Virus record (IMG/VR): IMGVR_UViG_3300038548_000456
Location: 1-63,910 of that record
Source of the DNA: a virus
Lineage: Duplodnaviria > Caudoviricetes
DNA: 63,910 nucleotides
Strand: one strand, 5' to 3'
The notes beneath the pieces are model-generated. The model ran no database searches. It was not told the DNA's origin and saw only the letters and a program-made list of their open reading frames with translations. This document shows, one piece after another, positions 1 to 63,910 of the stretch. Made by a program: the position numbers and the translations under genes. Position 1 is the first letter of the stretch. Every line of letters begins with the position of its first letter.

Positions 1-127
1 GGCGTCGTTAATATCCAACTGCAGAGCGTAGATCTGTTGTGATTTGGTAGCGTTGTCAAGTAGGTGCTCGAAGTGTACGAGCTGACCATAGTCATTGCCG
101 ATGCCAACTGCCGTTTTTTTTTTTTTT
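1..127. repeat. Terminal direct repeat, copy 1 (identical to 63784-63910); probable assembly circularisation overlap
   Basis: Exact 127-nt match between the two ends, ending in a T14 tract; 127 is a common assembler k-mer. Confidence 0.9.
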
Positions 128-134
128 CGATTGA

Positions 135-332
135 TTAGTCTTCAACACATCTCTCCCATTTCTCTGCGCTGTACTTCCTATCCCTGACTGGACCGCCGAT
201 ACCGTGTCGCTTAGCTGTGACTGGGCAATTCTTGCATTTGGCAGTGTCGTACATCTCACCTCTCTTACTGATTGTTACGAGGTTGGTCTTTTCCCATTCA
301 TGTTCGCGTCTGCGATCGAGGATCTTAAGCAT
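135..332 (-). CDS. Hypothetical protein, CxxC motif
   Basis: 65-aa ORF in a run of co-oriented minus-strand small genes. Confidence 0.5.
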   Translation of the reverse strand: MLKILDRRREHEWEKTNLVTISKRGEMYDTAKCKNCPVTAKRHGIGGPVRDRKYSAEKWERCVED

Positions 333-649
333 GCCTCCATACTCACGAGCTTGTTCTGTTGGTGTTCAAGTAAGGGAGTATCCATTACAGCCTCTTGGAC
401 TATGTCAACTGGGGTTTTGATAGCACGAAGGTAATTAAGCACTGAGAGTTTGTGCTCGAGTGAGATGAACTCTTTAGGCTTTTGCACGTTGTACCCTAAC
501 GACTTAAGATGACCTTCAATCTTACGCTGGATCACATCAGCATATTCGTATGCTTTATTCATTACTATTTTCCTTATCCTATGTGTTGAATGCAGTACCA
601 AACACTGAATCCCATTTCCCGACATTCTCCCCACTGGAAGACTGACCAT
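275..649 (-). CDS. Hypothetical protein (true start probably at MNKAYE)
   Basis: ORF track; co-oriented with neighbours. Confidence 0.55.
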   Translation of the reverse strand: MVSLPVGRMSGNGIQCLVLHSTHRIRKIVMNKAYEYADVIQRKIEGHLKSLGYNVQKPKEFISLEHKLSVLNYLRAIKTPVDIVQEAVMDTPLLEHQQNKLVSMEACLRSSIADANMNGKRPTS

Positions 650-703
650 AGGATAGCGAAGGTAATTAGGAGTGCAAAACCTATAACTTTAGCATAGAAC
701 ATT

Positions 704-922
704 TTACGACTCATTACTTTCCTCCTCTGGCGGAGCCAAGAAGTTCTTTATGCATATGACCAGTCGGTCCTTACACTGCTGCGAACAGAGGTGTAAATCA
801 AACTTCATCTTGTCACCTTTAGTAGCAAACTCCTTCTCGATGGAATCAGTTAGGCGTATACACCTAGAATCTTCTACCTTAGCGTCTTTGTGACATACGT
901 CACACTCATATTTAATAGTCAT
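704..922 (-). CDS. Small Cys-rich (Zn-finger-like) protein
   Basis: CDVC...CSQQC; ATGA overlap with the upstream gene. Confidence 0.65.
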   Translation of the reverse strand: MTIKYECDVCHKDAKVEDSRCIRLTDSIEKEFATKGDKMKFDLHLCSQQCKDRLVICIKNFLAPPEEESNES

Positions 923-1236
923 CTCTTACTCCTTGCTGATTTGACGATCTTGTTCAGGACTTTGATTGGCATGGTGCGGATCCTGTCATGTACGGCTACG
1001 CAATTGTCGCACATCCTGGTGCGGATCCTGTCATGTACGGCTACGCAATTGTCGCACATCCTGGTACTGGTCATGGTTGTGGGTTTGTCACAGAACTGGC
1101 ACGGGCAAGTAGGGATGAGCTCTTCAGGAGTCGGACGAGAGGGATTCTCCGGACACTGAGACTCATGGTTAGGCTCAGTCACAGAGTAGCGCATATCTTT
1201 TCCGCACCATTTGCATGGATGTTCGTGGTTACTCAT
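919..1236 (-). CDS. Cys-rich protein with an exact 15-aa internal duplication
   Basis: CKWC, CPCQFC, (TRMCDNCVAVHDRIR)x2; coupled to neighbours. Confidence 0.65.
   Translation of the reverse strand: MSNHEHPCKWCGKDMRYSVTEPNHESQCPENPSRPTPEELIPTCPCQFCDKPTTMTSTRMCDNCVAVHDRIRTRMCDNCVAVHDRIRTMPIKVLNKIVKSARSKR
972..1065. repeat. Perfect 45-bp tandem duplication
   Basis: tggtgcggatcctgtcatgtacggctacgcaattgtcgcacatcc at 972-1016 and 1017-1061, then tggt. Confidence 0.95.
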
Positions 1237-1511
1237 GTTAACTCCCCCACTTTGAACTGTCTCTTGTCTGCCTTGTTATAAGCGTAATCCTCTGCCCACT
1301 CCCGGGCAGTAATGACTCCCTTACCTTCTTTGAATTGACGACCGCATATACGACAGCTGCCACACTCTGGGAATCCTTGATACCATGGACAGTCATCGCG
1401 CTCGCAGTCGATGTCATATGTCGAGTCTTCGAAGGTCTTGAATTCGACTGTGTACTCATCATAGCCTTCTGGAGGATCGTCACTTCCAATAGTAATCTTG
1501 AACTTAGTCAT
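1233..1511 (-). CDS. Hypothetical Cys-rich protein
   Basis: 92-aa ORF overlapping both neighbours at start/stop. Confidence 0.6.
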   Translation of the reverse strand: MTKFKITIGSDDPPEGYDEYTVEFKTFEDSTYDIDCERDDCPWYQGFPECGSCRICGRQFKEGKGVITAREWAEDYAYNKADKRQFKVGELT

Positions 1512-1855
1512 TAGTAGTGCACCCAGATGTACATGATGATGTGATGAGGTAGTTGGTACCTGCGTGCAATCTCTTTCTTGTTGTGTTCGTAGATATTGAG
1601 GTCGTCTTGTATCTTGGTCAATGTGGCCGCTGGGAGGCTATCAATGGTGTCTCTCGCTTTTGCCTGTCGTTTGACTATGAGTCGCTTTCGGGCAAGGTTT
1701 CGAAGCTCTTGACCGATCTCTTCAAGTTGTTTGTCTTTGGCGTTCATAGACCTTATTATACGTCGATGTGGCGCTTTTGTAGCCGTTGGTGTGAAAATAA
1801 AGTGAGTATAATTAACGACATAAGAGAGGATCTTTAAAAAGTGTAGCAAAATCAA
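1511..1855 (-). CDS. Hypothetical protein, possible C-terminal HTH (start probably at MNAKDK)
   Basis: KKEIARRYQL resembles an HTH; stop overlaps the next start. Confidence 0.5.
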   Translation of the reverse strand: MILLHFLKILSYVVNYTHFIFTPTATKAPHRRIIRSMNAKDKQLEEIGQELRNLARKRLIVKRQAKARDTIDSLPAATLTKIQDDLNIYEHNKKEIARRYQLPHHIIMYIWVHY

Positions 1856-2110
1856 TGACTTATGTCTGTCAGCTGCCTTCCACCCTTATTTAGAAGCTCA
1901 CTCTGACACTAGTCTGTTGATCTATAACGCTTTTTTTTCACCCTACACGACTACACAGTCTACACAGGATAAATACGAAGGTAGAGAGAGAAATGGTCGT
2001 TAATAATAACGCGCGTAAAAAAAAATATATATAGTAGATACGTAAGTCGTGTAGTCTGTTTTATTTTGTATTGGTATCAACGACTTAGGTGTACTATGGC
2101 CTCAAAATTT
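1850..2110. other. Divergent AT-rich non-coding region; candidate replication origin or packaging region
   Basis: Strand switch; ctacac x3; inverted repeat ctacacgact 1943-1952 / agtcgtgtag 2045-2054; A/T tracts; next to terS. Confidence 0.45.
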
Positions 2111-2144
2111 AAAGGTGCAGGGTAGTGCAGTGTGGGAAATGAGG

Positions 2145-2150
2145 TATAAT
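2145..2150 (+). promoter_or_regulatory. -10 box for terS, probably a leaderless transcript
   Basis: TATAAT 7 nt before the ATG at 2158; no SD. Confidence 0.5.
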
Positions 2151-2157
2151 GTGGCCT

Positions 2158-2688
2158 ATGGCCAAGAGACTTTCAAAGAGAACTAGAGCTTCAAGAAGCC
2201 GGATTATCAAGAAGAAAGACATTGGTTTGCACCTACCTAGTGCACCTGAGATTGTGAAGGCTATTGCAATGCAAGGTGTGACCGATGATGAGCTTGCATT
2301 CATGTTCGGCTTGCCACCTAAGACAATAGAAGGTTGGCGCAAGATGTATGACTCATTTGACTCGGCACTTGAGGAAGGCCGCACTGTCGCTGATCTTGAG
2401 GTAGTTGAGGCATTGCACAAAAAAGCTACTGGCTATTCCTACGAAAAGGAGTTCTCTACCAAGGAGGGTAAGGTCCGGTCATTTACACAGCATGTAGAAC
2501 CTGAAACTAATGCAATCAAATTCTGGCTGCAGAACCGCACACCTGAACAATGGAATCGCGCAGCTAAGCATCTGCAGCTAACAGGCAAGAAAGGCGAGCC
2601 TAACCTGGACGGTGTTACCCCTGAGAGTAAGCTCGAGCTAATGAGCAGTATCCTATCCCTGATACAACCAAAACCCGATGGAGCATGA
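2158..2688 (+). CDS. terS: Terminase small subunit
   Basis: HTH (GVTDDELAFMFG..KTIEGW), EVVEALHKKATGY and AIKFWLQNR..W pattern typical of phage TerS. Confidence 0.8.
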   Translation: MAKRLSKRTRASRSRIIKKKDIGLHLPSAPEIVKAIAMQGVTDDELAFMFGLPPKTIEGWRKMYDSFDSALEEGRTVADLEVVEALHKKATGYSYEKEFSTKEGKVRSFTQHVEPETNAIKFWLQNRTPEQWNRAAKHLQLTGKKGEPNLDGVTPESKLELMSSILSLIQPKPDGA

Positions 2689-2915
2689 GAATGAGCGCAA
2701 CAGCAAGAGAAGTTATATCTCAAGATGAGGGTGACAGAGAACATGTCCTCGCTTGTCAGTACGCAGACGGGAGAAGAGAGGCTGCCAGAGATGGGTGTAT
2801 TGCGAATAACATGAAGCATCGCACTGAGAAAGAAGAGGCTGCCCGGTTCTTGCACCACTATGAAGGTTTTCGTGATGGGCGAGAATCTGATGGCAAGTCG
2901 TTTAGGAAATACTGA
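2685..2915 (+). CDS. Hypothetical protein
   Basis: ORF coupled to the terS stop, GGAG SD. Confidence 0.55.
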   Translation: MRMSATAREVISQDEGDREHVLACQYADGRREAARDGCIANNMKHRTEKEEAARFLHHYEGFRDGRESDGKSFRKY

Positions 2916-3076
2916 TGACTGAGAACCTAAGAGTTAGAGACATGAAAGATGCAGATGACGTTATGCGTCGGATAACTGCGTTAGAGAAGGAAGCAGTGAA
3001 GAATCCAAAGAAGAAGCATATCCTTCATAGGGCATGGGATGATGCTGTTCAATCTAATGGTCCTATCAAAACCTGA
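2915..3076 (+). CDS. Hypothetical 53-aa protein (MTENLRVRD...GPIKT)
   Basis: Translated by hand; TGATG coupling; below the ORF-track cutoff. Confidence 0.55.
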   Translation: MTENLRVRDMKDADDVMRRITALEKEAVKNPKKKHILHRAWDDAVQSNGPIKT

Positions 3077-3088
3077 TGGAGCATAACA

Positions 3089-3307
3089 ATGAACGGCATC
3101 ACTGAATCTATCGAGGATGAGCCGGGTCGTTGGTTCGAGTCATTAGATGAAGCTCCACCTAATACTGAATGTCATAATTGTCACGACCCAGCTGAGTTGA
3201 TGGATGAAGAGAAACAACTCTGGTGTGCACCCTGTGCTGGTGAAGTTGACTGGGAGATGAAACTCTCCGAGGCTGAGGACGATGCTCTTATATCTCTGTG
3301 TGATTAA
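3089..3307 (+). CDS. Small Zn-finger-like protein
   Basis: CHNC...CAPC; GGAG SD. Confidence 0.65.
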   Translation: MNGITESIEDEPGRWFESLDEAPPNTECHNCHDPAELMDEEKQLWCAPCAGEVDWEMKLSEAEDDALISLCD

Positions 3308-3342
3308 ACAAGTCGACATATGTGGCTCATTGCGTATATAAT
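3303..3342 (+). promoter_or_regulatory. Repeated sigma70-like promoter, copy 1
   Basis: TCGACA 3313-3318, 18-nt spacer containing GTGGC, TATAAT 3337-3342. Confidence 0.75.
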
Positions 3343-3349
3343 CAACTTG

Positions 3350-3412
3350 GAGATGTATACTGATGATGACAGTTCATTCGGTGAGCCCCAGTCCTGAGCC
3401 GACATCTCTTTT
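3350..3412 (+). ncRNA. Candidate small structured RNA or leader
   Basis: Closing stem GAGATGT/ACATCTC then TTTT; inner ACTG/CAGT and CGGT/GCCG stems; begins at the predicted TSS. Confidence 0.4.
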
Positions 3413-3430
3413 CTTACTAGGAGCATAACA

Positions 3431-3562
3431 ATGAGATGGCACACTAAACATTATCATTACTGGATCCACTTCAAGTGGTCTGGAGATACAATTCCTTGGC
3501 TTCCTGGTGTGTGCTGGGGGTGTACTCCACGCCAAGTCCAACAAAAACCTGAGGGTGCATAA
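3431..3562 (+). CDS. Hypothetical 43-aa His/Trp-rich protein ending KPEGA
   Basis: Translated by hand; AGGAG SD. Confidence 0.5.
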   Translation: MRWHTKHYHYWIHFKWSGDTIPWLPGVCWGCTPRQVQQKPEGA

Positions 3563-3564
3563 TA

Positions 3565-3732
3565 ATGGAAGTACTAAAGAATGATCTTTCGATCCCTATC
3601 AAGTTGGTACCAGACTTCAGCGATCCCTCATGCGGGGTGATTAGCGGACCGTCGCATGTCCCCTACCTTGGGGAACAACTGGTCTTCATTAAGCTGGAGC
3701 GTGGTGTGAAGTATTCCATCCAAGCATGTTAA
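3565..3732 (+). CDS. Hypothetical 55-aa protein
   Basis: Translated by hand (MEVLKNDL...IQAC); fills the gap between neighbours. Confidence 0.45.
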   Translation: MEVLKNDLSIPIKLVPDFSDPSCGVISGPSHVPYLGEQLVFIKLERGVKYSIQAC

Positions 3733-4091
3733 GATTAATACAGCCTAGGCAGGATAAGAACGGCAAGCAGATCCTCGCTTTTGTAGGTGAGACAGACGAC
3801 GAATACTATGAGCGAGCACGTCAATGGATAGAGGAGCGAGACCGCATGGCAGCAGACGTATTCTCACGAGTGCTTGATGAGAGACCAAAGATAGTACCCT
3901 TAGCTGATGGTAACGGTGACGGCGTTGAACTAACCTGCATCAGCCACACTGAGCATGGACTGTCAGATGAGCAAATCATGAAGTTGACACAATACTGCCC
4001 ATTCTGTGGTGGGCTCTTGAGTCGTCCTATATCTAGTAGTGGTGACAATGATCAGAATCCCATTCGCTGTCATTACCGTGATGATGACTAG
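3726..4091 (+). CDS. Hypothetical protein with YCPFCG Zn-ribbon motif
   Basis: ORF track; motif. Confidence 0.6.
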   Translation: MLRLIQPRQDKNGKQILAFVGETDDEYYERARQWIEERDRMAADVFSRVLDERPKIVPLADGNGDGVELTCISHTEHGLSDEQIMKLTQYCPFCGGLLSRPISSSGDNDQNPIRCHYRDDD

Positions 4092-4305
4092 AACATATGG
4101 TACTGCTAAGGAGTTTGACTCAGAGGAGAAGATGATTGAACACATCACTGGTCATCTTCCTCAGTTCAGCAACTGCTGCTGCACATGCAACAGAACTGAC
4201 TTCCACTGGGGTGGCTGTGCAGATCAGAATGCATTGCTTGACTACCCTTACGGTAAGCATCCTATCCCCTACCCTCTTGATGCACCTCATCACAAGCGTG
4301 ATTAA
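4039..4305 (+). CDS. Hypothetical Cys/His-rich protein (start probably at MMTRT)
   Basis: Stop coincides with promoter repeat 2. Confidence 0.55.
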   Translation: MVTMIRIPFAVITVMMTRTYGTAKEFDSEEKMIEHITGHLPQFSNCCCTCNRTDFHWGGCADQNALLDYPYGKHPIPYPLDAPHHKRD

Positions 4306-4340
4306 ACAAGTCGACACATGTGGCAACTGTCGTTTATAAT
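4301..4340 (+). promoter_or_regulatory. Repeated sigma70-like promoter, copy 2
   Basis: TCGACA 4311-4316, 18-nt spacer, TATAAT 4335-4340; ATG 6 nt later (leaderless). Confidence 0.75.
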
Positions 4341-4346
4341 TACTAA

Positions 4347-5108
4347 ATGGCTAAACGTGTTCAACCTGTCGTCCTCTCCTTATGTGATTACTCGGGTAGT
4401 TGGTCTGCTCCGTTCTTGGATCATCGGATCTTACCTGTTCGAGTTGATCCCAAGCATGGAGGATTTGAATACTCCGGGCGAGGCTTGAGAAAGGGAGTCT
4501 TCGGTAATGGAGAAGTAGTTCCTATGCCAGATGGAGGGATTGGACTCGCTCTCAGCGTGGGCTCATTGCTTAAACATCTGAGAAAGAATCCAAAATTCTT
4601 GAACCAGGTCTTAGAGAAGAACCTTCGAATTTTGGGGATAATGATTGCACCTCCTTGCACTGACTTCTCTTCTAGCGGCGCAAGATGGTTCAAAGGCAAG
4701 GATGCTGACGGCAGAACTCGAGAGTCTATTAGTATCGTTCGCGAGTGCTTAGCAGTTAAGGACATTCTAGATCCAAAGTGGTGGGTGCTCGAGAATCCCC
4801 AGGGAAGAATTGCTACTACTTGCGCCCCTGAGCTGGGTGTCCCTCTGCTTCGATTTGATCCCTGTGACTATGCGGGGTTCGCTGATGATCCTGATCGAGA
4901 GGCTTACACTAAACGAACTGCTCTATATGGTGACTTCAATACAGAACTTGTTACAGATTCTCGAGAGCCGGTGTACTATTATCGAGGAGGAAAGCGTGGC
5001 TCTTGGATGTGGGCAAACCTTGGAGGCAAGAGCGAACGTACTAAAGCCTTAAGGAGTAAGACACCTCAAGGATTCTCTCGGGCATTCGCTCAAGCCCAGG
5101 CAGGATAA
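4347..5108 (+). CDS. DNA cytosine-C5 methyltransferase (compact phage type)
   Basis: Motif I LSLCDYSG, motif IV APPCTDFS, motif VI LENP, motif VIII-like TKRT. Confidence 0.8.
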   Translation: MAKRVQPVVLSLCDYSGSWSAPFLDHRILPVRVDPKHGGFEYSGRGLRKGVFGNGEVVPMPDGGIGLALSVGSLLKHLRKNPKFLNQVLEKNLRILGIMIAPPCTDFSSSGARWFKGKDADGRTRESISIVRECLAVKDILDPKWWVLENPQGRIATTCAPELGVPLLRFDPCDYAGFADDPDREAYTKRTALYGDFNTELVTDSREPVYYYRGGKRGSWMWANLGGKSERTKALRSKTPQGFSRAFAQAQAG

Positions 5109-5143
5109 ACGATTCGACACGAGTGGCAACCTCGTCGTATAAT
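5104..5143 (+). promoter_or_regulatory. Repeated sigma70-like promoter, copy 3
   Basis: TCGACA 5114-5119, 18-nt spacer with GTGGC, TATAAT 5138-5143. Confidence 0.75.
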
Positions 5144-5164
5144 TAGCTTGCGCGATCTTTGTTT

Positions 5165-5234
5165 CCTAACTAGCGGGGTAACACCATGCTTGATATACGG
5201 TACTAAAGACACCGCACCTGAAGGGACAGTTAGG
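5165..5234 (+). ncRNA. Candidate 70-nt multibranch RNA
   Basis: 7-bp closing stem CCTAACT/AGTTAGG, internal hairpins including CGGT/ACCG, followed by TTTTATTG. Confidence 0.4.
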
Positions 5235-5281
5235 TTTTATTGTTGCCGACTTCCATTCGGCACTACCCAGTTATCCTAGCT

Positions 5282-5432
5282 GCTCTCTTCTTTATTGAAA
5301 GGAGTGCGGCGTGGAAAGCAGACACGTAGTGGTAACGCTAGAGGATCGGCTTAGGTCGATAGCCGGAAGCACCATGGTCGGAGTTCCGAACTAGAGCTGG
5401 AGTAGCGACCAGCCGCTCTCTTCTTTATTGAA
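5282..5432 (+). repeat. 18-bp direct repeat flanking the tRNA-like element
   Basis: gctctcttctttattgaa at 5282-5299 and 5415-5432. Confidence 0.9.
5301..5420 (+). ncRNA. tRNA-like RNA with an expanded anticodon arm (not a canonical tRNA)
   Basis: Acceptor-like GAGTGCG/CGCTCTC, D-like CGTG-GAAAGCAGA-CACG, TAGT/ACTA stem enclosing extra hairpins, T-like GCTGG-AGTAGCGA-CCAGC. Confidence 0.55.
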
Positions 5433-5637
5433 TTGTCGTAGAGTCTGCGCAACCTCTTAGGAGTAAGCTGCGTGAATACGATGCTGTTGAGAAAGGCTTA
5501 ATATCAGCGGACTGAAGTGATGACCAGTTATAGCGTCTTAGGAAAGCCACTTGGATGAGCACATCATAATACAAGTTAGGCTTGACAGGAGGGAGAGACC
5601 CCATACTTATAACAACAACTTTCTGTAGGAGAAAGGT

Positions 5638-6096
5638 ATGAGCAACGAACAAATGATGGAAGACATCGATCGCACCATCAAGCAAGCTGCAATCGCAGGC
5701 ACTCTCACTGAAGACGCCATCGGCTACTACAACGGCCTCATCAAGCTGGCTGAAGAGCAGCGCATTGAGATCAAAGGTTATGTGGAAGACGCTAAGAAGC
5801 AGAGTGACATCATACGCCTGATCCAACAGGAACGTGACGATGCACGTAAGGTTCGTGATGTACTCCTGACTGAGAGAGATGGCATCATTGAGCGTGAGAA
5901 GTGGATCACTATTCTGGAGCAGCAGGCTAAGTGGCAAGAGGCTCGAGTTCTAGATCACAAGCATATGATGGAGACCATCTTCAAGCCTCACTCGTTCAAG
6001 GAGAGTGTCTATAAGTCTGTTCCGAAGGTCGATAGTAACGGTTATGAGACAGGACGAACAAATGAGAATGAAGACAAGACAAGGACGGAGGACTAG
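5638..6096 (+). CDS. Coiled-coil hypothetical protein
   Basis: 152-aa ORF with AGGAG SD. Confidence 0.7.
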   Translation: MSNEQMMEDIDRTIKQAAIAGTLTEDAIGYYNGLIKLAEEQRIEIKGYVEDAKKQSDIIRLIQQERDDARKVRDVLLTERDGIIEREKWITILEQQAKWQEARVLDHKHMMETIFKPHSFKESVYKSVPKVDSNGYETGRTNENEDKTRTED

Positions 6097-6098
6097 CC

Positions 6099-6281
6099 AT
6101 GAGTACTCCCATCTCTGAGTTCCATGAGACAGTGAAGGTAGCTGTTAAGAAGCTACAGATAGACAGTGGTGCATTCCTTGAATCAGTCGTCATAACCTGG
6201 GAGAAGGATGAGATCACAAGTCTTAACAGCCGCTTGGGTGCGTCCTCTACATACAATAAGGAGCCAGATGATGGCGAGTAG
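6099..6281 (+). CDS. Hypothetical protein
   Basis: GGAGG SD; operon context. Confidence 0.55.
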   Translation: MSTPISEFHETVKVAVKKLQIDSGAFLESVVITWEKDEITSLNSRLGASSTYNKEPDDGE

Positions 6282-6468
6282 TGGATACTTTATAAGAGCA
6301 AAGCGCGACGGAAAGTGGCAGTCGCTAGACTTGTGCGAGCTGACTAACGAGGAGTTTGACGAGTGGTGTGACTTCATAGAGAAGGAAGATCCGGATCCGA
6401 AGAAGGCGTTTAGATTGTGGCTAACAGTTCTACAGAAACTGATAAGAGAGGCAGAAGGGGATTCATGA
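6208..6468 (+). CDS. Hypothetical protein (start probably at MASSGY)
   Basis: ORF track; AGGAG SD before the internal ATG. Confidence 0.55.
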   Translation: MRSQVLTAAWVRPLHTIRSQMMASSGYFIRAKRDGKWQSLDLCELTNEEFDEWCDFIEKEDPDPKKAFRLWLTVLQKLIREAEGDS

Positions 6469-6632
6469 CTACCTATCTCTGGGTCTTGCATGCAATCTCC
6501 CTGCTGTGGGTAATCATCGGGTTCCTCTTTCTGATAGATACTAGCCAAGCTCGAGGTGAGACCAACCTTCTCTTAGCTCTATGGGCTATCGCAGCAGGCG
6601 TCTTCGCAATGGCAGCGGTGCTGTCGTCATGA
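6417..6632 (+). CDS. Small two-TM membrane protein
   Basis: Two hydrophobic segments after MTTYLW. Confidence 0.55.
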   Translation: MANSSTETDKRGRRGFMTTYLWVLHAISLLWVIIGFLFLIDTSQARGETNLLLALWAIAAGVFAMAAVLSS

Positions 6633-6904
6633 GTGATGCAGAGGATATCAACCGGTTCTTGCAAGCAGGATTTGCTGCGATGGGGAACAACAAGAAGCCG
6701 ATCATGTGCGCAGTCTGTGAGAAACCAGTAGAGAAGATCATAGTGCATCAGGACACAGAGTCTAACACTTATCATTACGAAGTGTGTTGCCATGGCGAGA
6801 CTGACTCGGTTTCCATTACGCGTCAGGAGATGGCTGAGATGACAGTCCCCCCGGAGCCTAGCTATGCATTCATAGGTCAGCCAAAAAGGATTGAGCATGA
6901 CTGA
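6581..6904 (+). CDS. Hypothetical protein (CAVC...CCHG)
   Basis: ORF track; coupled. Confidence 0.6.
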   Translation: MGYRSRRLRNGSGAVVMSDAEDINRFLQAGFAAMGNNKKPIMCAVCEKPVEKIIVHQDTESNTYHYEVCCHGETDSVSITRQEMAEMTVPPEPSYAFIGQPKRIEHD

Positions 6905-7100
6905 ACAGAAGTACACAGCGACAGAGCGATATGTCATGGGATGGACTGACTGGCGAGTGATGTATGGTACTCCTTCAAGGCGATGGTGGCAGTGGAAGAT
7001 CGATCCACAGATTGTCACTAACCTTGTGGGAACAATCTTCATCATGCTTCCTGTCATCGCCATTGCCTACCACGTCTGGAAGTGGATGGGATGGCTATGA
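6891..7100 (+). CDS. Small membrane protein
   Basis: C-terminal hydrophobic helix. Confidence 0.55.
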   Translation: MSMTEQKYTATERYVMGWTDWRVMYGTPSRRWWQWKIDPQIVTNLVGTIFIMLPVIAIAYHVWKWMGWL

Positions 7101-7138
7101 GTTGCCCCTGGAGTTGACGGTCTCTTATGCATTGATGG

Positions 7139-7471
7139 ATGTTGTATTCGGGTATGGATATGATGATCTTTTCTGCTAATAAGAAATGTCCTACTTGTAT
7201 GAAGGTTGAGGATGTAGATCCAAATCTAACTAAGAGACCTGCTAAGGAGAAGACCGTGGATCTTGACGAACAGAAGATGATGCAGATATGGCTGGCTAGC
7301 CTGCATATAAAGCTAGAAGCAGGCCAGGTAGACGAAGTCAAACAAGAAATTGCCGTAGCACTTGGAAGAATTGAGGAGGATCAAGATGACAACATTAGAG
7401 GAACGGGTGAAGAACCTAGAGCATTGGTTGGCGGGGCAGATGACACCAGACCCGAGAGCGACACCAGATGA
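7139..7471 (+). CDS. Hypothetical protein
   Basis: ORF track. Confidence 0.45.
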   Translation: MLYSGMDMMIFSANKKCPTCMKVEDVDPNLTKRPAKEKTVDLDEQKMMQIWLASLHIKLEAGQVDEVKQEIAVALGRIEEDQDDNIRGTGEEPRALVGGADDTRPESDTR

Positions 7472-8426
7472 ACACCTGAGGCAGATGCTGACAGCAGAAC
7501 TCAATCAAATGAAGGATCTCAATCGACTCTTTGACAACCGTCTGATGGAGTTGGAGAAGTTCCTTAGGGTCATTCGTGAGGATGATCTAATTCCATGGAC
7601 AGTGAAGCAAGTCAAGATGCTAAGCGGTCAGTCGATAGAGATGATTACTCGAGTAGCAAGACTGGAGAGCGAATTCAACAGTCATCGAGATGCAGTCGGC
7701 ATAGGACAAGCACGACAAGAAGACCGCATGCACGGTATCGAAGGACGACTCAATGCTCTAGTCAGAGCAGTCGAAGGATTCGCACAAGACGGGGTGGATC
7801 GCAGTGCACGCATTGACGAGCTGAGTATTGACATCAATGCAATGGCTGGCTACACAGGTTATGATACATTCAGAGCTGATGTGGATCCCTCGGATTGGCC
7901 ACAAGGTGACTCTCGAAAGTCTGAGGAAGAACGGCAGAAGTCTGCTCGACTGCGTCAGAAGGTAGATAACTTAGGCTTAGGTCTTCAAACAGTAAAGGCT
8001 AATCCTGAGTTTGGCAAGGCTTCCATCATCGAGTGTGTAGAGGACAGTCAGCCTCAGCGCATGGTGGATAAGAAGACAGAAGAACTGTTCAAAGGAAAAC
8101 CCTTCAGCAATCTACGAGACAAGATGTCACCTGAGCGACAGGAACGAGCGACTCAAGAAGCAGACCGCATGATAGATGAGATCGAAGGTCGAGTATTCAC
8201 CGATGCCGAGGTGCTATCCTTGCGTCGCTTTGAGATACACATCTACGAAGACAATGGCGACATGGATCGGCGCAATCGAATCATAGCCGGAGGTCGAGAG
8301 TATCCCGATGGACACCTGGTGATAACCTGGTTTGATAACCTATATACTGAGACCTATACTAATATGGAGGAGTTGCAACAAGCGCATGGACAGCGCGACA
8401 ACGTGACCATAGAATATCTCGACTAA
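7362..8426 (+). CDS. Coiled-coil hypothetical protein
   Basis: 354-aa ORF with heptad-rich N-terminal half. Confidence 0.75.
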   Translation: MEELRRIKMTTLEERVKNLEHWLAGQMTPDPRATPDEHLRQMLTAELNQMKDLNRLFDNRLMELEKFLRVIREDDLIPWTVKQVKMLSGQSIEMITRVARLESEFNSHRDAVGIGQARQEDRMHGIEGRLNALVRAVEGFAQDGVDRSARIDELSIDINAMAGYTGYDTFRADVDPSDWPQGDSRKSEEERQKSARLRQKVDNLGLGLQTVKANPEFGKASIIECVEDSQPQRMVDKKTEELFKGKPFSNLRDKMSPERQERATQEADRMIDEIEGRVFTDAEVLSLRRFEIHIYEDNGDMDRRNRIIAGGREYPDGHLVITWFDNLYTETYTNMEELQQAHGQRDNVTIEYLD

Positions 8427-8442
8427 TTAAAGGAGAACCAAC

Positions 8443-9384
8443 ATGATGAAGTACCTAGTAATCTTGTTTGCACTTGTGTTGAGCGGTGTGGCGAGTGCAG
8501 ACTTTGCAACGGATGTTACCTTGAATCTGAGAGCTGACGAGAACTACACCCTGACAGTGGACAATGCGGCTGAGCCGTTAGAGAGCTGGACGATGCGTCT
8601 GAGTGGCGTCGGTACAAAGGGGTGGGACACAGTGAATGGTGGTTCTGCGTTTGTGCTGTCGCCAGACGTGAGAATCAATAACGACGATATTCACAGCGAC
8701 GTGATGACGTTTCGTCTAAGTGCAGGTGCACTGGTAGGCAGTGTGAGTGTCAGCGGTGATATAGACGGTGGAATAAGCGGAGTAGAGACAGTGCTGGTCT
8801 ACCAATCCGGAGCCACCAGAACTATTACCCATACAGTAAGCGGCGTAGATCCGACGTTTGTGTGGTTTGCAACAATACGTGAGAGTGTCGTGCCTCCTCC
8901 AGTCGGACCTATAGTCGACGGTGTGGGTGAAGCGACGCTGACCTGGGTAGCGCCGACCGAGAATGAGGACGGTAGTACTCTGGCAGACTTGTCTGGGTTC
9001 GTCGTGTACTGGGACGGCATGTCTAGCCGCAACCGATGTGGTGACTACCCAGTCGGTAAGCTGGACGGCTTCTGCTACGGCAATGCACTGGACGTGCCAG
9101 ACTCAGCAGCTACAACTGTAGACATTGTGCTGAGTATCGATCAGGACTCTAGTGTCTACTTCGCTGTCACCGCGTACCGAGTAACGACTGACCCCACGAC
9201 TGGGGAGCTGGTTACTGTCATGTCTCAGTTCAGCAACGAGATTGAGAAGAAGTTTGAGATCGTGGTCACAGACCCTCCCGCGTCACCTCCTAATGCTCCG
9301 CTGATGTTCAGCGTGACAGTGACACTAACTTGCACAGCAGACGTAGCAAGCGCAACATGCGAGGTTATTGAGGTGACACCGTGA
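8443..9384 (+). CDS. Signal-peptide protein with a fibronectin type III-like domain
   Basis: MKYLVILFALVLSGVASA signal; ATLTWVAPTENEDGSTLADLSGFVVYW...YFAVTAY...SQFSNE. Confidence 0.75.
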   Translation: MMKYLVILFALVLSGVASADFATDVTLNLRADENYTLTVDNAAEPLESWTMRLSGVGTKGWDTVNGGSAFVLSPDVRINNDDIHSDVMTFRLSAGALVGSVSVSGDIDGGISGVETVLVYQSGATRTITHTVSGVDPTFVWFATIRESVVPPPVGPIVDGVGEATLTWVAPTENEDGSTLADLSGFVVYWDGMSSRNRCGDYPVGKLDGFCYGNALDVPDSAATTVDIVLSIDQDSSVYFAVTAYRVTTDPTTGELVTVMSQFSNEIEKKFEIVVTDPPASPPNAPLMFSVTVTLTCTADVASATCEVIEVTP

Positions 9385-9677
9385 GAGACACTGACGTACA
9401 AATCCTGTGTGCAGTGACATTGTTAGTGGAAAATCTTGAGTTGTATCCTCTTGCTAAAGCTTATCGATGGAAAGAACCTAAGCATGATACAGGTGGGATC
9501 TTCTACTTGTATCCTCCTGTGGTCTCTGCTGTTCGAAGACATTACAGAGGAATGGACTATGACTTCCATCGAATGAAGCGAGCAAGGATTGATGGATTAA
9601 ATCCTGACGAAGTAATGGCGGACATTGAAATGCGAGATTGCTATGAGAAAGAGCCTCGATTTCTCAACCATAAATAG
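9381..9677 (+). CDS. Hypothetical protein
   Basis: GTGA overlap; N-terminus shared with the next gene. Confidence 0.6.
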   Translation: MRDTDVQILCAVTLLVENLELYPLAKAYRWKEPKHDTGGIFYLYPPVVSAVRRHYRGMDYDFHRMKRARIDGLNPDEVMADIEMRDCYEKEPRFLNHK

Positions 9678-9685
9678 GAAACAAC

Positions 9686-9988
9686 ATGAAAGACACTGAC
9701 GTTCAAATCTTATGTGGCTGTGATGTAGATACCATCTGTCCACAGGGCAAACTGCCACCATATCGTCGGCAGTGTGCAGTAGTAGTACCTGAAGACGATC
9801 TATTCAGAATCGTCATGCAATTACCCGAGTTCAAAAGGAGATACACCATGACTGAGAATGAAAACCTTCGCCTTAGGGCGTTGGAACAAGCAGTAATCTA
9901 TTGCCTAAATAACCCCCTGAAAAAGGTAGAGGAAAAGGCCAAGAAATTTGAGAAGTTTCTGAAAGGAGAGGATGATGGACAAAGATGA
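9686..9988 (+). CDS. Hypothetical protein
   Basis: AGGA SD; MKDTDVQILC N-terminus. Confidence 0.6.
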   Translation: MKDTDVQILCGCDVDTICPQGKLPPYRRQCAVVVPEDDLFRIVMQLPEFKRRYTMTENENLRLRALEQAVIYCLNNPLKKVEEKAKKFEKFLKGEDDGQR

Positions 9989-10141
9989 CCTCATAATTAT
10001 AGAGGCTCTGGAGGACGTGCTGAGATATCATCAGATAGAGTCTGAAGACATGAGTGAGGTAGAGCACCTGGCTGAAACGATCAACTACGCGCTAGACAAG
10101 TTTCTAAGTCTGGCCATAAAAACAATGAAAGAAGGAGAACA

Positions 10142-10678
10142 ATGATGACTGTAACAACACTGGATGTAGGTGAACTGAGCGAACGATGGGGCGCTGCTCG
10201 AGTAGAGAATGCGATGATCTTCATCACCAAAGCAGAAGACCGCAATGGTCTTGCAGTTCAGATTCCTCTCACTGAGGGACGAGTTGGTGCCATACTTGAG
10301 GCTGTCCATGGAGAGTATGAACCCTCAGAAAAATCTCCTCTAGCAATCGAAAGAATAGCCGGGATATGTCATGAAGCTAATCGTGCCTACTGTCAAGCAC
10401 TTGGCGATCACAGTCAATTACCGTGGGACAATGCACCACCCTGGCAACGTGAGTCAGCTTGCAATGGTGTGCGATTTCATATGGACAATCCGGATGCAGG
10501 ACCGGCAGCATCACATCAGAACTGGCTGAAAGAGAAGGTTGACAACGGCTGGGTCTATGGTGATGTGAAGAATGAGAGGGTCAGGACTCACTCTTGTCTG
10601 GTGCCATTCGTCGAGTTGCCTCAAGCACAACAGGCTAAAGACTACATCTTCTGCGCCATCGTACATGCAATGTCATGA
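10142..10678 (+). CDS. RyR (ryanodine receptor repeat)-domain protein
   Basis: SHQNWLKEKVDNGWVYG..K....THSCLVPFVELPQAQQAKD matches the RyR domain pattern. Confidence 0.75.
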   Translation: MMTVTTLDVGELSERWGAARVENAMIFITKAEDRNGLAVQIPLTEGRVGAILEAVHGEYEPSEKSPLAIERIAGICHEANRAYCQALGDHSQLPWDNAPPWQRESACNGVRFHMDNPDAGPAASHQNWLKEKVDNGWVYGDVKNERVRTHSCLVPFVELPQAQQAKDYIFCAIVHAMS

Positions 10679-11114
10679 GATTTTGGAAACAGTTCTTTCG
10701 CACTTACTGGTTTACAGTACTAGCGATGGTATTGATAACTATCTTTCAATTCATTCCGGAGTAATAATGAATGAGCAACAAGAAGCGGAAATTAAAGCAG
10801 TCATCCTAGCAGTGGAGACGCAAGTGTCAAACGCTTGCATCGGTCCAGCTCGAGCTTACTTCGAGTTTCCCACACCTGAGGGGATAGTTCGGGGGATTTA
10901 TCGAACGTATGTCATTCAAGCTCCGACGTCATTGGAAGCACTGAAAGCACTTCAGCACTGCATTGAAGATCAGATCACTCGAGCATCCTCATTGTCCATG
11001 ACCACAGCTTTGTTCTGGCGCCTTGAGGATAAGATTGAGTTGGAACAGATGGAGGGAGAGGGTGCATTCCGGGCTCGTACTCGACTTGTGATACTACCGG
11101 AGGACAATGAATAG
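10572..11114 (+). CDS. Hypothetical protein (start probably at MNEQQE)
   Basis: GGAG SD before the internal ATG. Confidence 0.55.
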   Translation: MRGSGLTLVWCHSSSCLKHNRLKTTSSAPSYMQCHEILETVLSHLLVYSTSDGIDNYLSIHSGVIMNEQQEAEIKAVILAVETQVSNACIGPARAYFEFPTPEGIVRGIYRTYVIQAPTSLEALKALQHCIEDQITRASSLSMTTALFWRLEDKIELEQMEGEGAFRARTRLVILPEDNE

Positions 11115-11117
11115 CTG

Positions 11118-11354
11118 ATGGGTAAGCTTCACGTCTTAGATGCGGGCAAAGAGTTCAGTCCTCGGCAGTCCATTCTTCAAGCACTGGAGAAAGTGGATGA
11201 GTTAGAACAACTGGTTTGGATTGCAGTTGACAAAAAAGGTTGTGCTTATTGTGGTTGGTCTGATGGACCAGATCTCCACGTCCTCGGATTGTTAGAGATA
11301 GCTCGAGATAACGTCCTCCGTCGAATGCGTAACAACGACAGTTTTATGGATTGA
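11118..11354 (+). CDS. Hypothetical protein
   Basis: ORF immediately upstream of terL. Confidence 0.6.
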   Translation: MGKLHVLDAGKEFSPRQSILQALEKVDELEQLVWIAVDKKGCAYCGWSDGPDLHVLGLLEIARDNVLRRMRNNDSFMD

Positions 11355-11363
11355 TATGACGTA

Positions 11364-12956
11364 ATGATCTCAGTCAATTTCGGCCTCGTTCATGCACCAG
11401 CGGAGTTCAACTACGATACCGGAATTGAAGACCTAGCAGACGAGATCGTCACAGAGCTGGAGGCAGCCAATGAAGACTGGCTCACAGTTTGGGATGCACT
11501 GACTGAGGAAGAACTGCACTTCTTGCGATGGCAGATATGCTGGAAAGCTATGGCGCGAGTCAAGCAACTGCCGCCCAAGGAGTTCGCTGAAGGTATCAAG
11601 ACGATCTGGGGCGTCCGCTCTGGTCGTGGCTTTGGAAAGACCTTATGTGCAGCTAACTGGTTAGGTACTGAAGCCAGTCTCATTCCAGGTCACTATGCAG
11701 TAATTGCACCAACTCATGACGATGTGAGATACACCTGCTTCGAGGGGCCGACGGGTCTTCTGTCTTGTATACCTCCTGCTCTGATTACATACCAGAATTC
11801 ATCTCTACCAATGCTGGGCCTGTGGAATGGGTCAGTCATACGAGGCTTTGCAGGGGACGTACCTGAGCGCCTGCGCGGTCCTCAGCATAACAAGATCTGG
11901 TGCGACGAGATAGCATCCTGGAAATATCCGCAAGACGCCTGGGACAATCTGATGTTTGGCCTGCGTCTCGGCAATCTGCCTCAAGTGTTGTGGACGGGTA
12001 CTCCAAAACCCACACCATTCATTCGCAAGCTGGTTGACGATCCTAAAGGGATCTGTGTTGTAGGATCCACTTATGAGAACGAAGCAAACCTCACTCCTAT
12101 CTTCTATGAGAACGTCGCTAAGTATGAAGGCACCAAGATAGGACGACAAGAACTGTACGGCGAAGTGCTTGATCCTGAAGAGGAGGGCTTCGTCAAGAGA
12201 TCTCAGTGGAGACTGTGGCCAGCCAAGAGACCACTGCCGAAGTTTGTCTACATCATCTACTCTCTGGATACAGCATTCAAGGAGAAGACTTATGACAAGA
12301 AGAAAATGCAGTCTGATCCCACAGCTTGCTCAGTGTGGGGAGTATTCAACATCAAACGATTCGGGCAGACAGAAAAGCATGTCATGTTGCTCGATTGCTG
12401 GGAAGATTATCTCGGTCTGCCTGGTCTAATCAAAAAGGTAAAGCGCGAGCGCAAGAAGACCTATGGCGATGCTAGTGAGCCTCGTATTCGCCCACAAGTT
12501 GAGATAAAAGCCCATAGGGTAGGACATCAGGGCAGGAAGATAGACCTCATACTGATAGAGGAGAAGGGCAGCGGGATAAGCCTGATGCAATCGCTAGCTA
12601 CTGAAAACATTCTGACACACGGGTATAATCCTGGCAATGAAGACAAGTTAACGAGGCTACACGTTGTATCACCCATGTTCGCACACGGCAGAGTCTGGGC
12701 CGTCGAATCAGAGATCAATCCAGGAGAGTTCAGAACATGGGCTGATCCTCTGGTGTCACAAGTCTGCAGTTACATCGGGCCTGGTAGCACCGAACATGAT
12801 GACCTGCTGGATACGACTACTCAAGCTTTGCGCTTGTTAATGGAGAAGTTCTTTGGATCATTCACAATCAAGAAAGACCCCGAACAGCAGAAGCGAGATG
12901 CCGCAAGAGATGAGCAAAAGCGTAGGAAACGGAAGCGAAATCCTTATGGGAACTAA
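11364..12956 (+). CDS. terL: Terminase large subunit
   Basis: Walker A SGRGFGKT, LRGPQH, Walker B IWCDE, TGTP, RQELYGE, nuclease SLDTA, IEEKGSG, HDDLLD. Confidence 0.95.
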   Translation: MISVNFGLVHAPAEFNYDTGIEDLADEIVTELEAANEDWLTVWDALTEEELHFLRWQICWKAMARVKQLPPKEFAEGIKTIWGVRSGRGFGKTLCAANWLGTEASLIPGHYAVIAPTHDDVRYTCFEGPTGLLSCIPPALITYQNSSLPMLGLWNGSVIRGFAGDVPERLRGPQHNKIWCDEIASWKYPQDAWDNLMFGLRLGNLPQVLWTGTPKPTPFIRKLVDDPKGICVVGSTYENEANLTPIFYENVAKYEGTKIGRQELYGEVLDPEEEGFVKRSQWRLWPAKRPLPKFVYIIYSLDTAFKEKTYDKKKMQSDPTACSVWGVFNIKRFGQTEKHVMLLDCWEDYLGLPGLIKKVKRERKKTYGDASEPRIRPQVEIKAHRVGHQGRKIDLILIEEKGSGISLMQSLATENILTHGYNPGNEDKLTRLHVVSPMFAHGRVWAVESEINPGEFRTWADPLVSQVCSYIGPGSTEHDDLLDTTTQALRLLMEKFFGSFTIKKDPEQQKRDAARDEQKRRKRKRNPYGN

Positions 12957-13251
12957 CCAGGTAACTCAGATTGAGTATTGTCAGCCTCATTATGACGAGC
13001 TCATTGGTGCTCTGCTAGAAAGGAACTTGCATGACCATCTTGCAACTGACAGTGCAGAACTCGCAGATAGGCTTGAGAAAGGAAAGATGGATGCTGGACT
13101 AGAAGTAACGAGTGCCATCACCTCCATTGCTTTACAGATGTTCGGACCAGACCATGTGCTGGCATCTGACGGTTGTCCTCTCTGTGCTATCCATAACATC
13201 GTCACTCATGTGGCTGATCACATCGCCGTCAAATATACTCGGAGTAATTGA
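12853..13251 (+). CDS. Hypothetical protein (start probably at MGTNQV)
   Basis: Fills the gap between terL and portal. Confidence 0.55.
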   Translation: MDHSQSRKTPNSRSEMPQEMSKSVGNGSEILMGTNQVTQIEYCQPHYDELIGALLERNLHDHLATDSAELADRLEKGKMDAGLEVTSAITSIALQMFGPDHVLASDGCPLCAIHNIVTHVADHIAVKYTRSN

Positions 13252-15842
13252 AGATGCCTGACACAGAGGTAATGGAGTTTGATGCTCAGTCCTCAGAAGT
13301 AGAGCATACTGATGACGGTGGGGCTATTGTCCGAATAGGTGAAGAGACTGACGAGCTGCAAGAAGACAAGAACTGGTTTGACAACATTGTGGATCAGTTC
13401 GAAGAACCAGAGCTAGAGAAACTATCTGTCCGATTGTTAGACGACATTGACCGAGATAAGAAATCCAGAGAGAAACGAGACCAGCAATATGAAGAAGCAA
13501 TCAAAAGGACAGGCCTCGGTAAAGAGGCTCCTGGAGGCGCTGATTTCGAGGGAGCATCAACTGCGGTCCATCCGATGCTCACACAAGCCTGTGTCGATTA
13601 TTCAGCAAGAGCTATCCGAGAGGTCATGCCACCCAATGGTCCCGTCCGGACGTATGTACCAGGGGACCGACCGACAGTAGAGCGGATTGAGAAGGCGGGA
13701 CGTGTCAAGGATTATATGAATTGGCAATTCAAATTCCAGATGCCAGACTTCAGAACGGAGCTCGAACAACTACTCACACAGCTACCTCTTGGTGGTTCAC
13801 AATACCTGAGGCTAGTGTATGATGCAAAGAAGAAACGTCCATGTCCTGTCTTTGTCCCTGTTGATGATGTCTACTTACCCTATGCTGCTAGCAACTTCTA
13901 TACTGCTGAGCGAATTACTTACTGCGAGCACATCACTAAGTTTGAATTCGATCAACGAGTCAAGTCGGGGATGTACCGGGAACTACCCGCTGGGGACTCA
14001 GGAGAAACGTCTCAAGTTCCCGACGAGACGAAAGCTCAGAAAGCAACTGACAAGATAGAAGGTAAGAGTAAGGACTATCAATACAATGATGACGGACTGC
14101 GTGATGAGTTTGAAGTAACCACTCATTGCGAACTCGAAGATAAACATGAGTCTGCACCTTATCGCATCACCATCGACTCAGCAGCACGCAAGATCGTTGC
14201 TATCAATCGCAACTGGGAAGAAGAAGATGAGACGTTCGAGTCTCTCTACTGGATGGTAGAATTTCCGTTCGTGCCATGGCGTGGTGCGTACTCAATAGGT
14301 TTAGGCCAGATGATTGGATCCTTGAGTGGAGCCGCGACTGGTGCTTTGCGGGCCCTCCTCGATTCCGCTCACATCAACAACTTACCAACCCTTCTGAAAT
14401 TAAAAGGTGCTAACTTTTCCGGGCAGAGTAAGGAGTTGAATATTGCTGAGGTGACGGAAATCGAGGGCGGTATTGCATCAGATGATATTCGCAAGCTGAT
14501 CATGTCAGTGCCGTATAATCAACCCTCTCCTGTGTTATTTCAATTGCTGGGTTTCTGTGTTGATGCTGGTCAAAGTGTAGTTCGCACAACCTTTGAGAAT
14601 ATCGCCGAGCAGAATAGCAATATGCCGGTTGGAACTACCTTAGCGTTGATCGAAGAAGGCATGAAGGTAATGTCAGCTATTCACCTTCGTACTTACCATG
14701 CCATGGACTACGTTGTTCGTTTGCTCCACAGAATTGATAGGATGTACATCACTGAAGAGGAGATGAAGGATGACATTGGCGAGGTACTGGCAACTCAAGC
14801 TGACTTTGAGAAGCCGATTGACGTTGTACCTACTGCCGATCCTGAAGTCTTTAGTGATGTGCAACGCCTGGCTCAATTACAGATCGTGGCAGATCGTGCT
14901 CAAGCAATGCCTGAGTTGTACAATCTTCGCAATGTAGAAAAACGATTGCTTGAGCGCACGAAGATACCCAACCCCGATGAGTTACTCATACCTCTACAGG
15001 AACCTGAACAACAGAATGCAGTCAATGAGAATGCAGCGATGTCATTGCAAAGGCCTGTGGCTGCCTTCCCAGAACAAGACCACCTGGCACACTTACAGGT
15101 ACACTTAGACTATATGCAGTCTCCAGTGCTAGGTGGTCTTCCAGTCATTGCTCCTAGCTTTGTACCGATGGTGCTGGAACATATCAAGGAACATGTGGTA
15201 TTGTGGTACGTCACTGAGAACTATGCTATGCTCAAGATCGCTACTAATCGAACAGAGGAACAGATTACAGCGATCTTGACACAACAGGACCCTGAGACAC
15301 GCGCTGAGCTCGATAAGATGCTGGCTGCGATGTCACAGAAGATCGTGCCTCGAGCGGGTGAGGTACTTAGCAGCCTACCATCCATCGTAACACAAGCTGT
15401 GCAGATGGTGCAATCAATGCAGCCGAAAGAAGAGGTCCCATTGGATCCGAATAAGCAGGCAGATATTCAGGCACGCACTCAAGACAAGCAAGCAGATCGT
15501 CAGCAGAAGGGCGAACTTGCACAACTCAGATTAGTCGAACTCGATAAGAAACTATCTGCGGATAGTGAGACCGAGTTTGCAAAACTCTCAGCGAAAGAAA
15601 GACAACAGGCAGTCGATGCCGCCAATGATGAAGCACAGCAGGCTAAGGAGTACGCTGCTCGACTCGAGGCACTGCAGCTATCAGAGGCTGGCGATGACAG
15701 ACGCACTGCTGCTCAACTTTCATCCCGTGAACAAATCAACAAAGAGGATAACCTCACAGCGTTGGCTATCGCGGAAGCTGAGATAGAATCTGGTGAGAAA
15801 GTCGCAGTCGAGACCGGAACGGGTATTAATCCCTCGGGCTAA
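13248..15842 (+). CDS. Portal protein (podovirus/P22-like, long C-terminal coiled coil)
   Basis: Position after terL; FEGASTAVHPML, LPLGGS, PVGTTLALIE, AFPEQDHLAH motifs; 864 aa. Confidence 0.85.
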   Translation: MKMPDTEVMEFDAQSSEVEHTDDGGAIVRIGEETDELQEDKNWFDNIVDQFEEPELEKLSVRLLDDIDRDKKSREKRDQQYEEAIKRTGLGKEAPGGADFEGASTAVHPMLTQACVDYSARAIREVMPPNGPVRTYVPGDRPTVERIEKAGRVKDYMNWQFKFQMPDFRTELEQLLTQLPLGGSQYLRLVYDAKKKRPCPVFVPVDDVYLPYAASNFYTAERITYCEHITKFEFDQRVKSGMYRELPAGDSGETSQVPDETKAQKATDKIEGKSKDYQYNDDGLRDEFEVTTHCELEDKHESAPYRITIDSAARKIVAINRNWEEEDETFESLYWMVEFPFVPWRGAYSIGLGQMIGSLSGAATGALRALLDSAHINNLPTLLKLKGANFSGQSKELNIAEVTEIEGGIASDDIRKLIMSVPYNQPSPVLFQLLGFCVDAGQSVVRTTFENIAEQNSNMPVGTTLALIEEGMKVMSAIHLRTYHAMDYVVRLLHRIDRMYITEEEMKDDIGEVLATQADFEKPIDVVPTADPEVFSDVQRLAQLQIVADRAQAMPELYNLRNVEKRLLERTKIPNPDELLIPLQEPEQQNAVNENAAMSLQRPVAAFPEQDHLAHLQVHLDYMQSPVLGGLPVIAPSFVPMVLEHIKEHVVLWYVTENYAMLKIATNRTEEQITAILTQQDPETRAELDKMLAAMSQKIVPRAGEVLSSLPSIVTQAVQMVQSMQPKEEVPLDPNKQADIQARTQDKQADRQQKGELAQLRLVELDKKLSADSETEFAKLSAKERQQAVDAANDEAQQAKEYAARLEALQLSEAGDDRRTAAQLSSREQINKEDNLTALAIAEAEIESGEKVAVETGTGINPSG

Positions 15843-15933
15843 ATCTGGAGAGGTACGAGGTAGTGGCCTTCATATCCAAACATGATGCAGATCAATCGCC
15901 AGCATTTTTTTAACGTAGGATCAGGAGAACGAA

Positions 15934-16140
15934 ATGAGCGACACAAAAGGTAAGTCAGTTGGGAAGTATCCACCTGGCGCTATTCGACAACATCATGCAT
16001 TGGCTACTGGTGCTCCGCTGGAGACAGTGGATACACGTGATCTAGGAGGTGGTTTCAAATCAGACGGTCCTGCGGCAAAGCCAAACAGCATCAAGAAGTC
16101 CGGTACGAGCACCGGTTCGCGCAGCAAGGGCGGCTACTAA
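15934..16140 (+). CDS. Small basic protein
   Basis: AGGAG SD; head module. Confidence 0.6.
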   Translation: MSDTKGKSVGKYPPGAIRQHHALATGAPLETVDTRDLGGGFKSDGPAAKPNSIKKSGTSTGSRSKGGY

Positions 16141-16153
16141 CCCGCTCTTTGTG

Positions 16154-16171
16154 CCTATAGGTACCTATAGG
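16154..16171. promoter_or_regulatory. Perfect 18-bp palindrome, possible operator
   Basis: cctataggtacctatagg, intergenic. Confidence 0.4.
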
Positions 16172-16207
16172 GTACTATTTACAAATTTATCGTGCTGAGG
16201 TAATATT

Positions 16208-16396
16208 GTGCCACAGATCGAACAGATCTTCATAGAACGATTAAAAGAGGAACAGGCCGGATGCATCCAACTTCTCAAAACACCGAAGGACAAGACTGCC
16301 TTTGGATATGGAGAAGCCTGTGGAACGCTCCAAGGCCTCAATCGTGCCGAGCAGCTGTTCTTAGATGTGATAGGGGAAGTAGATGACCAGACTTAA
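16208..16396 (+). CDS. Small head-module protein
   Basis: GAGG SD; lies just before the GroES-like gene. Confidence 0.65.
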   Translation: MPQIEQIFIERLKEEQAGCIQLLKTPKDKTAFGYGEACGTLQGLNRAEQLFLDVIGEVDDQT

Positions 16397-16826
16397 CGTC
16401 GCAGAGATACCTGACCACAAACAGACTCACGAAGATGCAATGTCTTTCGCGTTTCCGAATGTGAAGCCAGGTCTTACGCCTTATGGATCTCGCGTTCTCG
16501 TGCAGATCCGTACGCCCAAAACTGTGACGGAAGGTGGCATTCTTATTCCAGAGGAAGCCAGGCAAACTGAGAAGTGGAATACTCAGGTTGCTAAAGTCAT
16601 CACGCTTGGACCTGTCTCATTCAAGAATCGCGAAACTCTTGAATCGTGGCCTGAAGGGGATTGGTGCTGGGCAGGCACATTCGTTCGTGTTCCGAAGTAT
16701 GGAGGCGATCGATGGGAAGTTCCAGTGCCTGGCAGCCAAGACCCCGCGCTATTCGTATTGTATAATGACCTCGACCTTCTCGGTCAGTTTGTCGGCAATC
16801 CATTATCCGTAAAAGCATTCATCTGA
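16383..16826 (+). CDS. groES: GroES-like co-chaperonin
   Basis: LTPYGSRVLVQ, TEGGILIP mobile loop, VITLGP, KYGG, LYNDLD. Confidence 0.85.
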   Translation: MTRLNVAEIPDHKQTHEDAMSFAFPNVKPGLTPYGSRVLVQIRTPKTVTEGGILIPEEARQTEKWNTQVAKVITLGPVSFKNRETLESWPEGDWCWAGTFVRVPKYGGDRWEVPVPGSQDPALFVLYNDLDLLGQFVGNPLSVKAFI

Positions 16827-16841
16827 CTGTAGGAGACAGAG

Positions 16842-17819
16842 ATGACAGGTTCAACCCAAGAGGAACAAGAAGAAGAAGAAAAAATCATTGCGGTGGAGGA
16901 TAAGACTGATGATGAAGGGGATGACGAAGAAGGAAAAGAGGCAAAAGAGAAAGAGGGACAAGAAGAACAAGAACAAGAAGACGACGAGGAAGAGGGAGAA
17001 CGCTTAGGAGCCAGCGAAGACGATGATGACGACGCGGCTACCAAGCTAGAGAAACGTCGATCCGAACGGAAGACTCGCAAAGAACGACAAAAGGTAGCTC
17101 GGGCTCGTGATCAGAAAGAGATGAGCTTCCTTCGAGGTCGAAATGAAACACTCGAGCGACGGTTCTCCGAATTAGATGCAAGGGTTGGTCATAGCGAAGT
17201 TGCTCAGGTTGACACTCGCATCACTGATCTGAAGTCGCAGATCAAACTGGCTGATCAAGTCATCACAAAGTCGATTGACTCTCAGGATGGTGCATCCTAC
17301 ACTGAGGCACAAGGCATAAGAGATAATCTTCGAGACCAGCTGAATCGGATGGAGTATGCAAAACAATCCATGACTCAGCGAGCAGAACAACCTGAAAGGG
17401 ATCCACGTCTAATTAGTCACGCTGCTGACTGGGTAAAAAGCCACGACTGGTGGGATCCGAACGGTGGTGATGCTGACTCAAGAAAGGTATCACAGCTTGA
17501 TGCACAACTAGTCAACGAGCAATATGATCCGACTACTCCGGAATACTGGGATATGCTTAGTGAACGAGTAAAGGAGGCTCTGCCTCATCGGTATAGTGAT
17601 GATGAAGGCAACGGTGAGAAGAAACCTAAGCCGAAAGCAAAACCTAAAGGTCCTACCATGTCAGTTGGAGGGCGTGAACGTCCTCTGAAGAAGAACGAAG
17701 TATACATTAGCCCTGAGCGTAAAGAAGCGATGATCGAAGCTGGTGTATGGGAAGATCCGGAACTGCGTCAGAAGTACTTGAAGAGTTATTCCAAGTACGA
17801 CGCAGAGAACCGGGCATAA
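16842..17819 (+). CDS. Putative capsid scaffolding protein
   Basis: Acidic N-terminus, coiled coil, position upstream of the capsid genes. Confidence 0.7.
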   Translation: MTGSTQEEQEEEEKIIAVEDKTDDEGDDEEGKEAKEKEGQEEQEQEDDEEEGERLGASEDDDDDAATKLEKRRSERKTRKERQKVARARDQKEMSFLRGRNETLERRFSELDARVGHSEVAQVDTRITDLKSQIKLADQVITKSIDSQDGASYTEAQGIRDNLRDQLNRMEYAKQSMTQRAEQPERDPRLISHAADWVKSHDWWDPNGGDADSRKVSQLDAQLVNEQYDPTTPEYWDMLSERVKEALPHRYSDDEGNGEKKPKPKAKPKGPTMSVGGRERPLKKNEVYISPERKEAMIEAGVWEDPELRQKYLKSYSKYDAENRA

Positions 17820-17845
17820 CGACAGCTGTCTGAAGGAGAAAGCTC

Positions 17846-18430
17846 ATGGCTAGAAAATTATCACAACGAGACCCGAAACTGAACGCTCAATCTGAATCAC
17901 GCGCATCACGAGAGGAAGGTGATAGGAATGTCACCCAGGATCGACAGCTAAGTGATAGTGAGAGACTTGATGAGTTTCGGCAAACATTCTTCCAATCAGC
18001 ACTGCCTGATCTCCCGCCAATACCGGGGTATCACGTTTGTTGGCTAACCACGGAGAACCCACGCGATCCTATCCCCTCTCGGATGAGAATGGGGTATGAG
18101 CCTATCAAGTCAAGCGACATTCTAGGTTGGGAACACGCCTCATTGAAGACAGGCGAGTACGCCGGAATGGTCGGAGTGAACGAGATGGTAGCATTTAAGA
18201 TTCCACTTCACCTCTACGAAATCTACATGACTGAGGCGCATCACACGCAGCCTCTCATGGAGGAGTCGAAGTTAAATGAAGCCAGAATACTGGCTGAGGA
18301 AGCGGCATCTCAAATGGCAAGGGCACCTATTAGCTTCGAACTAGAAGAGGGGCAAGCAGATTTTGGACAAGCACCGGATGCACCGAACTTTGAAGAGACA
18401 TTAACAAACAGAGAACGGCCCACTCGGTAA
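17846..18430 (+). CDS. Head-module protein of unknown function
   Basis: 194-aa ORF; AAGGAG SD. Confidence 0.7.
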   Translation: MARKLSQRDPKLNAQSESRASREEGDRNVTQDRQLSDSERLDEFRQTFFQSALPDLPPIPGYHVCWLTTENPRDPIPSRMRMGYEPIKSSDILGWEHASLKTGEYAGMVGVNEMVAFKIPLHLYEIYMTEAHHTQPLMEESKLNEARILAEEAASQMARAPISFELEEGQADFGQAPDAPNFEETLTNRERPTR

Positions 18431-18455
18431 ACTAACTTAATCTGGAGAAATTACT

Positions 18456-19022
18456 ATGAGTTCTGTAGCTTCCCCGTTTGGCTTAAAGCCTGCTTGGCAT
18501 CCCTCTGGCGTTATTCGTCAGCAGCAAGGTACCATTATCTCTGGCTTGGCGTCAAACATTTTCCAGTTTTCTCCCGTGCGTTGGGCAGATGCAACTGGCG
18601 GTTTAGTTCCCGCTGTTGCCGGTGCTACCAATGTTCTTGGTGCCTTCATGGGCGTCGAGTTCACTGGTACTGATGGCAGGCGTCGTGTCGCAAACTTCTG
18701 GGAGTCCGGTCAGGTAGGCACAGAAATTGTTGCTTACTTTACAATGGACCCTCAGATCGTCTATGAAATCCAAGCTGAAGGCTCCGTTCTTCAGCTCAAC
18801 GTGGGTGACATGGCGGACTACAATGCATTGGCAGGAAACACAACGACCGGCTTGTCTAGCGTATCGTTGGATTCATCCGCGCTTAGCGCTGCTGCCGCAC
18901 AACTTCGTGTTGTCGGTATCAACCCTGGATCTGATAACGTCGTTGGTGATGCATTCACCATTGTCGAAGTTCAGATTGCTGAGCACGCCTTTAACGCCTA
19001 CACCGTCGTGAAGACGGCTTAA
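18456..19022 (+). CDS. Putative capsid decoration/auxiliary protein
   Basis: Beta-rich; PFGLKP, GAFMGVEF, DPQIVYEIQA; directly precedes the major capsid gene. Confidence 0.65.
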   Translation: MSSVASPFGLKPAWHPSGVIRQQQGTIISGLASNIFQFSPVRWADATGGLVPAVAGATNVLGAFMGVEFTGTDGRRRVANFWESGQVGTEIVAYFTMDPQIVYEIQAEGSVLQLNVGDMADYNALAGNTTTGLSSVSLDSSALSAAAAQLRVVGINPGSDNVVGDAFTIVEVQIAEHAFNAYTVVKTA

Positions 19023-19047
19023 TTGGTTTAACATAGGAGCATAAGTT

Positions 19048-19977
19048 ATGGCTGTCCCAATGAGGTCCACCGACTTTCGTTCAATCGTTGAACCGATTTT
19101 GAATGAGAGTTTTGACGGCATTTACAATCAACGCGCCGACGAGTGGAAAGGTTGTTTCAAAGAAAGAAACGGCACTCCACGTTCTTATCACGAAGAGCCA
19201 GTACTGTATGGCTTCGGAGCTGCACCTGAAATGCCTGACGGCACGCCGGTCACCTACGATGCCGGCGGTGTACTCTTCATCCAACGCTATGTCTACAAGG
19301 TCTTCGGACTTGCTTTCGCACTGACTAAGGTGCTCGTCGAAGATGGCGATCACATTAAGATTGGTACGATCTACTCTGAGCATCTTGCTCAGTCCATGAT
19401 CGAAACGAAAGAGACACTCTGCGCCAACATCTTCAATCGTTCCTTTAATGGCGCGTTTGTCGGTGGTGACGGCGTAGCGTTGAACGTCACTAACCATCCA
19501 ATTGCACCGGGTGGTACTACAGCTGGCGTATTCTCTAACCTGTTGACAACTGCCGCGGCATTGTCACAGACGTCTCTTGAGCAGACACTCATTCAGATTC
19601 GCAATGCTGTTGATAATAACGGCAAGCGTATCCGTTTGACGCCTAAGAAGATCGTCTGTGGTCCGAGCCTAGTGTTCCAGTCTGAAGTTCTGCTGAAGAG
19701 CGTGCTTCGTACTGGTACGGCTAACAACGACATCAACCCAATCAAATCAATGGGTCTGCTGAGCGATGGACAGGCTAATCTGTCCCGTATCACCAGCACG
19801 ACTGCTTGGTGGATTGGTACCGATGCTCCGCGTGGCTTGCAGATGATGAAACGCCGTGGTCTTGAGAAGTCAATGGAAGGCGACTTCGAGACAGACTCTA
19901 TGCGTTACAAGTCAACAGAACGCTACATCCCATCGTGGACAGATCCTCGGACTGTTTACGGTACTCCAGGACTCTAA
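19048..19977 (+). CDS. Major capsid protein (HK97 fold, Mu gpT-like)
   Basis: 309 aa; GFGAAP..PDG, GGDGVAL...HP, SMEGDFETDSMRYK..ERY...WTDPR..YG.PG. Confidence 0.85.
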   Translation: MAVPMRSTDFRSIVEPILNESFDGIYNQRADEWKGCFKERNGTPRSYHEEPVLYGFGAAPEMPDGTPVTYDAGGVLFIQRYVYKVFGLAFALTKVLVEDGDHIKIGTIYSEHLAQSMIETKETLCANIFNRSFNGAFVGGDGVALNVTNHPIAPGGTTAGVFSNLLTTAAALSQTSLEQTLIQIRNAVDNNGKRIRLTPKKIVCGPSLVFQSEVLLKSVLRTGTANNDINPIKSMGLLSDGQANLSRITSTTAWWIGTDAPRGLQMMKRRGLEKSMEGDFETDSMRYKSTERYIPSWTDPRTVYGTPGL

Positions 19978-19999
19978 TCGAGAGACCTACAAGAAGGGT

Positions 20000-20050
20000 G
20001 GGGGCCGGACGTGAAACGGCCCCCTAACTTTTCCAGACGTGAAATGGAAA
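20000..20050 (+). promoter_or_regulatory. Twin hairpins with identical loops after the capsid gene (first may act as terminator)
   Basis: GGGGGCCG-GACGTGAAA-CGGCCCCC and TTTCCA-GACGTGAAA-TGGAAA. Confidence 0.65.
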
Positions 20051-20073
20051 GACCACAACTTTAGGAGAACAAC

Positions 20074-20790
20074 ATGGGCCTTGTAAACATACAAAATACC
20101 AATCTCGAAAACGGTATCACCAACCGCAATGCTGCGGCTATTTTTGGTTCAATGGGTCATCTTGATCCAACTAAGTTCATCACACACATGGATGACTTCC
20201 TTGCACCCTCCTTTGTAACCGTTCAAATAAACGGCTACACTTTTACTACTGCGGGGACTAGTGGGGCTATCACAGCCGTAGCTGAATCACTGGGCGGTGA
20301 AATTCTGATTCTCACCGACGATGATGACAATGATCTTGGAATCATTCAAACAAACACCAGAGGGTTCACTGTCGCTGCTAGTAAGCGTCTTTACTTCGGC
20401 TGCAAATTCAACAGCGATGTTGTACTTCTTTCTGATCTTGTTGCAGGTCTCATGGAGTCTTCATCTCTGACTCCTCCTAGCGGGATATTCTTCCAGAGTC
20501 TTGAAGCGAGTACAGATATTGATATCGTAGCTCGGTCAGCTGCTGGTCAAACCGCCATCGTGGAGGGCATTGCTACCATCGTCGCTGATGAAGATGTCAC
20601 ACTTGAATTCTACTTCGATGGCATCGACCGAGCCTACTTCGCAGTCAACGGCACTCCGAGCGGGTTCCTTGATATGGCGGGTACAACTCTTCCTGACGAT
20701 TTCTTGGGCCCAACCATCGGAGCTATCACAAGAGCAGCTGCAGCTGTTTCAGTCCAGGTTGATTACCTCTTCGCCTCTCAGGAGAGATAA
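20074..20790 (+). CDS. Putative virion structural protein (beta-sandwich)
   Basis: AGGAG SD; beta-rich; structural module. Confidence 0.7.
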   Translation: MGLVNIQNTNLENGITNRNAAAIFGSMGHLDPTKFITHMDDFLAPSFVTVQINGYTFTTAGTSGAITAVAESLGGEILILTDDDDNDLGIIQTNTRGFTVAASKRLYFGCKFNSDVVLLSDLVAGLMESSSLTPPSGIFFQSLEASTDIDIVARSAAGQTAIVEGIATIVADEDVTLEFYFDGIDRAYFAVNGTPSGFLDMAGTTLPDDFLGPTIGAITRAAAAVSVQVDYLFASQER

Positions 20791-20792
20791 TC

Positions 20793-21428
20793 ATGAGACC
20801 TGTTATCCAATCACGGACCTTAGCTACGGCTGATCCGAACGGGATCGCCGAGACTCAGACTCCATTAGCTGGGGGAAATTTAACTCTTGATGGTGCTTTG
20901 GTGGTTGCTGGTGTAGCCATACTCGATGCCCAACGAAGAGTCATCATCACCTCAGCGGCGGATGATACAGCCAGGACGTTCACCGTTACTGGAACGGATG
21001 AGCAAGGTCGTACCATTACTGAAGCCATTGCCGGAGTTGACACTGCTGCTGCTACGTCTCTGTTGGACTTTTTCACCGTGACTCAGATTGCAGTGGACGC
21101 CGCTACAGCAGGTGCAGTCATAGCTGGCACCAATGGAGTTGGAGCTTCTATTCCCATTCCTATCGATAAGTACCTCAGTCCAACTAGCATCGGACTTGGA
21201 ATCATTGTCATAGGCACTATCAACTACACCATCGAGCATACATTTGATGATGTCTTTGATGGAAATGCTTCAGCTATCCGGAGCTGGTTCGATCATCCTA
21301 CTCTCGCCGGTGAAACTGCGAGTATGGATGGTAACTACATGGCTCCTCCTAGCGCTTGTCGAATCTTAACCAATTCAGGGGGGGGATCTGCTGTGTTCAC
21401 CCTGATACAAGCTGGAGCAGTCGCATGA
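20793..21428 (+). CDS. Putative virion structural protein
   Basis: Ala/Thr/Gly-rich; TFTVTGTD.QG....EAIAG. Confidence 0.7.
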   Translation: MRPVIQSRTLATADPNGIAETQTPLAGGNLTLDGALVVAGVAILDAQRRVIITSAADDTARTFTVTGTDEQGRTITEAIAGVDTAAATSLLDFFTVTQIAVDAATAGAVIAGTNGVGASIPIPIDKYLSPTSIGLGIIVIGTINYTIEHTFDDVFDGNASAIRSWFDHPTLAGETASMDGNYMAPPSACRILTNSGGGSAVFTLIQAGAVA

Positions 21429-21979
21429 GTATCGGTGGAGATATGACGGGAGATATGATACAACTCCCTAAGTATCTTGTGGAAGATTCTCCTCGTCTTG
21501 TGGATAGGATGAAAGCTTTCGAAGAAGGCCATCAGAAAGCAATTGATGCAGCTAAACTTCTGGGAGATGTAGAAGACATTCCGCGCCTCAAGAAAGAGGC
21601 AGCTGCAGAAGCCGACAAACAAAGCGTTCTTACTCGGGAGGCTAAGGAGGCAGCCAAGAAAATAATCTCAGGTGCTGAAGGAGAAGCGACTGAAATTTTT
21701 GCTGCTGCTGAAACAGAAGCAGAGAAACTTATAGCTGATGCCAAGGAAATGACTGCCAGATCAGAGGAAGTTAATAAGGCAGCCATTAAGGTTTCTCAAA
21801 CAACTGTTGAACGACTGAGACAGGTAGAAAAACGTGAGAAAGATCTTGCTGATGGGTGGGAAAAACTCATGACGCAAGAAGAAAATCTCGATTCCCTTAA
21901 AACCCAACTTCTGCAGGAGAAGTCCAAGCTCGCATCGGTGCGCGAGCATGTTGATCAAATCGATCAAATCCTGAGGTAG
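21425..21979 (+). CDS. Coiled-coil protein
   Basis: ATGA coupling; Ala/Glu/Lys heptads. Confidence 0.65.
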   Translation: MSIGGDMTGDMIQLPKYLVEDSPRLVDRMKAFEEGHQKAIDAAKLLGDVEDIPRLKKEAAAEADKQSVLTREAKEAAKKIISGAEGEATEIFAAAETEAEKLIADAKEMTARSEEVNKAAIKVSQTTVERLRQVEKREKDLADGWEKLMTQEENLDSLKTQLLQEKSKLASVREHVDQIDQILR

Positions 21980-21984
21980 TCTTT

Positions 21985-24585
21985 ATGTCACAATCAAGCG
22001 GTATGGGCTTTGCTGGGGTTATATCTATTCCGATGCCAGATGGCGGTGCTGCGGGCACTGTTCTTACTAAACAATCGCTCAATGATTACGATTATGATTG
22101 GGAACTCGGGGGTGGGATTGTCCTGAGCATCGTTGCCGGCGACAACATGCTTGTTGATGATACAGATCCGGGGAACCCGGTTGTTGCCTTACAATCTTCG
22201 ATTAATGGTGTCACCGTAAACGGCGTTGTGCTCACTCAGCTGGGAGTGGGGACCAATTTTCTGGATGAACAAGGGAATTATTCGTCGCCACCAGAAGTCG
22301 ATAGTGTATCGGGCGGGACAAACATCAATGTTTCAGGGCCGAGCTCCGATCCTGCTGTAAACCTGGATGCCGCCATTGCGGGGGTTTCAGTCAATGGTGT
22401 CACGCTTACAGCAGTCGGCGCTGTCACCGATTTTTTAAATGCGGCTGGTGCCTATTCGGTGCCTGCCGGTGATGGCAACCTCTATGATAATGATGGCACG
22501 CTGACGGCGAACCGAACAATCCTCGCGAATGACGGCGATTTTTTCGTGGTCAATCAGTACGACGTTACTGCAGCGGATTTTCTTCAGCGTTCCAAGTTTC
22601 AAATCGACCCATCGATATTCCGCTTGCAGGTAACCGAAGGTGACGGGATCGGCGGAACAGTAGGTACGGTGCGGGATATTCGCATTGACGATAGTCAGAT
22701 GCTGATTGCCGACCAAGCAAACACGGAAGGTCTTTTCTACGGCGGTAACTACGCGACGAATGGTGTTGCTAACCGTGGTGATCGCTGGATAGTAGACCGA
22801 GGCTTTGTTGATCTGGAAGCACTATCCACTGTGCTTGTGGTTCGTACCTTGTCTGACTTACCTGCGCCATCAGGAGGGGCGATTGATGTCAGCGCGTTTA
22901 ATCAAATCATTTTTAGGACAGCATCATTAGATCTTGGCAGCGACAAACTGCTGACGACAAGCTCTGCCCTAACGATGACCGGCCTTTCGGCATTAACCAC
23001 AGTGCTCACGAGCTCGAACGCTGACGGCACGATTGATTCAAACGGATTCTTCTTGTCATTGCAGGAAATGAATGTTGCAAATACCGGTTCTAACACGCGA
23101 TCAATTCGCCATACGGGAGCGGGCTCAGTATTTTTTATTGGCGCGACGGTCATTCAGGACGATATCGAGCTAGGCACCTTCGGATCGGTTACCATTGAAG
23201 ATTCGCAGTTGGAAGGCTTCGTAAATTTCACTACCGCTAACGTTTTCTCAAGCGTTACTTTCCGCACAGTCAATGTTGTGCAGACCGCTGCGATCTCTGT
23301 ACTCGTTTTTGATGTAAACGCAACGATAGGCCGCTTGGAAATCGACAACGTCCTATATGCCGGTATATCTGGCGGTCATTTAATAGAGATTGAAAACCCC
23401 GACGAATTTGTCCAGGCAACGATTAGAAACTCTCCCTTAGGAATTATCGGAGAAGTTCTACAGTGCACGCCTGTATCGAGTAGCAACTTCACACCAGTAA
23501 CAAGCAATGTGCGCGGCGCGTGTGTTGATGCTAACAACAACCTGATCACCACCGATATCACTTCCGGCAATATTGTTCGCTATGTGGGCTTGACCAGCAC
23601 GGTTGACGTGACGATTGCTGCACCGAGTTCGAATGTTCAAGGGGTAACTTGGTATAAAGGGGATTTATACAGCGCTGATTTTGGCGGAGCCGTGCGCCAG
23701 CACGATGGCTTCAGCACAACAATACTGAGCACTGTTAACATGACAGAACTTGTTATTGATATAACTTTTGCCGGTGCTGACATTTGCTTAAACGACAATA
23801 CGACCGATCTGATCATCATCAAAGAGGGGTTTTCAGACACCACTAAATCGAGCTTTGCTATAGGCACTAACAATGCTGGACTTACTTTTGACGGTATTAA
23901 TTTGTTGGTGCTGCATGATGCCGTAGTCAGTGTGATGAAAGGTATCACCGGGCTTATACAATATGAGTTTGAAACTCCGGTAGATTTCTCGGTCGCCATT
24001 GACGTGCATGATACTGGCTTCATGATTGCAGACAACAACCGCATTGATCTAATCAATCACCCTGTTACGTTCGATCAAAGTTCTGCAAGATGGGAGATGA
24101 GCGACAACAGCGGTGCAGCCGCTCCGTCTGATTCTAGTGATCGAGGCGGCTCTAGTTTCGATAATGGTAATACCTATTTGCCTGTCACGGTTGTGCAAGA
24201 CGAATTCACCGACATTGACGATGGCGCTACAGACATTTTCTATGCTCTATTTTCTGAGAATGAAAAGGCTTTTCTCCACGATGAAACTAACGGCGAATTA
24301 GAATGGACGAGTGCCCGTACCAGAGGGCAAATTATTACGGGCACCGTCAACGTTGCGCGGGTAGGTACTACAGATAGGCAGCTAGAATTAGTTATAGTCA
24401 TCAATGATGAAGTGCAAGATGATAGTAAAGCGTCCGTGTTCTTAACCAACACCAGCCCGGTAACGCTGACAACGCTCCCTGTTTCAAAAACACTTGGCTC
24501 AGGTGATAAGGTGAAATTGCAATTCAAGGATCTATCTAGTGCTAACGGTGAAGAGTTCGCTTTGGCTAAATTGAGTATCGTTTAA
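21985..24585 (+). CDS. Tail fibre / receptor-binding protein
   Basis: 866 aa; GGAAGTVLTKQS..DYDYDW fibre motif, two ~55-aa repeats, propeller-like repeats. Confidence 0.7.
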   Translation: MSQSSGMGFAGVISIPMPDGGAAGTVLTKQSLNDYDYDWELGGGIVLSIVAGDNMLVDDTDPGNPVVALQSSINGVTVNGVVLTQLGVGTNFLDEQGNYSSPPEVDSVSGGTNINVSGPSSDPAVNLDAAIAGVSVNGVTLTAVGAVTDFLNAAGAYSVPAGDGNLYDNDGTLTANRTILANDGDFFVVNQYDVTAADFLQRSKFQIDPSIFRLQVTEGDGIGGTVGTVRDIRIDDSQMLIADQANTEGLFYGGNYATNGVANRGDRWIVDRGFVDLEALSTVLVVRTLSDLPAPSGGAIDVSAFNQIIFRTASLDLGSDKLLTTSSALTMTGLSALTTVLTSSNADGTIDSNGFFLSLQEMNVANTGSNTRSIRHTGAGSVFFIGATVIQDDIELGTFGSVTIEDSQLEGFVNFTTANVFSSVTFRTVNVVQTAAISVLVFDVNATIGRLEIDNVLYAGISGGHLIEIENPDEFVQATIRNSPLGIIGEVLQCTPVSSSNFTPVTSNVRGACVDANNNLITTDITSGNIVRYVGLTSTVDVTIAAPSSNVQGVTWYKGDLYSADFGGAVRQHDGFSTTILSTVNMTELVIDITFAGADICLNDNTTDLIIIKEGFSDTTKSSFAIGTNNAGLTFDGINLLVLHDAVVSVMKGITGLIQYEFETPVDFSVAIDVHDTGFMIADNNRIDLINHPVTFDQSSARWEMSDNSGAAAPSDSSDRGGSSFDNGNTYLPVTVVQDEFTDIDDGATDIFYALFSENEKAFLHDETNGELEWTSARTRGQIITGTVNVARVGTTDRQLELVIVINDEVQDDSKASVFLTNTSPVTLTTLPVSKTLGSGDKVKLQFKDLSSANGEEFALAKLSIV

Positions 24586-24598
24586 GGGGTGTGATGGT

Positions 24599-25348
24599 AT
24601 GGGTGAACTGAAAGATGTTAACCGGGATGATTTGCTGAATCGATTTGCAAATCACTCTTTTACAGAAATTGCTGTTGGTGATCAGACGCGAGTTGATTTC
24701 AAAGATGGCAGTTCTAATCTTATTGGAAGCGCACAAAGCAAAGTTGTTGATATTGCGTACCAGCGTATCCGGCAGGAACTTGTTGGCGGCGGTAGTATTT
24801 TGCTCGGCGACTTCACCTTTCAGGGCAGCACTAAGTTCGGTGGTGATACATCAATCATTCCTAACGGGGCTATTGATGTTGTTGGCGTTAATGCCGCTAC
24901 CACTCGAATTAGGACTTTCCGGTTCCAAAATAGTTTTAATGGGGCGGCGATCCAAATGGGGCTTTCGAGAGGAAGTGAAGGCTCACTAAGTGCTGTACTG
25001 TCAGCGGATAGACTCGGGCAAATCCTATTCCTCGGGGATGATGGCGTTGAGCAAACTGGCTCAGGTCCGGTAATACGCTGTTTCACTGTGGAAGATTGGA
25101 GCGGATCAGCCAAGGGTAGTAAAATCACGGTTGAGACCGTCAAACCCGGTGCTACTGATGAGACTCTGGCGATGACCTTCAGCGAGCATGGCTATCCCGA
25201 GACGCCGACTTATACAGTTGCTACGCTGCCGAATGTTGGTAGTGGAGGGGGTATGATTTTAGTCAGCGATGAGACCGGAGGTGCTACGCTCGCATTCAGC
25301 GATGGCATCAACTGGCGTCGAGTTCAGGATCGGGCTATTGTAGCCTAA
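24599..25348 (+). CDS. Putative tail fibre-related protein
   Basis: C-terminal YTVATLP...VSDETGGATLAFSDGINWRRV fibre module. Confidence 0.65.
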   Translation: MGELKDVNRDDLLNRFANHSFTEIAVGDQTRVDFKDGSSNLIGSAQSKVVDIAYQRIRQELVGGGSILLGDFTFQGSTKFGGDTSIIPNGAIDVVGVNAATTRIRTFRFQNSFNGAAIQMGLSRGSEGSLSAVLSADRLGQILFLGDDGVEQTGSGPVIRCFTVEDWSGSAKGSKITVETVKPGATDETLAMTFSEHGYPETPTYTVATLPNVGSGGGMILVSDETGGATLAFSDGINWRRVQDRAIVA

Positions 25349-25358
25349 GGATAAAACA

Positions 25359-25583
25359 ATGGAACTAATAGGAACTTTACTTACAGCCGCAGTTATTTTG
25401 TTCTTCATCTGTGTGGTCATACTATTTGACTTCGTGAAGGGAAGATTAGAAGATCAAGCTATTGAGACTGAGGATCTTCGAAAAACGCTGGAGGGACACA
25501 CAGTCGTTCTTAGAAAGCACGAAGATCTGCATTCTCATCAGGATAAAATTAACCAACACATAAGAGTCAACAAAAATGGTTGA
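25359..25583 (+). CDS. Small membrane-anchored protein
   Basis: N-terminal TM helix plus coiled coil. Confidence 0.6.
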   Translation: MELIGTLLTAAVILFFICVVILFDFVKGRLEDQAIETEDLRKTLEGHTVVLRKHEDLHSHQDKINQHIRVNKNG

Positions 25584-25926
25584 AGAAATTCATTCCGAGC
25601 AAAATAGACTAACTGCTCGATGGAAAGAGAGGACAGTTGAATGGGCTGCTGTCATCATAGCTACGCTGGCTCTGTTTGTTGTCATTCTAAGTTTTGGGAT
25701 GTCAATACTGGCTGTCTACATTTCCAATCAGGCTGATGATCAGATAATGGCTCTTAAGGTGTTGGGACATGAGGAGTTGCTAGCATTGGAAGCTGAACTA
25801 AGAGAAGATTTGAACCACGAGAGAACTTCGTGGGCAGAGCAAAGTAATATGACTCAGGCTTATATTTTCAGTCTGAAATCTAAAATGGTAGAACACGGAC
25901 TTGAAGTCCCTGAACAGGAGAAATAA
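25576..25926 (+). CDS. Membrane protein
   Basis: TM helix WAAVIIATLALFVVILSFGMSILAVY. Confidence 0.6.
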   Translation: MVEEIHSEQNRLTARWKERTVEWAAVIIATLALFVVILSFGMSILAVYISNQADDQIMALKVLGHEELLALEAELREDLNHERTSWAEQSNMTQAYIFSLKSKMVEHGLEVPEQEK

Positions 25927-26122
25927 GATGAGTGGTGGAGCATGTGTAATAATTATTGATTCGGCGGCTATATCGGCTACAGTGGATAATATCGGAGTTC
26001 TTGTGAACGAAAAGAAGATCAAGAACAAAGATACGATCAAAGCTGGAGTTTCTTGCCTGAAGAAAGTGAAAGAGGAGTTGGATGAGTTCTTGAACTTAGT
26101 ACAGGAGGAGGATGATGGGTGA
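25901..26122 (+). CDS. Hypothetical protein (start probably at MSGGAC)
   Basis: AGGAG SD. Confidence 0.55.
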   Translation: MKSLNRRNKMSGGACVIIIDSAAISATVDNIGVLVNEKKIKNKDTIKAGVSCLKKVKEELDEFLNLVQEEDDG

Positions 26123-26468
26123 TTTCAAAACAGGAGGCCACTTTGATTCACTGTATGAGGCGGGTGAGAAGATGGGGTTCGCTAGAGGGGGTGCCGTTAA
26201 GGACACTGGTAATATGCCTGCAACTAAAGGAGATAGTCAGCAAGAGATTGAGGCTGGCGGTCGAGCTAAGGTTCGTCCCGGTTACAAGCATGGTGGAAAG
26301 AAAAAGAAGGCAATGAAGGGTGGTCATATGGAATCCAAGGCTCCTCAAAAGATGCCGAAGAACGTTAAAAAGAGAGGAGGTTCTGCGCATGCGTCAAAGT
26401 ACGCACATGGCGGAAAGATGAAGCATGGCGGTCCTTACAACTCAGAGCCGATGTACGGGAAGGATTAA
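26112..26468 (+). CDS. Small basic protein built of xxxGG repeats (putative internal virion protein)
   Basis: FKTGG, FARGG, YKHGG, YAHGG plus related MKGG, KRGG, KHGG. Confidence 0.75.
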   Translation: MMGDFKTGGHFDSLYEAGEKMGFARGGAVKDTGNMPATKGDSQQEIEAGGRAKVRPGYKHGGKKKKAMKGGHMESKAPQKMPKNVKKRGGSAHASKYAHGGKMKHGGPYNSEPMYGKD

Positions 26469-27524
26469 ATGGCAACCTCAGGGACAGTAGCAACAACGGT
26501 CTTTCCAACGAGAAAGGTGATTGATCATGCTTTTCGACGATGCAAGTTGGTGCCGCAACAGATAGCGGGTGAGCCGATCCAAGTAGCGTTGGATCTTCTC
26601 TTCTTAGAACTGTCAGCTCTAGGTAATCGAGGAATTCCTCTGTGGACAGTTGATAAGTTCATTCTACCAGTCTATGAGCGAATTGCTTCTGTGCCTACCC
26701 CAGCGGGAACAATTGATGTCTTTGATGTAAACCTCAGGGAGAATCAGCGGATTGATGGAACTAACTCCTCATCTGAGGGAGTTGCTGATAATGCCTTTGA
26801 TGCTGATCTGAGTACTGCTTGCACACAGACTTCAATTGCAGGCTTCATTCAGATGGAATTGACTTCAAACAACACTGTTCCGATCTATGGTCTCTTGCCT
26901 AATGTCACCGGCACTTGGGACTTCTCGTTTCAATTCTCTGATGATGGGATTACCTTCACGGATATCTTAGCCTTGTCTAGTCAAGCTGTAGTCGCAGGAG
27001 AATGGCTGTGGTTCGATGTAGAAGGTGTTGGTGATCATCTGTTCTGGCGCCTACAAGCGAGCGGCACGACCGTCCTAGACGTCACTGAGCTGGTGTTCCA
27101 GAACACCCCTCAGGAGATACCGTTCTATCAACTTAATCGGACTGACTATAACAACCTTCCTAACAAGACCAGGACGGGAAGGCCTACTCAGTTCTGGTAT
27201 GACAAGGACCGTCAGAATCCGATCTTGACTATTTGGCCCAATCCTGAGCTTCAATTCACCTTTGCACAGATCACTGGGTATCTACATCGTCAAATTCAAG
27301 ATGTAGGAACTATGCAACAAGAGATCGAATGTCCTCAGAGATGGTATTTAGCCGTTGTTCTTCAGTTGGCCAAGCATTTATGCAAGGAGATCAAGGAGGT
27401 CGATCCTGCGTTGATTCCTATAATCGAAGCTGATGCCGCCTGGGAACTCAAAAGAGCCTGGGACGGCGAAGGCGATGGCTCTTCTGCTTTCTTTAGACCC
27501 AACATCAGACCCTATACGGCTTAA
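26469..27524 (+). CDS. Head-tail adaptor / tail tubular protein with inserted beta-sandwich domain
   Basis: NRGIPLWT, DYNNLPNKTRTGRPTQFWYD, IWPNP; insert ADNAFDADLST. Confidence 0.7.
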   Translation: MATSGTVATTVFPTRKVIDHAFRRCKLVPQQIAGEPIQVALDLLFLELSALGNRGIPLWTVDKFILPVYERIASVPTPAGTIDVFDVNLRENQRIDGTNSSSEGVADNAFDADLSTACTQTSIAGFIQMELTSNNTVPIYGLLPNVTGTWDFSFQFSDDGITFTDILALSSQAVVAGEWLWFDVEGVGDHLFWRLQASGTTVLDVTELVFQNTPQEIPFYQLNRTDYNNLPNKTRTGRPTQFWYDKDRQNPILTIWPNPELQFTFAQITGYLHRQIQDVGTMQQEIECPQRWYLAVVLQLAKHLCKEIKEVDPALIPIIEADAAWELKRAWDGEGDGSSAFFRPNIRPYTA

Positions 27525-27526
27525 CC

Positions 27527-27892
27527 ATGTCTATCTTCATTGACACAACTGGTGAATCGAACTTCGGAATAGGTATCTGTGATCGATGTAGTTGCAAATT
27601 TCCTCTCACAAAGCTTTATTCAGATCCAAATACGCCTGGGCTCAAGGTTTGCATAGAGGACCTTGATGATTATGACCCATACCGTCTACCGGCGAGGAAA
27701 ACAGAGAACATCACTCTCCGTTTTGTTCGTCCAGACGTCCCTATTGATGATTTACAAGAAGGGGCAGTTCACCCGGCGTTTGGATTGTTCGGTGTCATCG
27801 TAGCAATTGGCAGCGTGAATCCTCGAATCACTGAAGATGGCAGTATTCGTGTCATGGAAAATCCTTTTCAAGATAACGTGGATATAGGATAA
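27527..27892 (+). CDS. Tail-module protein (CDRC motif)
   Basis: GICDRC...LKVC...D..DP...RPD. Confidence 0.65.
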   Translation: MSIFIDTTGESNFGIGICDRCSCKFPLTKLYSDPNTPGLKVCIEDLDDYDPYRLPARKTENITLRFVRPDVPIDDLQEGAVHPAFGLFGVIVAIGSVNPRITEDGSIRVMENPFQDNVDIG

Positions 27893-27896
27893 CAAA

Positions 27897-29600
27897 ATGT
27901 CCAATGTAAGAATTTCAGATCTGCCTGATGCAACTCTTCCACTCACTGGAGCGGAACTTTATGAATTAACTCAGGGGGGTTTTAGCCGAAAAACTACTGT
28001 AGCTGACAGCCGCTTAGGTTTTACAACTAGTTTCGTTGTAGTATCTGCTGATGCCAACCTTCCTAACGAGCGAATCTTAACAGCTGGGACTGGGATTGAT
28101 GTAGTTGATGGTGGGGCGGGTTCATCACTCACGATCAGTGCTACTTCTCCTCTTTCCGTTACGCATACTGTCGGCGTTGGCGGTGACTTCGCAACGATTA
28201 ACGCAGCCCTTGAAGATCTGTCTTCACGGTCGCCTATAGTAGTATCACCGCAAGTAACAACGACTCTTCAGCTTTTATCTGGATTCATTATGGATGAACA
28301 GGTGTTGGCTGATGGTGTTGATCTTAGTTGGATTCAGATTACTTCAGTCGATGTGACGGTGACTATCACCGGAAGTTCGATGGACGTAAACACGCTACCG
28401 GTGGACGGAGCCTCAACTAGATATGCATTTGGGGCTGATAACGGCGGTGTCTTGCCTAGAATTAATACTCTTTTTTCTGTCGATGGAACAGGAAGCGCCG
28501 TGCGTCGGGATGGTTTGGTTTTGATCAACGGTTCCAGAGCAATTGTTGAAAGTGGAAAAGGTATTACTAATACTCCGGACAATGGGTTGACACTGGACAA
28601 GGGTGCATTCTTGTTTGCCAACACTGCGAACTTCTCAGGAGCAGGTGCTTACGGAGCGTTCCTTTATGGTGGGTCAAGGATGGTCGCAGCCTCTGCTAAT
28701 TTTTCCAATGCAACTGATGACGGTGTTATCGTTACGAGAGGTGCAACGGCTAGTATTCCAGAGGCGAATGTTTCTGGTGCGGGTGTGAATGGTATACTAG
28801 CTACTCAAGGCGCTATCATTAACGCTGGTAGGATAAACGCTGATAATTGTGGTGGCGCCGGAATCCGGGCACGCGGTGCCTCGGTTATCAATGCAAATTC
28901 GTGTTCTGCCCAAAATTGTCAGGATGGTGTGTTTGCAGATAGAGCCTGTAAAATTAGCGTCACAGATGATACGGTCAGCGCCAACTTTACGGGTTGTTCA
29001 AGATACTCTCTGTTTTCTCGCAACGGGGCCGAAATTTCTGGCGAAAATATCGTTTGTGGTGCAGCAAGAATTTTTGCAGAACTTGGTGGGTTCATCAGTG
29101 CTACAGGTGTTACCGTAGCAACGACTGGAGTTTCACACCATGGAATTCTCGCCAACACTGGTGCTAGAGTTAATGTTGACGGCGGTACTATCAGCGCTGC
29201 GGGAACATCTGCAAAGGCACTTCTGGCCGAAGGTGCTGAAATATGGGCGAACAACACAACTCTTACCTCTAGTTTATCTAATACTGCCCAAGCTGCTGAT
29301 GGGGGATTTGTTCGTGCCTTTGGTTCTGTTCTAAACGTAGTAACAGGAGCTGCTTGTTTTGCTAATGGCGGTGAGGTGTTTGTTCCATCCTGCACATTTA
29401 ACGCAGTCGATTTGCTTATTTTTGATACGCTAAATGGCGGTCTTATCGATGCTGCAACAGCGACAATTAACTGGTCAGTTGGTCCTCCTGGAACAGCCTT
29501 CAGGGTTAGAGATGGAGCAAAGATAAACGTCAGTGGTACTACGGAGGGGGCTAACGTGGTAGTCAATACTATCGTCCCCAACGGTATTGTCATACAATAA
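27897..29600 (+). CDS. Tailspike with parallel beta-helix (pectin-lyase-like) domain
   Basis: VRISDLP N-terminus, TVGVGGDFATINAAL helix cap, ~22-aa G/A/N repeats. Confidence 0.75.
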   Translation: MSNVRISDLPDATLPLTGAELYELTQGGFSRKTTVADSRLGFTTSFVVVSADANLPNERILTAGTGIDVVDGGAGSSLTISATSPLSVTHTVGVGGDFATINAALEDLSSRSPIVVSPQVTTTLQLLSGFIMDEQVLADGVDLSWIQITSVDVTVTITGSSMDVNTLPVDGASTRYAFGADNGGVLPRINTLFSVDGTGSAVRRDGLVLINGSRAIVESGKGITNTPDNGLTLDKGAFLFANTANFSGAGAYGAFLYGGSRMVAASANFSNATDDGVIVTRGATASIPEANVSGAGVNGILATQGAIINAGRINADNCGGAGIRARGASVINANSCSAQNCQDGVFADRACKISVTDDTVSANFTGCSRYSLFSRNGAEISGENIVCGAARIFAELGGFISATGVTVATTGVSHHGILANTGARVNVDGGTISAAGTSAKALLAEGAEIWANNTTLTSSLSNTAQAADGGFVRAFGSVLNVVTGAACFANGGEVFVPSCTFNAVDLLIFDTLNGGLIDAATATINWSVGPPGTAFRVRDGAKINVSGTTEGANVVVNTIVPNGIVIQ

Positions 29601-29615
29601 CTGAGGATTAAGAAA

Positions 29616-29984
29616 ATGGCGACGAAAGCAGAAGTAAAAGAACGCGCGAGTCGCATAGGGATCAATCAGATTGTGACCTACGCGGGACTCGTTCCTATCT
29701 TTTGGTTCATCATTCAGCCCATCCTCGTAAACGCGTTGGCTGAAGAGATGCAGGCGTCGATCAAGCAGACTGTCGCAACTGAGGTCGCTCCGATCAATAA
29801 AGCATTCGTAGCTCTCTTGCAGCGAGACATCAATGCTACGAAGAAGGAGATTGCGGCTCTAGAGTTCCGAGAACGCAGAGACGATGAATGGAGTGAGGAG
29901 GACACTAGCTACTTAGCTGACAAGGAAATAGAGCTAGATGCGCTTGAAGAGGCGAAGGATGCACTCCAGGCGGACACAAGCTGA
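29616..29984 (+). CDS. Membrane-anchored coiled-coil protein (lysis-associated)
   Basis: One TM helix; coupled to the endolysin gene. Confidence 0.6.
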   Translation: MATKAEVKERASRIGINQIVTYAGLVPIFWFIIQPILVNALAEEMQASIKQTVATEVAPINKAFVALLQRDINATKKEIAALEFRERRDDEWSEEDTSYLADKEIELDALEEAKDALQADTS

Positions 29985-30445
29985 TGAACGCGTCGCAACT
30001 TAGAGAGTACATCGTCCGTCCAGCGTTGATGGAGGTAGGATTACATACTCTAGCAGCAGAAGATCTAGTGATGGGAACTGCAGCTCAAGAGTCCCACCTG
30101 AAGTATGTCAAGCAACTGGGGAGCGGTCCGGCTTTGGGTCTCTTTCAAGTTGAACCATTCACCTATAATGACTACTGGGATAACTTCGTGGATGATCGCT
30201 CAGATCTACGTGAGTCAATTTTGCATGCCATACGGACGGAGGGAGAGCCTCGGCCAGATCGAGTTATCTGGGATTTACGATATGCTTCGATTATGTGCAG
30301 AATTCATTATAGGAGAATTCGCAGTCCTCTTCCACAACACGGAGATATCTCAGGATATGCTGCGTATTGGAAGAAGTATTACAATACAATTCATGGATCA
30401 GGAACAGAAGAGGAGTTCATTAAGAACTTCAAGTTAGTCGAATAG
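29984..30445 (+). CDS. Endolysin (lysozyme-like/transglycosylase fold)
   Basis: GTAAQES catalytic Glu, GPALGLFQVEP, YWKKYYNT..G. Confidence 0.75.
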   Translation: MNASQLREYIVRPALMEVGLHTLAAEDLVMGTAAQESHLKYVKQLGSGPALGLFQVEPFTYNDYWDNFVDDRSDLRESILHAIRTEGEPRPDRVIWDLRYASIMCRIHYRRIRSPLPQHGDISGYAAYWKKYYNTIHGSGTEEEFIKNFKLVE

Positions 30446-30455
30446 GAGAGATTTC

Positions 30456-30674
30456 ATGTTAGATAAATTGAAAGGTTTCAAAACAATAGCGTTCAATGTT
30501 CTTATGGGAGCAACGATGCTAATCCGATTCTTTAACCCTGAGACTCAGGTTCCAGACGTTGAAGAAGTAACTGCCGCGGTTGATGCCGTTGGAGCATCAC
30601 TGACTGCAATCTGGGGATTTGGTAACATGTGGTTGAGAGCCATTACCGACTCGCCGATTTTTAAGAAAACATGA
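30456..30674 (+). CDS. Putative holin
   Basis: 72 aa; KGFKT start, two hydrophobic segments, LR..T..PIF end; follows the lysin. Confidence 0.65.
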   Translation: MLDKLKGFKTIAFNVLMGATMLIRFFNPETQVPDVEEVTAAVDAVGASLTAIWGFGNMWLRAITDSPIFKKT

Positions 30675-30699
30675 CTATAACTAAAGAAAGGAGAAAAGA

Positions 30700-31110
30700 A
30701 TGAGGCCGATATTAAAATTTCAGTCCATTTATCTGCTCGCGATTATGTTGGTGCTACAAGCTTGCGTGGCATCCAACCCTCTTGCCCAAGCCGAAACAGT
30801 TGAACAGAAGGCCTACGCTGCCTATGGAACATTCGTGATCTTCGAAGAACAAGCTGCTAAGTTAGTATCTAGTGGTCAACTTCCTCGAAGCGCAGTGATC
30901 GCCATTGGACGCGCGGATGATCGAGCAAAACTCATCGCTGATTCACTCATTGTTGCGACTCTCGAATTTGTGGAGATTAAGGCGGAATATGAGTTAGGTG
31001 AAACCAGTGAGTCAAGATACGTTACTGCTATGAATAGTCTAAATCGCTGGACTGAGCAACTCTTACCACTTGTCAATAACTTAATCTCTGCGGTTAAAGG
31101 AGCACAATAA
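30700..31110 (+). CDS. Lipoprotein (possible spanin component)
   Basis: Lipobox LQAC after a hydrophobic signal. Confidence 0.6.
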   Translation: MRPILKFQSIYLLAIMLVLQACVASNPLAQAETVEQKAYAAYGTFVIFEEQAAKLVSSGQLPRSAVIAIGRADDRAKLIADSLIVATLEFVEIKAEYELGETSESRYVTAMNSLNRWTEQLLPLVNNLISAVKGAQ

Positions 31111-31541
31111 TGAGTATACTTCAACTCATCCTGGTTGCTATCAACGGGCTATCAGTGATCGTTAAAAACCCTGCACTGGGAGGAGGTTCAAGTGTTCGGA
31201 TGGATCAAGCTTCTGAATTGTTAGGTTTTTTGGGAGAATTGATCGCTCGGGGCGATGAGGGTCATCAAGAGCTCCAGGAATTTTCGGACATAATCAAAGG
31301 AATGGCTGCTGAAGGTGGAGAACCTAGTCGGGAGGAATGGGCTACACTTCGAGCACGGAGCGATGCTGCTCATGATACGATCCAGGAAGCTGCAACAGCT
31401 GCCGAAGCTGAAGAAGCAGCAGAAGTAGCTGCTCAGAAGATCGCCGTGGAGATAGCAGCGCTAGAAGCGATTCCTGAGGACGAACGTACTGAAGAGCAGC
31501 AAGATCGTCTGGGCGAACTGACAGCGCCTCCGGAGGAGTAA
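31110..31541 (+). CDS. Hypothetical protein coupled to the lipoprotein
   Basis: TAATG overlap. Confidence 0.65.
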   Translation: MSILQLILVAINGLSVIVKNPALGGGSSVRMDQASELLGFLGELIARGDEGHQELQEFSDIIKGMAAEGGEPSREEWATLRARSDAAHDTIQEAATAAEAEEAAEVAAQKIAVEIAALEAIPEDERTEEQQDRLGELTAPPEE

Positions 31542-31545
31542 TACA

Positions 31546-32193
31546 ATGCCCACCGCAATGACATTTACATCGCTGCAGACCGATCTGCGCCAGTACCTGG
31601 AGCGTGGCACTTCGGTGGACACTACAGTCTTTGAGCAATTGCCCCGTTTGATTAATCTGGCGGAGCGGGACATTGCTCGCACTCTGAAAATTCAAGGGTT
31701 CATCAATGTTGTGACTAGTGTGATGGCTGCTGGTACATCTGTGTATGCAAAGCCTGATCGCTGGCGCGATACTATTAGTATCAATCGAGCAACTGTTCCT
31801 GGAGGAAATATAAGAGATTTTGTTTTTCCTCGATCTTATGAATACTGCCGAATCTTCCACCCAGATTCTACCGTTCAAGCTGCTCCAGAATTCTATGCGG
31901 ACTATGACTATGAGAATTGGTTGATTGTTCCGACTCCGGATGCGGCTTATGAATTCGAGGTGGTTTATTATCAACTGTTGCCTTTATTAGATGACAGCAA
32001 TCAAACTAATTGGCTGACTGATCACGCACCGAACACACTTTTACATGGTGCTTTACTACAATCCACTCGCTTCTTGAAGAATGATGAAAGGATCCCAGTT
32101 TGGCAACAAAATTACGATACTGATATGCAGAAACTAAATGGTGAGGATCTGCAAAAGATCATCGATAGAACCACCTCAAGACAGGAGGCATAG
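31546..32193 (+). CDS. Tail tubular / adaptor protein
   Basis: INLAERDI.R.L, PTPDAAY...VYY, TNWL...AP..LLHGAL. Confidence 0.75.
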   Translation: MPTAMTFTSLQTDLRQYLERGTSVDTTVFEQLPRLINLAERDIARTLKIQGFINVVTSVMAAGTSVYAKPDRWRDTISINRATVPGGNIRDFVFPRSYEYCRIFHPDSTVQAAPEFYADYDYENWLIVPTPDAAYEFEVVYYQLLPLLDDSNQTNWLTDHAPNTLLHGALLQSTRFLKNDERIPVWQQNYDTDMQKLNGEDLQKIIDRTTSRQEA

Positions 32194-32197
32194 AGCC

Positions 32198-33859
32198 ATG
32201 TTTACAGCAGTATTTGGGGGAGCAGTTATTTACCCAGCAGGTCAAAGTTATCTATCTCTGACTTTCTCGGTTAATCAAACTCTTGCATGGCCGATTGAGC
32301 AGCAAGTCGGGGGTAATGTAGTCTCCAGTATCATGGATCTTAATGCTACTGCTTCAAGTCTTACTGTTTCAATTCCTGATGCAAGACAAGTTTCAAATGG
32401 CATTCAATCAGTCTTTAACAACGTTGGAGCTAATTCGATAGACATCCTTGATAGTACTGGAGGAGTCATCGTTTCTGTGGCAGCAGGGGTTGCTCAACTT
32501 GTCTACCTGAGAGATAACAGTACAGCAGCAGGACTCTGGAGGATTTTTCAACTGGGAGCTGGAACTTCAACTGCGGATGCTGCATCTTTAGTAGGAGCTG
32601 GACTTCAAGCTAATGGTTCTACTCTCGAGCAAATTGTTGCACCATCTTCAACAGCTGTCACTCCCATAACTTGGGTAACAGCAGATCGAGCAACCTTAAC
32701 AATCTGGACAGGTGGAGCGGGAGTTCTTAATCTTCCTAGCCCTGGAACAGTTGGATCAAATTGGTTCGCAATGATTCGCAATAGCGGAACAGGTGAACTG
32801 ACGATAACTCCTCCTTCAGGGACTATAGACGGTGCTGCCACTTTAGGATTATCTCAGACCAATTCAGCAGTTATCATTACGGATGGAACAAACTTTTTCA
32901 CAGTAGGTCTTGGTCAAAGTGCTACATTTGAGTTTGACTTTGTTTCAATTGATATCGCCGGCTCGGGCGATTTCACTCTCTCCGGTACTCAGTTAAATCG
33001 GATTTCCTATAATTTTACGGGAGTACTTACTGCCAATAGGACAATCATCGTTCCGGCTACTACACAACAATACTGGCTCGATAACTCGACTACCGGAGCT
33101 TTTTCTTTATTCGCCAAGGTAACTGGTGGATCCACCATTGAAATCCCGCAAGGTGGAAGTATTATTGCTTATTCAAATGGCACAGAACTTATTGATGCAA
33201 CTACGGGAAAGGCATCAGCTGATATTACTCTAATTGCTGGCAATGGAATTGACCCGGCAGGCTTAGGTGATCTTTCAGCTAATCGAACCATCGCTACTCT
33301 ATCAGCAACAGAGAGCGTAGAAGGAACAGCTGAGATTGCTACACAGGCTGAGACTGATGCAGGAACTAATGATGTCACTATTGTCACTCCTCTGAAACTG
33401 GCTACGAATTTGATTGGGGTACTATCTGTTACGAAGATCAAAACAGGGGATACCTCTCGAAATACTGATATTGTCTTATCTGATGATCCTCAGCTTCTTG
33501 GATGGATTTTAGAGGATGATACTCGGTATCTGATTGAAGGTTTTATTGCCTATGTACAAGATGTCGGTAATTTTCAAATGGCGCTTCAGTTCTCTGATGC
33601 ACCACAGGATGCGCTCCTTGATTTTGAAGCTATGGATTCTACAGGAGCAAACATATCTGAGCATACACCAGACGCTACTTCAGCGATGACTATAATTGCA
33701 ATAGTTGATGCAGCAGATGCTGGGATAAACCTGAAGGGGTACATAAGATCAAACGCTGGAACCGGAGGCACGATGGACTTCCAATGGGCGCAGCAAACAT
33801 CTGACGCAAATGATACTACGGTCAAAGAAGGTTCGTGGATAAGGCTTACGAAATCATGA
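32198..33859 (+). CDS. Tail fibre / tail structural protein
   Basis: T/G/S-rich; FTGVLTANRTIIVP, EIATQAETDAGTND...VTPLKL. Confidence 0.7.
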   Translation: MFTAVFGGAVIYPAGQSYLSLTFSVNQTLAWPIEQQVGGNVVSSIMDLNATASSLTVSIPDARQVSNGIQSVFNNVGANSIDILDSTGGVIVSVAAGVAQLVYLRDNSTAAGLWRIFQLGAGTSTADAASLVGAGLQANGSTLEQIVAPSSTAVTPITWVTADRATLTIWTGGAGVLNLPSPGTVGSNWFAMIRNSGTGELTITPPSGTIDGAATLGLSQTNSAVIITDGTNFFTVGLGQSATFEFDFVSIDIAGSGDFTLSGTQLNRISYNFTGVLTANRTIIVPATTQQYWLDNSTTGAFSLFAKVTGGSTIEIPQGGSIIAYSNGTELIDATTGKASADITLIAGNGIDPAGLGDLSANRTIATLSATESVEGTAEIATQAETDAGTNDVTIVTPLKLATNLIGVLSVTKIKTGDTSRNTDIVLSDDPQLLGWILEDDTRYLIEGFIAYVQDVGNFQMALQFSDAPQDALLDFEAMDSTGANISEHTPDATSAMTIIAIVDAADAGINLKGYIRSNAGTGGTMDFQWAQQTSDANDTTVKEGSWIRLTKS

Positions 33860-35367
33860 GCGAACTCCCTGTCAAAATACAATCTGCTCCTGGTATCAAA
33901 AGGGATGGCACACGTCTTGAAGGAGACAATTATGTTGACGGACAGTGGTGTCGATTCCAGCGTGGAAGACCTCGCAAGATAGGAGGTTATTCTTCTACCA
34001 CTAATGTCATCCCTGAGTTAGCCAGAGGAATGGGCGCTTTTTCTGAAGACGGTCAGAACTTTGTTCATATTGGACAAGAGTCGAGTTTGCAACAGGCTGT
34101 TATTAATAACAGCACTGGCAATCTGTCTATCTTAAATGATCGATCTCCCGGAGGACTTGTAAATAGCGTAAACAACTTGTGGCAATTCGATGTTTTCTTT
34201 GATCAGGTAACTCCATCCAATCAATTGATTGCTCACGCAGGTCAGAATCTTACAGACATCGATAGCTCGGTTGCTACTGAAGTTTTCTTTGGTCCCCCTT
34301 CTGCAGCAACAGTTCTGGCAGGCACAGGAAAATCAGTTAGTGGAGGAGTAATTGCATTAGGTCCCTTCTTATTCGTTTACGGAAGTGACGGATTGATCAG
34401 CTATAGTACTGTGAATGATCCTCAGGGGGTTTATACTGATGCTTTCATTACTCCTCAAAAAGTTGTTAAAGGACTTCCACTGCGAGGAGCTGGTCAAGGC
34501 CCCGCTGGTTTATTCTGGTCACTCGATTCTCTGGTGCGTGCAACCTTTACTGGGGGAGCTACAGTTTGGAATTTTGATACTTTAACTTCTGAGACTTCAA
34601 TTCTCTCCTCTCAGGGAGTTATTGAATATGATGGAATCTATTATTGGGCTGGAGTAGATAGATTCTTAATGTTCAATGGTGTTGTTCGAGATTTGCCCAA
34701 TCCTATGAACGTCAATCATTTCTTTGATAATTTAAACTTCGCTCAGAGGCAGAAAGTCTTTGCTTACAAAGTTCCTCGGTTTGGGGAGATCTGGTGGTGT
34801 TATCCCCGTGACAATGCAACTGAGTGTACACACGCGGTTATTTACAATGTGATTGAACAGACCTGGTATGATACCGAGCTTCCTGATGAAGGTAGGACAG
34901 CGGGTATCTTCGCTAAGGTATACAATAAACCCTTCCTGGTAGACAACACGGTTAGTTCATCGTCTGGGTTTACGCTATGGCAACATGAGACCGGAACTGA
35001 TAAACTAGTAGGAAGCACAGCTAATGCCGTTGCTTCATTTTTCGAGACAGCGGAGATCTCAATGCTGACCGCTGAGCAATCAATGAGTAAATCTTTACAT
35101 GTTGCTAGGATAGAACCTGATTTTGTACAAACTGGAGATATGACGGTTATAGTAAGAGGAAGAGTCAATGCACGAGCTCCGATTCTTGATGGAGAAACAT
35201 TTACTTTCAATGATGATGCTACAACTGGAGATGAGGAAACTGTAAAGCTTAAAGAAGTGAAACGATTGATGAGCTTTAGATTTGAATCTAATGTGGCTGG
35301 AGGAGACTATGAGTTTGGAGAAACTTTTGCTCATATCGAACCCGCGGATGGAAGGGTTGAATCGTGA
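33856..35367 (+). CDS. Tail nozzle / DNA-stabilisation protein (P22 gp10-like)
   Basis: PGIKRDGT, RFQRGRPRKIGG, FGEIWWCYP, YNVIEQTWY, RIEPDF; propeller-like. Confidence 0.75.
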   Translation: MSELPVKIQSAPGIKRDGTRLEGDNYVDGQWCRFQRGRPRKIGGYSSTTNVIPELARGMGAFSEDGQNFVHIGQESSLQQAVINNSTGNLSILNDRSPGGLVNSVNNLWQFDVFFDQVTPSNQLIAHAGQNLTDIDSSVATEVFFGPPSAATVLAGTGKSVSGGVIALGPFLFVYGSDGLISYSTVNDPQGVYTDAFITPQKVVKGLPLRGAGQGPAGLFWSLDSLVRATFTGGATVWNFDTLTSETSILSSQGVIEYDGIYYWAGVDRFLMFNGVVRDLPNPMNVNHFFDNLNFAQRQKVFAYKVPRFGEIWWCYPRDNATECTHAVIYNVIEQTWYDTELPDEGRTAGIFAKVYNKPFLVDNTVSSSSGFTLWQHETGTDKLVGSTANAVASFFETAEISMLTAEQSMSKSLHVARIEPDFVQTGDMTVIVRGRVNARAPILDGETFTFNDDATTGDEETVKLKEVKRLMSFRFESNVAGGDYEFGETFAHIEPADGRVES

Positions 35368-35600
35368 ACATCGATCCTCGAGGAATGACAGTTATAGAAT
35401 GGTCTGATAGAATGGCATTGCCATTAAGCACAATGACACTTATCGAACGGTTGGATGATCCAGAGGAATGGCAAGACTGGGCAAGTAACATTTTAGATAC
35501 ACCGAATTTGGAAGGACAGAACGCACCTAATCCTTATCAGTTTGATGATTGGATGGAATGGGCGATGAGATTTAATCAAGCAGTGGATCTACCTGGATGA
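35364..35600 (+). CDS. Small Trp-rich tail-module protein
   Basis: PNPYQFDDWMEWA; coupled. Confidence 0.65.
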   Translation: MNIDPRGMTVIEWSDRMALPLSTMTLIERLDDPEEWQDWASNILDTPNLEGQNAPNPYQFDDWMEWAMRFNQAVDLPG

Positions 35601-35863
35601 CAATACGAACAGGACAAGTGACAGTAACTGATTCTACGGGTGAAATTTTTACACCTGTAGCAAACTCTGTGGTAAGGATTAAAAACCTTGGAGTAAGTAC
35701 GAACAAAGTTTTCATAGGGCCATCAGGTGTCACTATCTCGAATGGCTATTCTCCTGAAGAGGCCGGTTTTCCGGAGTACGAGATGGCGATAACTATTAGC
35801 ACAGCTATACACGGAGTCACTCAAACTGGGTCTCGGGTTGTGGAATGGATAGAAATTACTTAG
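35597..35863 (+). CDS. Small beta-rich structural protein
   Basis: ATGA coupling. Confidence 0.6.
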   Translation: MTIRTGQVTVTDSTGEIFTPVANSVVRIKNLGVSTNKVFIGPSGVTISNGYSPEEAGFPEYEMAITISTAIHGVTQTGSRVVEWIEIT

Positions 35864-35872
35864 GATGATGAT

Positions 35873-37735
35873 ATGAGTGGGTTAGGATATGCAAAGGGCG
35901 GAGAAATAAGAACTCCTCAAGAATTCTTCGCAGGGATGGAAGAGATCACTTCGGTTCCCGGCGGATCAGAGATGTTGATGAGTGCATTGGCTGAGCAAAT
36001 GACTGGTAAGAAACAATCTGGAGTCAAGAATCTTCGATTGTACAAGATGGGAGGTTCTGTCAATTATGCTGAAGGTGGCTTAGCAGCGGCAGAAGAAGTC
36101 CGAGGCATGGGGCGAGGAGATGATGAGATCTTACTTCATGTCTCTCCTGAAGAATATGAAGCTCTTACTGGAATGTGGGGAGAGCCAGATATTAATCCCA
36201 ACACAGGAATGCCTGAGTATGGTTTTCTGTCTAAACTTTGGAAGAAAGTCAAAGGAGTTGTAAAGAAGATTGTCAAGAGTCCCATCTTTCAATTTATAGC
36301 TCCAATTGCTTTGAATGCCTTCATCCCTGGAGCAGGATCAGCTCTAGGTGGTGCTCTAGGTCTTGGAGGAAAAGCTGCCACAGTAGTTGGTAATACTCTT
36401 ATTCGCTCAGGAATCGGCGCAGCAGGAGGAGGTAAAGAAGGCGCTCTCTCTGGTGCAATTTCAGGACTAACTGGAGGAGGAGCAGGATTAAGCCTTGGAA
36501 AGACTCTAGGATTAACAGGTCGAGCTGCTGAAATGGCTGGCAATGCGCTTATCGGAGGAGCAGGTGGGACGATAGGTGGAGGAGGCTTCGCTCAAGGTGC
36601 TCTCGGAAACGTAATAAACGCCGAAGCGATGAGAGCTTTACAACCTCTTGAGACAGGGATCGGAAAAGGCCTGAAGAACATCTTCGCTCCTGGCACTGGA
36701 GGGATGAGCATGGTAACCTCTGGAACTGGAGAGATGAGTCCTGTAGGACAACCTGACATCTTTGGAGGAACTCCAGGTGGTGCTATTGACATGTCTCCCA
36801 TTCCGGGGTCAGGGGCACTAACTCAATTAGGAACTCCCACCTCCGGTAACTTTCTCACCCGAGGTTGGGATTGGCTAAAAGAAAACCCTGAATTGGCTTT
36901 GGCAGGAGCAGGAGTATTAGGAAGCCTAAGAGGAAGTGGTGAACCTGATGGTCCTCCCGCAGGTGGAGGAGGAGATTTTGGAGGACCTATTCCTGAGTAT
37001 GCTTTAGATCGAACTCGACAGACCATGGATCCTAATGCCTATTATACTTATGGACAAACTGGATCAGAACAACCAGGTGAGTTTCAATTCTGGGGAAATA
37101 ACACCGCAGGAACGCCAACAGCCCCTCCAACTTCAGGAGGAGGCGCGGATCTGTCTCAAGAAGATCTTCAGTCTATGATGGCTCGACTGTCATCGATGAG
37201 TGGAGGCTTCGCAGAGGGAGGTCACTCCAAGGGCGGAGGATCAGGACGTGATGATACCATTGAAGCATTACTATCTGACGGCGAATATGTAATGGATGCT
37301 GAGACTGTCTCTTTATTAGGAGACGGTAGTAATGATCATGGAGCAGCACGTCTTGACGAAATGAGAGAAGCACTGCGCAAGCATAAAGGAAAAGGTCTTG
37401 CGCGAGGAAAGTTCTCGGCAGACGCTAAACGTCCACTAGATTATATGGAAGGAGGTAGAGCTGCTTATGCTGGAGGAGGCAAGGTTAGACAATTAAAGAA
37501 GATGGCAAGAAAGATGGATAGAATGTTAGCAGAAGAAGTTCCAGATAAAGAGATCCGAGAAATACAAGCAGCTATGAATAGACTTCAGAGAGGATCAGTC
37601 AAGAGGGCTTTGGATGCCGTCAATTCTGGGGAAGATGCAGCAAGTGCCTTTCGAGAGAAGAAAGCTCGGGGCGGTAGAGTAAAAAATCAAATGTTAGCAA
37701 GGCGAATGAGAGTGCTCGCTAGAGGAGAAACATAA
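35873..37735 (+). CDS. Putative internal virion/ejection protein
   Basis: Gly-rich hydrophobic core, six [FY]xxGG motifs, GSGRDDTIEALLSDGEYV module. Confidence 0.75.
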   Translation: MSGLGYAKGGEIRTPQEFFAGMEEITSVPGGSEMLMSALAEQMTGKKQSGVKNLRLYKMGGSVNYAEGGLAAAEEVRGMGRGDDEILLHVSPEEYEALTGMWGEPDINPNTGMPEYGFLSKLWKKVKGVVKKIVKSPIFQFIAPIALNAFIPGAGSALGGALGLGGKAATVVGNTLIRSGIGAAGGGKEGALSGAISGLTGGGAGLSLGKTLGLTGRAAEMAGNALIGGAGGTIGGGGFAQGALGNVINAEAMRALQPLETGIGKGLKNIFAPGTGGMSMVTSGTGEMSPVGQPDIFGGTPGGAIDMSPIPGSGALTQLGTPTSGNFLTRGWDWLKENPELALAGAGVLGSLRGSGEPDGPPAGGGGDFGGPIPEYALDRTRQTMDPNAYYTYGQTGSEQPGEFQFWGNNTAGTPTAPPTSGGGADLSQEDLQSMMARLSSMSGGFAEGGHSKGGGSGRDDTIEALLSDGEYVMDAETVSLLGDGSNDHGAARLDEMREALRKHKGKGLARGKFSADAKRPLDYMEGGRAAYAGGGKVRQLKKMARKMDRMLAEEVPDKEIREIQAAMNRLQRGSVKRALDAVNSGEDAASAFREKKARGGRVKNQMLARRMRVLARGET

Positions 37736-38622
37736 TGCCAGGTGTACTAGACTTTCTGTTTGAAGGCAGGCCACCCTCTTCCGTTACGACTTACGGAGAA
37801 ACAGTCGAGAACATTCCAAAGTGGCTGTCTGATTATACGCAGGGACTGATTGGACGTGCTAATGTCATAGCAGCTGAGCCCTATCAAGAGTATGGAGGTC
37901 CTCGCATATCGGGATGGGCTCCTGAGCAGCTTGAAGCCTTTGAATCAGGGCGGGAGAATATTGGAGCCTGGCAGCCGGGGATAGAAACTGCTGGGGGATT
38001 GACTCAAGCGGGAGCGGCCTCATTCCCTGGTCAGGTTGGAGAGTACATGGATCCATACATCGGAAATGTACTGGATCGACAAGCTGAGCTTTCTCAAAGA
38101 CAACTCACAGAACAATTCATTCCTGAGCTTCAAAGTGCTTTTGTTGGATCTGGCTCATTCGGTGGTGATCGAATGATGGATCTTGGTATTCGAGGAACTC
38201 GAGATATTGCTGAGGGATTACAAGGACAACAACTTGGAGCTCTATCTCAGGCATACGGACAAGCCGGACAATTGTTTCAACAAGACAGAGCTCGCGAATT
38301 GGCAGGGGGACAACAGATGGGAGCTCTTGCAGAGGCAGAACAAGCAATGCTGGGAAGAGATGTCGCAGGACTCGAAGCAATTGGGGCACAACAGAGAGGC
38401 ATGGGCCAACAGAGTCTGGATCTGGCTTATCAAGACTTTCAACAACAGCGTGACTATCCACGATCACAAGTTGATTGGATGTCAAATATTGTTCGAGGTC
38501 TTCCAAGCTCGACTCAGACAACTACTTCTCAGACCGGACCGGCAGATATTTATGGTCCCTCTCCGCTATCTCAGATAGCCTCATTGTACTCAACTTACCG
38601 CGGTCTACAACCGGGAGAATAA
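37735..38622 (+). CDS. Putative DNA ejection/pilot protein
   Basis: Q/G/A-rich; YMDPYI..V, FGGDR, IGAQQR..QQSLD.AYQDF. Confidence 0.7.
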   Translation: MPGVLDFLFEGRPPSSVTTYGETVENIPKWLSDYTQGLIGRANVIAAEPYQEYGGPRISGWAPEQLEAFESGRENIGAWQPGIETAGGLTQAGAASFPGQVGEYMDPYIGNVLDRQAELSQRQLTEQFIPELQSAFVGSGSFGGDRMMDLGIRGTRDIAEGLQGQQLGALSQAYGQAGQLFQQDRARELAGGQQMGALAEAEQAMLGRDVAGLEAIGAQQRGMGQQSLDLAYQDFQQQRDYPRSQVDWMSNIVRGLPSSTQTTTSQTGPADIYGPSPLSQIASLYSTYRGLQPGE

Positions 38623-38623
38623 G

Positions 38624-41332
38624 ATGGCAGGTTATCAAGAAGGCGGCTTAGCTGCGGCAATCGGCGCTCCTGATGAAGAAGAGGAAGAAACTCAGGTAAA
38701 CCAGATTCAACAGCTTCAGGCTGGACAACAAGGCTTCGATGTTGAAGAGTTTATAGGAAGATATGAAGAAACAGCTGAGCAATCCCGTCAAGCTCTTAGA
38801 GATGCTCGAGAGAAAGTTTTAGCAAGAGAGTATGATCCTCGTCAGATGTGGTTGGCTGCGGCTGCTGCGTTTGGTAAACCTACTCGGACGGGACAGTTTG
38901 GAGAAACTCTGGGTAATCTAGCTGGAGCCTTACAACCTGAGTTCGCAGCTCGAGATGAGTTCGGTCGAGCAAAAGAAGAACAAATCCTAAGTCTTGATCA
39001 AGCTCTTTCAGGAGTCGATCGAGGTATGCTGGGTAGCGAACTCAAGTTAAGACAACTACAAGAGTCTCAAAGACTATCCAGACAAGAGTTAGACTTCAAG
39101 CTGCAAGAACGTCGTGACAAGGAGATGAAGCAGAATCTAACTCACGAAGCAGGTATGCGGAAAGAATTCAACACTCTCCTGAAAGATTATGAGAAAGTCT
39201 CTGATGCTTATGGACGAGTTCAGTCTGCTGCGAAAAATCCCTCTGCTGCTGGCGATCTGGCAATGATCTTCAACTTTATGAAAATGTTGGATCCAGGTTC
39301 CACAGTACGAGAAGGCGAATTTGCAACTGCTGCCGCAACAGCCGGTGTCCCTGGTCGAATCGTAACTCTCTATAATAACATGTTAAGAGGTGAACGATTG
39401 AATCCAGAGCAACGGCTTGACTTCTTGAATCAGGCTGTAGGCTTATATGGAACTGCCAAAGAAGGAGCTCAACTCAAAGCAGATGCATACAGAGCTCTAG
39501 CCATTCGTAATGAATTGGATCCTGAGGACATCACAGCAGTTTTTGACAATGCTTACAATAGATTTGATGCCCCATCGCAAAAGATCATGGTTAATATGCC
39601 TGATGGAGGAAGCTTCGAAGTATCCCAGAGTCTCGTGGATGCAGGCGACAAGAAAGAAATTGTTCGTCTTTATGAAGAGCACAAACAGAAACAAGGTTTT
39701 GCTGAGGGAGGGAAGGTTAAAAAGAAATTCCAAGAGGGAGGCACTGTCAACTTTGATGAGATTGAAGACGAGACTCTCGATCTGGAAGAGATTGGAGTTG
39801 AAGAGGAAGATATCGATATTGAACAAATTCTTCAATCACTGGGAGGAGCAGCAGCAGGTGCGGCAGTAGGTCCTTTAGCTATATCGGCTGAGCAGAGATT
39901 AGCTGAGATGGCACAGCCTCAACTTACTTCAGGAAGACCAGCTGAGCGAAAGATTGTCGAAGCTATGGAGATGAGCGGTACAGATCCTGCTACTGTAATG
40001 CAAGATGTTCGTCGTGGGCAACGACTTGGAGTTCCTGAGACACCTCTGGACGTTGGAGGTAGAATGACTCGAGTGCTGGGTGAGAAAGCTTTGATTGCTG
40101 GAGGACCAGAAGCAGAACAAGTCTTGTCTGAGCTAGGAGAGCGGCATGAAGGAAGTCGAGCTCGAGTAGAGGAACAAGTTAGTCGGAGATTCAAGACACC
40201 TGAGTATTTTGCTACTGAGGATAAACTTACCGAGAGACTTTATGAAAGAGCTAGACCCGCTTATGAGAAAGCCTGGTCTGAGAATCCAGCTCTTGATCAT
40301 CCTCCTTTCTGGAAGAAGATGGTTGACAATAAGTATGGTGAGCAGGCTGTTCACATGGCTCTCGACTTTATGGACGACATTGAACAAGAGCCTATCGGTA
40401 AGAAGAACATCGCAGGTTGGGTAGAACGTCCTAGCTTGAAATTCTTAGATCAAGTGAAGCGAGGGTTTGATCAACTCATTCGTAAGGAAGAGAACATGGG
40501 AGCCACTCCTCTTGGTCGACATCTTCGAGGAATGAGAAAGACTCTCGTGACTTGGTTAGATGATCCTAAGAACACTACTCCTGCTTATTCAGCTGCTCGA
40601 AAGCAATACAAAGGAGATCTAGAAATTCTCGAGGCTTTGGACACTGGTCGAAAACAGTATCTGAGGATGCCAACAGAAGAAGCGAAGCGTATGCTTCAAG
40701 GAATGCCCTGGGCAGAGAAGAACGCGCTGCGTGCTGGCGTTACTCAGCGTCTGTATGAGCAGCTAGATACTCCTACTTCAGATATCAATGCAGCTAGGAA
40801 AATCTTGGGCTCTCCAGGCGTCTCAGATAAACTGGCGTTATTGTTCGACAAGCCGAAAGATTTTGAAGTATTCAAAGCAGCTCTGCGTCGGGAGATGGAA
40901 CTCTTCCAAGAAGGTAAGAAGACACTTGGTCGAGCAGAACGAGGTCGAACCTCTCGAATGACTAAGGAGCTGACGTCTCAAGATGAATTCACTCCTGGTG
41001 CTGTACTAAAAACAGCGAGGGCTATTCGACCAGTTGAATGGTTCATGAAGTTCATTGACAGAAAAGACTTTAGACTAAGTGCTACAGAAGCTGATGAGAT
41101 TATCAAGATTCTGAACGAGGGGGACAATGCAGAACTTCAGAAGTTAGAACAGAGACTTACTCAGGTTGCTGCTTCTCGTAAACGTAAAGCTGCTCCAATT
41201 AGAAAGAAAGGCAGAGCTGCAGCAGCTGGTGCATTACTCGGAGGAATCGGTACATTCTTAATGACTGGAGAGGATGAAGAAGAAGAGATTAACATGGAAG
41301 AGATCGGTCAACTGCTCGAGGGACAGCAGTAA
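38624..41332 (+). CDS. Large internal virion/ejection protein
   Basis: 902 aa helical; KMLDPGSTVREGEF motif; three [FY]xxGG motifs; hydrophobic segment near the C-terminus. Confidence 0.75.
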   Translation: MAGYQEGGLAAAIGAPDEEEEETQVNQIQQLQAGQQGFDVEEFIGRYEETAEQSRQALRDAREKVLAREYDPRQMWLAAAAAFGKPTRTGQFGETLGNLAGALQPEFAARDEFGRAKEEQILSLDQALSGVDRGMLGSELKLRQLQESQRLSRQELDFKLQERRDKEMKQNLTHEAGMRKEFNTLLKDYEKVSDAYGRVQSAAKNPSAAGDLAMIFNFMKMLDPGSTVREGEFATAAATAGVPGRIVTLYNNMLRGERLNPEQRLDFLNQAVGLYGTAKEGAQLKADAYRALAIRNELDPEDITAVFDNAYNRFDAPSQKIMVNMPDGGSFEVSQSLVDAGDKKEIVRLYEEHKQKQGFAEGGKVKKKFQEGGTVNFDEIEDETLDLEEIGVEEEDIDIEQILQSLGGAAAGAAVGPLAISAEQRLAEMAQPQLTSGRPAERKIVEAMEMSGTDPATVMQDVRRGQRLGVPETPLDVGGRMTRVLGEKALIAGGPEAEQVLSELGERHEGSRARVEEQVSRRFKTPEYFATEDKLTERLYERARPAYEKAWSENPALDHPPFWKKMVDNKYGEQAVHMALDFMDDIEQEPIGKKNIAGWVERPSLKFLDQVKRGFDQLIRKEENMGATPLGRHLRGMRKTLVTWLDDPKNTTPAYSAARKQYKGDLEILEALDTGRKQYLRMPTEEAKRMLQGMPWAEKNALRAGVTQRLYEQLDTPTSDINAARKILGSPGVSDKLALLFDKPKDFEVFKAALRREMELFQEGKKTLGRAERGRTSRMTKELTSQDEFTPGAVLKTARAIRPVEWFMKFIDRKDFRLSATEADEIIKILNEGDNAELQKLEQRLTQVAASRKRKAAPIRKKGRAAAAGALLGGIGTFLMTGEDEEEEINMEEIGQLLEGQQ

Positions 41333-43152
41333 TGCCTAAAGCTAAGTCCTTATTGAAAGCTGGTCCTTCTCTTCATGAGGCAGCAAGAGAAGCCATTCAG
41401 AGGGGAGATACTACTGAGGCTCTTGCTTTATTGAGACAATTACAAGAGTTGCTTCAGTTAAGTGATGATGAATTTAGTAAGATGATGGGACAACAACATT
41501 CAGCTCCTCCTGCTAAAACTGTACCAGTCAATCCTCTTGATGAGATCTACGATCCTGAGACTCCAATAGGTGGATACAAACATGAGTTTGCTGAGGGAGG
41601 ATCTGCCAAGAAAGATGAGCGTCCTGCTAGAAGCCTTCTGAAAGCTCTGATGTCTTCATTAGGAGGAGCTATTCCTTTCGTTGGTGAAGAAGGTGCATTA
41701 GTTGGTCAGGACGTTGGCGAACGAATGTACGAGCTTGGAGCGTATCCCATCGCCGGACTTAAATCTCAGTGGTACGGAGTTGATCCGACCACTGGTGAAT
41801 TTGAATATGCAGGTCCAGGCTCAGGTCCAGCTTATCCTGATCCGGCTCTTGCGATGTATGACATGGAAGAGTATCGTCGTCAGTTGGATGCATGGAAAGC
41901 TGCTCAAGAACAAACTGGAGCTATCCCCGGGATCATCGATGAGACAGCTGCACTTCCTCTACTAGGAGGAATGGTAGGAGTCCCCACTCCTGAATTTGCA
42001 GAAACTGCTGGACTTAGAACTGAGGAGAACTGGGCAAAGTCTCTTGAATCATTGGGACTCGAGGAACCTGAAGGATTGGTTGAGAACACTTTGCTGGCTG
42101 GGGGGATGATGCTGGGTCAGTTGCCTATTCCCCTAGCTTGGGCCAATAGAGTTAAGCCGGTCGGAGGATGGCTCAAACGAGTAGCAGGAGCCACACCGAG
42201 ATTCGGTATGGAATTCTTATCTCCCATCATCGAGCCTAAAGTTGCTAACTACATCGGCGGTGCTCTGTTTGGTGGAGGTCTGATGACCATGCTTGAGCCC
42301 GGTGATATTCCTCCAGACATTGAAGAACTAGTCAAGCGAGCGAGAGAGGGTGACGAAGAAGCCTATGAGCAATTGAAGGTTCTCTACGAAGAGTACCAGG
42401 CTCAGCAAGAAGTTACAACGTCTGAGGAAGAAGGCGCACTTAGTCAGATGGAGAGATCGGTAAGGTTTGGTTATGCAGGCGGAGGTAAAGTCAAAGGTCT
42501 AACTCGTCGAGGATTCCTGAAAGGATTAGGAGCGACAATCACAACTGCTATGGGAGCAGGGAAGGCAGCACGTCATGCTGAGATTACTCCTCGACTGAAA
42601 GAGATTGAAGAAGCGATCATGCCAGCGCGTCATGCTGTCAAGAAATCTATTCCTCATCTACAATCTGTTTCGGATTACCTTAGACGTGAAGCTGACAATG
42701 TGATGAGAGATATGCAGGATGACATCACTCGAGCAGCTGATAAGGATTCGATGCAATGGAAAGTTGAAGATCATCCTGATATGGATATGTACGAGATGTT
42801 TACAGGTGATGCTGACGACTATGACATTATTGTCAAATCTCTTGAAGAGGGAGATGTTGAATCGGCTGTCAAATATTACGACAATCTAGATACGGCTTCT
42901 CGAGAATCTATTTATGACTTCTTAGAACATGACAAGTTGCTTGATGTTCGAGAGATGTTCGCCAGAGGCAAGAGCGACTATGAATATATTCCACTCGAGC
43001 GACACCCTGAGTATGATGCGATTATTAAGAAAGCTGAATCGCTAAGAGAGCTTCGGGATCCTGATGATGATTGGTTTATTCGGAAGGCTATGGATCTAGA
43101 GAATGAAGGTTACAGTGGTCAAGATCTAATCAAGTTTATGGAGAATAGATAA
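41332..43152 (+). CDS. Putative internal virion protein with an internal twin-arginine motif
   Basis: FAEGG; YAGGGKVKGLTRRGFLK. Confidence 0.7.
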   Translation: MPKAKSLLKAGPSLHEAAREAIQRGDTTEALALLRQLQELLQLSDDEFSKMMGQQHSAPPAKTVPVNPLDEIYDPETPIGGYKHEFAEGGSAKKDERPARSLLKALMSSLGGAIPFVGEEGALVGQDVGERMYELGAYPIAGLKSQWYGVDPTTGEFEYAGPGSGPAYPDPALAMYDMEEYRRQLDAWKAAQEQTGAIPGIIDETAALPLLGGMVGVPTPEFAETAGLRTEENWAKSLESLGLEEPEGLVENTLLAGGMMLGQLPIPLAWANRVKPVGGWLKRVAGATPRFGMEFLSPIIEPKVANYIGGALFGGGLMTMLEPGDIPPDIEELVKRAREGDEEAYEQLKVLYEEYQAQQEVTTSEEEGALSQMERSVRFGYAGGGKVKGLTRRGFLKGLGATITTAMGAGKAARHAEITPRLKEIEEAIMPARHAVKKSIPHLQSVSDYLRREADNVMRDMQDDITRAADKDSMQWKVEDHPDMDMYEMFTGDADDYDIIVKSLEEGDVESAVKYYDNLDTASRESIYDFLEHDKLLDVREMFARGKSDYEYIPLERHPEYDAIIKKAESLRELRDPDDDWFIRKAMDLENEGYSGQDLIKFMENR

Positions 43153-44018
43153 TGCCTAGTGAAACACCCAAACAAGCTCGATTCATGGCCGCTGCAGCGC
43201 ATAATCCAAAATTCGCTAAGCGTGTGGGAATCAAGCCTAAGGTAGCTAAAGAATTTAATCGTGCCGATACTGGCACCAAACTGTTGAGTAAAGCAATGAA
43301 GAGACAAAGATATCAAGGTGGTGGATTAGCTCAAGCAGGTATGCGAGTACGAAGACCTCAGCAAGGACGAGGAATGATTCCGCCCCTAGGAGGTGGCCTA
43401 CAGCAGGCTGTCAAACCTCAGATAGATCCGCGGTCGAGAATGATGGGGACGACTCCGCCCCAGCGAACGATGGTTCCTCCGAATATGAGACCGCCTGGCG
43501 CCACGACAGGTCCTGTAGGGCCTCAGCAGATTCCGCCTGGTGTTCGACCAGGAACAGGCGCGCTTGGACAATACGCAGGAGCTGGTGGACGCTCAGGCGC
43601 CTTTAGACGTCCTCAGCAGCTCGCAGATGGACAAAATCGCTTTATGGGCAGACGACCAATGGGTGGAGCGCCAAACGGCCTGCTAAGGACAGCTCAGAGC
43701 GTCTCGCCGAACTATGGCGATAGGCTACAGGGTATGAATCGCCGTCTTCAATTCGCCAAGGGCGGGAAGGTGAAGCGAGCTATCGCAGCTTTACAACGAG
43801 CCAGGGTGGATCTTCAGGACAGTGATCCTAGCTTTGAGCTAATTGCTAGCGCACTCGGAAAGGATGTTCCCAACGCTGGAGGCATTGCTGCTGCCATTCG
43901 AGCGACTGCTAAGAAAAAACCCAAAACTGGCGCACCTGATGAGTTTCGCGCTGACTGGCAAAGTATCAATAAGAAGCTTGATGCTTTGGAAGAAGCTATA
44001 AGCAAAGCTGGAGATTAG
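43152..44018 (+). CDS. Putative internal virion protein
   Basis: MPSETPKQARFMAAAAHNPKFAK N-domain, P/G/Q-rich middle, YQGGG and FAKGG. Confidence 0.7.
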   Translation: MPSETPKQARFMAAAAHNPKFAKRVGIKPKVAKEFNRADTGTKLLSKAMKRQRYQGGGLAQAGMRVRRPQQGRGMIPPLGGGLQQAVKPQIDPRSRMMGTTPPQRTMVPPNMRPPGATTGPVGPQQIPPGVRPGTGALGQYAGAGGRSGAFRRPQQLADGQNRFMGRRPMGGAPNGLLRTAQSVSPNYGDRLQGMNRRLQFAKGGKVKRAIAALQRARVDLQDSDPSFELIASALGKDVPNAGGIAAAIRATAKKKPKTGAPDEFRADWQSINKKLDALEEAISKAGD

Positions 44019-44527
44019 TAGTCTTGTAACGCAGCTCGGATTTTTTCTTCGTTATTATACGGAGCACTCATTCCATTCTTCCGAAGGAATTTGCGAATCT
44101 TGCCAGGGGGTAATTCCATCTCTCCTGCGATTATGGAGATGATAGTTGATTTGCTTTTCTGAGCAGCTCTTTTGATTGTGGCAACTCTTTTAACTTTGGA
44201 GGAAGGAAGATCGAAATCTTCAGGGGTGTTGGGCCATTCTCGAATCAGCTCTAATGCCTCATCGCTAATGGGCTTATTTTGCATGATCCGTTCGATGTGA
44301 GAGATGAATTTAGCGACCGGATATTCTTCGGGTCCGTACATAATCAAGGGAGCTTTATCAAGATCTTCCAATGTGATAGGTATGGTAATTATTCCTTCCC
44401 CGTCATTGATAATTCCTAATCCGCGTGCGCTACCTCTGAAACATAAGGTTGGTTTATTGCCTGTGGCGTAGGTATGTCCATCTACTATTGCCTTCTCGGT
44501 GTACAAACCTCGAACGGTGGCTTCCAT
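44015..44527 (-). CDS. Hypothetical protein with C-terminal HTH-like domain
   Basis: GGGAG SD; IAGEMELPPGKIRKFLRKNG. Confidence 0.7.
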   Translation of the reverse strand: MEATVRGLYTEKAIVDGHTYATGNKPTLCFRGSARGLGIINDGEGIITIPITLEDLDKAPLIMYGPEEYPVAKFISHIERIMQNKPISDEALELIREWPNTPEDFDLPSSKVKRVATIKRAAQKSKSTIISIIAGEMELPPGKIRKFLRKNGMSAPYNNEEKIRAALQDY

Positions 44528-44577
44528 TTTTCTCTCCCGGTTTTTAGCGTATTTTCACATTATAAAACAGACGGATC

Positions 44578-44988
44578 TTAATTGATATTACTTTCTTCAC
44601 CAAAGATTACGAAAGGTTCGTAAGAGAAATCATCATCTCCCTCTACTGCCACCCGGATAGCCATAGTAGCTACTTGGATTGCTTCGTTGTAGACTTCAGC
44701 AGTGGTGACGTTTTCTCCTCGACTATGTTCCATCATTGCTTTGTTGAGTTCTCCCACTTCTTCATTCAAAGCTGTAAGCATATATTGAGCACCTGGGAAT
44801 TTCTCACGAGCTTGCTGAAGTTCTCCTCGGATTGCTCGAATGATTTTCCCATCGTCACTCCAAAGTCGCCTATGAGCAGAATCATTGACTTCCACACAAA
44901 GACAAAGATCAACTGTGATTCCGCATTCACTGCAGCGCTCTAGGAGTCTATGGTCTAAATAGGTGCAATGTCTGGTAGGTGTGCCCAT
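44578..44988 (-). CDS. MazG-like nucleotide pyrophosphohydrolase
   Basis: LNEEVGELNKA...EAIQVATMAIR. Confidence 0.6.
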   Translation of the reverse strand: MGTPTRHCTYLDHRLLERCSECGITVDLCLCVEVNDSAHRRLWSDDGKIIRAIRGELQQAREKFPGAQYMLTALNEEVGELNKAMMEHSRGENVTTAEVYNEAIQVATMAIRVAVEGDDDFSYEPFVIFGEESNIN

Positions 44989-45419
44989 CGTATTCTCCTT
45001 ACAATTTTTGAGACAGTTGGTTGTTGAATTTTGAATCTCTTAGCAATCTGAAGTTGTGTTTGTCCTTCTTTATAGAGTTGTCGAATCTTTTGGACTTTCT
45101 CAGAAGTGAGAGAGGAATGACCATTCCTTTGGCCACTCAGATTTGGTTGTCGATTCTTATTTCTCATATCCTCGTCATTAAGCTTTGCATCTCCAAGAAA
45201 CAAATGATTGGGATTTATGCAAAGAGGAGTATCACAATGATGACAGATCATCTTTTCTTCTGGAATGGGACCATGATGTAATTCATAACTGAGACGGTGG
45301 ACTGCGCGTTGTTTTCTATTAACTCGGAATGTTCCATATCCTCTTCCTGTTTTTGCACCTGTCCATATCCAACAAGAAGAAGTCTTATCTACTTGTGACC
45401 AGAAGACTTCTTTTCTCAT
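44955..45419 (-). CDS. HNH homing endonuclease with C-terminal HTH
   Basis: CWIWTG..GYG, HRLSY, CHHCDTPLCINPNHL. Confidence 0.9.
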   Translation of the reverse strand: MRKEVFWSQVDKTSSCWIWTGAKTGRGYGTFRVNRKQRAVHRLSYELHHGPIPEEKMICHHCDTPLCINPNHLFLGDAKLNDEDMRNKNRQPNLSGQRNGHSSLTSEKVQKIRQLYKEGQTQLQIAKRFKIQQPTVSKIVRRIRWAHLPDIAPI

Positions 45420-45850
45420 ATTCCATCTCCTCTGGATAAAATTTCATGTAAAATCTTGGCAGCTTGTTGGTTTTTTCCCCGAGTAAGCATAGCGACGGCG
45501 ATAGAGGCTATCTCTTCTTCAGTGTGATAATTAATGTATTTCACATTCATCCCCGCGATAATATAAACTTTTCTGCCTATCTCGACTAGGATCCAGACAG
45601 TTCCCCCCGCTGCTACTTCTTTGGGAATCCATTTTAACTGAGATCGTCGCATACCCGTCTTTTTAGTGAATGGATGATGAGCGTGAGAATCTTTTGCTGC
45701 TTTCAACTCCATCGTGAAGGTGGGAATATCGGGGATGGTGCAGAAAACATCAGGAAAACCCGGAGAGCACTCTGACTCAATCCGGGTGTAGTGACCTAAA
45801 GGGAGGGTTACATCACGCAACCACTCCCACAGGTTTGCCTCAGTGGTCAC
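45416..45850 (-). CDS. VRR-NUC / Holliday-junction resolvase-like PD-(D/E)XK nuclease
   Basis: RIES...GFPD...MELK...RRSQLKW. Confidence 0.75.
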   Translation of the reverse strand: MTTEANLWEWLRDVTLPLGHYTRIESECSPGFPDVFCTIPDIPTFTMELKAAKDSHAHHPFTKKTGMRRSQLKWIPKEVAAGGTVWILVEIGRKVYIIAGMNVKYINYHTEEEIASIAVAMLTRGKNQQAAKILHEILSRGDGI

Positions 45851-46191
45851 AGATCCAACGCTTTCCGTGCTTTCTTCAGGGCGTTAGAACCCTCTTTCCA
45901 AGCCCAGCGTCCGCCAGCTTCACGCTCAATACCTGCCGCGCGTAGTTTCTGACGAGCCTTTTGGCCAGAGATCTTAGCTTCACCAGCCAGCTGAGTCAAG
46001 GTGACTCCTTCGACTTTCGACCTCTTAGTCTTCTTGCTGCCTTTCTTGACGATTTTCTTTGAGGCCTTCTTACTCACTTTCTTGTTCTTCTTACTTTTCT
46101 TCTTGTTCGCCATGTTTTTCTCCTTATGGTCTGGAAGTGGCTCAGAGAGTTCCTTCCTTATGGCATCAGTTGCTTTCTTGATAGTTTTCAT
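45847..46191 (-). CDS. Lys-rich DNA-binding protein with HTH-like C-domain
   Basis: Histone H1-like Lys tract; LTQLAGE..I....ARQKLRAAG...RW. Confidence 0.7.
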   Translation of the reverse strand: MKTIKKATDAIRKELSEPLPDHKEKNMANKKKSKKNKKVSKKASKKIVKKGSKKTKRSKVEGVTLTQLAGEAKISGQKARQKLRAAGIEREAGGRWAWKEGSNALKKARKALDL

Positions 46192-47543
46192 GCGGCTCTC
46201 CGATAACGATCACATATGAGTGTTAATAAGTTCTTCTTCTTCACCACTGCTTCAAACATGTCCTCATCGACGGTGCCTTTGGCGATCAGATACCAGTAGT
46301 TGACTTGTTCGGTATCGAACGCTTGAACCCGGAATCTGGCCTGCTCGTAATTTATCAAGCTGTGGTTCCAAGAATAGTAAATATACGTGTTTGAGAGAGA
46401 TAAGTCGATGGCCTCGCCTGATTGAATCTGCAAAATGATCACATCGACGTCAAATTCTCCATTGTATTCGTGCTTACCTGAGATGATCTTCCAGGATAGC
46501 CCTATTCTAGATAATCTCTTCCCTATTTCCTCTATCTCGTGTTTGAATCGACAACAGATGACTAATTTCTTATTTTGGAGCTTCTCCTCATTTATCAAAA
46601 GCATTCCAAGCTCTGTCATCTTCTCAGCTCCTACCGTATGGACTTGGCGTTTCTTGCGCTTCTGTCCTGGTACTCGTTTGTCCTGAATGACGAAGCCTCC
46701 TGCTATCTGCTGAAGCTTCATTGATAAGGTTAGAACAAGCGGAGTGTCGATCTTGTGACCGTTGACTACTGTCTCGAGATACTCTTTCAATTCGTTGTAA
46801 GGTTTCCATGATGTCTTCTTCAGATCGAATAATACTTTCTTATGTCGAATGCGAGCACCGGGTAATCCTTCAGCGCGCCTCGCTTCGGCAAGTGTGATTC
46901 GATATGAATAGTAATGAAATATCTCATTGAATTCTTCTTCGTTCTTAGGTCCTATGATGACTTTGTAAGTGGTCTTAGTTTTCCAATTTTCTTTTTCTTC
47001 TATCTCAAGGTACTCATTCTCAAAATCTTTCCATCGGTCACCCAGAGCTCCGGGCTGGATAAAATCAAAAATAGCCCACGCATCTTTATGTCCTTGAGCA
47101 ATGGGTGTTCCGGTGAGCCCAAGTCGATAGGTAGATCTCTTACCAATTGTGCGAATGAAACGAGAGTTACGTGTGCCACGCTTCTTACAGCGATGGATCT
47201 CGTCAACAATGACCATAATCGAGCGGCTTTGCTTTTTCCATTTGTCGGCCAGACGATAATAACGCCTACGATCCTGGGCGTTACGAACGGCAGCCTCATA
47301 ATGAATGTAGCGAATGTAACAATCCCAGTCCACATCCAGATGCTTGTCGAATTCCTTGGACCAGACACGTAAAGCTTTTTTGGGACAAACGATAAAGATA
47401 ATATCTGGTTTGACATGGTCAGCTATCGCAATTGAAAGAAGGCACTTGCCTGTGCGCTGTTCTGGAAAAAACGCGAAGCCGTCATGTTGTATTGCTTTTT
47501 GGACGGCTTCACGTTGATAGTTCCTGAGAGTTGTCTTCAACAA
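46188..47543 (-). CDS. SNF2-family (SF2) helicase
   Basis: LRNYQ, EQRTGKC, VDEIH, GLTGTP, KLQQIAGG, YEQARFR. Confidence 0.9.
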   Translation of the reverse strand: MLKTTLRNYQREAVQKAIQHDGFAFFPEQRTGKCLLSIAIADHVKPDIIFIVCPKKALRVWSKEFDKHLDVDWDCYIRYIHYEAAVRNAQDRRRYYRLADKWKKQSRSIMVIVDEIHRCKKRGTRNSRFIRTIGKRSTYRLGLTGTPIAQGHKDAWAIFDFIQPGALGDRWKDFENEYLEIEEKENWKTKTTYKVIIGPKNEEEFNEIFHYYSYRITLAEARRAEGLPGARIRHKKVLFDLKKTSWKPYNELKEYLETVVNGHKIDTPLVLTLSMKLQQIAGGFVIQDKRVPGQKRKKRQVHTVGAEKMTELGMLLINEEKLQNKKLVICCRFKHEIEEIGKRLSRIGLSWKIISGKHEYNGEFDVDVIILQIQSGEAIDLSLSNTYIYYSWNHSLINYEQARFRVQAFDTEQVNYWYLIAKGTVDEDMFEAVVKKKNLLTLICDRYRRAA

Positions 47544-47546
47544 GGC

Positions 47547-48227
47547 TTATGCAGCCTCGAGTTCCGATAGGTCAACTTCCCAGACGTCGCCAGCAGAATC
47601 TTCGATATGGGCAGTATCATCTTCCAATTCAGTTACGACGCCTTTGACGGTGTCGCCTTCTTCATCATCAAATTTCACTTTGGATCCAACTCGAATTTTC
47701 TTCTTCTTCTTGGCTCGGGACTTCCGCTTCTTCTTCTTAGGCGGCTCTTCCTCTTCTTCTTCCTCTTCTTCTTCCTCTTCTTCTTCCTCTTCTTCTTCCT
47801 CTTCTTCACCAGCAGGTAGGAAGCCAGTGATGCGAGGCTTGTCTTTCCCGTCAAACTCCTCATTGGTTACTTCAATGCCAATCTCTTCTTCAAGCAGATC
47901 AGCTGGATCGATGTCCATAGGGCCATCTTCAATATCATAGCCAATCAGCTCCAGGAAAGTACGAAAACGCCACAGGGACTGAGGTTGCAAAGAAATGTTG
48001 TCGAAGATTATTGCACCTTCGAGTTTTCCCTCTGCAATCTTGTATTTCAAAGCCAGGTAAGGTTCACCACTCTCCTGTCCCTCTTTCTCCTCAATCGCAT
48101 GAATCTTAGCAGTGTAGGTTCCATCCGGGATTACACGGCCACCTCCTGACTCAACGCCCTCGAAGTCAACACTGATTGTGTTCTTCTTCTTACGGCTCCG
48201 GGATTTTTTCTTTGTTGATCGTGCCAT
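47547..48227 (-). CDS. Single-stranded DNA-binding protein (DUF669-like) with poly-Glu tract
   Basis: IPDGTYTAKI...SGEPYL, long Glu run; next to the Sak4-like ATPase. Confidence 0.7.
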   Translation of the reverse strand: MARSTKKKSRSRKKKNTISVDFEGVESGGGRVIPDGTYTAKIHAIEEKEGQESGEPYLALKYKIAEGKLEGAIIFDNISLQPQSLWRFRTFLELIGYDIEDGPMDIDPADLLEEEIGIEVTNEEFDGKDKPRITGFLPAGEEEEEEEEEEEEEEEEEEEEEPPKKKKRKSRAKKKKKIRVGSKVKFDDEEGDTVKGVVTELEDDTAHIEDSAGDVWEVDLSELEAA

Positions 48228-49132
48228 TACTTGTTACTCCTTTTAGCTAGCTTTTTGCGTTTCTTGGTTACTTTCTTCTTAGCAGTAGATTTACCTGTTA
48301 TAAGATCCCGCACCTTACGATGACTTGGATCCGTGATCACATCCGGTAAAGGTCCTGCACTCTTGGGTCTACGGATCTTTGTTGAATAATAGGCATGAGG
48401 ACCGATCCGCATACAGTACTCTACCTTTCTTACTTTATTCTTTCCTTTACCTGTCCAGTTCTCTCGAATGAAGCAGGATCCAATTGAATCCATTGCTCCA
48501 TCCAAGAATGCCCCAACACTTGGCATAACTCGAGCGCCAATGGATGGCTCAAGTGCATCGTCCTCTTCGTCTCCCCCAGCAAATGTCCGTTCATGAGCAA
48601 TGAATACAACGTTGTACTGTTCATCGAGATCCCGGTATCGATTGATGGCATCTTTGAGAAGTCCTCCAAGTTCACCCCAGTTGTTCTTGGCGAATAGATC
48701 AGACTGCTTCTTGTTGTGTCGATCCCGAATCTCCTGCATTCCTAGATCTTGGAGGTTAGTTACCTGGTCAATGACAATTGTCTTGTACTTGGTGCCGTCT
48801 TTCAGGTACCAGTATCCTTCTTCAAACTCATCCCAGGTCGTGATTCTTCGTACCTCAATTCCTTCGATGCCTTTGATAGTAGCTGTTCCTTTCTCTTTGA
48901 CATCAATCACTAGGAGAGGTTTAGGCCATGTTGAACTGAAGTGAGTCTTGCCACTTCCTGATCGGCCATAGACCAACATAACTTCGTTGTCTGTCAGGTC
49001 TTCCACAGGTGTTATTCCTTTAGCAAAACTCTTACCCCCACCGGGAGCAGTCCGTTTTACTTTCTTCTTTACCTTCTTAGCCACTATGCCGCTCCTTTTT
49101 CTTGAAGTGTTTTTTCTTGACGAACTTAACAT
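48227..49132 (-). CDS. Sak4-like / AAA_24 ATPase
   Basis: VYGRSGSGKT, IDVKEKG, IVIDQ, VVFIAHE. Confidence 0.85.
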   Translation of the reverse strand: MLSSSRKNTSRKRSGIVAKKVKKKVKRTAPGGGKSFAKGITPVEDLTDNEVMLVYGRSGSGKTHFSSTWPKPLLVIDVKEKGTATIKGIEGIEVRRITTWDEFEEGYWYLKDGTKYKTIVIDQVTNLQDLGMQEIRDRHNKKQSDLFAKNNWGELGGLLKDAINRYRDLDEQYNVVFIAHERTFAGGDEEDDALEPSIGARVMPSVGAFLDGAMDSIGSCFIRENWTGKGKNKVRKVEYCMRIGPHAYYSTKIRRPKSAGPLPDVITDPSHRKVRDLITGKSTAKKKVTKKRKKLAKRSNK

Positions 49133-50072
49133 CTAACCCGCGGATTTCAGCTTCGCAGATTTGTTTGTATTGACATCCCTGACAATTAAACTTACTCATA
49201 CTCTTTGGAGCAATTCCCTTCATATGCTTAATCATCACTGCGGTAGTTCGAAGATCCTCCACTACTTGAGCGATTTGCTTCTGACTGGGAGTAGGTAAGA
49301 ATACTCTCTCAAAGAACATGTGATCTTTCTTCCCCAGCATCTCTAGATATTTCTTGTAGGGTTTTGGATCCAGTTTGAGACGTTTGATTTCTCCTTCATA
49401 CGTGTCTCGATCACATCGAAGACTTGCTTTTTGTGAGAGTTCTCCGCTTTTCAGAGTAGCAGGCATTGTAGGGGGTGCAGTACGAACATAATCCCAGCAG
49501 ATACCATCCACAGGTTGATCAGGTCTCCATCGATTCCATGCCCAGATGTAGTAGATCATTTGTAGTTCGTGAAAACGAGCTTCAGCATCGGGGATACTCT
49601 TCATGAATTTATGATCCATGATCCATCGTCGCTTATGAAGGTCAATCGCAATCTTATCAATGTAACCAACGAAGCGAAGATCATCTGATAGATCAGTGGC
49701 TACAAATATTTCGCTTTCCTCATAGGTGAGATCGTCGTTTTTGTACTTCTTGACATAGGCAAGAAACAATCGTTCACACTCGGCAATGATATCCCCATGC
49801 TCTTCTTTCTCTTCCTCGAAGAATTTCTTGTACTCTTCAGCATATTTCTCCAGAGCATCCCAGGCGTCTTCTTTGAAGTTCTTCAGTTTCTTAGTCATGA
49901 CGTGGTTATGAAGCATCTCATGCAAGATCTTCCCTCTAAGCATGGGAACTATAGGTCTCTTGCGTTCGAGTCTTTCTCGATAGCGAAGATCATGTGCCTT
50001 CATGCATTTGCGAAAAAGGTTGATCTCAGATTGGCTCGTTGACGGCATTGATTTTTCTCCTAGGCTCTGCAT
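49077..50072 (-). CDS. Cas4-like PD-(D/E)XK exonuclease
   Basis: GKILHE, GYIDKI, IMDHK, QMIYY, Cys staple C...CQGCQYKQIC. Confidence 0.85.
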   Translation of the reverse strand: MQSLGEKSMPSTSQSEINLFRKCMKAHDLRYRERLERKRPIVPMLRGKILHEMLHNHVMTKKLKNFKEDAWDALEKYAEEYKKFFEEEKEEHGDIIAECERLFLAYVKKYKNDDLTYEESEIFVATDLSDDLRFVGYIDKIAIDLHKRRWIMDHKFMKSIPDAEARFHELQMIYYIWAWNRWRPDQPVDGICWDYVRTAPPTMPATLKSGELSQKASLRCDRDTYEGEIKRLKLDPKPYKKYLEMLGKKDHMFFERVFLPTPSQKQIAQVVEDLRTTAVMIKHMKGIAPKSMSKFNCQGCQYKQICEAEIRGLDVKFVKKKHFKKKERHSG

Positions 50073-50105
50073 TCTAAGATGATTGTGCCACTACTGTAAA
50101 TAGCT

Positions 50106-52604
50106 TTATTCACTAAAAGCCTTTCCTCTGCCCCAGGGGCCGACTTCAAGTTCTCCTTCCATAGGTAGACCTAAGTCGATGTTGAAGGTCTTCATTAGTT
50201 TTGGTTCTCGCATGATTTGAAGAACTTGAGGTAAGACTTCTGATTTAGACTCTGTTCTCACGATTCCGAGTATAGCGTCGTGATGCTCTCCAACCAGGCG
50301 GAACTTGGTTCGATCTACCGTCTCGTGAACCTCGACCATAACCACAGCCTTGTAATCCCCGATGAAACCCTGAATGGGCGCATTGATAGCTTGCCTCTCG
50401 GCTTCCATCCTCACCATCCGGTCTCTCGCTTCGATCCCAGGTAATCTCCGAAGACGTCCGAAAGGATTCCGTACATATCCATTCAGTTTAGCAAGTTTCT
50501 TCTGTCTCGAATGCCACGTTCGCAGACCACTGTACAAACTGAAGTAACTCTCCCGAGCTTGATGTGCCTCGTCAAAGGTTGCATGCCACCCGTATTTCAC
50601 CTTTGCAGTTTCCATAAATTTCTTTTCGTACATTCCAAAAAGGAATCCGAAGTTGATAGCCTTTGCTTTCTTCCTACCCTCTTTCCATCCCGACCATATC
50701 TCAATACAGAAATCTGGCCCCATATCTAAAAGCATTTCTGCATCTTCGGTTAAAGTTCTCCCTTCGTTGGGGAATCCATGGCAGATTTTTGCTGCGGTTT
50801 CTCGGAGTTGCTTGACGTATTCGCCCAGACCTGCGGATGTGAGAGTATGAAGAAGAGTTCGCCAATGGACGTCAATACCTTCGGTAAAGCACCTTCTGAG
50901 TTCGAGATCTCCAGAGGCAGCTGCTGCAGCACGGAGTTCAGCTTGAGAAAGGTCTCCTTGGACAAACTCCCAACCGTCGGGAGCTGTAACGAGATTTCTA
51001 ATTTTACCGTCTCTTGGAATTGAGTGTATTCTACTTGAATACCTCCCTGTGACAGTTCCATGGATTTTGTATGACACATAAAGTTTATCTCCCACCATAA
51101 ATGTCTTGAAGCCATTGATATAGGTGCTGATGAATTTTGTTCGTTCCCTATATTGGACTAACAGGTCAACAACTTCATGCGTTCCCATTAGATCCAGTAT
51201 AGCGGTCTCAGAGGTGCTAGGATTCTTCTTCTTAGTCCATTCCGTACATTTCAATCCAAGGTCCTCGTACAGAACTACAGCAACCTGAGCAGGTGAGTTC
51301 CAATTGACCTTTCGACCCGCTAATTTGTTCAATCGCTTCTCGAATTGAACCTTCTCTGACAATAGCTCTAGTCCTATATCTTCCATCGTTTCAAGATCGA
51401 GAGTGAGTCCCTCCATCTCTATGTCTTCCATTGCACGAGCAGCGGGCATGATTAGCTTGTAGAACAGTCTGCGAAGTGTGAATGACTGTCGAAATTTTTT
51501 CTGGAAAATCTTAACGAGTTTTAACGTATAGGTACAATCTTCTCCGCAATATTTGAAGTTGATCATTGGAGTCTTCGACTTACCTTGCTTCATGCCTAAA
51601 GGAATGTCATACTCAGGAACATCTAAGAAGTCTCGACAGTTGGATGTTAAGTCATTATCGGTATTTTCATTGAGAGTGTGTGAGGCGAGCATTCCATCAA
51701 AGTGTAATTTGAAACTGGCGCCACACATATTCCTGAGCCAAAGATTATCAAACTTGCCATTCCAAGCGTAGCCTTTCTTCTTAGTCTCGTGTTGGATTCT
51801 GACCAGAAGTTGAACAAGTAGAGCTAAGGCATTTCCTCTTCTCCAAGGGCCGATTCCAAACTCTGCAAAGTCGGGATGCATAAAGCCAGGTATAATCCAA
51901 GTTCTTTTTGGGAGAGCAATACCAACGGCAGTGATGTACCCGTCCCTGGAGTGGGAGAACAAACCTGACGTTTCCAAGTCAAAAGCGAACTCAGGTGCTG
52001 CTGTGAATTCGCGGATAAACTCGTGCCAATTTCCTCGTCTAACGATGTTCCACTTGAAGGATTGGTCTTGTTCTTCTCCGCGAAGTTTCTTAGCAAGTCT
52101 TTTAATGTCATGTTGAAATCCGGGCAGTTTGGATGGGTCACGCATTGTGTATGCTGGATGATATGTAGGCATCCCGATGAAATTGCATTTATCATTTTCT
52201 ATGAACTCCCCATGGAATTGATTGATTTTGGCCCTCCCTCTGAACAACGCTTTGGTTGGTGGAACGCCGATGGTCATAACAAATTTTGGGTCAAGTTTTT
52301 CGATCTCTTTGTCAAGATATGGACGACAAGCTCTCACTTCCTCTGGAGTAGGGGGTCGCTTATCAGGGGTTTGACATTTGACTAAGTTAGTAATGTAGAC
52401 GTCATCAGTCAAATCATTCTTAGCCAGCTCTCGCATCAGTATCTTGCGAGGTTCACCGGCAGTTGGTACTCCTCGCTTCAATGGCAAAGGACTATCAGAG
52501 ATGATCATCACACTAGCATTTTTCGGTCCTACTCCTTTAGCACAGACATAATCTGTGCCTTCATGGAGGGGACAGGCCGTACAGTTTTTATTAAAGCTTT
52601 TCAA
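50106..52604 (-). CDS. polA: Family A DNA polymerase with N-terminal UDG family 4-like domain and 3'-5' exonuclease
   Basis: CTACPL, TNLVKC, CRPYL, TYHPAY; Exo DLET, NGKFD, YCGED; TGRYSS, DLSQAELR, RKKAKAINFG, HHD. Confidence 0.95.
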   Translation of the reverse strand: MKSFNKNCTACPLHEGTDYVCAKGVGPKNASVMIISDSPLPLKRGVPTAGEPRKILMRELAKNDLTDDVYITNLVKCQTPDKRPPTPEEVRACRPYLDKEIEKLDPKFVMTIGVPPTKALFRGRAKINQFHGEFIENDKCNFIGMPTYHPAYTMRDPSKLPGFQHDIKRLAKKLRGEEQDQSFKWNIVRRGNWHEFIREFTAAPEFAFDLETSGLFSHSRDGYITAVGIALPKRTWIIPGFMHPDFAEFGIGPWRRGNALALLVQLLVRIQHETKKKGYAWNGKFDNLWLRNMCGASFKLHFDGMLASHTLNENTDNDLTSNCRDFLDVPEYDIPLGMKQGKSKTPMINFKYCGEDCTYTLKLVKIFQKKFRQSFTLRRLFYKLIMPAARAMEDIEMEGLTLDLETMEDIGLELLSEKVQFEKRLNKLAGRKVNWNSPAQVAVVLYEDLGLKCTEWTKKKNPSTSETAILDLMGTHEVVDLLVQYRERTKFISTYINGFKTFMVGDKLYVSYKIHGTVTGRYSSRIHSIPRDGKIRNLVTAPDGWEFVQGDLSQAELRAAAAASGDLELRRCFTEGIDVHWRTLLHTLTSAGLGEYVKQLRETAAKICHGFPNEGRTLTEDAEMLLDMGPDFCIEIWSGWKEGRKKAKAINFGFLFGMYEKKFMETAKVKYGWHATFDEAHQARESYFSLYSGLRTWHSRQKKLAKLNGYVRNPFGRLRRLPGIEARDRMVRMEAERQAINAPIQGFIGDYKAVVMVEVHETVDRTKFRLVGEHHDAILGIVRTESKSEVLPQVLQIMREPKLMKTFNIDLGLPMEGELEVGPWGRGKAFSE

Positions 52605-53023
52605 TACTGTTCTACTCCAACCCGGGCTGAAAGTAAAAGGTTAATGGGTTCGGGATCTCGATATTGTTCCCAGTAGATGAGGCGAATTATCCCAGCGTTG
52701 ATGATGAGTTTAGCACACTCGTTGCAAGGACTGTGAGTACAATACAGAGTTGATCCTTCAGTTGTGATTCCCTTGCGAGCAGCGAAGGCTATAGTATTGG
52801 CCTCAGCGTGCACGGTTTCTGTACAAGGGTGGGCCTCGTTACATTTCTCTGGGGTACAGTGAGACATTCCTGATGGAGCACCATTGTATCCCATTGAAAT
52901 AATGCGTCCCTCAGTAGCAAGAATTGCTCCTACCTGAGTGCGAAGACAGGTTGAGCGTTTAGCTATGAGTTGTGCGATGTTTCCGAGTAACTCGTCTCGG
53001 CTGAATCTTGTTAACATTTCCAA
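52601..53023 (-). CDS. dCMP deaminase
   Basis: RSTC...VGA, GYNG, HAEAN, SPCNEC. Confidence 0.93.
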   Translation of the reverse strand: MEMLTRFSRDELLGNIAQLIAKRSTCLRTQVGAILATEGRIISMGYNGAPSGMSHCTPEKCNEAHPCTETVHAEANTIAFAARKGITTEGSTLYCTHSPCNECAKLIINAGIIRLIYWEQYRDPEPINLLLSARVGVEQY

Positions 53024-53261
53024 TCCTTATTGCTTTCCGTTTCATCAAAGCTCTGAAGGCTTTCTTCAAAGATGGGTGTCTAACTCCGTGATCTCCTCGG
53101 AGCATAAACTGATAGAACTCATTCTTGGATCCATTTTGCATGTGTACTCGATTGCGAAGATCAGGGTATTGATCGCAGACCCATTCTTCACATGACCAGG
53201 TTCCTCCACAAGAATAAACTACTCGTGTCCAGGTAAGCTCCTTAACTCTGTAGTGTTTCAT
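52959..53261 (-). CDS. Hypothetical protein
   Basis: ATGA coupling to the HNH gene; AGGAG SD. Confidence 0.55.
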
Positions 53262-53614
53262 ACTCCTACGCGGTTTCCATGCTTGTAGTTCCAGTGGTTC
53301 TTTCCGCTCATATCTTTGTTCGGTCCAGCCTGATTCCAGTGTCCTTTTTCTACTGCCTCTTTTGTATTCTCACTAGGCGTACCCACTCTGAGATGAGCTG
53401 GATTGATACAGGAAGGATTGTCGCAGGAATGAAGAACCCATAACCCCTTAGGAATTTCTCCTTTGAAGATCTCATACGACCAGCGATGTGCAAAGTCTCT
53501 ACGACCTAGGTATTGAAACTGAGTATACCGTCCTCGAATAGGTCTTCCTGACCGAAAGGCTCGAAGATACCAACATCGCTGGGTCTTATAGATCCTGTCA
53601 GTGAATTCTTTCAC
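53258..53614 (-). CDS. HNH homing endonuclease
   Basis: AHRWSY...[19 protein letters not shown]. Confidence 0.9.
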
Positions 53615-54441
53615 AGCTGCTCAAAGTCCCCTTGAAAGATGTGCATGGAGGCGCAGTGAAACACGAAGATTCCCGGGTGAACTTTGGGCCAAAGAAGAGT
53701 TGATTTCTTCTGGCGAGGATGTGCACCCTCTTCGATAGATCGAAGTTTATCCAACATCCAAAGCTGCAACCGCAGAGACAAGTAGAGATCATCGCGGAAA
53801 TGTCGAGTGTAATCACAGGACCTAATATAATATGTCATGTGAAGGTAACCGTGTCGCATCATGAAATGATACCCCAGTGTGCATGGTACTCGTTCTCCAT
53901 GAACTACGCCTGTATCCTCAGGAAACCATACTGGCAAGTAAGCCTGTCTGGTCTCAGGGTGGTCATGTAGATGATTGGCTACATCGAGTAGATCACCATA
54001 CCTGTAGCGAATTCCCTTTTTCACCAATTTTAGGGGGTTTACATCTCCGCTTGCAGTGTGTACTATGTTAGCAAGTTGTGGCCAATAACGTTCCATGTAG
54101 GTATGAGAGAATTGTTTACCTTCAGTTCTAAACTTATCTGCTGAGTTGGCATAAGGCCAGTTAGCCCACTGCACCCCTGGATTGAGAGGAACTCCCCAGA
54201 CTCGTTCTTCAAAGTGATCGTCTGCCCAGGGGAGGTTGGGTTCAATGTCAGTGTGATACTCATGATAGTCCTCGTTATTAATAGCTACCTCAAAGGAAGT
54301 ATTGAACACTTCTCTCATCTCATGTCCTGGCTGAGCAGCTATATCCAAACTCTGCCATCGTTCGTTCTTAAGAGGATAGGATAGTTCTAATATGCTGTGT
54401 TCAACCTTATCAATAGCTAACTGAAAAGTGGGGTATATCAT
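53611..54441 (-). CDS. Thymidylate-synthase-fold enzyme, dCMP-modifying type
   Basis: [25 protein letters not shown] (Asp at the Asn177-equivalent position), SMHIF. Confidence 0.85.
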
Positions 54442-55214
54442 CGCTTACTCCGAGGAATGTAGTCTGCTTTGTTCTTGTGGATTTTAGGTAGAGGCTTACC
54501 GTACTCTTTATGTTTTTCTTCGAGGTAATCTCTGATCATTCGCATATCGAGATTTTTCCAGGCGAATTGGTGTTGTTGATTCTCTGGGCTATAGGGAAAA
54601 TGTTGATTTTTTGCGCGAGCTGACCTAAGAACAAACCTTGTTCCGCCAGCGAAGAGTCTTTCATCATGCTCGAAAAGATAGTCGAAGAAGTTGATAGGAT
54701 CCCAATGAGGGAGAAGAGTCGGGAAGAATACTCCCGAAAGGTAGGCATTGGCAAATCGAAATCGAAAGATGCTGGGATCAAGATCAAGTTCGTCGCAGAG
54801 ATACCGGAGAAAGACAAGGTCCGCACCGAATTTCTTGATGCACTCAGTTGACCGATATTGAACTTCAACCGATTCATGATCCTTCGCCCAGGAGATGATG
54901 AGGGTTTGCATACAATGACCCATAGACCGACTGTCTGCCTTGTTGGCGCCACGGAGTGACATGGCAACCGAAGTAAACGATTGCCCTGCACGTCTATCGA
55001 GAAGTGTTCGTACTCTTTCCAGTTCGTCAAGGTTAAGATAATTTCTTGTGAGTTGTTTGAATTTGTTTTGTCCATATCCTAAATCTCCGTAAGTTAAGTC
55101 AGGCAACTCGTTAGTAGTCCAAGTCAGATCCTGAAAGATTTTCCGAACTCCTGAGTACATCAAGGCAGGATGAGCAATGCACTCTTTGATGAATCCTTCT
55201 GGCCAGGAACTCAT
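54438..55214 (-). CDS. Divergent second thymidylate-synthase-fold protein
   Basis: GHCMQ, QYRSTECIKKFGAD aligns by eye with the TS RSxD...N177 segment. Confidence 0.55.
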   Translation of the reverse strand: MSSWPEGFIKECIAHPALMYSGVRKIFQDLTWTTNELPDLTYGDLGYGQNKFKQLTRNYLNLDELERVRTLLDRRAGQSFTSVAMSLRGANKADSRSMGHCMQTLIISWAKDHESVEVQYRSTECIKKFGADLVFLRYLCDELDLDPSIFRFRFANAYLSGVFFPTLLPHWDPINFFDYLFEHDERLFAGGTRFVLRSARAKNQHFPYSPENQQHQFAWKNLDMRMIRDYLEEKHKEYGKPLPKIHKNKADYIPRSKR

Positions 55215-55528
55215 TTCAGCACCTCTGAATCTACAATAGCCTTAATGGTGTTCATGGTGCGGTCATCACTCATTATTCTCGCAATGCTCTCCCCCGTATG
55301 TGATGAGCTAATCACTGATGCCCCGATATAGGTATCAACGTAATAACCGACTGTGTCATCCACCTGCCTTACAAGCTGTGCGGCGAGGGCGTCAAGCATT
55401 GGTTGGGATAGTCCCGGTAGGATTTCCTTCCATGCACTAAAATAAACATAGGTGTTGAAGGTGTCACTACCGATCTTCCATCCATTAGCCAGCTTAGCAC
55501 CTTCACGTATGTAGTCTTGATCGTTCAT
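55211..55528 (-). CDS. Hypothetical protein
   Basis: ATGA-coupled on both sides. Confidence 0.65.
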   Translation of the reverse strand: MNDQDYIREGAKLANGWKIGSDTFNTYVYFSAWKEILPGLSQPMLDALAAQLVRQVDDTVGYYVDTYIGASVISSSHTGESIARIMSDDRTMNTIKAIVDSEVLK

Positions 55529-55947
55529 CCAGTTCTTCCATGTCGATCCATTACTGCCAGATGGTCTGGTCCTATCCAGCCGGGAGGTTTGATAAGATCA
55601 TATTTCATACCTGGACGTTTTGATCTGTTTCCTCGCTGCTTCATCATATTAGCTCGATGAACTTCATCCCAATGATATTTCCAACGAAGTCCCATCAAAG
55701 TTGCTGATCCCTTTACTATTACTGCAATATCAATCAAGGCATCTATCTGCTCTAAGAAATCTTTGTTCTCAATTGCCTCAGCTAATTCTTCTACCTCTTC
55801 TCGAAGGAATATCATTCGTTCTTGCATTACTTCTCGAGCAAGAGTGGATTTTAATTGGACGGGTAGATTGAACTTTGTGTACATCTCAGCCATGTCTACT
55901 GTCTCTGGATCCTTGAAATAATTCTCGAATCTTGTTCGATCTGTCAT
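55525..55947 (-). CDS. MazG/PRA-PH-like dNTP pyrophosphohydrolase
   Basis: LREEVEEL, IDALIDI, EVHRANMMK, KPPGW..PD. Confidence 0.85.
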   Translation of the reverse strand: MTDRTRFENYFKDPETVDMAEMYTKFNLPVQLKSTLAREVMQERMIFLREEVEELAEAIENKDFLEQIDALIDIAVIVKGSATLMGLRWKYHWDEVHRANMMKQRGNRSKRPGMKYDLIKPPGWIGPDHLAVMDRHGRTG

Positions 55948-56456
55948 CTGCTTTTTCCTATGAAAGTTTTAATCGAGTCCATGATTAGTTGAGGAGGACC
56001 TGTGTAGTCGTATCGTTTAATATACACTCCCTCTTTTTCAAGCTGACCCATTAGAGTGTCGTATGCTTGGACTATTCTGCGGTGATTAAGAACAACGCCT
56101 TCCATTTGCACTTCTTTCCTAATCCCAGCTGCTAGAGCTGAATAGTTGGGACGGCAGTGGATGATCATTGCTGACTTAAACATGAAAGCCAATTGCTCGA
56201 GATCCAATCCGTGCATACACTTGCCACGGATGATGAGTCCGTAAATGGATTCTGAGATGACGGGATTTCTGTCACAGATGACGGGGATGTGAGGTGGGAG
56301 GCTGGCTAACAAGCCGATGACATCTGCTAATTGTCCTACATGATGAGGGGGACCATTTGACCTTAAGAATAGAGAGTACTGCTGAAGATCCTTCCGGATC
56401 CGGTTGGCCAAAGACGTCTTGCCTGACCCATCACTCCCTTCTAAAATAATTAACAT
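55944..56456 (-). CDS. Deoxynucleoside monophosphate kinase (thymidylate-kinase-like)
   Basis: IILEGSDGSGKTS, CDR...SESIYG. Confidence 0.85.
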   Translation of the reverse strand: MLIILEGSDGSGKTSLANRIRKDLQQYSLFLRSNGPPHHVGQLADVIGLLASLPPHIPVICDRNPVISESIYGLIIRGKCMHGLDLEQLAFMFKSAMIIHCRPNYSALAAGIRKEVQMEGVVLNHRRIVQAYDTLMGQLEKEGVYIKRYDYTGPPQLIMDSIKTFIGKSR

Positions 56457-56506
56457 AAAAACCTCGGTGAAAAAAGTAGTATACTCTTTGCGCAATATCG
56501 TATAAA

Positions 56507-56812
56507 TTGCGACAGTTCGTCAATTATAAAACAGAGGAATTGAAATTGAAACAAGAAAACTCACCTGTGCCTTCCTGTACAGATCAGTATAATATTCTCC
56601 CGGAAAAAGAATTCCCTTTCACTACCATCCGAGAGGCAGCAACAAGACTGAAGGTGAGAGAACAACGAATTAGTAGAATGCTCCGTATCCTGAAAATTCC
56701 CATACATAAGATTGGCACTCTGGTTCTCATTGATGAACCCGCTGTTGATCGAATGCGAAGGGCCATAAAAACTAATGAGGTGAAGCGCGGAAGAAAACCC
56801 CATGCCGCGTAA
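56507..56812 (+). CDS. HTH DNA-binding protein (excisionase/MerR-like)
   Basis: TIREAATRLKV...RI...IP..KIG...LID, KRGRKP. Confidence 0.65.
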   Translation: MRQFVNYKTEELKLKQENSPVPSCTDQYNILPEKEFPFTTIREAATRLKVREQRISRMLRILKIPIHKIGTLVLIDEPAVDRMRRAIKTNEVKRGRKPHAA

Positions 56813-58904
56813 TGGAAAACTCAATAGCGAAGAAGCAGCACTGGATTGGTTAGACCGTGGCATTCAACCGATTCCTATTAAACCAAGAGGAAAACGTCCA
56901 AAGGGAAAGAATTGGCCTAGATTAAGAGTTACCGAATCTACCGTTGCTGATCATTTCAAACCTGGTGATAACATCGGCGGTCTGTGGGGAGAACCTTCGG
57001 GTTGGATAGTCGACGTTGACCTGGATGATGAAGACGCAGCTGACCTGGCTGAGTACGTTCTGCCAAAGACATTCATCTTCGGTAGGGGAAATCGACCTGA
57101 CACTCATTTCTTATATCGCAGTAAGAATGCTGAGACGCAGAAATGGAAAGGACCTAAGAAGGAGATGATCGTAGAGTTGAGATCCTCAGGTACTCAAACT
57201 GTCCTTCCTCCCTCCATTCATCCTGATGGTGATGACTATATTATTAGCGAAGACGCAGAGAATGTGGCTAAACTATCATCTGCTCGCTTAAATAGGTATC
57301 TCAATCAACTAGCGGTTGGAGCACTCTTCGTTAGAAATTTCCCAAGAGACGGTGGATCCCGACACGATTATATTCATGCTGTCACTGGCGCCTTATTATA
57401 TAGTAAATGGAAACCAACTGAGGTTCGCCGGTTAGCTAGAGCTATAGTTCAGGTGACTCAGGAAGATGATGACGATTCTGCTCAGCGAATCCGAACTATT
57501 GAAAATACGATAACGAAGTTCAAAGATAAGGACCGCGTGTTAGGTTGGCCATCGTTAAAGGATTGGATTAGCTCGAAAGAACTTCTACTGATGAAACGTT
57601 GGGCAGGCGAAGAAGACCTGACTAACATTCCTCCTATCACTACCAAGAAAGTTATTAAGGCTGCTCTTCCTTCCACTCAGATCAACTTTGATAAGACCTT
57701 GCTAGATGTTCCTGGATTAGTAGGTGAGGCTACTCGTTGGGTAGCTTCACAGGCTTATCGAAAACAACCTGCATTTGATTTGGCTACTGGTCTGATGTGT
57801 ACTGCTTTGGCTTCCTGCAATCACTACGAGATAGACGGATGGCGAACTCCTCTCCAACCTTATTTTATGCTGACTGTCAAAACAGCGATGGGTAAAGGTG
57901 CGTCAATGGCTGCTCTTCGTACTTTCGCCAGAGAAGTGAAGTTGCAGTCCCATGTCTATGACGGATTCCTGTCCTACCATTCGATGATGGATCAATTAGC
58001 CGAAGAACCCAATATCGCCTGTTGGATCCTGGATGAGGCAGCTCGATTCTTAAAGGCTAGTCGACATGGAACAGGCCAAGACGCTCAAGTAATTACTCAC
58101 TTACTAAAATTATATGGACAAGCTAATAGTTACATGGGAGCGATGCCAGGCAGGGGACATCCTATCCCTGCTCTAGAGAATCCATTCCTATTGTTATTCT
58201 CTGCCTCCCAACCTGAGCTTCTGATTGATGCAATGTCAGGCTCGGATATCGCAGCAGGTTTTCCTAATCGAGTTCTCCTATTCTCTGGCTCTGAACAGAC
58301 TGAGCGGAATCGAAACAATCAGAAGATCTTTCCTTCTAAACTCAAGAAGCTAGGAATGAGGTTAGTCAACCACGAGCCTAAGGGATCTCACCCCACTCCT
58401 GTCCGATTGGCTGACGTTAAGACGGTGCAGATCTTCGAGAATTTTGATGATCATGCTATAGGGACAGGTGACGATATGTGGGGCAGAGCGAATCAGAACG
58501 CTTTGATCGCTGCTGGTTTAGTTGCTGTCGGCGTTAGCGCTTCTAGTCCTAAGATCACAGCTGAGATCGCCTCATGGGCCACCAAGCTGGTCACCTGGTC
58601 TATACGTTCTTGGAAACAGGTGGAAGAAAGTCTCTCATCATCGAATTTCTATGAAGCCAAGTCGAAGCAAGTAGAACAGATCATCAGTAATCCCTTGAAG
58701 TTTGTTCTGTCTGGTGTTCGTGCTCAACAGATAGCCTTTCTCAAGAGGGGCTTCGTACCTCGGTCCATCATCACTCGTCATTCCCGAGGTATCACTCCCT
58801 TCGAGCTGGATCAAATCCTAGAGCAACTTATCGAAGCAGAACTCATCGTAGAGAAGTCAACACCGGATGGAAAAGGCAAGCTCTACACCGTCCATCGTCA
58901 CTAG
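56802..58904 (+). CDS. Bifunctional primase-polymerase fused to a helicase-like (DUF3987-type) domain
   Basis: PIPIKPRGKRP, NIG, IVDVDLD, HFLY, VLPPSIHPDG; KTAMGKG, ILDE. Confidence 0.85.
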   Translation: MPRNGKLNSEEAALDWLDRGIQPIPIKPRGKRPKGKNWPRLRVTESTVADHFKPGDNIGGLWGEPSGWIVDVDLDDEDAADLAEYVLPKTFIFGRGNRPDTHFLYRSKNAETQKWKGPKKEMIVELRSSGTQTVLPPSIHPDGDDYIISEDAENVAKLSSARLNRYLNQLAVGALFVRNFPRDGGSRHDYIHAVTGALLYSKWKPTEVRRLARAIVQVTQEDDDDSAQRIRTIENTITKFKDKDRVLGWPSLKDWISSKELLLMKRWAGEEDLTNIPPITTKKVIKAALPSTQINFDKTLLDVPGLVGEATRWVASQAYRKQPAFDLATGLMCTALASCNHYEIDGWRTPLQPYFMLTVKTAMGKGASMAALRTFAREVKLQSHVYDGFLSYHSMMDQLAEEPNIACWILDEAARFLKASRHGTGQDAQVITHLLKLYGQANSYMGAMPGRGHPIPALENPFLLLFSASQPELLIDAMSGSDIAAGFPNRVLLFSGSEQTERNRNNQKIFPSKLKKLGMRLVNHEPKGSHPTPVRLADVKTVQIFENFDDHAIGTGDDMWGRANQNALIAAGLVAVGVSASSPKITAEIASWATKLVTWSIRSWKQVEESLSSSNFYEAKSKQVEQIISNPLKFVLSGVRAQQIAFLKRGFVPRSIITRHSRGITPFELDQILEQLIEAELIVEKSTPDGKGKLYTVHRH

Positions 58905-58911
58905 CCCACAC

Positions 58912-58936
58912 AAAAGAAAGCCTGCACGAAGCAGGC
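58912..58936 (-). terminator. Rho-independent terminator
   Basis: Minus strand GCCTGC-TTCGT-GCAGGC-TTTCTTTT at a convergent junction. Confidence 0.75.
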
Positions 58937-58959
58937 AATCTCCGAGCGAGGGGATCGCT

Positions 58960-59280
58960 CTACAGAGAGGGTTTCCAGATAAGCGGTAGTTCTTCACCAG
59001 ACACCGGAAACACTGGCTCATCACATTCACTTGTCCAAGGGTCATCGTCATTCGCGCAGAGAATAACTTTAGTGACCTCACCTCCTGATCCTGTTCTATC
59101 AGTCCAGACTCCACCAACCGATGCATGAAAATAAGGACCAGCTTCTATTTGATCGCCAATCCGAACTTCAACCTCTTTCCCATGTTGATCCATAAGGCCA
59201 AGCAGCAAGTTAGTTAAATCTTGGATGTTCATATTACTCCTCCGGATACTTGTAGCAGTTGAGGCCGATGATGATGCCAT
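58960..59280 (-). CDS. Hypothetical protein (start probably at MNIQDL)
   Basis: GGAGGAG SD before the internal ATG. Confidence 0.6.
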   Translation of the reverse strand: MASSSASTATSIRRSNMNIQDLTNLLLGLMDQHGKEVEVRIGDQIEAGPYFHASVGGVWTDRTGSGGEVTKVILCANDDDPWTSECDEPVFPVSGEELPLIWKPSL

Positions 59281-59437
59281 TGTCTAACTTAGCAGCACCC
59301 TTCGTGGATCCAATCGAGATAGTCTTCTTAGACTTGGACAACCCAAACTCTTTAGTAGTGTCAATCTCGATTGTGATCTTCTTGTCTGTCTGGGTGATCT
59401 TAACGTTTTGTCCGTATTCCTTCGCTGCCATTTCCAT
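59234..59437 (-). CDS. Small basic beta-rich protein
   Basis: AAGGAG SD; ITIEID..KEFGLSKS.KT..IGST.G. Confidence 0.7.
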   Translation of the reverse strand: MEMAAKEYGQNVKITQTDKKITIEIDTTKEFGLSKSKKTISIGSTKGAAKLDNGIIIGLNCYKYPEE

Positions 59438-59581
59438 TCTCCTTGTTTAAGTTAGTGCAATGCAAGAGGTCATGATCAGTAACCAGATCAAGCCTCCAAA
59501 TAAATACCAAGCCTGTCGTGTCATGTTATATACTCAGTAGCCAACCGCAGCGATTGCATTTGTAAAGCTCTTTAAGGGTAC

Positions 59582-59830
59582 TCATGATCGAACGTTCTGA
59601 AACGCTTTGGATACTTGCTGACAAGCGAAACGTGCCTCATGCGGTCTCCATGCCTTCACCTGAGTAAGGACGCGGTAGAGTTCGTTGTTAAGATCCCTGC
59701 CCAAGTCCCCACGCTGTAAGGTGTTGGACTCAATGAAGAGATCCGCCAACTTAAGAGAAGTCTCCGCTAGCTCTGTGCGATTTAGCTTGGCCATGCGTTT
59801 GAGGTAATTAGCTCGTTGAAGGTTACTCAT
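59582..59830 (-). CDS. Hypothetical protein
   Basis: ATGA coupling. Confidence 0.6.
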   Translation of the reverse strand: MSNLQRANYLKRMAKLNRTELAETSLKLADLFIESNTLQRGDLGRDLNNELYRVLTQVKAWRPHEARFACQQVSKAFQNVRS

Positions 59831-60231
59831 AGTACTTCCTTTAGAGAATATTTTCCACTTATTTTATCTAGTTGTCCGACTGAAAACATTCTTACCAACT
59901 CATTAGTTATACGAATATTAAGAGGAGTTTCAAGATGGTTAGGGTAATCAAATCCTACTCGGATGAATTCTTTAACTACATCCCGAGGTCTGAGTCCGCC
60001 AGGTGGGCCTTGACTTAGTATCTCTCTTAAGGATCCTCGAAATCCTTTTCTTTCAGTCTCGGAGAGGAACGGAGTAAGAGTTTCTCCCAAGAGATGCTCT
60101 AAGGCGTGAAGCTCTCTGTGGAGATTGAATTTTTTTTCTTTTAAGAGATTTAAGTCTAAAATTAACTCTTTCATCTCTCCCTCTTTTTTCACCCATTCCT
60201 TTTTCAGTAGTTCCATAAATTCAGTTGACAT
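59827..60231 (-). CDS. Coiled-coil plus winged-helix-like protein
   Basis: 134-aa AT-rich ORF. Confidence 0.6.
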   Translation of the reverse strand: MSTEFMELLKKEWVKKEGEMKELILDLNLLKEKKFNLHRELHALEHLLGETLTPFLSETERKGFRGSLREILSQGPPGGLRPRDVVKEFIRVGFDYPNHLETPLNIRITNELVRMFSVGQLDKISGKYSLKEVL

Positions 60232-60245
60232 TAGGTCTGCGCTCC

Positions 60246-60272
60246 AAAGAAAGGAGGCCCCGAAGGGCCCCC
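60246..60272 (-). terminator. Rho-independent terminator
   Basis: Minus strand GGGGGCCC-TTCG-GGGCCTCC-TTTCTTT just after the stop at 60280. Confidence 0.85.
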
Positions 60273-60279
60273 GTTAGGA

Positions 60280-60744
60280 TTAGGCAGCGAGTAGCTCGCG
60301 TGCCTTCTTAGCCTGAGCCTGGGTAAACTCCCAGCGGCTCTTAGCATCGTGGCCTTTCAGACCCGCAGCTCGCAGCTTCCGACGTGCCACCTTAGGATCA
60401 ACCTTCAGCTCGGTGCAGATCGCTTTGAGTGAGACCGTGTTGCCAGTCGTTTTCTTAACGACCTTCTTAACGACCTTCTTCTTCGCGACTTTCTTAGAGA
60501 CTTTCTTTTTACTCGTTTTGTTGGTAGCCATTTTAGCTTCCTCCAGTTTTGCTTCATCCTTAGCCTTCTTGGCTTTTCGGAATAGGCGATTTCCTCGGGC
60601 GATTGCCTTTCGGGTTTCCTCATCAGGGTTCCATGCCCAACCTGCTGACAGCGGTGGTGCTGAACAAGCAACTTTCTCTCCAGCTTTCTGGTGATGAACC
60701 GGAGCCGGATTCGAGTTGCAGTACTGTCGTATAGTGCGGGCCAT
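60280..60744 (-). CDS. Lys-rich histone-like DNA-binding protein with HTH-like C-domain
   Basis: KKV(S/A/V)KK repeats; LKAICTELKVDPKVARRKLRAAG...RW. Confidence 0.7.
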   Translation of the reverse strand: MARTIRQYCNSNPAPVHHQKAGEKVACSAPPLSAGWAWNPDEETRKAIARGNRLFRKAKKAKDEAKLEEAKMATNKTSKKKVSKKVAKKKVVKKVVKKTTGNTVSLKAICTELKVDPKVARRKLRAAGLKGHDAKSRWEFTQAQAKKARELLAA

Positions 60745-60852
60745 TCGTGGTCACTCCTTGATGAGTTACAAAGACATTATATGAGATGTGGCTTTGAAAT
60801 GAAGGCTTTATTTAACATAATTTCACTTTTTAAAGTGAGCAATATCAGTGAC

Positions 60853-61410
60853 TTACGCCGGATCACTGTCGATCGCTCGAGAAGGAGTGTGGCTGGAACC
60901 TGCCTCCTTGGCAATTTTCTCTGCATCGAAATATTCTTGAATTGCAACAAAACCAAGTGCTGCATAATTTGACGCTACGGCATCTGAGATATGTAAAATT
61001 TCTCCTATTTCCTTGAGACTATAACCGTAAACGCGCCGCAGCAGGAACGCTTTAGCGTACTGCGGTTTCACTGTTTTAAGTGCTTTGTACACTACGGCCA
61101 TTTTCTCATTAATCTCAATTGCATGTTCCGTCGTATTTTCATCAACTTTGAAAACGTCCATATCTTCTGTGATGTCAACGCGCATAAAAGACGGGCGACG
61201 GTAAAAATTTGCAACGATTAGATTCCTAGCAATGACTATCAAGGAACCCTTGCTAGAAATGTCCTTTCCGCTTTCGAGGTGCTGCCAAGCACGTAGAAAG
61301 GTTTCCTGTACAATATCTTCGACTGAATTTTTATCAGGAATAAGCGCGCGAACGTGTTGGCGTATAATATTGGCGTGTTGTTTGTACATCTCAGTGATGT
61401 CAATAGTCAT
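60853..61410 (-). CDS. ECF-type RNA polymerase sigma factor
   Basis: Region 2 EDIVQETFLRAW...IARNL; region 4 AFLLRRVYGYSLKEIGEILHIS. Confidence 0.88.
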   Translation of the reverse strand: MTIDITEMYKQHANIIRQHVRALIPDKNSVEDIVQETFLRAWQHLESGKDISSKGSLIVIARNLIVANFYRRPSFMRVDITEDMDVFKVDENTTEHAIEINEKMAVVYKALKTVKPQYAKAFLLRRVYGYSLKEIGEILHISDAVASNYAALGFVAIQEYFDAEKIAKEAGSSHTPSRAIDSDPA

Positions 61411-61693
61411 CCTCGTTCTCCTTTGTGAGTGGCACGTCTCGCCACTCAGTTAAATTGGGGTTGGTGATGAGTACTGCATGTCCGGGTCTGTTCATGATGT
61501 GAGTTTCCCAGGCTTGTTGTAGTATCCGCTTGCTACTAGCTCTAACCACATGAGAAGAAACTCCTGGTAGTGCTTCTATTTGACGTTCAACAAATCGTAG
61601 GAGGACTGTCGGGATCCAAACGACTCCATGGAATTGAGCATCGAGGATGATGATCTCATCGTCATAGTCAAGGTAGGTTGGTCCATCACCCAT
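61400..61693 (-). CDS. Hypothetical protein
   Basis: Overlapping operon context. Confidence 0.6.
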   Translation of the reverse strand: MGDGPTYLDYDDEIIILDAQFHGVVWIPTVLLRFVERQIEALPGVSSHVVRASSKRILQQAWETHIMNRPGHAVLITNPNLTEWRDVPLTKENEDDY

Positions 61694-61973
61694 CTGTTGC
61701 CTCCTCTCCTATAATCTCATACATTTTCCTAGCAATCTCGAATCCTGTGTGATCATCGGTGTACACATCACAGGTTCTATTGATAACCTTTTTGAGTCGA
61801 GCAATCATCGCATCGAGTTGTTTGGTCTGATCCTTAAGCAGTGCGAGGTCCTGAATAGTACCGGCAGGATCCGCATTAGTCTCAAGGTCGTGGATGTACT
61901 GCTTGACTGGGTTGGGCAATGTGTTGATGTTCTCAGCAGTAGGCGTCCATCCCAGAGGGACACATATAGTCAT
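61686..61973 (-). CDS. Hypothetical protein
   Basis: WTPTAENINTLP...YIHDLET; coupled. Confidence 0.65.
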   Translation of the reverse strand: MTICVPLGWTPTAENINTLPNPVKQYIHDLETNADPAGTIQDLALLKDQTKQLDAMIARLKKVINRTCDVYTDDHTGFEIARKMYEIIGEEATDG

Positions 61974-62152
61974 ATCTTACTCCCGTTGTGTCGGTCAGGA
62001 AATCGACATGGAGGTTCGGTATGTAGTTGCCTGCCACAATAATCACACCGGCCATTTGCTTGAGCAGTTGCTCGTTCCTCTAATTCGCTCCGTAAGTCAG
62101 CTGTGGTATGTTCGTCTAAACCTTTCATGTGACTCATTCTATTAGCTCCCAT
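61970..62152 (-). CDS. Small Zn-finger-like protein
   Basis: CDYC...C...H. Confidence 0.55.
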   Translation of the reverse strand: MGANRMSHMKGLDEHTTADLRSELEERATAQANGRCDYCGRQLHTEPPCRFPDRHNGSKI

Positions 62153-62499
62153 TCGATTTTGTTTATCTTGGCTCGTTTGATCATGTCAGCAGTACCCACA
62201 CTATTCTTTAAGTCCTCATGGAAAGCGAGGATGAGTTGAGGCTTTGCATCGTTCAACATGAATTCATTTCGATTAATCCCTGCCCGCTTACCCTCTCTTC
62301 TCCATTCCTCGTGGGAGACAGGATAAGATTTAATGTCGAACTCTAGGAACTTGGCAGCTCTCTCCGCCATTATATCTGCGCCTTTGCATGCTCCATGGAT
62401 GATGATGGTGTTGCTGGGAAGTTGCAACAATCGAGCCGCCATCTTACGAGCACAGGCATGCCCGGTCCAATCACGACTACCTGAGATAAGAACTCTCAT
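62134..62499 (-). CDS. SLOG-superfamily (YspA/DUF2493-like) protein
   Basis: RVLISGSRDW, IIHGACKGAD, AGINRNEFM, GTADM. Confidence 0.85.
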   Translation of the reverse strand: MRVLISGSRDWTGHACARKMAARLLQLPSNTIIIHGACKGADIMAERAAKFLEFDIKSYPVSHEEWRREGKRAGINRNEFMLNDAKPQLILAFHEDLKNSVGTADMIKRAKINKIEWELIE

Positions 62500-62822
62500 T
62501 TTACTATCTCCAGTTTACCTTTGATGAATATGTGGAAGATGGCAACGCCTGCAGCAAGTGTCTCGAACCACTCCCATTTCCCTGGCAGTAGTACTTTACC
62601 ACTAGCAGCTACCATCCATTCAATCTTTTTGAAGTTAACGACAGTTCCTTCTGGGTGTGACCAGATGTCGCAGAACAGAACGAAGTTACCTTGCGGATCA
62701 ATACGCATGCAAATTGGTGTAGCATCATTAGGTATCTCCACATGACATCTAATTGGTTCGTTAGGTGTGAGAATCCCCTCTTCTTGCTGCAGGTTATACC
62801 CTGCTATCATTCGCTGCTTCAT
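62496..62822 (-). CDS. Hypothetical protein
   Basis: GGAGG SD; ATGA coupling. Confidence 0.65.
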   Translation of the reverse strand: MKQRMIAGYNLQQEEGILTPNEPIRCHVEIPNDATPICMRIDPQGNFVLFCDIWSHPEGTVVNFKKIEWMVAASGKVLLPGKWEWFETLAAGVAIFHIFIKGKLEIVK

Positions 62823-62976
62823 GTCAATGCCTCCACACGCGCCTCGGCTAGTTCTTTGTCATTCATCACCTTTCTTCCTCCAAAGGCCGTGTGGCCACAT
62901 ATACTTCAAGTCCCACCAACGCCATAACAGTATGATTGCAACGTAAATGATAATACCTAGAGAAAGAATTAGTAGC

Positions 62977-63351
62977 TTATCCATCATTAATCTCCTTCAT
63001 GATCTCTTTGTAGGTGGTCTCATTGACAGATTTGACAGGCGCTTGTTTACCGGCTATCTGTAGCAGATCACAGAATACCTCGTTAATCCGAGGAAGGAGA
63101 ATGCGTTGGGGATACTCATCAATGATTCTCTGAGCGCATTCATACCCATCATGATTTTCCACATGGAACAGTCCTTCCCAGGCTATAGCTGCCGCTAGAG
63201 AGTCGGTCAGAACCTCAATTAATTTTGCTCGCTCCCTCTCCGTTTCAGGCATAGAACACTCCATGAGTATCTTCATTAGAGTTCTAAATCCCACCTTGTC
63301 GATGAGTTTCTTGGCATCGTCCTTTAGTCTCTGTTCCATATCAATTCCCAT
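62977..63351 (-). CDS. Hypothetical protein
   Basis: 124-aa ORF. Confidence 0.6.
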   Translation of the reverse strand: MGIDMEQRLKDDAKKLIDKVGFRTLMKILMECSMPETERERAKLIEVLTDSLAAAIAWEGLFHVENHDGYECAQRIIDEYPQRILLPRINEVFCDLLQIAGKQAPVKSVNETTYKEIMKEINDG

Positions 63352-63718
63352 TAGCCATTATAAATGCTTCTTCATCATCGAAGGCAGAAGCAAGGGATAC
63401 CGGATCTGCTCGGTCCCACCATCGGTCTTGTTGTTTCGAGGACAGGTTCTCCCACGGTATGTTAGCACCACCTTCTTTGACATACATAGCGATGGCGCCA
63501 AAGCAGTGTTGGCTGGTACCATCGGAGCGGAAGACATAACCTCCCTCTATGTGCTCGGTCTCCTCTACATGTTCCGAATGCAAGTGGCAGACAAACCCCT
63601 CGCGGTACGCCAACTCCTCAATACTCCTAGCTCTCTCCTTGCACGAGAACGTTATCCGATGGATGGTGTTAGCAAACGGACAATTCTTGCAAGCTTTCTT
63701 AAGATCGAACTTCATCAA
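63341..63718 (-). CDS. Cys/His-motif hypothetical protein
   Basis: CKNCPF...FVCH...HCFGA. Confidence 0.7.
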   Translation of the reverse strand: MMKFDLKKACKNCPFANTIHRITFSCKERARSIEELAYREGFVCHLHSEHVEETEHIEGGYVFRSDGTSQHCFGAIAMYVKEGGANIPWENLSSKQQDRWWDRADPVSLASAFDDEEAFIMANGN

Positions 63719-63910
63719 AATTCCTTTTGGATCTTCTGGATGAGTTGATTGATCTGCCTAACCTCGCCTGTGTACCGTTGATGGGCGTCGTTAATATCCA
63801 ACTGCAGAGCGTAGATCTGTTGTGATTTGGTAGCGTTGTCAAGTAGGTGCTCGAAGTGTACGAGCTGACCATAGTCATTGCCGATGCCAACTGCCGTTTT
63901 TTTTTTTTTT
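63715..63910 (-). pseudogene. Junction-spanning gene (TTG at 145 across the join to stop at 63715) frameshifted at an A14 tract
   Basis: Translated by hand: SD GGAG 7 nt before TTG; MKTNQS, A14, then +1 frame TAVGIG...IQKEF with TGATG coupling. Confidence 0.5.
63784..63910. repeat. Terminal direct repeat, copy 2
   Basis: Identical to 1-127. Confidence 0.9.

What the first reader, a model, noticed from the sequence alone, without database searches (positions are those of the whole stretch)
26112..44018. [FY]xxGG motif repeated 17 times in five putative internal virion proteins: candidate polyprotein-processing or capsid-loading signal
Seen: 26112 (FKTGG, FARGG, YKHGG, YAHGG); 35873 (YAKGG, YKMGG, YAEGG, FAEGG, YMEGG, YAGGG); 38624 (YQEGG, FAEGG, FQEGG); 41332 (FAEGG, YAGGG); 43152 (YQGGG, FAKGG). 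Most are followed by x[VILA], and they sit at N-termini or at boundaries between compositionally different segments. The 118-aa protein is little more than a string of them. Established: di-glycine cleavage matures adenovirus and ASFV core proteins, and T4 internal proteins use a short capsid-targeting sequence. Inference: these ORFs are cargo polyproteins, cut at or packaged via this motif. I could not recognise a prohead protease, so the enzyme or receptor would be uncharacterised. I recall similar motifs in other uncultured phages but no assigned function.
Basis: partly seen in the sequence, partly recalled or inferred. Interest (0 to 1): 0.8.

Follow-up and report, generated by a model that had tools for sequence, protein, structure and literature searches.

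The report
Aromatic-Gly-Gly cap motif on phage ejection proteins
A short [Phe/Tyr]-x-x-Gly-Gly peptide really is repeated far beyond chance in the proteins this short-tailed phage probably shoots into its host, and it turns out to be the end-piece of a very widespread but unstudied module that also sits in the tail tape-measure proteins of long-tailed phages; what it does is still untested.

Summary
Shuffling the five proteins gives 2.1 on average (maximum 8 in 2,000). F/Y sits at -3 of 17 of 67 GG pairs, against 0-6 at every other offset.

The window is a whole 63.9-kb podophage contig. Four of the five proteins lie in the ejection-protein block after the nozzle gene. The fifth is a small basic protein next to an adaptor gene.

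Relatives keep the motif: 42 of 76 aligned ortholog sites, with core columns 0.76 conserved against 0.39 for the flanks. It concentrates at protein ends and at points where modules are inserted.

New here: the motif is the "cap" of a cap-box-cap module. The box is G-x-G-x-G-R-x-D-x-I-x-A-x-L-S-x-G-E-Y-V. A profile of it finds 23,172 protein clusters. The best-scoring hits include giant tape measure proteins that carry 4-6 copies, in two cases flanking lysozyme-type domains. This phage's clade has multiplied the cap alone.

No protease was found, and the adenovirus-type consensus is not met. Some caps lie two residues from a C-terminus.

Cleavage and capsid loading both remain untested. My best guess (about 0.4) is a pairing or association element at module ends of proteins expelled through the tail.

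The parts
26112..26468 (+). g118: 118-aa basic, Gly-rich protein (24 K+R, 11 D+E) with 4 caps, directly upstream of the adaptor-like gene 26469-27524
   Evidence: In MCP-anchored relatives, 31 of 39 distinct ORFs at the same position carry at least one cap, 80 caps in all.
26124..26138 (+). cap FKTGG (g118 residue 5)
   Evidence: Kept in 2 of 2 aligned orthologs.
26178..26192 (+). cap FARGG (g118 residue 23)
   Evidence: Kept in 0 of 2 orthologs.
26283..26297 (+). cap YKHGG (g118 residue 58)
   Evidence: Kept in 1 of 2 orthologs.
26400..26414 (+). cap YAHGG (g118 residue 97)
   Evidence: Kept in 0 of 2 orthologs.
35873..37735 (+). g620: first large ejection-block protein, with a Gly-rich hydrophobic centre and 6 caps. 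The family has 523 unnamed proteins.
35888..35902 (+). cap YAKGG (g620 residue 6, N-terminal)
   Evidence: Kept in 6 of 7 orthologs. In L007, L011 and L015 a 220-250-aa N-terminal extension ends at this cap.
36041..36055 (+). cap YKMGG (g620 residue 57)
   Evidence: Kept in 4 of 7 orthologs.
36065..36247 (+). N-terminal module of g620: cap YAEGG (residue 65) followed by GRGDDEILLHVSPEEYEAL...WGEPDINPNTG
   Evidence: Cap kept in 7 of 7 orthologs. Alignment A6 of 14 sequences has the GG invariant. Likeness to the C-terminal box is only suggestive: BLASTP E 0.57; hhalign E 0.0067, probability 5.7%.
37208..37222 (+). cap FAEGG (g620 residue 446), upstream cap of the box
   Evidence: Kept in 7 of 7 orthologs. 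AF2 pLDDT is below 50 here.
37223..37441 (+). box: GGGSGRDDTIEALLSDGEYVMDAETVSLLGDGS... This is the best conserved part of the family and the part matched by tape-measure PHROGs.
   Evidence: PHROGs 6090, 25241, 5448 and 3547 match residues 433-545. Invariant columns are in A4 and A5. The profile finds 23,172 clusters.
37442..37456 (+). cap YMEGG (g620 residue 524), downstream cap of the box
   Evidence: The seven orthologs have Y-[ML]-x-x-G-G or similar here, so 0 of 7 match exactly. Distant relatives end Y-L-M-G-G-R-A-stop at this point.
37466..37480 (+). cap YAGGG (g620 residue 532); start of a clade-specific C-terminal extension
37735..38622 (+). g295: ejection-block protein with no cap in the window. 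Orthologs in L011, L012 and L025 carry a cap 12-38 residues from their C-terminus.
38624..41332 (+). g902: ejection protein. Residues 165-308 resemble Mx8 and P22-type 'DNA transfer protein'. It has 3 caps.
38633..38647 (+). cap YQEGG (g902 residue 4, N-terminal)
   Evidence: Kept in 5 of 6 orthologs.
39698..39712 (+). cap FAEGG (g902 residue 359)
   Evidence: Kept in 1 of 6 orthologs. Others keep x-K/R-G-G-R-V without the aromatic residue.
39728..39742 (+). cap FQEGG (g902 residue 369), between the two halves of g902
   Evidence: Kept in 6 of 6 orthologs. In L007 a roughly 170-aa insertion just before it is flanked by YAGGG and FAGGG.
41332..43152 (+). g606: ejection-block protein with 2 caps. 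Only residues 8-359 have relatives.
41587..41601 (+). cap FAEGG (g606 residue 86)
   Evidence: Kept in 0 of 3 orthologs.
42472..42486 (+). cap YAGGG (g606 residue 381), at the start of an orphan C-terminal module
43152..44018 (+). g288: last protein of the block. Its N-terminal 50 residues match 'virion structural protein' PHROGs. It has 2 caps.
43311..43325 (+). cap YQGGG (g288 residue 54)
   Evidence: Kept in 2 of 2 orthologs.
43752..43766 (+). cap FAKGG (g288 residue 201)
   Evidence: Kept in 1 of 1 aligned ortholog. In L010 a roughly 100-aa insertion follows it and ends at a-R-G-G-S-V.
33835..35367 (+). nozzle protein, the anchor that precedes the ejection block
   Evidence: PDB sequence matches to 8zkk/8zkm 'nozzle gp16' and to 9nwi_Y. 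462 relatives in IMG/VR.

Best explanation
Shown:
- [FY]-x-x-G-G, usually followed by x-[VA], is a conserved short linear motif that sits in flexible stretches. It lies at the ends and internal module junctions of this podophage's ejection-block proteins and of a small basic protein beside the adaptor gene.
- It is the 'cap' of a cap-box-cap module. The box is G-x-G-x-G-[RT]-x-D-x-I-x-A-x-L-S-x-G-E-[YF]-V.
- That module is shared with tail tape measure proteins of long-tailed phages. There it occurs in several copies and, in two of seven proteins scanned, brackets lysozyme-type domains.
- In this phage's clade the cap alone has been multiplied.

Inferred mechanism: the caps are short strand-turn elements that pair with one another, within a chain or between chains. 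Pairing would close each module so that its two ends lie together, and would bundle the proteins that must be stored compactly and then expelled in order through the tail channel. On this reading the proteins are not cut at the cap, and the cap needs no dedicated receptor or enzyme gene.
For: Reality and specificity:
- 17 observed against 2.15 expected; F/Y at -3 of GG in 17 of 67, against 0-6 at all other offsets.

Conservation:
- 42 of 76 aligned ortholog sites keep a cap. The F/Y, G, G columns are 0.76 conserved against 0.39 for the flanks.
- Downstream-of-nozzle ORFs in 81 related loci hold 2.19 caps per 1,000 aa, against 0.59 elsewhere.
- 119 g620-family proteins hold 253 caps, against 82.7 +/- 8.9 on shuffling.

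Ends and junctions:
- The decile histogram of 182 sites is 43 24 10 11 10 6 9 9 29 31.
- Extensions and insertions in L007, L010, L011, L013 and L015, and in g606, start or stop at caps.

The cap belongs to a module:
- Tape-measure PHROGs match g620 residues 433-545.
- The cap-plus-box profile finds 23,172 clusters, and the best-scoring hits are 1,871-5,284-aa proteins with 4-6 copies.
- Of 7 scanned, 3 carry Pfam TMP_3 and 1 carries PhageMin_Tail.
- Of 182 boxes, 89 have a cap within 25 aa upstream (chance about 8%), 105 have one within 70 aa downstream (chance about 20%), and 57 have both.
- Cultured examples: the EBPR siphovirus 1 tape measure protein has FASGG-box-FAEGG. The Mycobacterium phage Homura one has YANGG-box-FADGG followed by a DCSG stretch that I read as NlpC/P60-like.

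Against a need for cleavage or a dedicated partner:
- Many relatives end Y-L-M-G-G-R-A-stop or A-Y-L-K-G-A-A-stop.
- No peptidase family was found in 88 ORFs.
- Caulobacter phage GB2A has the same head and ejection gene order but only 1 cap in its ejection block.

Flexibility:
- AF2 pLDDT is below 50 around the cap at residue 446.
Against: - Cap-to-cap pairing has not been observed. The AF2 model of g620 residues 425-620 does not pair the caps that flank the box, and it is of low confidence (mean pLDDT 66.8).
- Only about half of the boxes in the top hits have an aromatic cap.
- 14 of the 17 window sites are caps without a box, so extending a role from the module to lone caps is an inference.
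- The junction pattern is equally what cleavage sites in a polyprotein would give.
- Processing of tape measure proteins by unknown proteases is described as common (PMC1796659, passages; T5 preprint 10.1101/2022.09.20.507954, passages).
- The ortholog sets are small (2-7 sequences per protein), and related loci are not independent.
Confidence: 0.4

Rival explanations
1. Maturation cleavage site. The ejection-block proteins, and tape measure proteins, are modular precursors cut at or next to GG. The cut would release or separate modules, and the protease would be unrecognised, host-encoded or built into the module.
For: - Caps sit at module junctions and near termini.
- Three proteins start M-x(2-4)-[FY]xxGG.
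- g118 would give a basic 38-aa peptide between two caps.
- In tape measure proteins the modules flank SLT and lysozyme domains.
- Processing of tape measure proteins is called common and its enzymes unknown (PMC1796659, passages). T5 pb2 is cut between a hydrophobic stretch and its peptidase motif (preprint passages).
- In g606 a cut after the cap at residue 381 would expose a TAT-like stretch, RRGFLKGLGA (Pfam TAT_signal 19.2 bits, below the 22.7 cut-off).
- An earlier scan note on another phage (e1-5872930, unchecked) proposed border motifs as cutting sites.
Against: - No peptidase family was found in 88 ORFs, nor with PHROGs or NCBIfam.
- The six ejection-block proteins have no Cys and no HExxH.
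- g194 gave no protease-like fold match.
- The [MIL]xGG adenain-type consensus is not enriched: 13 of 67 against 10.9 expected.
- Conserved C-terminal caps lie 2 residues from the stop codon.
- The module occurs from actinobacterial to proteobacterial phages, so no single host protease could serve.
- No conserved Ser/Thr/Cys nucleophile precedes the box Asp in the window's family.
Confidence: 0.25
2. Capsid-loading signal. The caps are multivalent docking peptides that bind portal, scaffold or the inner capsid surface and so load the proteins into the procapsid, like the T4 capsid targeting sequence or encapsulin cargo peptides.
For: - Terminal position and several copies per protein.
- Basic residues often follow the cap (KVK, KVR), and the scaffold has a very acidic N-terminus.
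- In the distant relative Pa223, an ejection protein sits around the portal perimeter (preprint 10.1101/2025.06.11.659172, passages).
- The capsid protein is far more conserved than its neighbours (median 78% against 36-54%), as a common receptor could be.
Against: - The same cap-box-cap module is in tape measure proteins, which are built into tails and not capsids.
- GB2A has the same head genes but only 1 cap in its ejection block.
- No partner has been identified.
Confidence: 0.15
3. Envelope-binding element that acts after ejection. The cap, or the whole module, binds peptidoglycan or membrane and holds the expelled proteins and their wall-degrading domains in place.
For: - The module is shared by the two classes of proteins that are expelled into the cell envelope, and it flanks lysozyme, SLT and NlpC/P60-like domains, much as wall-binding repeats flank lysins.
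- An aromatic residue followed by basic residues suits binding to anionic surfaces.
Against: - No likeness to any known wall-binding family was found in Pfam at E up to 10 on six motif-bearing segments of the five proteins.
- The module is found with both Gram-positive and Gram-negative hosts, whose envelopes differ.
Confidence: 0.15
4. Chance or a by-product of glycine-rich composition.
For: The carriers are Gly-rich (8.5-19.5% Gly).
Against: - 0 of 2,000 shuffles reach 17.
- The excess is specific to offset -3.
- Caps are conserved at aligned sites while the flanks diverge.
- The excess recurs in 119 family members.
Confidence: 0.02

Closest known systems
C-terminal conserved region of tail tape measure proteins (PHROGs 6090, 25241, 5448, 3547; proteins with Pfam TMP_3 or PhageMin_Tail)
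   Same: g620 residues 433-545 match these PHROGs. The cap-plus-box profile retrieves tape measure proteins with 4-6 copies. Cultured examples show cap-box-cap.
   Different: Here the carrier is a podophage ejection protein, and 14 of the 17 caps stand alone without a box. The module has no Pfam or NCBIfam model that matches, and I found no paper that contains its sequence strings.
T4 capsid targeting sequence with gp21 cleavage (L/I-x-E), as recalled
   Same: A short N-terminal peptide shared by several internal proteins. Three carriers here start with the cap.
   Different: Most caps are internal or C-terminal, no prohead protease was found, the sequence is different, and the motif also occurs in tail proteins.
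Adenovirus protease and ASFV pS273R Gly-Gly processing of core proteins, consensus as recalled
   Same: Gly-Gly next to module borders in proteins stored with the genome, including a small basic protein.
   Different: The hydrophobic residue is aromatic and one position further from GG. [MIL]xGG is not enriched, and no cysteine protease is encoded or recognisable.
Encapsulin cargo-loading peptides, as recalled
   Same: Short Gly-containing terminal peptides on cargo of an HK97-fold shell, sometimes in several copies on disordered stretches.
   Different: No binding to the capsid protein is shown, and the same motif occurs in tail proteins.
Ejection proteins of Bruynoghevirus Pa223 (gp53, gp54, gp56) and P22 gp7/gp16/gp20
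   Same: Gene block behind a homologous nozzle gene. g902 shares a domain with P22-type DNA transfer proteins.
   Different: P22- and Mx8-like relatives fetched here show no cap excess. The passages of the Pa223 preprint that I read report no such motif.

Membership tests
Tape-measure-type cap-box-cap module | Box G-x-G-x-G-[RT]-x-D-x-I-x-A-x-L-S-x-G-E-[YF]-V | tested here: met
   g620 residues 455-478. Invariant columns are in A4 and A5. Tape-measure PHROG matches have E 6.8e-8 to 4.6e-4.
Tape-measure-type cap-box-cap module | [FY]xxGG within about 25 aa upstream and again within about 70 aa downstream of the box | tested here: met
   FAEGG at 446, and YMEGG/YAGGG at 524/532. In 182 boxes of the top hits, 89 have an upstream cap, 105 a downstream cap and 57 both.
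Tape-measure-type cap-box-cap module | All 17 sites are parts of full modules | tested here: not met
   Only sites 446, 524 and 532 flank a box. Site 65 heads a possibly related N-terminal module (hhalign probability 5.7%). The remaining 13 are caps alone.
Adenain / pS273R-type Gly-Gly processing | Consensus with an aliphatic residue two positions before GG ([MIL]xGG) | tested here: not met
   13 of 67 GG against 10.9 expected. The excess is aromatic and at -3.
Adenain / pS273R-type Gly-Gly processing | Virus-encoded clan CE cysteine protease | tested here: inconclusive
   No peptidase family with Pfam on 88 ORFs, PHROGs on 41 or NCBIfam on 11. Many ORFs have no recognisable family, so a divergent enzyme is not excluded.
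Adenain / pS273R-type Gly-Gly processing | Cleavage after GG in virions | not testable with these tools
   Needs virion proteomics.
T4-type capsid targeting sequence | N-terminal targeting peptide removed by a prohead protease | tested here: inconclusive
   3 of 17 sites are N-terminal. No prohead protease was recognised. Removal cannot be tested here.
Double-glycine leader / C39 peptidase | C39 peptidase domain, and a leader with hydrophobic residues at -4, -7 and -12 | tested here: inconclusive
   No C39 match in Pfam. g194 has invariant H63, C65 and H132, but its model shows a small sheet plus a long helix with no clear fold match.
Encapsulin-type cargo-loading peptide | Peptide binds the inner face of the HK97-fold shell protein | not testable with these tools
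   No result that bears on binding was obtained here. It needs structures or binding assays.
Podophage ejection (internal virion) proteins | Gene block after the tail nozzle; likeness to known ejection proteins; presence in virions | tested here: inconclusive
   Position and partial likeness are met for g620, g295, g902, g606 and g288. Presence in virions is not testable. g118 lies elsewhere.

The most novel reading that the evidence does not exclude
The cap is the cutting point, and the box is a self-processing or protease-recruiting element. Together they would form a maturation system shared by tape measure proteins and podophage ejection proteins. That would explain the long-known processing of tape measure proteins for which no enzyme has been found, and it would make these proteins true polyproteins whose enzyme cargo is set free in the cell envelope.
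Probability: 0.12. Interest if true: 0.85.

Novelty: new variant of a known kind. Interest (0 to 1): 0.6.

Why it matters
Ejection proteins and tape measure proteins are the least understood parts of tailed-phage particles. How they are stored, kept in order and released is largely unknown. A short motif and module shared by both classes, present in more than 23,000 protein clusters and without any database model or paper that I could find, gives a concrete handle. It can be mutated in tractable phages that carry it in their tape measure protein, such as mycobacteriophages of Mycobacterium smegmatis. The result would show whether these proteins are cut, docked or zipped together. It also offers a sequence marker for finding ejection proteins in uncultured podophages.

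Tried and rejected
- **Co-folding.** I co-folded g118 as partner with the capsid protein (A2), the scaffold (A3) and g194 (A1). The score was 0.00 and the tool gave no verdict. This says nothing either way.
- **g194 (17846-18430) as a hidden cysteine protease.** It has invariant H63, C65, W66 and H132. The AF2 model (pLDDT 76) is a small sheet plus a long helix. Foldseek gave no match at E <= 0.001, and the wide VIA search gave a best Z of 5.0 on the helix only. There is no support for a protease, but the small domain was hardly tested.
- **Scaffold and atlas look-ups**. The 325-aa protein looks scaffold-like (nearest named cluster 0.87, coiled-coil matches). Nothing emerged for g194.
- **PDB sequence searches.** Searches with g620, g902, the capsid protein and the putative portal found nothing useful.
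- **GroES mobile-loop mimicry.** The phage's GroES-like protein has VTEGGILIP. I dropped the idea because the caps lack the hydrophobic triplet after GG.
- **RTX-like repeats.** L013 has four caps spaced 8-9 aa apart. I dropped the idea because the pattern does not fit GGxGxD.
- **Zincin or autoprotease in the ejection proteins.** No HExxH and no Cys.
- **Internal duplication in g620** (N module against C module). BLASTP E 0.57 and hhalign probability 5.7%. Not established.
- **Stand-alone relatives of the g606 C-terminal module.** None among proteins of 129-412 aa.
- **Literature.** Pentapeptide strings occurred in 127 papers; none of the 30 listed concerned phage internal proteins by title. 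Box strings occurred in 0 papers. The phiRIO-1 paper reports no processing in that phage (passages).
- **Earlier scan notes.** Nothing for this genome or sequence.
- **P22- and Mx8-like loci L001-L004.** No cap excess.

Full report
**What the window is.** The window is a whole contig of 63,910 bases. It has the layout of a short-tailed phage.
- The + strand carries a large terminase (11364-12956) and an 864-aa protein in the portal position.
- Next come a GroES-like protein, a coiled-coil scaffold-like protein, and a capsid protein of the Mu gpT type (19048-19977).
- Then follow fibre-like proteins, two adaptor-type genes, and a 510-aa protein (33835-35367). That protein matches solved 'nozzle' chains 8zkk/8zkm and chain 9nwi_Y of Pseudomonas phage Pa223.
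- Behind the nozzle lie 35873-44018. After that the strand switches to a replication block.
- The closest cultured relatives by the nozzle protein are Caulobacter phages GB2A, RW, RLK and KcrB (49% identity), with the same gene order.

**The observation.** All 17 [FY]xxGG sites are present as listed.
- All other non-overlapping ORFs of 50 aa or more together hold five.
- Shuffling the five proteins gives 2.15 on average. The maximum is 8, and 0 of 2,000 shuffles reach 17.
- Of 67 GG pairs, 17 have F or Y three residues before (3.6 expected, p 7e-8). At all other offsets from -7 to +7 the count is 0-6.
- 13 of 17 sites have V, I, L or A two residues after GG.

**Are the carriers internal virion proteins?**
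- g902 residues 165-308 match a virion protein of Myxococcus phage Mx8 and regions annotated 'DNA transfer protein' in P22-like phages.
- g295 weakly matches a 'DNA ejection protein' PHROG (E 3e-4). The first 50 residues of g288 match 'virion structural protein' PHROGs.
- In the distant relative Pa223 the ejection proteins are encoded in the corresponding place, and one of them was seen around the portal (preprint 10.1101/2025.06.11.659172, passages).
- The label 'ejection block' is thus reasonable for four carriers, but presence in particles is not shown.
- g118 lies elsewhere, directly before the adaptor-like gene 26469-27524.

**Conservation in relatives.**
- In 81 loci anchored on the nozzle gene, + strand ORFs downstream of it hold 184 caps in 83,960 aa (2.19 per 1,000 aa; 13.2% of GG). 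Other ORFs hold 131 in 221,446 aa (0.59 per 1,000 aa; 5.0% of GG). The loci are related, redundancy was not removed, and a few downstream ORFs were counted as 'other'.
- In alignments with the closest orthologs, 42 of 76 aligned sites keep a cap. The F/Y, G, G columns are 0.76 conserved against 0.39 for the 24 flanking positions.
- Eight of the 17 sites are kept in two thirds or more of their orthologs. The others are lineage-specific. This is the turnover expected of short linear motifs.
- The ORF at the g118 position in capsid-anchored loci is a very variable, basic protein. 31 of 39 distinct ones carry at least one cap, 80 caps in all.
- Cap density falls with distance: window about 4.8 per 1,000 aa, nearest relatives 2.1-5.0 (L012 and L011 are the lowest at 2.1-2.2), distant ones 0.8-2.5, GB2A 0.5.
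- Still more distant phages keep a few typical caps. Pelagibacter phage HTVC027P gp84 starts MKTLRRPMFRKGG. An uncultured phage's ORF before the adaptor gene ends FKKGGKVNW-stop.

**Position.**
- Caps pile up at both ends of proteins. The decile counts of 182 sites are 43 24 10 11 10 6 9 9 29 31.
- Length differences between orthologs begin or end at caps:
  - a 220-250-aa N-terminal extension in L007, L011 and L015 ends at the N-terminal cap of g620;
  - a roughly 170-aa insertion in the L007 ortholog of g902 is flanked by YAGGG and FAGGG;
  - a roughly 100-aa insertion in the L010 ortholog of g288 follows FAKGG;
  - the orphan C-terminal part of g606 begins with YAGGG.
- An AF2 model of g620 residues 425-620 has pLDDT below 50 around the cap at 446 and is mostly helical afterwards.

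**The module.** The best conserved part of the g620 family is a box, G-x-G-x-G-R-x-D-x-I-x-A-x-L-S-D-G-E-Y-V...L-G-D-G-S.
- It is the part matched by four tape-measure PHROGs.
- It is preceded by a cap and followed by another. In many distant relatives the protein ends Y-L-M-G-G-R-A-stop, or A-Y-L-K-G-A-A-stop in the largest subgroup.
- A 76-position profile of cap plus box, searched against 1.84 billion representatives, finds 23,172 proteins at E <= 0.001, 5,860 at <= 1e-10 and 263 at <= 1e-30.
- The best-scoring hits are proteins of 1,871-5,284 aa with 4-6 copies. Of seven scanned with Pfam, three carry TMP_3 and one carries PhageMin_Tail.
- In P0124 an SLT domain lies between two copies, and in P0149 a phage lysozyme domain does the same.
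- In the 145 newly fetched proteins among the 150 listed hits I found 182 boxes:
  - 89 have [FY]xxGG within 25 aa upstream (chance about 8%), most often with 14 residues from F/Y to the S-D of the box;
  - 105 have one within 70 aa downstream (chance about 20%);
  - 57 have both.
- Cultured examples: the EBPR siphovirus 1 tape measure protein reads FASGG-box-FAEGG. The Mycobacterium phage Homura one reads YANGG-box-FADGG and runs straight into a DCSG stretch that I read as NlpC/P60-like; no family scan was run on it.
- A tblastn with P0149 finds 382 phage records, mostly tape measure genes.
- No Pfam or NCBIfam model matches the module in g620, and none of six heptapeptide strings of the box's L-S-x-G-E-[FY]-V core (three copied from outputs, three variants of my own) is found in the searchable library.
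- An earlier, unchecked note of this scan on another phage (e1-5347541) described a tape-measure end module on four podophage proteins. My result agrees with it and adds the cap.
- g620 may hold a second, N-terminal copy (cap at 65 plus GRGDDEILLHVSPEEY). The statistics are weak: BLASTP E 0.57; hhalign E 0.0067, probability 5.7%.

**What it does.** Nothing here shows function. I weigh four readings.

(a) *Pairing or association element (0.4).*
- Caps bracket modules in both protein classes.
- They occur at the free ends of neighbouring proteins.
- No dedicated partner or enzyme gene stands out.
- They are conserved even two residues from a C-terminus.
- They are dispensable in GB2A, which has the same head genes.
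- Paired strand-turn elements that close modules and bundle expelled proteins would fit all of this, but pairing has not been seen.

(b) *Cleavage site (0.25).*
- The junction pattern, the N-terminal caps and the reported frequent processing of tape measure proteins fit (PMC1796659 passages; T5 preprint passages).
- Against it:
  - no peptidase family was found in 88 ORFs;
  - the ejection block has no Cys and no HExxH;
  - [MIL]xGG is not enriched;
  - some caps sit at the C-terminal end;
  - the host range of the module excludes one host enzyme.

(c) *Capsid-loading signal (0.15).* This is weakened because tape measure proteins carry the same module.

(d) *Envelope binding after ejection (0.15).* This is suggested by the flanking of wall-degrading domains and is untested.

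Chance is excluded.

**Novelty.** The motif as such, and the cap-box-cap module, appear undescribed. Their kind (short terminal or junction peptides on phage internal proteins) has precedents, so I rate this a new variant of a known kind. The supplements of the papers cited were not read. The T5 cleavage site is given only in a figure that I could not see, so I could not compare it with the cap.

Noticed in passing
window 42487-42576 (g606 residues 386-415): Directly after the cap YAGGG comes KVKGLTRRGFLKGLGATITTAMGAGKAARH, a close match to a twin-arginine export signal (Pfam TAT_signal 19.2 bits, below the 22.7 cut-off). It lies in the middle of a 606-aa protein. An in-frame ATG lies at 42448. 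The 235-aa part after it has no relatives of 129-412 aa.
   Followed up: partly
window 35873-44018: The six proteins of the ejection block (2,829 aa including g118) contain no cysteine at all.
   Followed up: no
window 16383-16826: A GroES-like gene (Pfam Cpn10 30.5 bits; mobile-loop-like VTEGGILIP) sits in the head module. It has a BLAST match in 54 of 80 capsid-anchored loci.
   Followed up: partly
window 19048-19977: The capsid protein is far more conserved among relatives (76-96% identity) than its neighbours (medians 36-60%). It also carries an invariant Y-x-x-G-G-V-L at residues 70-76.
   Followed up: partly
window 17846-18430: A conserved 194-aa head-module protein with invariant H63, C65, W66, D74, R79 and H132. 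The model shows a small sheet plus a long helix, with no clear fold match.
   Followed up: yes
window 50106-56495 (- strand): A family A DNA polymerase with an N-terminal uracil-DNA-glycosylase-superfamily domain lies beside a dCMP deaminase, a weak thymidylate-synthase-like gene, a PRA-PH (MazG-like) gene and a P-loop kinase-like gene. This hints at altered nucleotide metabolism or base modification.
   Followed up: no
window 43152-43300, and g118-position ORFs of L100, L112, L118, L121 and others: Two small basic domains recur in these variable proteins. One is the N-terminal 50 residues of g288 (PHROG 16759). The other, in relatives of g118, is a stretch KVM-x-E-F/Y-K-x-G-x-L-H-S-G-S-K-K-G-P-x-V-K-N-P-K-Q-A.
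   Followed up: no
window 44955-45419 and 53258-53614 (- strand): Two HNH homing-endonuclease-type genes sit inside the replication block.
   Followed up: no
window 13248-15842: The 864-aa protein in the portal position matches no PHROG, Pfam, NCBIfam or PDB sequence, although it has a BLAST match in 64 of 80 loci.
   Followed up: partly

Follow-up and report, generated by a model that had tools for sequence, protein, structure and literature searches.

Among the described systems close to the locus discussed here are the ejection proteins of phage P22 (gp7, gp20, and gp16), of which gp16 is associated with the inner membrane, and the internal core proteins of phage T7. We know of no Tat-like peptide in either group, and to our knowledge Tat signals have so far been described on proteins that cells make for their own export. 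In adenovirus and African swine fever virus, cysteine proteases of the virus process virion polyproteins at Gly-Gly-X, and the internal proteins of phage T4 carry a cleaved capsid-targeting sequence.

Tat signals can also work from inside a protein. The accessible text of PMC5449189 describes a functional internal Tat signal of low hydrophobicity, with C-terminal positive charges, in the Streptomyces Rieske protein Sco2149. Full-text literature searches gave us no prior description of the arrangement reported below and no Tat signal on a structural or injected protein of a phage; a 2026 Tat review, in its accessible part, mentions phages in other contexts only. Here, we describe a conserved Tat-signal look-alike that recurs, often in several copies, within proteins that phages most likely inject.

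The ejection module and its 606-residue protein

The window (i.e., the whole stretch of 63,910 nucleotides that was analyzed) is a complete 63.9-kb uncultured phage, and the ORF of interest lies in its ejection-protein cluster. It comes directly 3′ of a P22 gp20-like gene, a slot that we take to be the gp16 position in P22-like phages. Its neighbors in the module are the following:

35873 to 37735, + strand: 620-aa ejection-module ORF, with GG motifs at 35888, 36065, and 37466 and a tape-measure-like Gly-rich stretch
37735 to 38622, + strand: 295-aa ORF, weak match to the "DNA ejection protein" PHROG phrog_4287 (E 3e-4)
38624 to 41332, + strand: 902-aa ORF, with GG motifs at 38633, 39698, and 39728
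43152 to 44018, + strand: 288-aa ORF, with GG motifs at 43311 and 43752; its N-terminus matches virion structural protein PHROGs

Residues 165–303 of the 902-aa protein resemble a P22-like "DNA transfer protein" and an Mx8 virion protein, and residues 177–271 match the 448-aa "DNA transfer protein" of phage Kapi1, where a 723-aa gene comes next. PDB sequence searches with three neighboring ORFs and the family profile matched nothing.

The 606-aa ORF itself, which matched no Pfam or PHROG family, can be laid out as follows:

41332 to 43152, + strand: the ORF carrying the Tat-like peptide, 606 aa
41587 to 41607, + strand: first GG boundary motif, FAEGGSA (F86–A92), which aligns with FAEGG-type motifs of homologs
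41704 to 42447, + strand: conserved helical domain, about aa 125–372, common to 154 metagenomic proteins
42472 to 42486, + strand: second GG boundary motif, YAGGG (Y381–G385), with G384 and G385 near-invariant in the family alignment
42487 to 42504, + strand: basic n-region-like stretch KVKGLT (K386–T391)
42505 to 42522, + strand: twin-arginine core RRGFLK (R392–K397), with RR and the Leu at +3 invariant in 33 of 33 cassettes
42523 to 42561, + strand: h-region-like uncharged stretch GLGATITTAMGAG (G398–G410, 13 aa), Kyte-Doolittle 0.92
42562 to 42570, + strand: c-region-like KAA (K411–A413), with the Lys invariant in alignment A3
42571 to 43149, + strand: acidic helical cargo domain (R414–R606), pI 4.59

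The helical domain at aa 125–372 (pLDDT about 80–95) contains weakly hydrophobic Gly-rich segments and is without a classical transmembrane helix. Near-invariant in it, by the family alignment, are M260, P265, E294, P298, P302, Y307, G314, and G315. No twin-arginine peptide follows the first GG motif. Around the second and beyond it, AlphaFold leaves residues 376–441 flexible and of low confidence, apart from a single short helix; this link between two folded domains has the look expected of a linear targeting peptide. If a signal peptidase cuts here, G-K-A would supply small residues at −3 and −1, although the sequence is not A-x-A. The core motif of the cargo domain also occurs in two stand-alone proteins (P0115 and P0132), both lacking the twin-arginine peptide. 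As for folds, the full-length model had no match at E ≤ 0.001 among PDB structures or viral models, and the C-terminal model, compared with 48,161 chains, gave generic helical hairpins only (Z < 8). Readings as a Walker A, GlyGly-CTERM/rhombosortase, prepilin-peptidase, or lipobox motif were dropped, as these have their elements in an order that does not fit.

The Tat-like peptide in the window

An earlier note on this DNA had pointed out a Tat-like peptide at 42472–42570, and its letters are as given there: it is Y381–A413 of the 606-aa ORF, YAGGGKVKGLTRRGFLKGLGATITTAMGAGKAA. TRRGFLK (42502–42522) indeed matches S/T-R-R-x-F-L-K, and the weakly hydrophobic h-region described behind it corresponds to 13 uncharged residues that average 0.92 on the Kyte-Doolittle scale. 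The acidic fragment of about 220 aa is also found: K386–R606 counts 221 aa with a pI of 4.87 (49 D+E vs 34 K+R).

By itself, the lone match in the window is not significant: the back-translated Tat consensus occurs once in 64 kb where chance predicts 0.15 occurrences, and of 100 shuffled sequences, 15 contain it one or more times. What lifts the peptide above chance is its conservation in relatives. Profile scores of the window peptide are borderline on TIGR01409 and below the threshold on Pfam. As a 47-aa stretch it reaches 19.9 bits on TIGR01409 (cut-off 16.7), within the 221- and 234-aa fragments it falls just below (16.1 and 16.0 bits), and on Pfam PF10518 it scores 15.7–18.4, below the gathering score of 22.7. 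Unlike in Tat precursors, the RR is not N-terminal and stands at residue 392 of 606. A complex prediction of E. coli TatC with residues 373–445 scored 0.00 with an uncertain fold of the partner, and speaks neither for nor against binding.

A conserved cassette in metagenomic relatives

The relatives surveyed were the 150 best, listed from metagenomic proteins. Eighteen of these proteins hold 33 cassettes in which a GG motif, a twin arginine, and a Gly/Ala-rich stretch follow one another. The earlier note had set conservation of the arginine pair in homologs as a test of its reading, and the basic pair proved to be RR in all 33 GG-linked cassettes. It had also proposed looking there for RRxFLK after GG; as GG stands 3–13 residues ahead of RR in each of the 33, the coupling of the two is real. 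RR also occurs in more distant relatives without a GG motif. No KR, RK, or KK variant was present among the 33 cassettes, which derive from cluster representatives <50% identical to one another, and this fits a specific RR reading rather than a generic positive patch.

Around the arginine pair, several positions are nearly fixed. S or T occupies −1 in 32 of 33 cassettes, a hydrophobic residue +2, Leu +3 (33 of 33), and Lys +4 (26 of 33). The h-region is Gly-rich and of low hydrophobicity, and a helix breaker (G, P, or S) follows 12–17 residues past RR in every cassette. Past +4, no charge occurs before a Lys, which stands at +18, +21, or +22 in 32 cassettes and at +5 in one. This basic residue closing the h-region takes the Sec-avoidance position; as 24 cassettes have it at +18 and 7 have it at +22, the h-region length is nearly fixed. 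Every Tat-signal feature listed in the accessible part of PMC7317946 is found, and kept, among the 33 cassettes.

Chance expectations differ greatly from these counts. The strict consensus occurs 40 times in the best 150 relatives vs 0.6 times in shuffles (maximum 3 in 200), and TATFIND-like sites number 44 in 28 of the 150 vs 2.8 in shuffles (maximum 7 in 100). Curated profiles agree: TIGR01409 matches all 18 tested cassettes at E ≤ 0.01 and PF10518 matches 17 of the 18. PF10518 is the sole Pfam match in all five polyproteins scanned (24.4–42.4 bits vs the cut-off of 22.7), and P0031 scores 27.8 on it against the same cut-off. Moreover, a precomputed PF10518 assignment exists for 10 of 23 profile hits, two of which NCBI names as Tat-signal proteins.

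As many as five cassettes occur in one 2567-aa protein, with one signal per cargo. Behind each cassette lies an acidic domain (pI 4.05–4.89) and the flanks are basic; one signal per acidic cargo suits an address that each piece requires separately. In four ORF calls the cassette is N-terminal, with RR at residue 15 (P0014), 13 (P0031), and 23 (P0099), and with P0157 beginning at the motif; all four are known as metagenomic ORF calls.

The GG motif and the question of cleavage

In six frames, the window contains 10 GG motifs, all within four consecutive ejection-module ORFs. The best 150 relatives hold 329, i.e., 33 with a twin arginine and 296 without it, and the latter show that the GG motif has a role of its own in the ejection module. 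ORF starts and ends coincide with GG motifs, and some separate ORFs have a GG among their first 10 residues, a place at which cutting would take off just a few residues.

Among the 40 larger window ORFs compared with PHROGs (20 of them also with Pfam), none matched a protease family, save for weak matches of the coat protein to fused protease-coat PHROGs, in which the alignment covers their coat part. The head module resembles the scaffold type that does without a protease. A cognate GG protease may be novel or host-encoded. In short, the earlier note's interpretation is partly supported: RR conservation and GG coupling are borne out, and its two mechanistic steps, cleavage at GG and engagement of TatBC, are putative.

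Distribution among phages

The cassette is an accessory part, absent from many relatives: a TATFIND-like site is missing from 122 of the 150 best relatives and from four of the eight closest homologs, and the syntenic phage L002 has no such domain. Searches of 50,697 phage records by tblastn with the 606-aa ORF, its C-terminal part, and polyprotein P0015 gave no match, and megablast of 10 kb matched no cultured relative. The large terminase is 49% identical to those of the Caulobacter phages RLK, RW, GB2A, and KcrB; RLK shows no real GG or Tat-like motif in the first 50,000 of its 62,366 bases. In the 63.9-kb phage record, neither TatC nor a tRNA was found. Genome contigs searched for a host or prophage yielded no relative, and one pattern match in a Marinimicrobia MAG was set aside as a chance hit.

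Stand-alone forms were sought among shorter proteins with residues 376–445 and none was found, a null that reflects that just two candidates shared words with this stretch. P0031 and P0099 were not found in IMG/VR, and the pattern for motif-starting ORFs gave one locus, where the motif is internal too.

What the cassette may do

The reading we tentatively prefer, for which the chances seem appreciable but fall short of even, is that the peptide acts as a true mimic of a Tat signal and sends cargo that has been ejected to the inner membrane or the periplasm of the host. The peptide is one copy of a conserved three-piece cassette, carried by ejection proteins in a group of uncultured podovirus-like phages and made up of a GG boundary, a peptide with the sequence features of a Tat signal, and an acidic helical cargo. 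The 606-aa protein probably enters the host together with the DNA; having left the virion along with it, the protein would be read by the host Tat receptor TatBC through its signal-like peptide, either after GG processing or as an internal, loop-type signal. The basic residues would stay cytoplasmic and the acidic domain would end up at or across the inner membrane. Virion presence, GG cleavage, Tat contact, and cargo destination are all steps that we infer for this protein.

Tat mimicry is favored by the position of the ORF after the gp20-like gene, in the gp16-type slot, by the short distance of 3–13 residues between GG and RR together with the four N-terminal ORF calls, and by the match of curated profiles to the cassettes. 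It gains further from the internal signal of Sco2149, which works according to the accessible text of PMC5449189. It is weakened by the internal position of RR, the lack of a matched protease family, the score of the window peptide below the PF10518 cut-off and borderline on TIGR01409, the absence of the cassette from many relatives, and the metagenomic origin of the four N-terminal ORF calls. The near-fixed h-region length hints at a different structural constraint and also counts against it; we know of no cellular Tat signals with such a fixed length. In addition, ejected proteins may never get to the cytoplasmic face, the side on which TatC reads RR. A version in which GG-cut virion polyproteins give acidic effectors with their own Tat signals, which the host translocase would export back to the periplasm within minutes of infection or which would jam it, appears rather improbable to us.

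Several of the same features would suit a Tat-independent membrane device, i.e., a weak signal-anchor entering the inner membrane from the periplasmic side. Membrane potential would draw the Lys/Arg cluster in while the acidic domain stays outside, the cassette would be part or anchor of an ejection channel, and the Tat likeness would be convergence on the same physical solution. The module is rich in Gly-rich, weakly hydrophobic segments, the cargo is acidic throughout with basic flanks, and an h-region of fixed length points to a structural function. The C-terminus of the 902-aa protein likewise runs from a Lys/Arg cluster through an Ala/Gly/Leu stretch to an acidic tail without a Tat consensus, as do L001 and L002, so such basic-plus-hydrophobic segments may be a general membrane device of the module. 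We nonetheless judge this explanation unlikely for the cassette: a run of 13 Gly/Ala/Thr residues, at Kyte-Doolittle 0.92, has neither the length nor the hydrophobicity to cross a bilayer on its own. A patch that needed only to be positive should accept Lys, yet all 33 cassettes have RR and 32 have S/T at −1, and all 18 cassettes tested score on Tat-signal profiles. That a conserved peptide stands directly ahead of each variable cargo, beside a recurrent boundary motif, could also mean packaging or assembly. The cassette would be a handle that loads cargo into the procapsid or holds it at the portal/ejection-protein stack, with GG as a trimming site or docking strand (or, in a sub-variant, the cassette as a DNA-binding basic linker), by a logic like that of T4 internal proteins and their capsid-targeting sequence. 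The confinement of the window's 10 GG motifs to four ejection-module ORFs, the 296 more without RR in relatives, and the GG motifs at the very N-termini of separate ORFs all agree with this. On the other hand, a position-by-position copy of the Tat consensus, c-region Lys included, is left unexplained, a single handle per polyprotein would do if cutting comes after packaging, and no protease was recognized in the 40 ORFs scanned; we regard such a handle as distinctly unlikely.

A chaperone-recruiting tag would require neither cleavage nor export: the peptide would bind SlyD and DnaK, host chaperones with a general affinity for Tat signals, and cargo unfolded in the tail would be protected and refolded in the cytoplasm. 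Both the internal position and the one tag per cargo fit, and the accessible parts of the sources state that SlyD binds a Tat signal with a KD of about 0.5 µM, that twin arginines strengthen the binding, and that SlyD is already exploited by phiX174. Broad binding, however, should not depend on a Leu that never varies at +3, on an h-region of fixed length, or on a c-region Lys, and the cytoplasmic action of the cargo is an assumption of this reading, which leaves it little probability. A nested gene could provide a true N-terminal Tat signal, as a start at ATG 42448 (M373) would give a separate 234-aa protein for late export by the infected cell (e.g., for exclusion or lysis). M373 lies 19 residues ahead of RR, a normal n-region length, the P0157 ORF call begins at a Met right before the motif, and Met is among the residues permitted at the first motif position. 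This is very unlikely all the same: the best Shine-Dalgarno-like match (5/6) lies 13 nt upstream of the ATG, which is too distant, the Met is not kept in P0002 and P0008, one L001 cassette has no nearby Met and the other no well-spaced ribosome site, and five-cassette polyproteins would require five nested genes. A functionless flexible linker with a chance likeness to Tat is scarcely credible. The shuffles lead one to expect a match per window in 15 of 100 cases and the region is modeled as disordered, but 40 strict matches against 0.6 expected, columns (RR in 33 of 33) that stay invariant across proteins <50% identical, and the TIGR01409 scores contradict it.

Comparison with known systems and significance

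If the host does read the peptide, phages would have a new route for putting ready-made proteins into the envelope at the onset of infection, and Tat research would gain a natural set of internal, tandem Tat signals with invariant RR. Should GG-cut effectors use Tat, they would be the first injected phage cargo re-routed via host protein export. If Tat does not read it, the likeness would be a striking convergence that points to an unrecognized rule, be it for the entry of ejection proteins into the inner membrane, for capsid loading, or for chaperone recruitment.

In its core, the cassette has much in common with bacterial Tat signals (PF10518 and TIGR01409), both having S/T-R-R-x-hydrophobic-L-K and a Gly-rich h-region of low hydrophobicity. 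As listed in the accessible part of PMC7317946, Tat signals likewise have a helix breaker 12–17 residues past RR and a basic c-region residue, and they have small residues at −3 and −1, which G-K-A may provide in the window. Unlike them, the cassette is internal, occurs up to five times per chain, is encoded in a phage structural module, is always preceded by GG, and has an h-region of nearly fixed length. With Sco2149 it shares a twin arginine in mid-chain followed by a low-hydrophobicity segment and then positive charges; in the accessible text of PMC5449189, two Sec-inserted transmembrane helices precede that signal and a cofactor domain follows it, whereas the 606-aa ORF has no classical transmembrane helix upstream and carries as its passenger an acidic helical domain for which no cofactor is known.

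As far as phage systems are concerned, the locus agrees with the P22 ejection proteins and T7 internal core proteins in gene order and in where it lies within the structural module, and the 902-aa neighbor shares a domain with a P22-like "DNA transfer protein." As for likeness to gp16, the 606-aa ORF has no PDB sequence match, no clear fold match, and no match in 50,697 phage records. The ejection module resembles the Gly-Gly-X polyproteins in that a short Gly-Gly motif recurs at domain boundaries of virion proteins; relative to the adenovirus rule, the hydrophobic residue is one position farther from GG in the phage motif. Finally, the relatives are, like polyvalent phage proteins (which have many domains and are delivered by the virion), very long multi-module proteins (1000–2567 aa) from a structural region with shuffled cargo; unlike in polyvalent proteins, the modules here are parted by a specific GG motif and many of them individually bear a Tat-like peptide.

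The 606-aa ORF and its place in the ejection module

Translation of positions 42472-42570 confirms in each detail the peptide quoted in the earlier note, which had pointed to a Tat-like twin-arginine sequence directly behind a GG motif. The stretch Y381-A413 opens with YAGGG and a short basic segment, continues with TRRGFLK and 13 uncharged residues rich in Gly, Ala, and Thr, and closes with KAA. The fragment after the glycines, K386-R606, counts 221 aa with a computed pI of 4.87, just as an acidic fragment of about 220 aa had been expected there. Since translation, layout, and pI all agree, the original observation was right in all details. Hereafter, the GG motif, the twin-arginine peptide, and a Gly/Ala-rich stretch, standing ahead of an acidic helical cargo domain, are together called the cassette. 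Its ORF is the fourth in a run of five plus-strand genes:

First of five, +: 620-aa ORF with a Gly-rich stretch, tape-measure-like
Second of five, +: 295-aa ORF, weak match to 'DNA ejection protein'
Third of five, +: 902-aa ORF, residues 165-303 matching a P22-like 'DNA transfer protein' and an Mx8 virion protein
41332..43152, fourth of five, +: 606-aa ORF, carrying the cassette
42472-42570, +: stretch Y381-A413 within the 606-aa ORF
Fifth of five, +: 288-aa ORF, N-terminus matching virion structural protein families

At 63,910 bases and with direct terminal repeats at its ends, the window amounts to a complete virus record. In phage Kapi1, a 448-aa 'DNA transfer protein' gene is followed by a 723-aa gene, compared with the 902-aa and 606-aa ORFs here; together with the matches of the 902-aa ORF, this gene order puts the 606-aa ORF at what we take to be the gp16 position of P22. 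Among the genes upstream of the ejection genes are those of the large terminase, of a probable portal, and of a coat protein like Mu gpT, together with a 325-aa ORF that is scaffold-like. A scan of 40 window ORFs gave no match to a dedicated protease family; the coat protein weakly matches fused protease-coat PHROGs, aligned on their coat part.

Some neighboring features deserve mention in their own right. The head module may include a phage co-chaperonin: a 147-aa ORF (16383-16826, +), flanked by the probable portal and the scaffold-like gene, resembles Cpn10/GroES in both Pfam (E 3.9e-7) and PHROG (co-chaperonin GroES). The 902-aa ORF ends (about 41150-41332, +) in a Lys/Arg cluster, an Ala/Gly/Leu-rich stretch of ~18 residues, and an acidic tail, a layout identical in its homologues on the syntenic IMG/VR contigs L001 and L002; this segment is signal-anchor-like and without twin-arginine consensus. 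Over its N-terminal ~50 residues (43152-43300, +), the 288-aa ORF shares 49-69% identity with short proteins or N-termini from jumbo phages (201phi2-1, PhiPA3, Phabio, PBECO4 group) and from a Stenotrophomonas podophage, where the annotation is virion structural or hypothetical protein; the segment looks like a widely shared virion peptide.

In an AlphaFold model of the 606-aa protein (26 input sequences), the helical domain at about 125-370 is confident and that at 445-606 moderately so, while residues 376-441 have pLDDT <50 and a single short helix (393-407). A separate model of the C-terminal part is consistent with this. Given the low pLDDT between folded domains, the cassette is predicted to behave as a flexible linear peptide. 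The protein contains no classical transmembrane helix (best 15-residue Kyte-Doolittle mean 1.41), and fold and PDB searches returned nothing informative.

Conservation and modularity of the cassette

The window contains the back-translated Tat consensus a single time, and at least one match also turns up in 15 of 100 shuffles; taken alone, this match is not beyond chance, so the case depends on relatives. A word-indexed search gave 8 homologues of the 606-aa ORF, and HMMER, run exhaustively over 1.84 billion representatives (E <= 0.001), gave 154 proteins, many of them 1000-2567 aa long. When the 8 are aligned, GG motif and twin-arginine peptide co-align in P0002, P0003, and P0008, and the pair lies further downstream in P0007; in P0004 and P0009 the GG motif stands without the peptide, and P0005 and P0006 stop ahead of the motif.

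We counted as a cassette any GG motif with a basic pair at most 26 residues on and, after the pair, an 18-mer in which small or hydrophobic residues make up at least 75%. Among the best 150 of the 154 relatives, this rule finds 33 cassettes in 18 proteins, up to five in one. Conservation of RR behind GG, set beforehand as a check, holds in all these cassettes, as the pair is RR in 33/33; nine GG-linked pairs without a qualifying 18-mer are RK, KR, KK, and one RR. In the same 150, the strict Tat consensus matches 40 times (0.6 in shuffles), and 44 TATFIND-like sites fall in 28 proteins (2.8 in shuffles), with none in the other 122. The latter count takes in distant relatives without a GG motif, where S/T/N-RR-x-hydrophobic, a short h-region, and Pro stand downstream of the shared domain. 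That the Tat likeness is mere chance seems very improbable indeed.

The seven-residue GG motif (an aromatic or aliphatic residue, A/S/Q/G/K, E/K/G/Q, and GG, commonly continued by K-V/I-K/R) occurs at 10 sites in the window (35888-43772, +), all inside four of the five consecutive ejection-module ORFs and nowhere else in the six frames; two of the sites lie among the first 10 residues of an ORF. The best 150 relatives hold 296 more without a twin-arginine peptide, and in relatives the motif sits at boundaries of module fusion, splitting, or loss; it may serve as a cleavage site or a docking strand. On L001, a 1521-aa fusion carries two cassettes; on L002, a 380-aa homologue ends just ahead of the motif and is followed by an HNH gene, with no cassette. 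These contigs show that the cassette is modular.

HNH homing-endonuclease genes adjoin the ejection module in both the window (44955-45419, -) and L002 (11028-11540, +); the latter occupies the exact place of the window's cassette and cargo and may have displaced them. In the metagenomic polyprotein P0015, a relative, residues of about 430-560 form a non-acidic domain behind a plain GG motif, enzyme-like by eye and without Pfam match.

Resemblance to Tat signals

In a review (passages of PMC7317946), Tat signals are described as having the core SRRxFLK, in which the arginine pair hardly varies, together with a Gly-rich, weakly hydrophobic h-region, a helix-destabilizing residue 12-17 residues past RR, and a basic c-region residue for Sec avoidance; the cassettes show these features. 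Counting from RR, position -1 is T or S in 32/33 cassettes, +1 is Asp in 20, +2 is V, F, L, or I in all, +3 is Leu in all, +4 is Lys in 26, and +5 is Gly in 32. G, P, or S falls within +12 to +17 in all 33, and beyond +4 the first charged residue is Lys in every case (+18 in 24 cassettes, +22 in 7, +21 in 1, and +5 in 1).

The curated Tat-signal profile TIGR01409 matches 18/18 cassettes tested (E <= 0.01) and its Pfam counterpart PF10518 17/18; PF10518 is also the sole Pfam family in 5/5 polyproteins scanned (24.4-42.4 bits; cut-off 22.7). Ten of 23 matches to a cassette profile carry precomputed PF10518, and two are named Tat-signal proteins by NCBI. The window peptide itself is borderline on TIGR01409 (a 47-aa stretch gives 19.9 bits, longer fragments 16.1 and 16.0; cut-off 16.7) and scores 15.7-18.4 bits on PF10518 (cut-off 22.7). 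Because it lacks the N-terminal position that defines Tat signals, we do not class it as one and call export putative; from its sequence, it looks built to work like one.

Proposed function and alternatives

The position-by-position copy of host signals and the complete absence of Lys-for-Arg exchange argue that something that reads Tat signals reads the cassette peptide, and the pairing of each acidic cargo with a signal of its own supports this too. As the reader, the host's TatBC receptor would be the simplest candidate. The cassette would serve cargo freed at the GG boundary; for the 606-aa protein, which has a single cassette, a loop-type internal signal could be the alternative. The acidic domain would end up at or past the inner membrane. 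We put this forward tentatively, at rather less than even probability. Its weak points are the internal position, the lack of a recognized protease, the borderline score of the window copy, the nearly fixed h-region length, and the accessory distribution; moreover, ejected proteins may never meet the cytoplasmic face of TatC.

A Tat-independent, potential-driven signal-anchor of the ejection channel would fit the further basic-plus-hydrophobic segments in the module, but the short, polar h-region and the invariant RR make it somewhat unlikely. The abundance of the GG motif independently of the twin-arginine peptide, and its presence at ORF termini, could instead mark a packaging or docking handle; this leaves the mimicry of a Tat signal unexplained, and we hold it to be unlikely. 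Passages of PMC13673990 report that DnaK and SlyD bind Tat signals broadly, that RR raises SlyD affinity, and that phiX174 already exploits SlyD, all of which would suit a chaperone tag, an idea we consider distinctly unlikely. A nested gene started at M373 is quite improbable, given the poor spacing of its ribosome site and the lack of conservation of M373.

Comparison with known systems

The 606-aa ORF has no homologue in 50,697 cultured-phage records, and full-text literature searches turned up no description of a Tat-like signal in a phage virion or ejection protein. The large terminase (11364-12956, +) shares 49% identity over 92% of its length with those of the Caulobacter phages RLK, RW, GB2A, and KcrB, whose genomes are of similar size (62 kb); GG and Tat-like motifs are absent from the first 50 kb of RLK, the sequence searched. 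A parallel in design to the cassette peptide is Sco2149, for which passages of PMC5449189 describe a functional internal twin-arginine signal; the cassette of the 606-aa protein resembles it in its internal RR, low hydrophobicity, and downstream positive charges.
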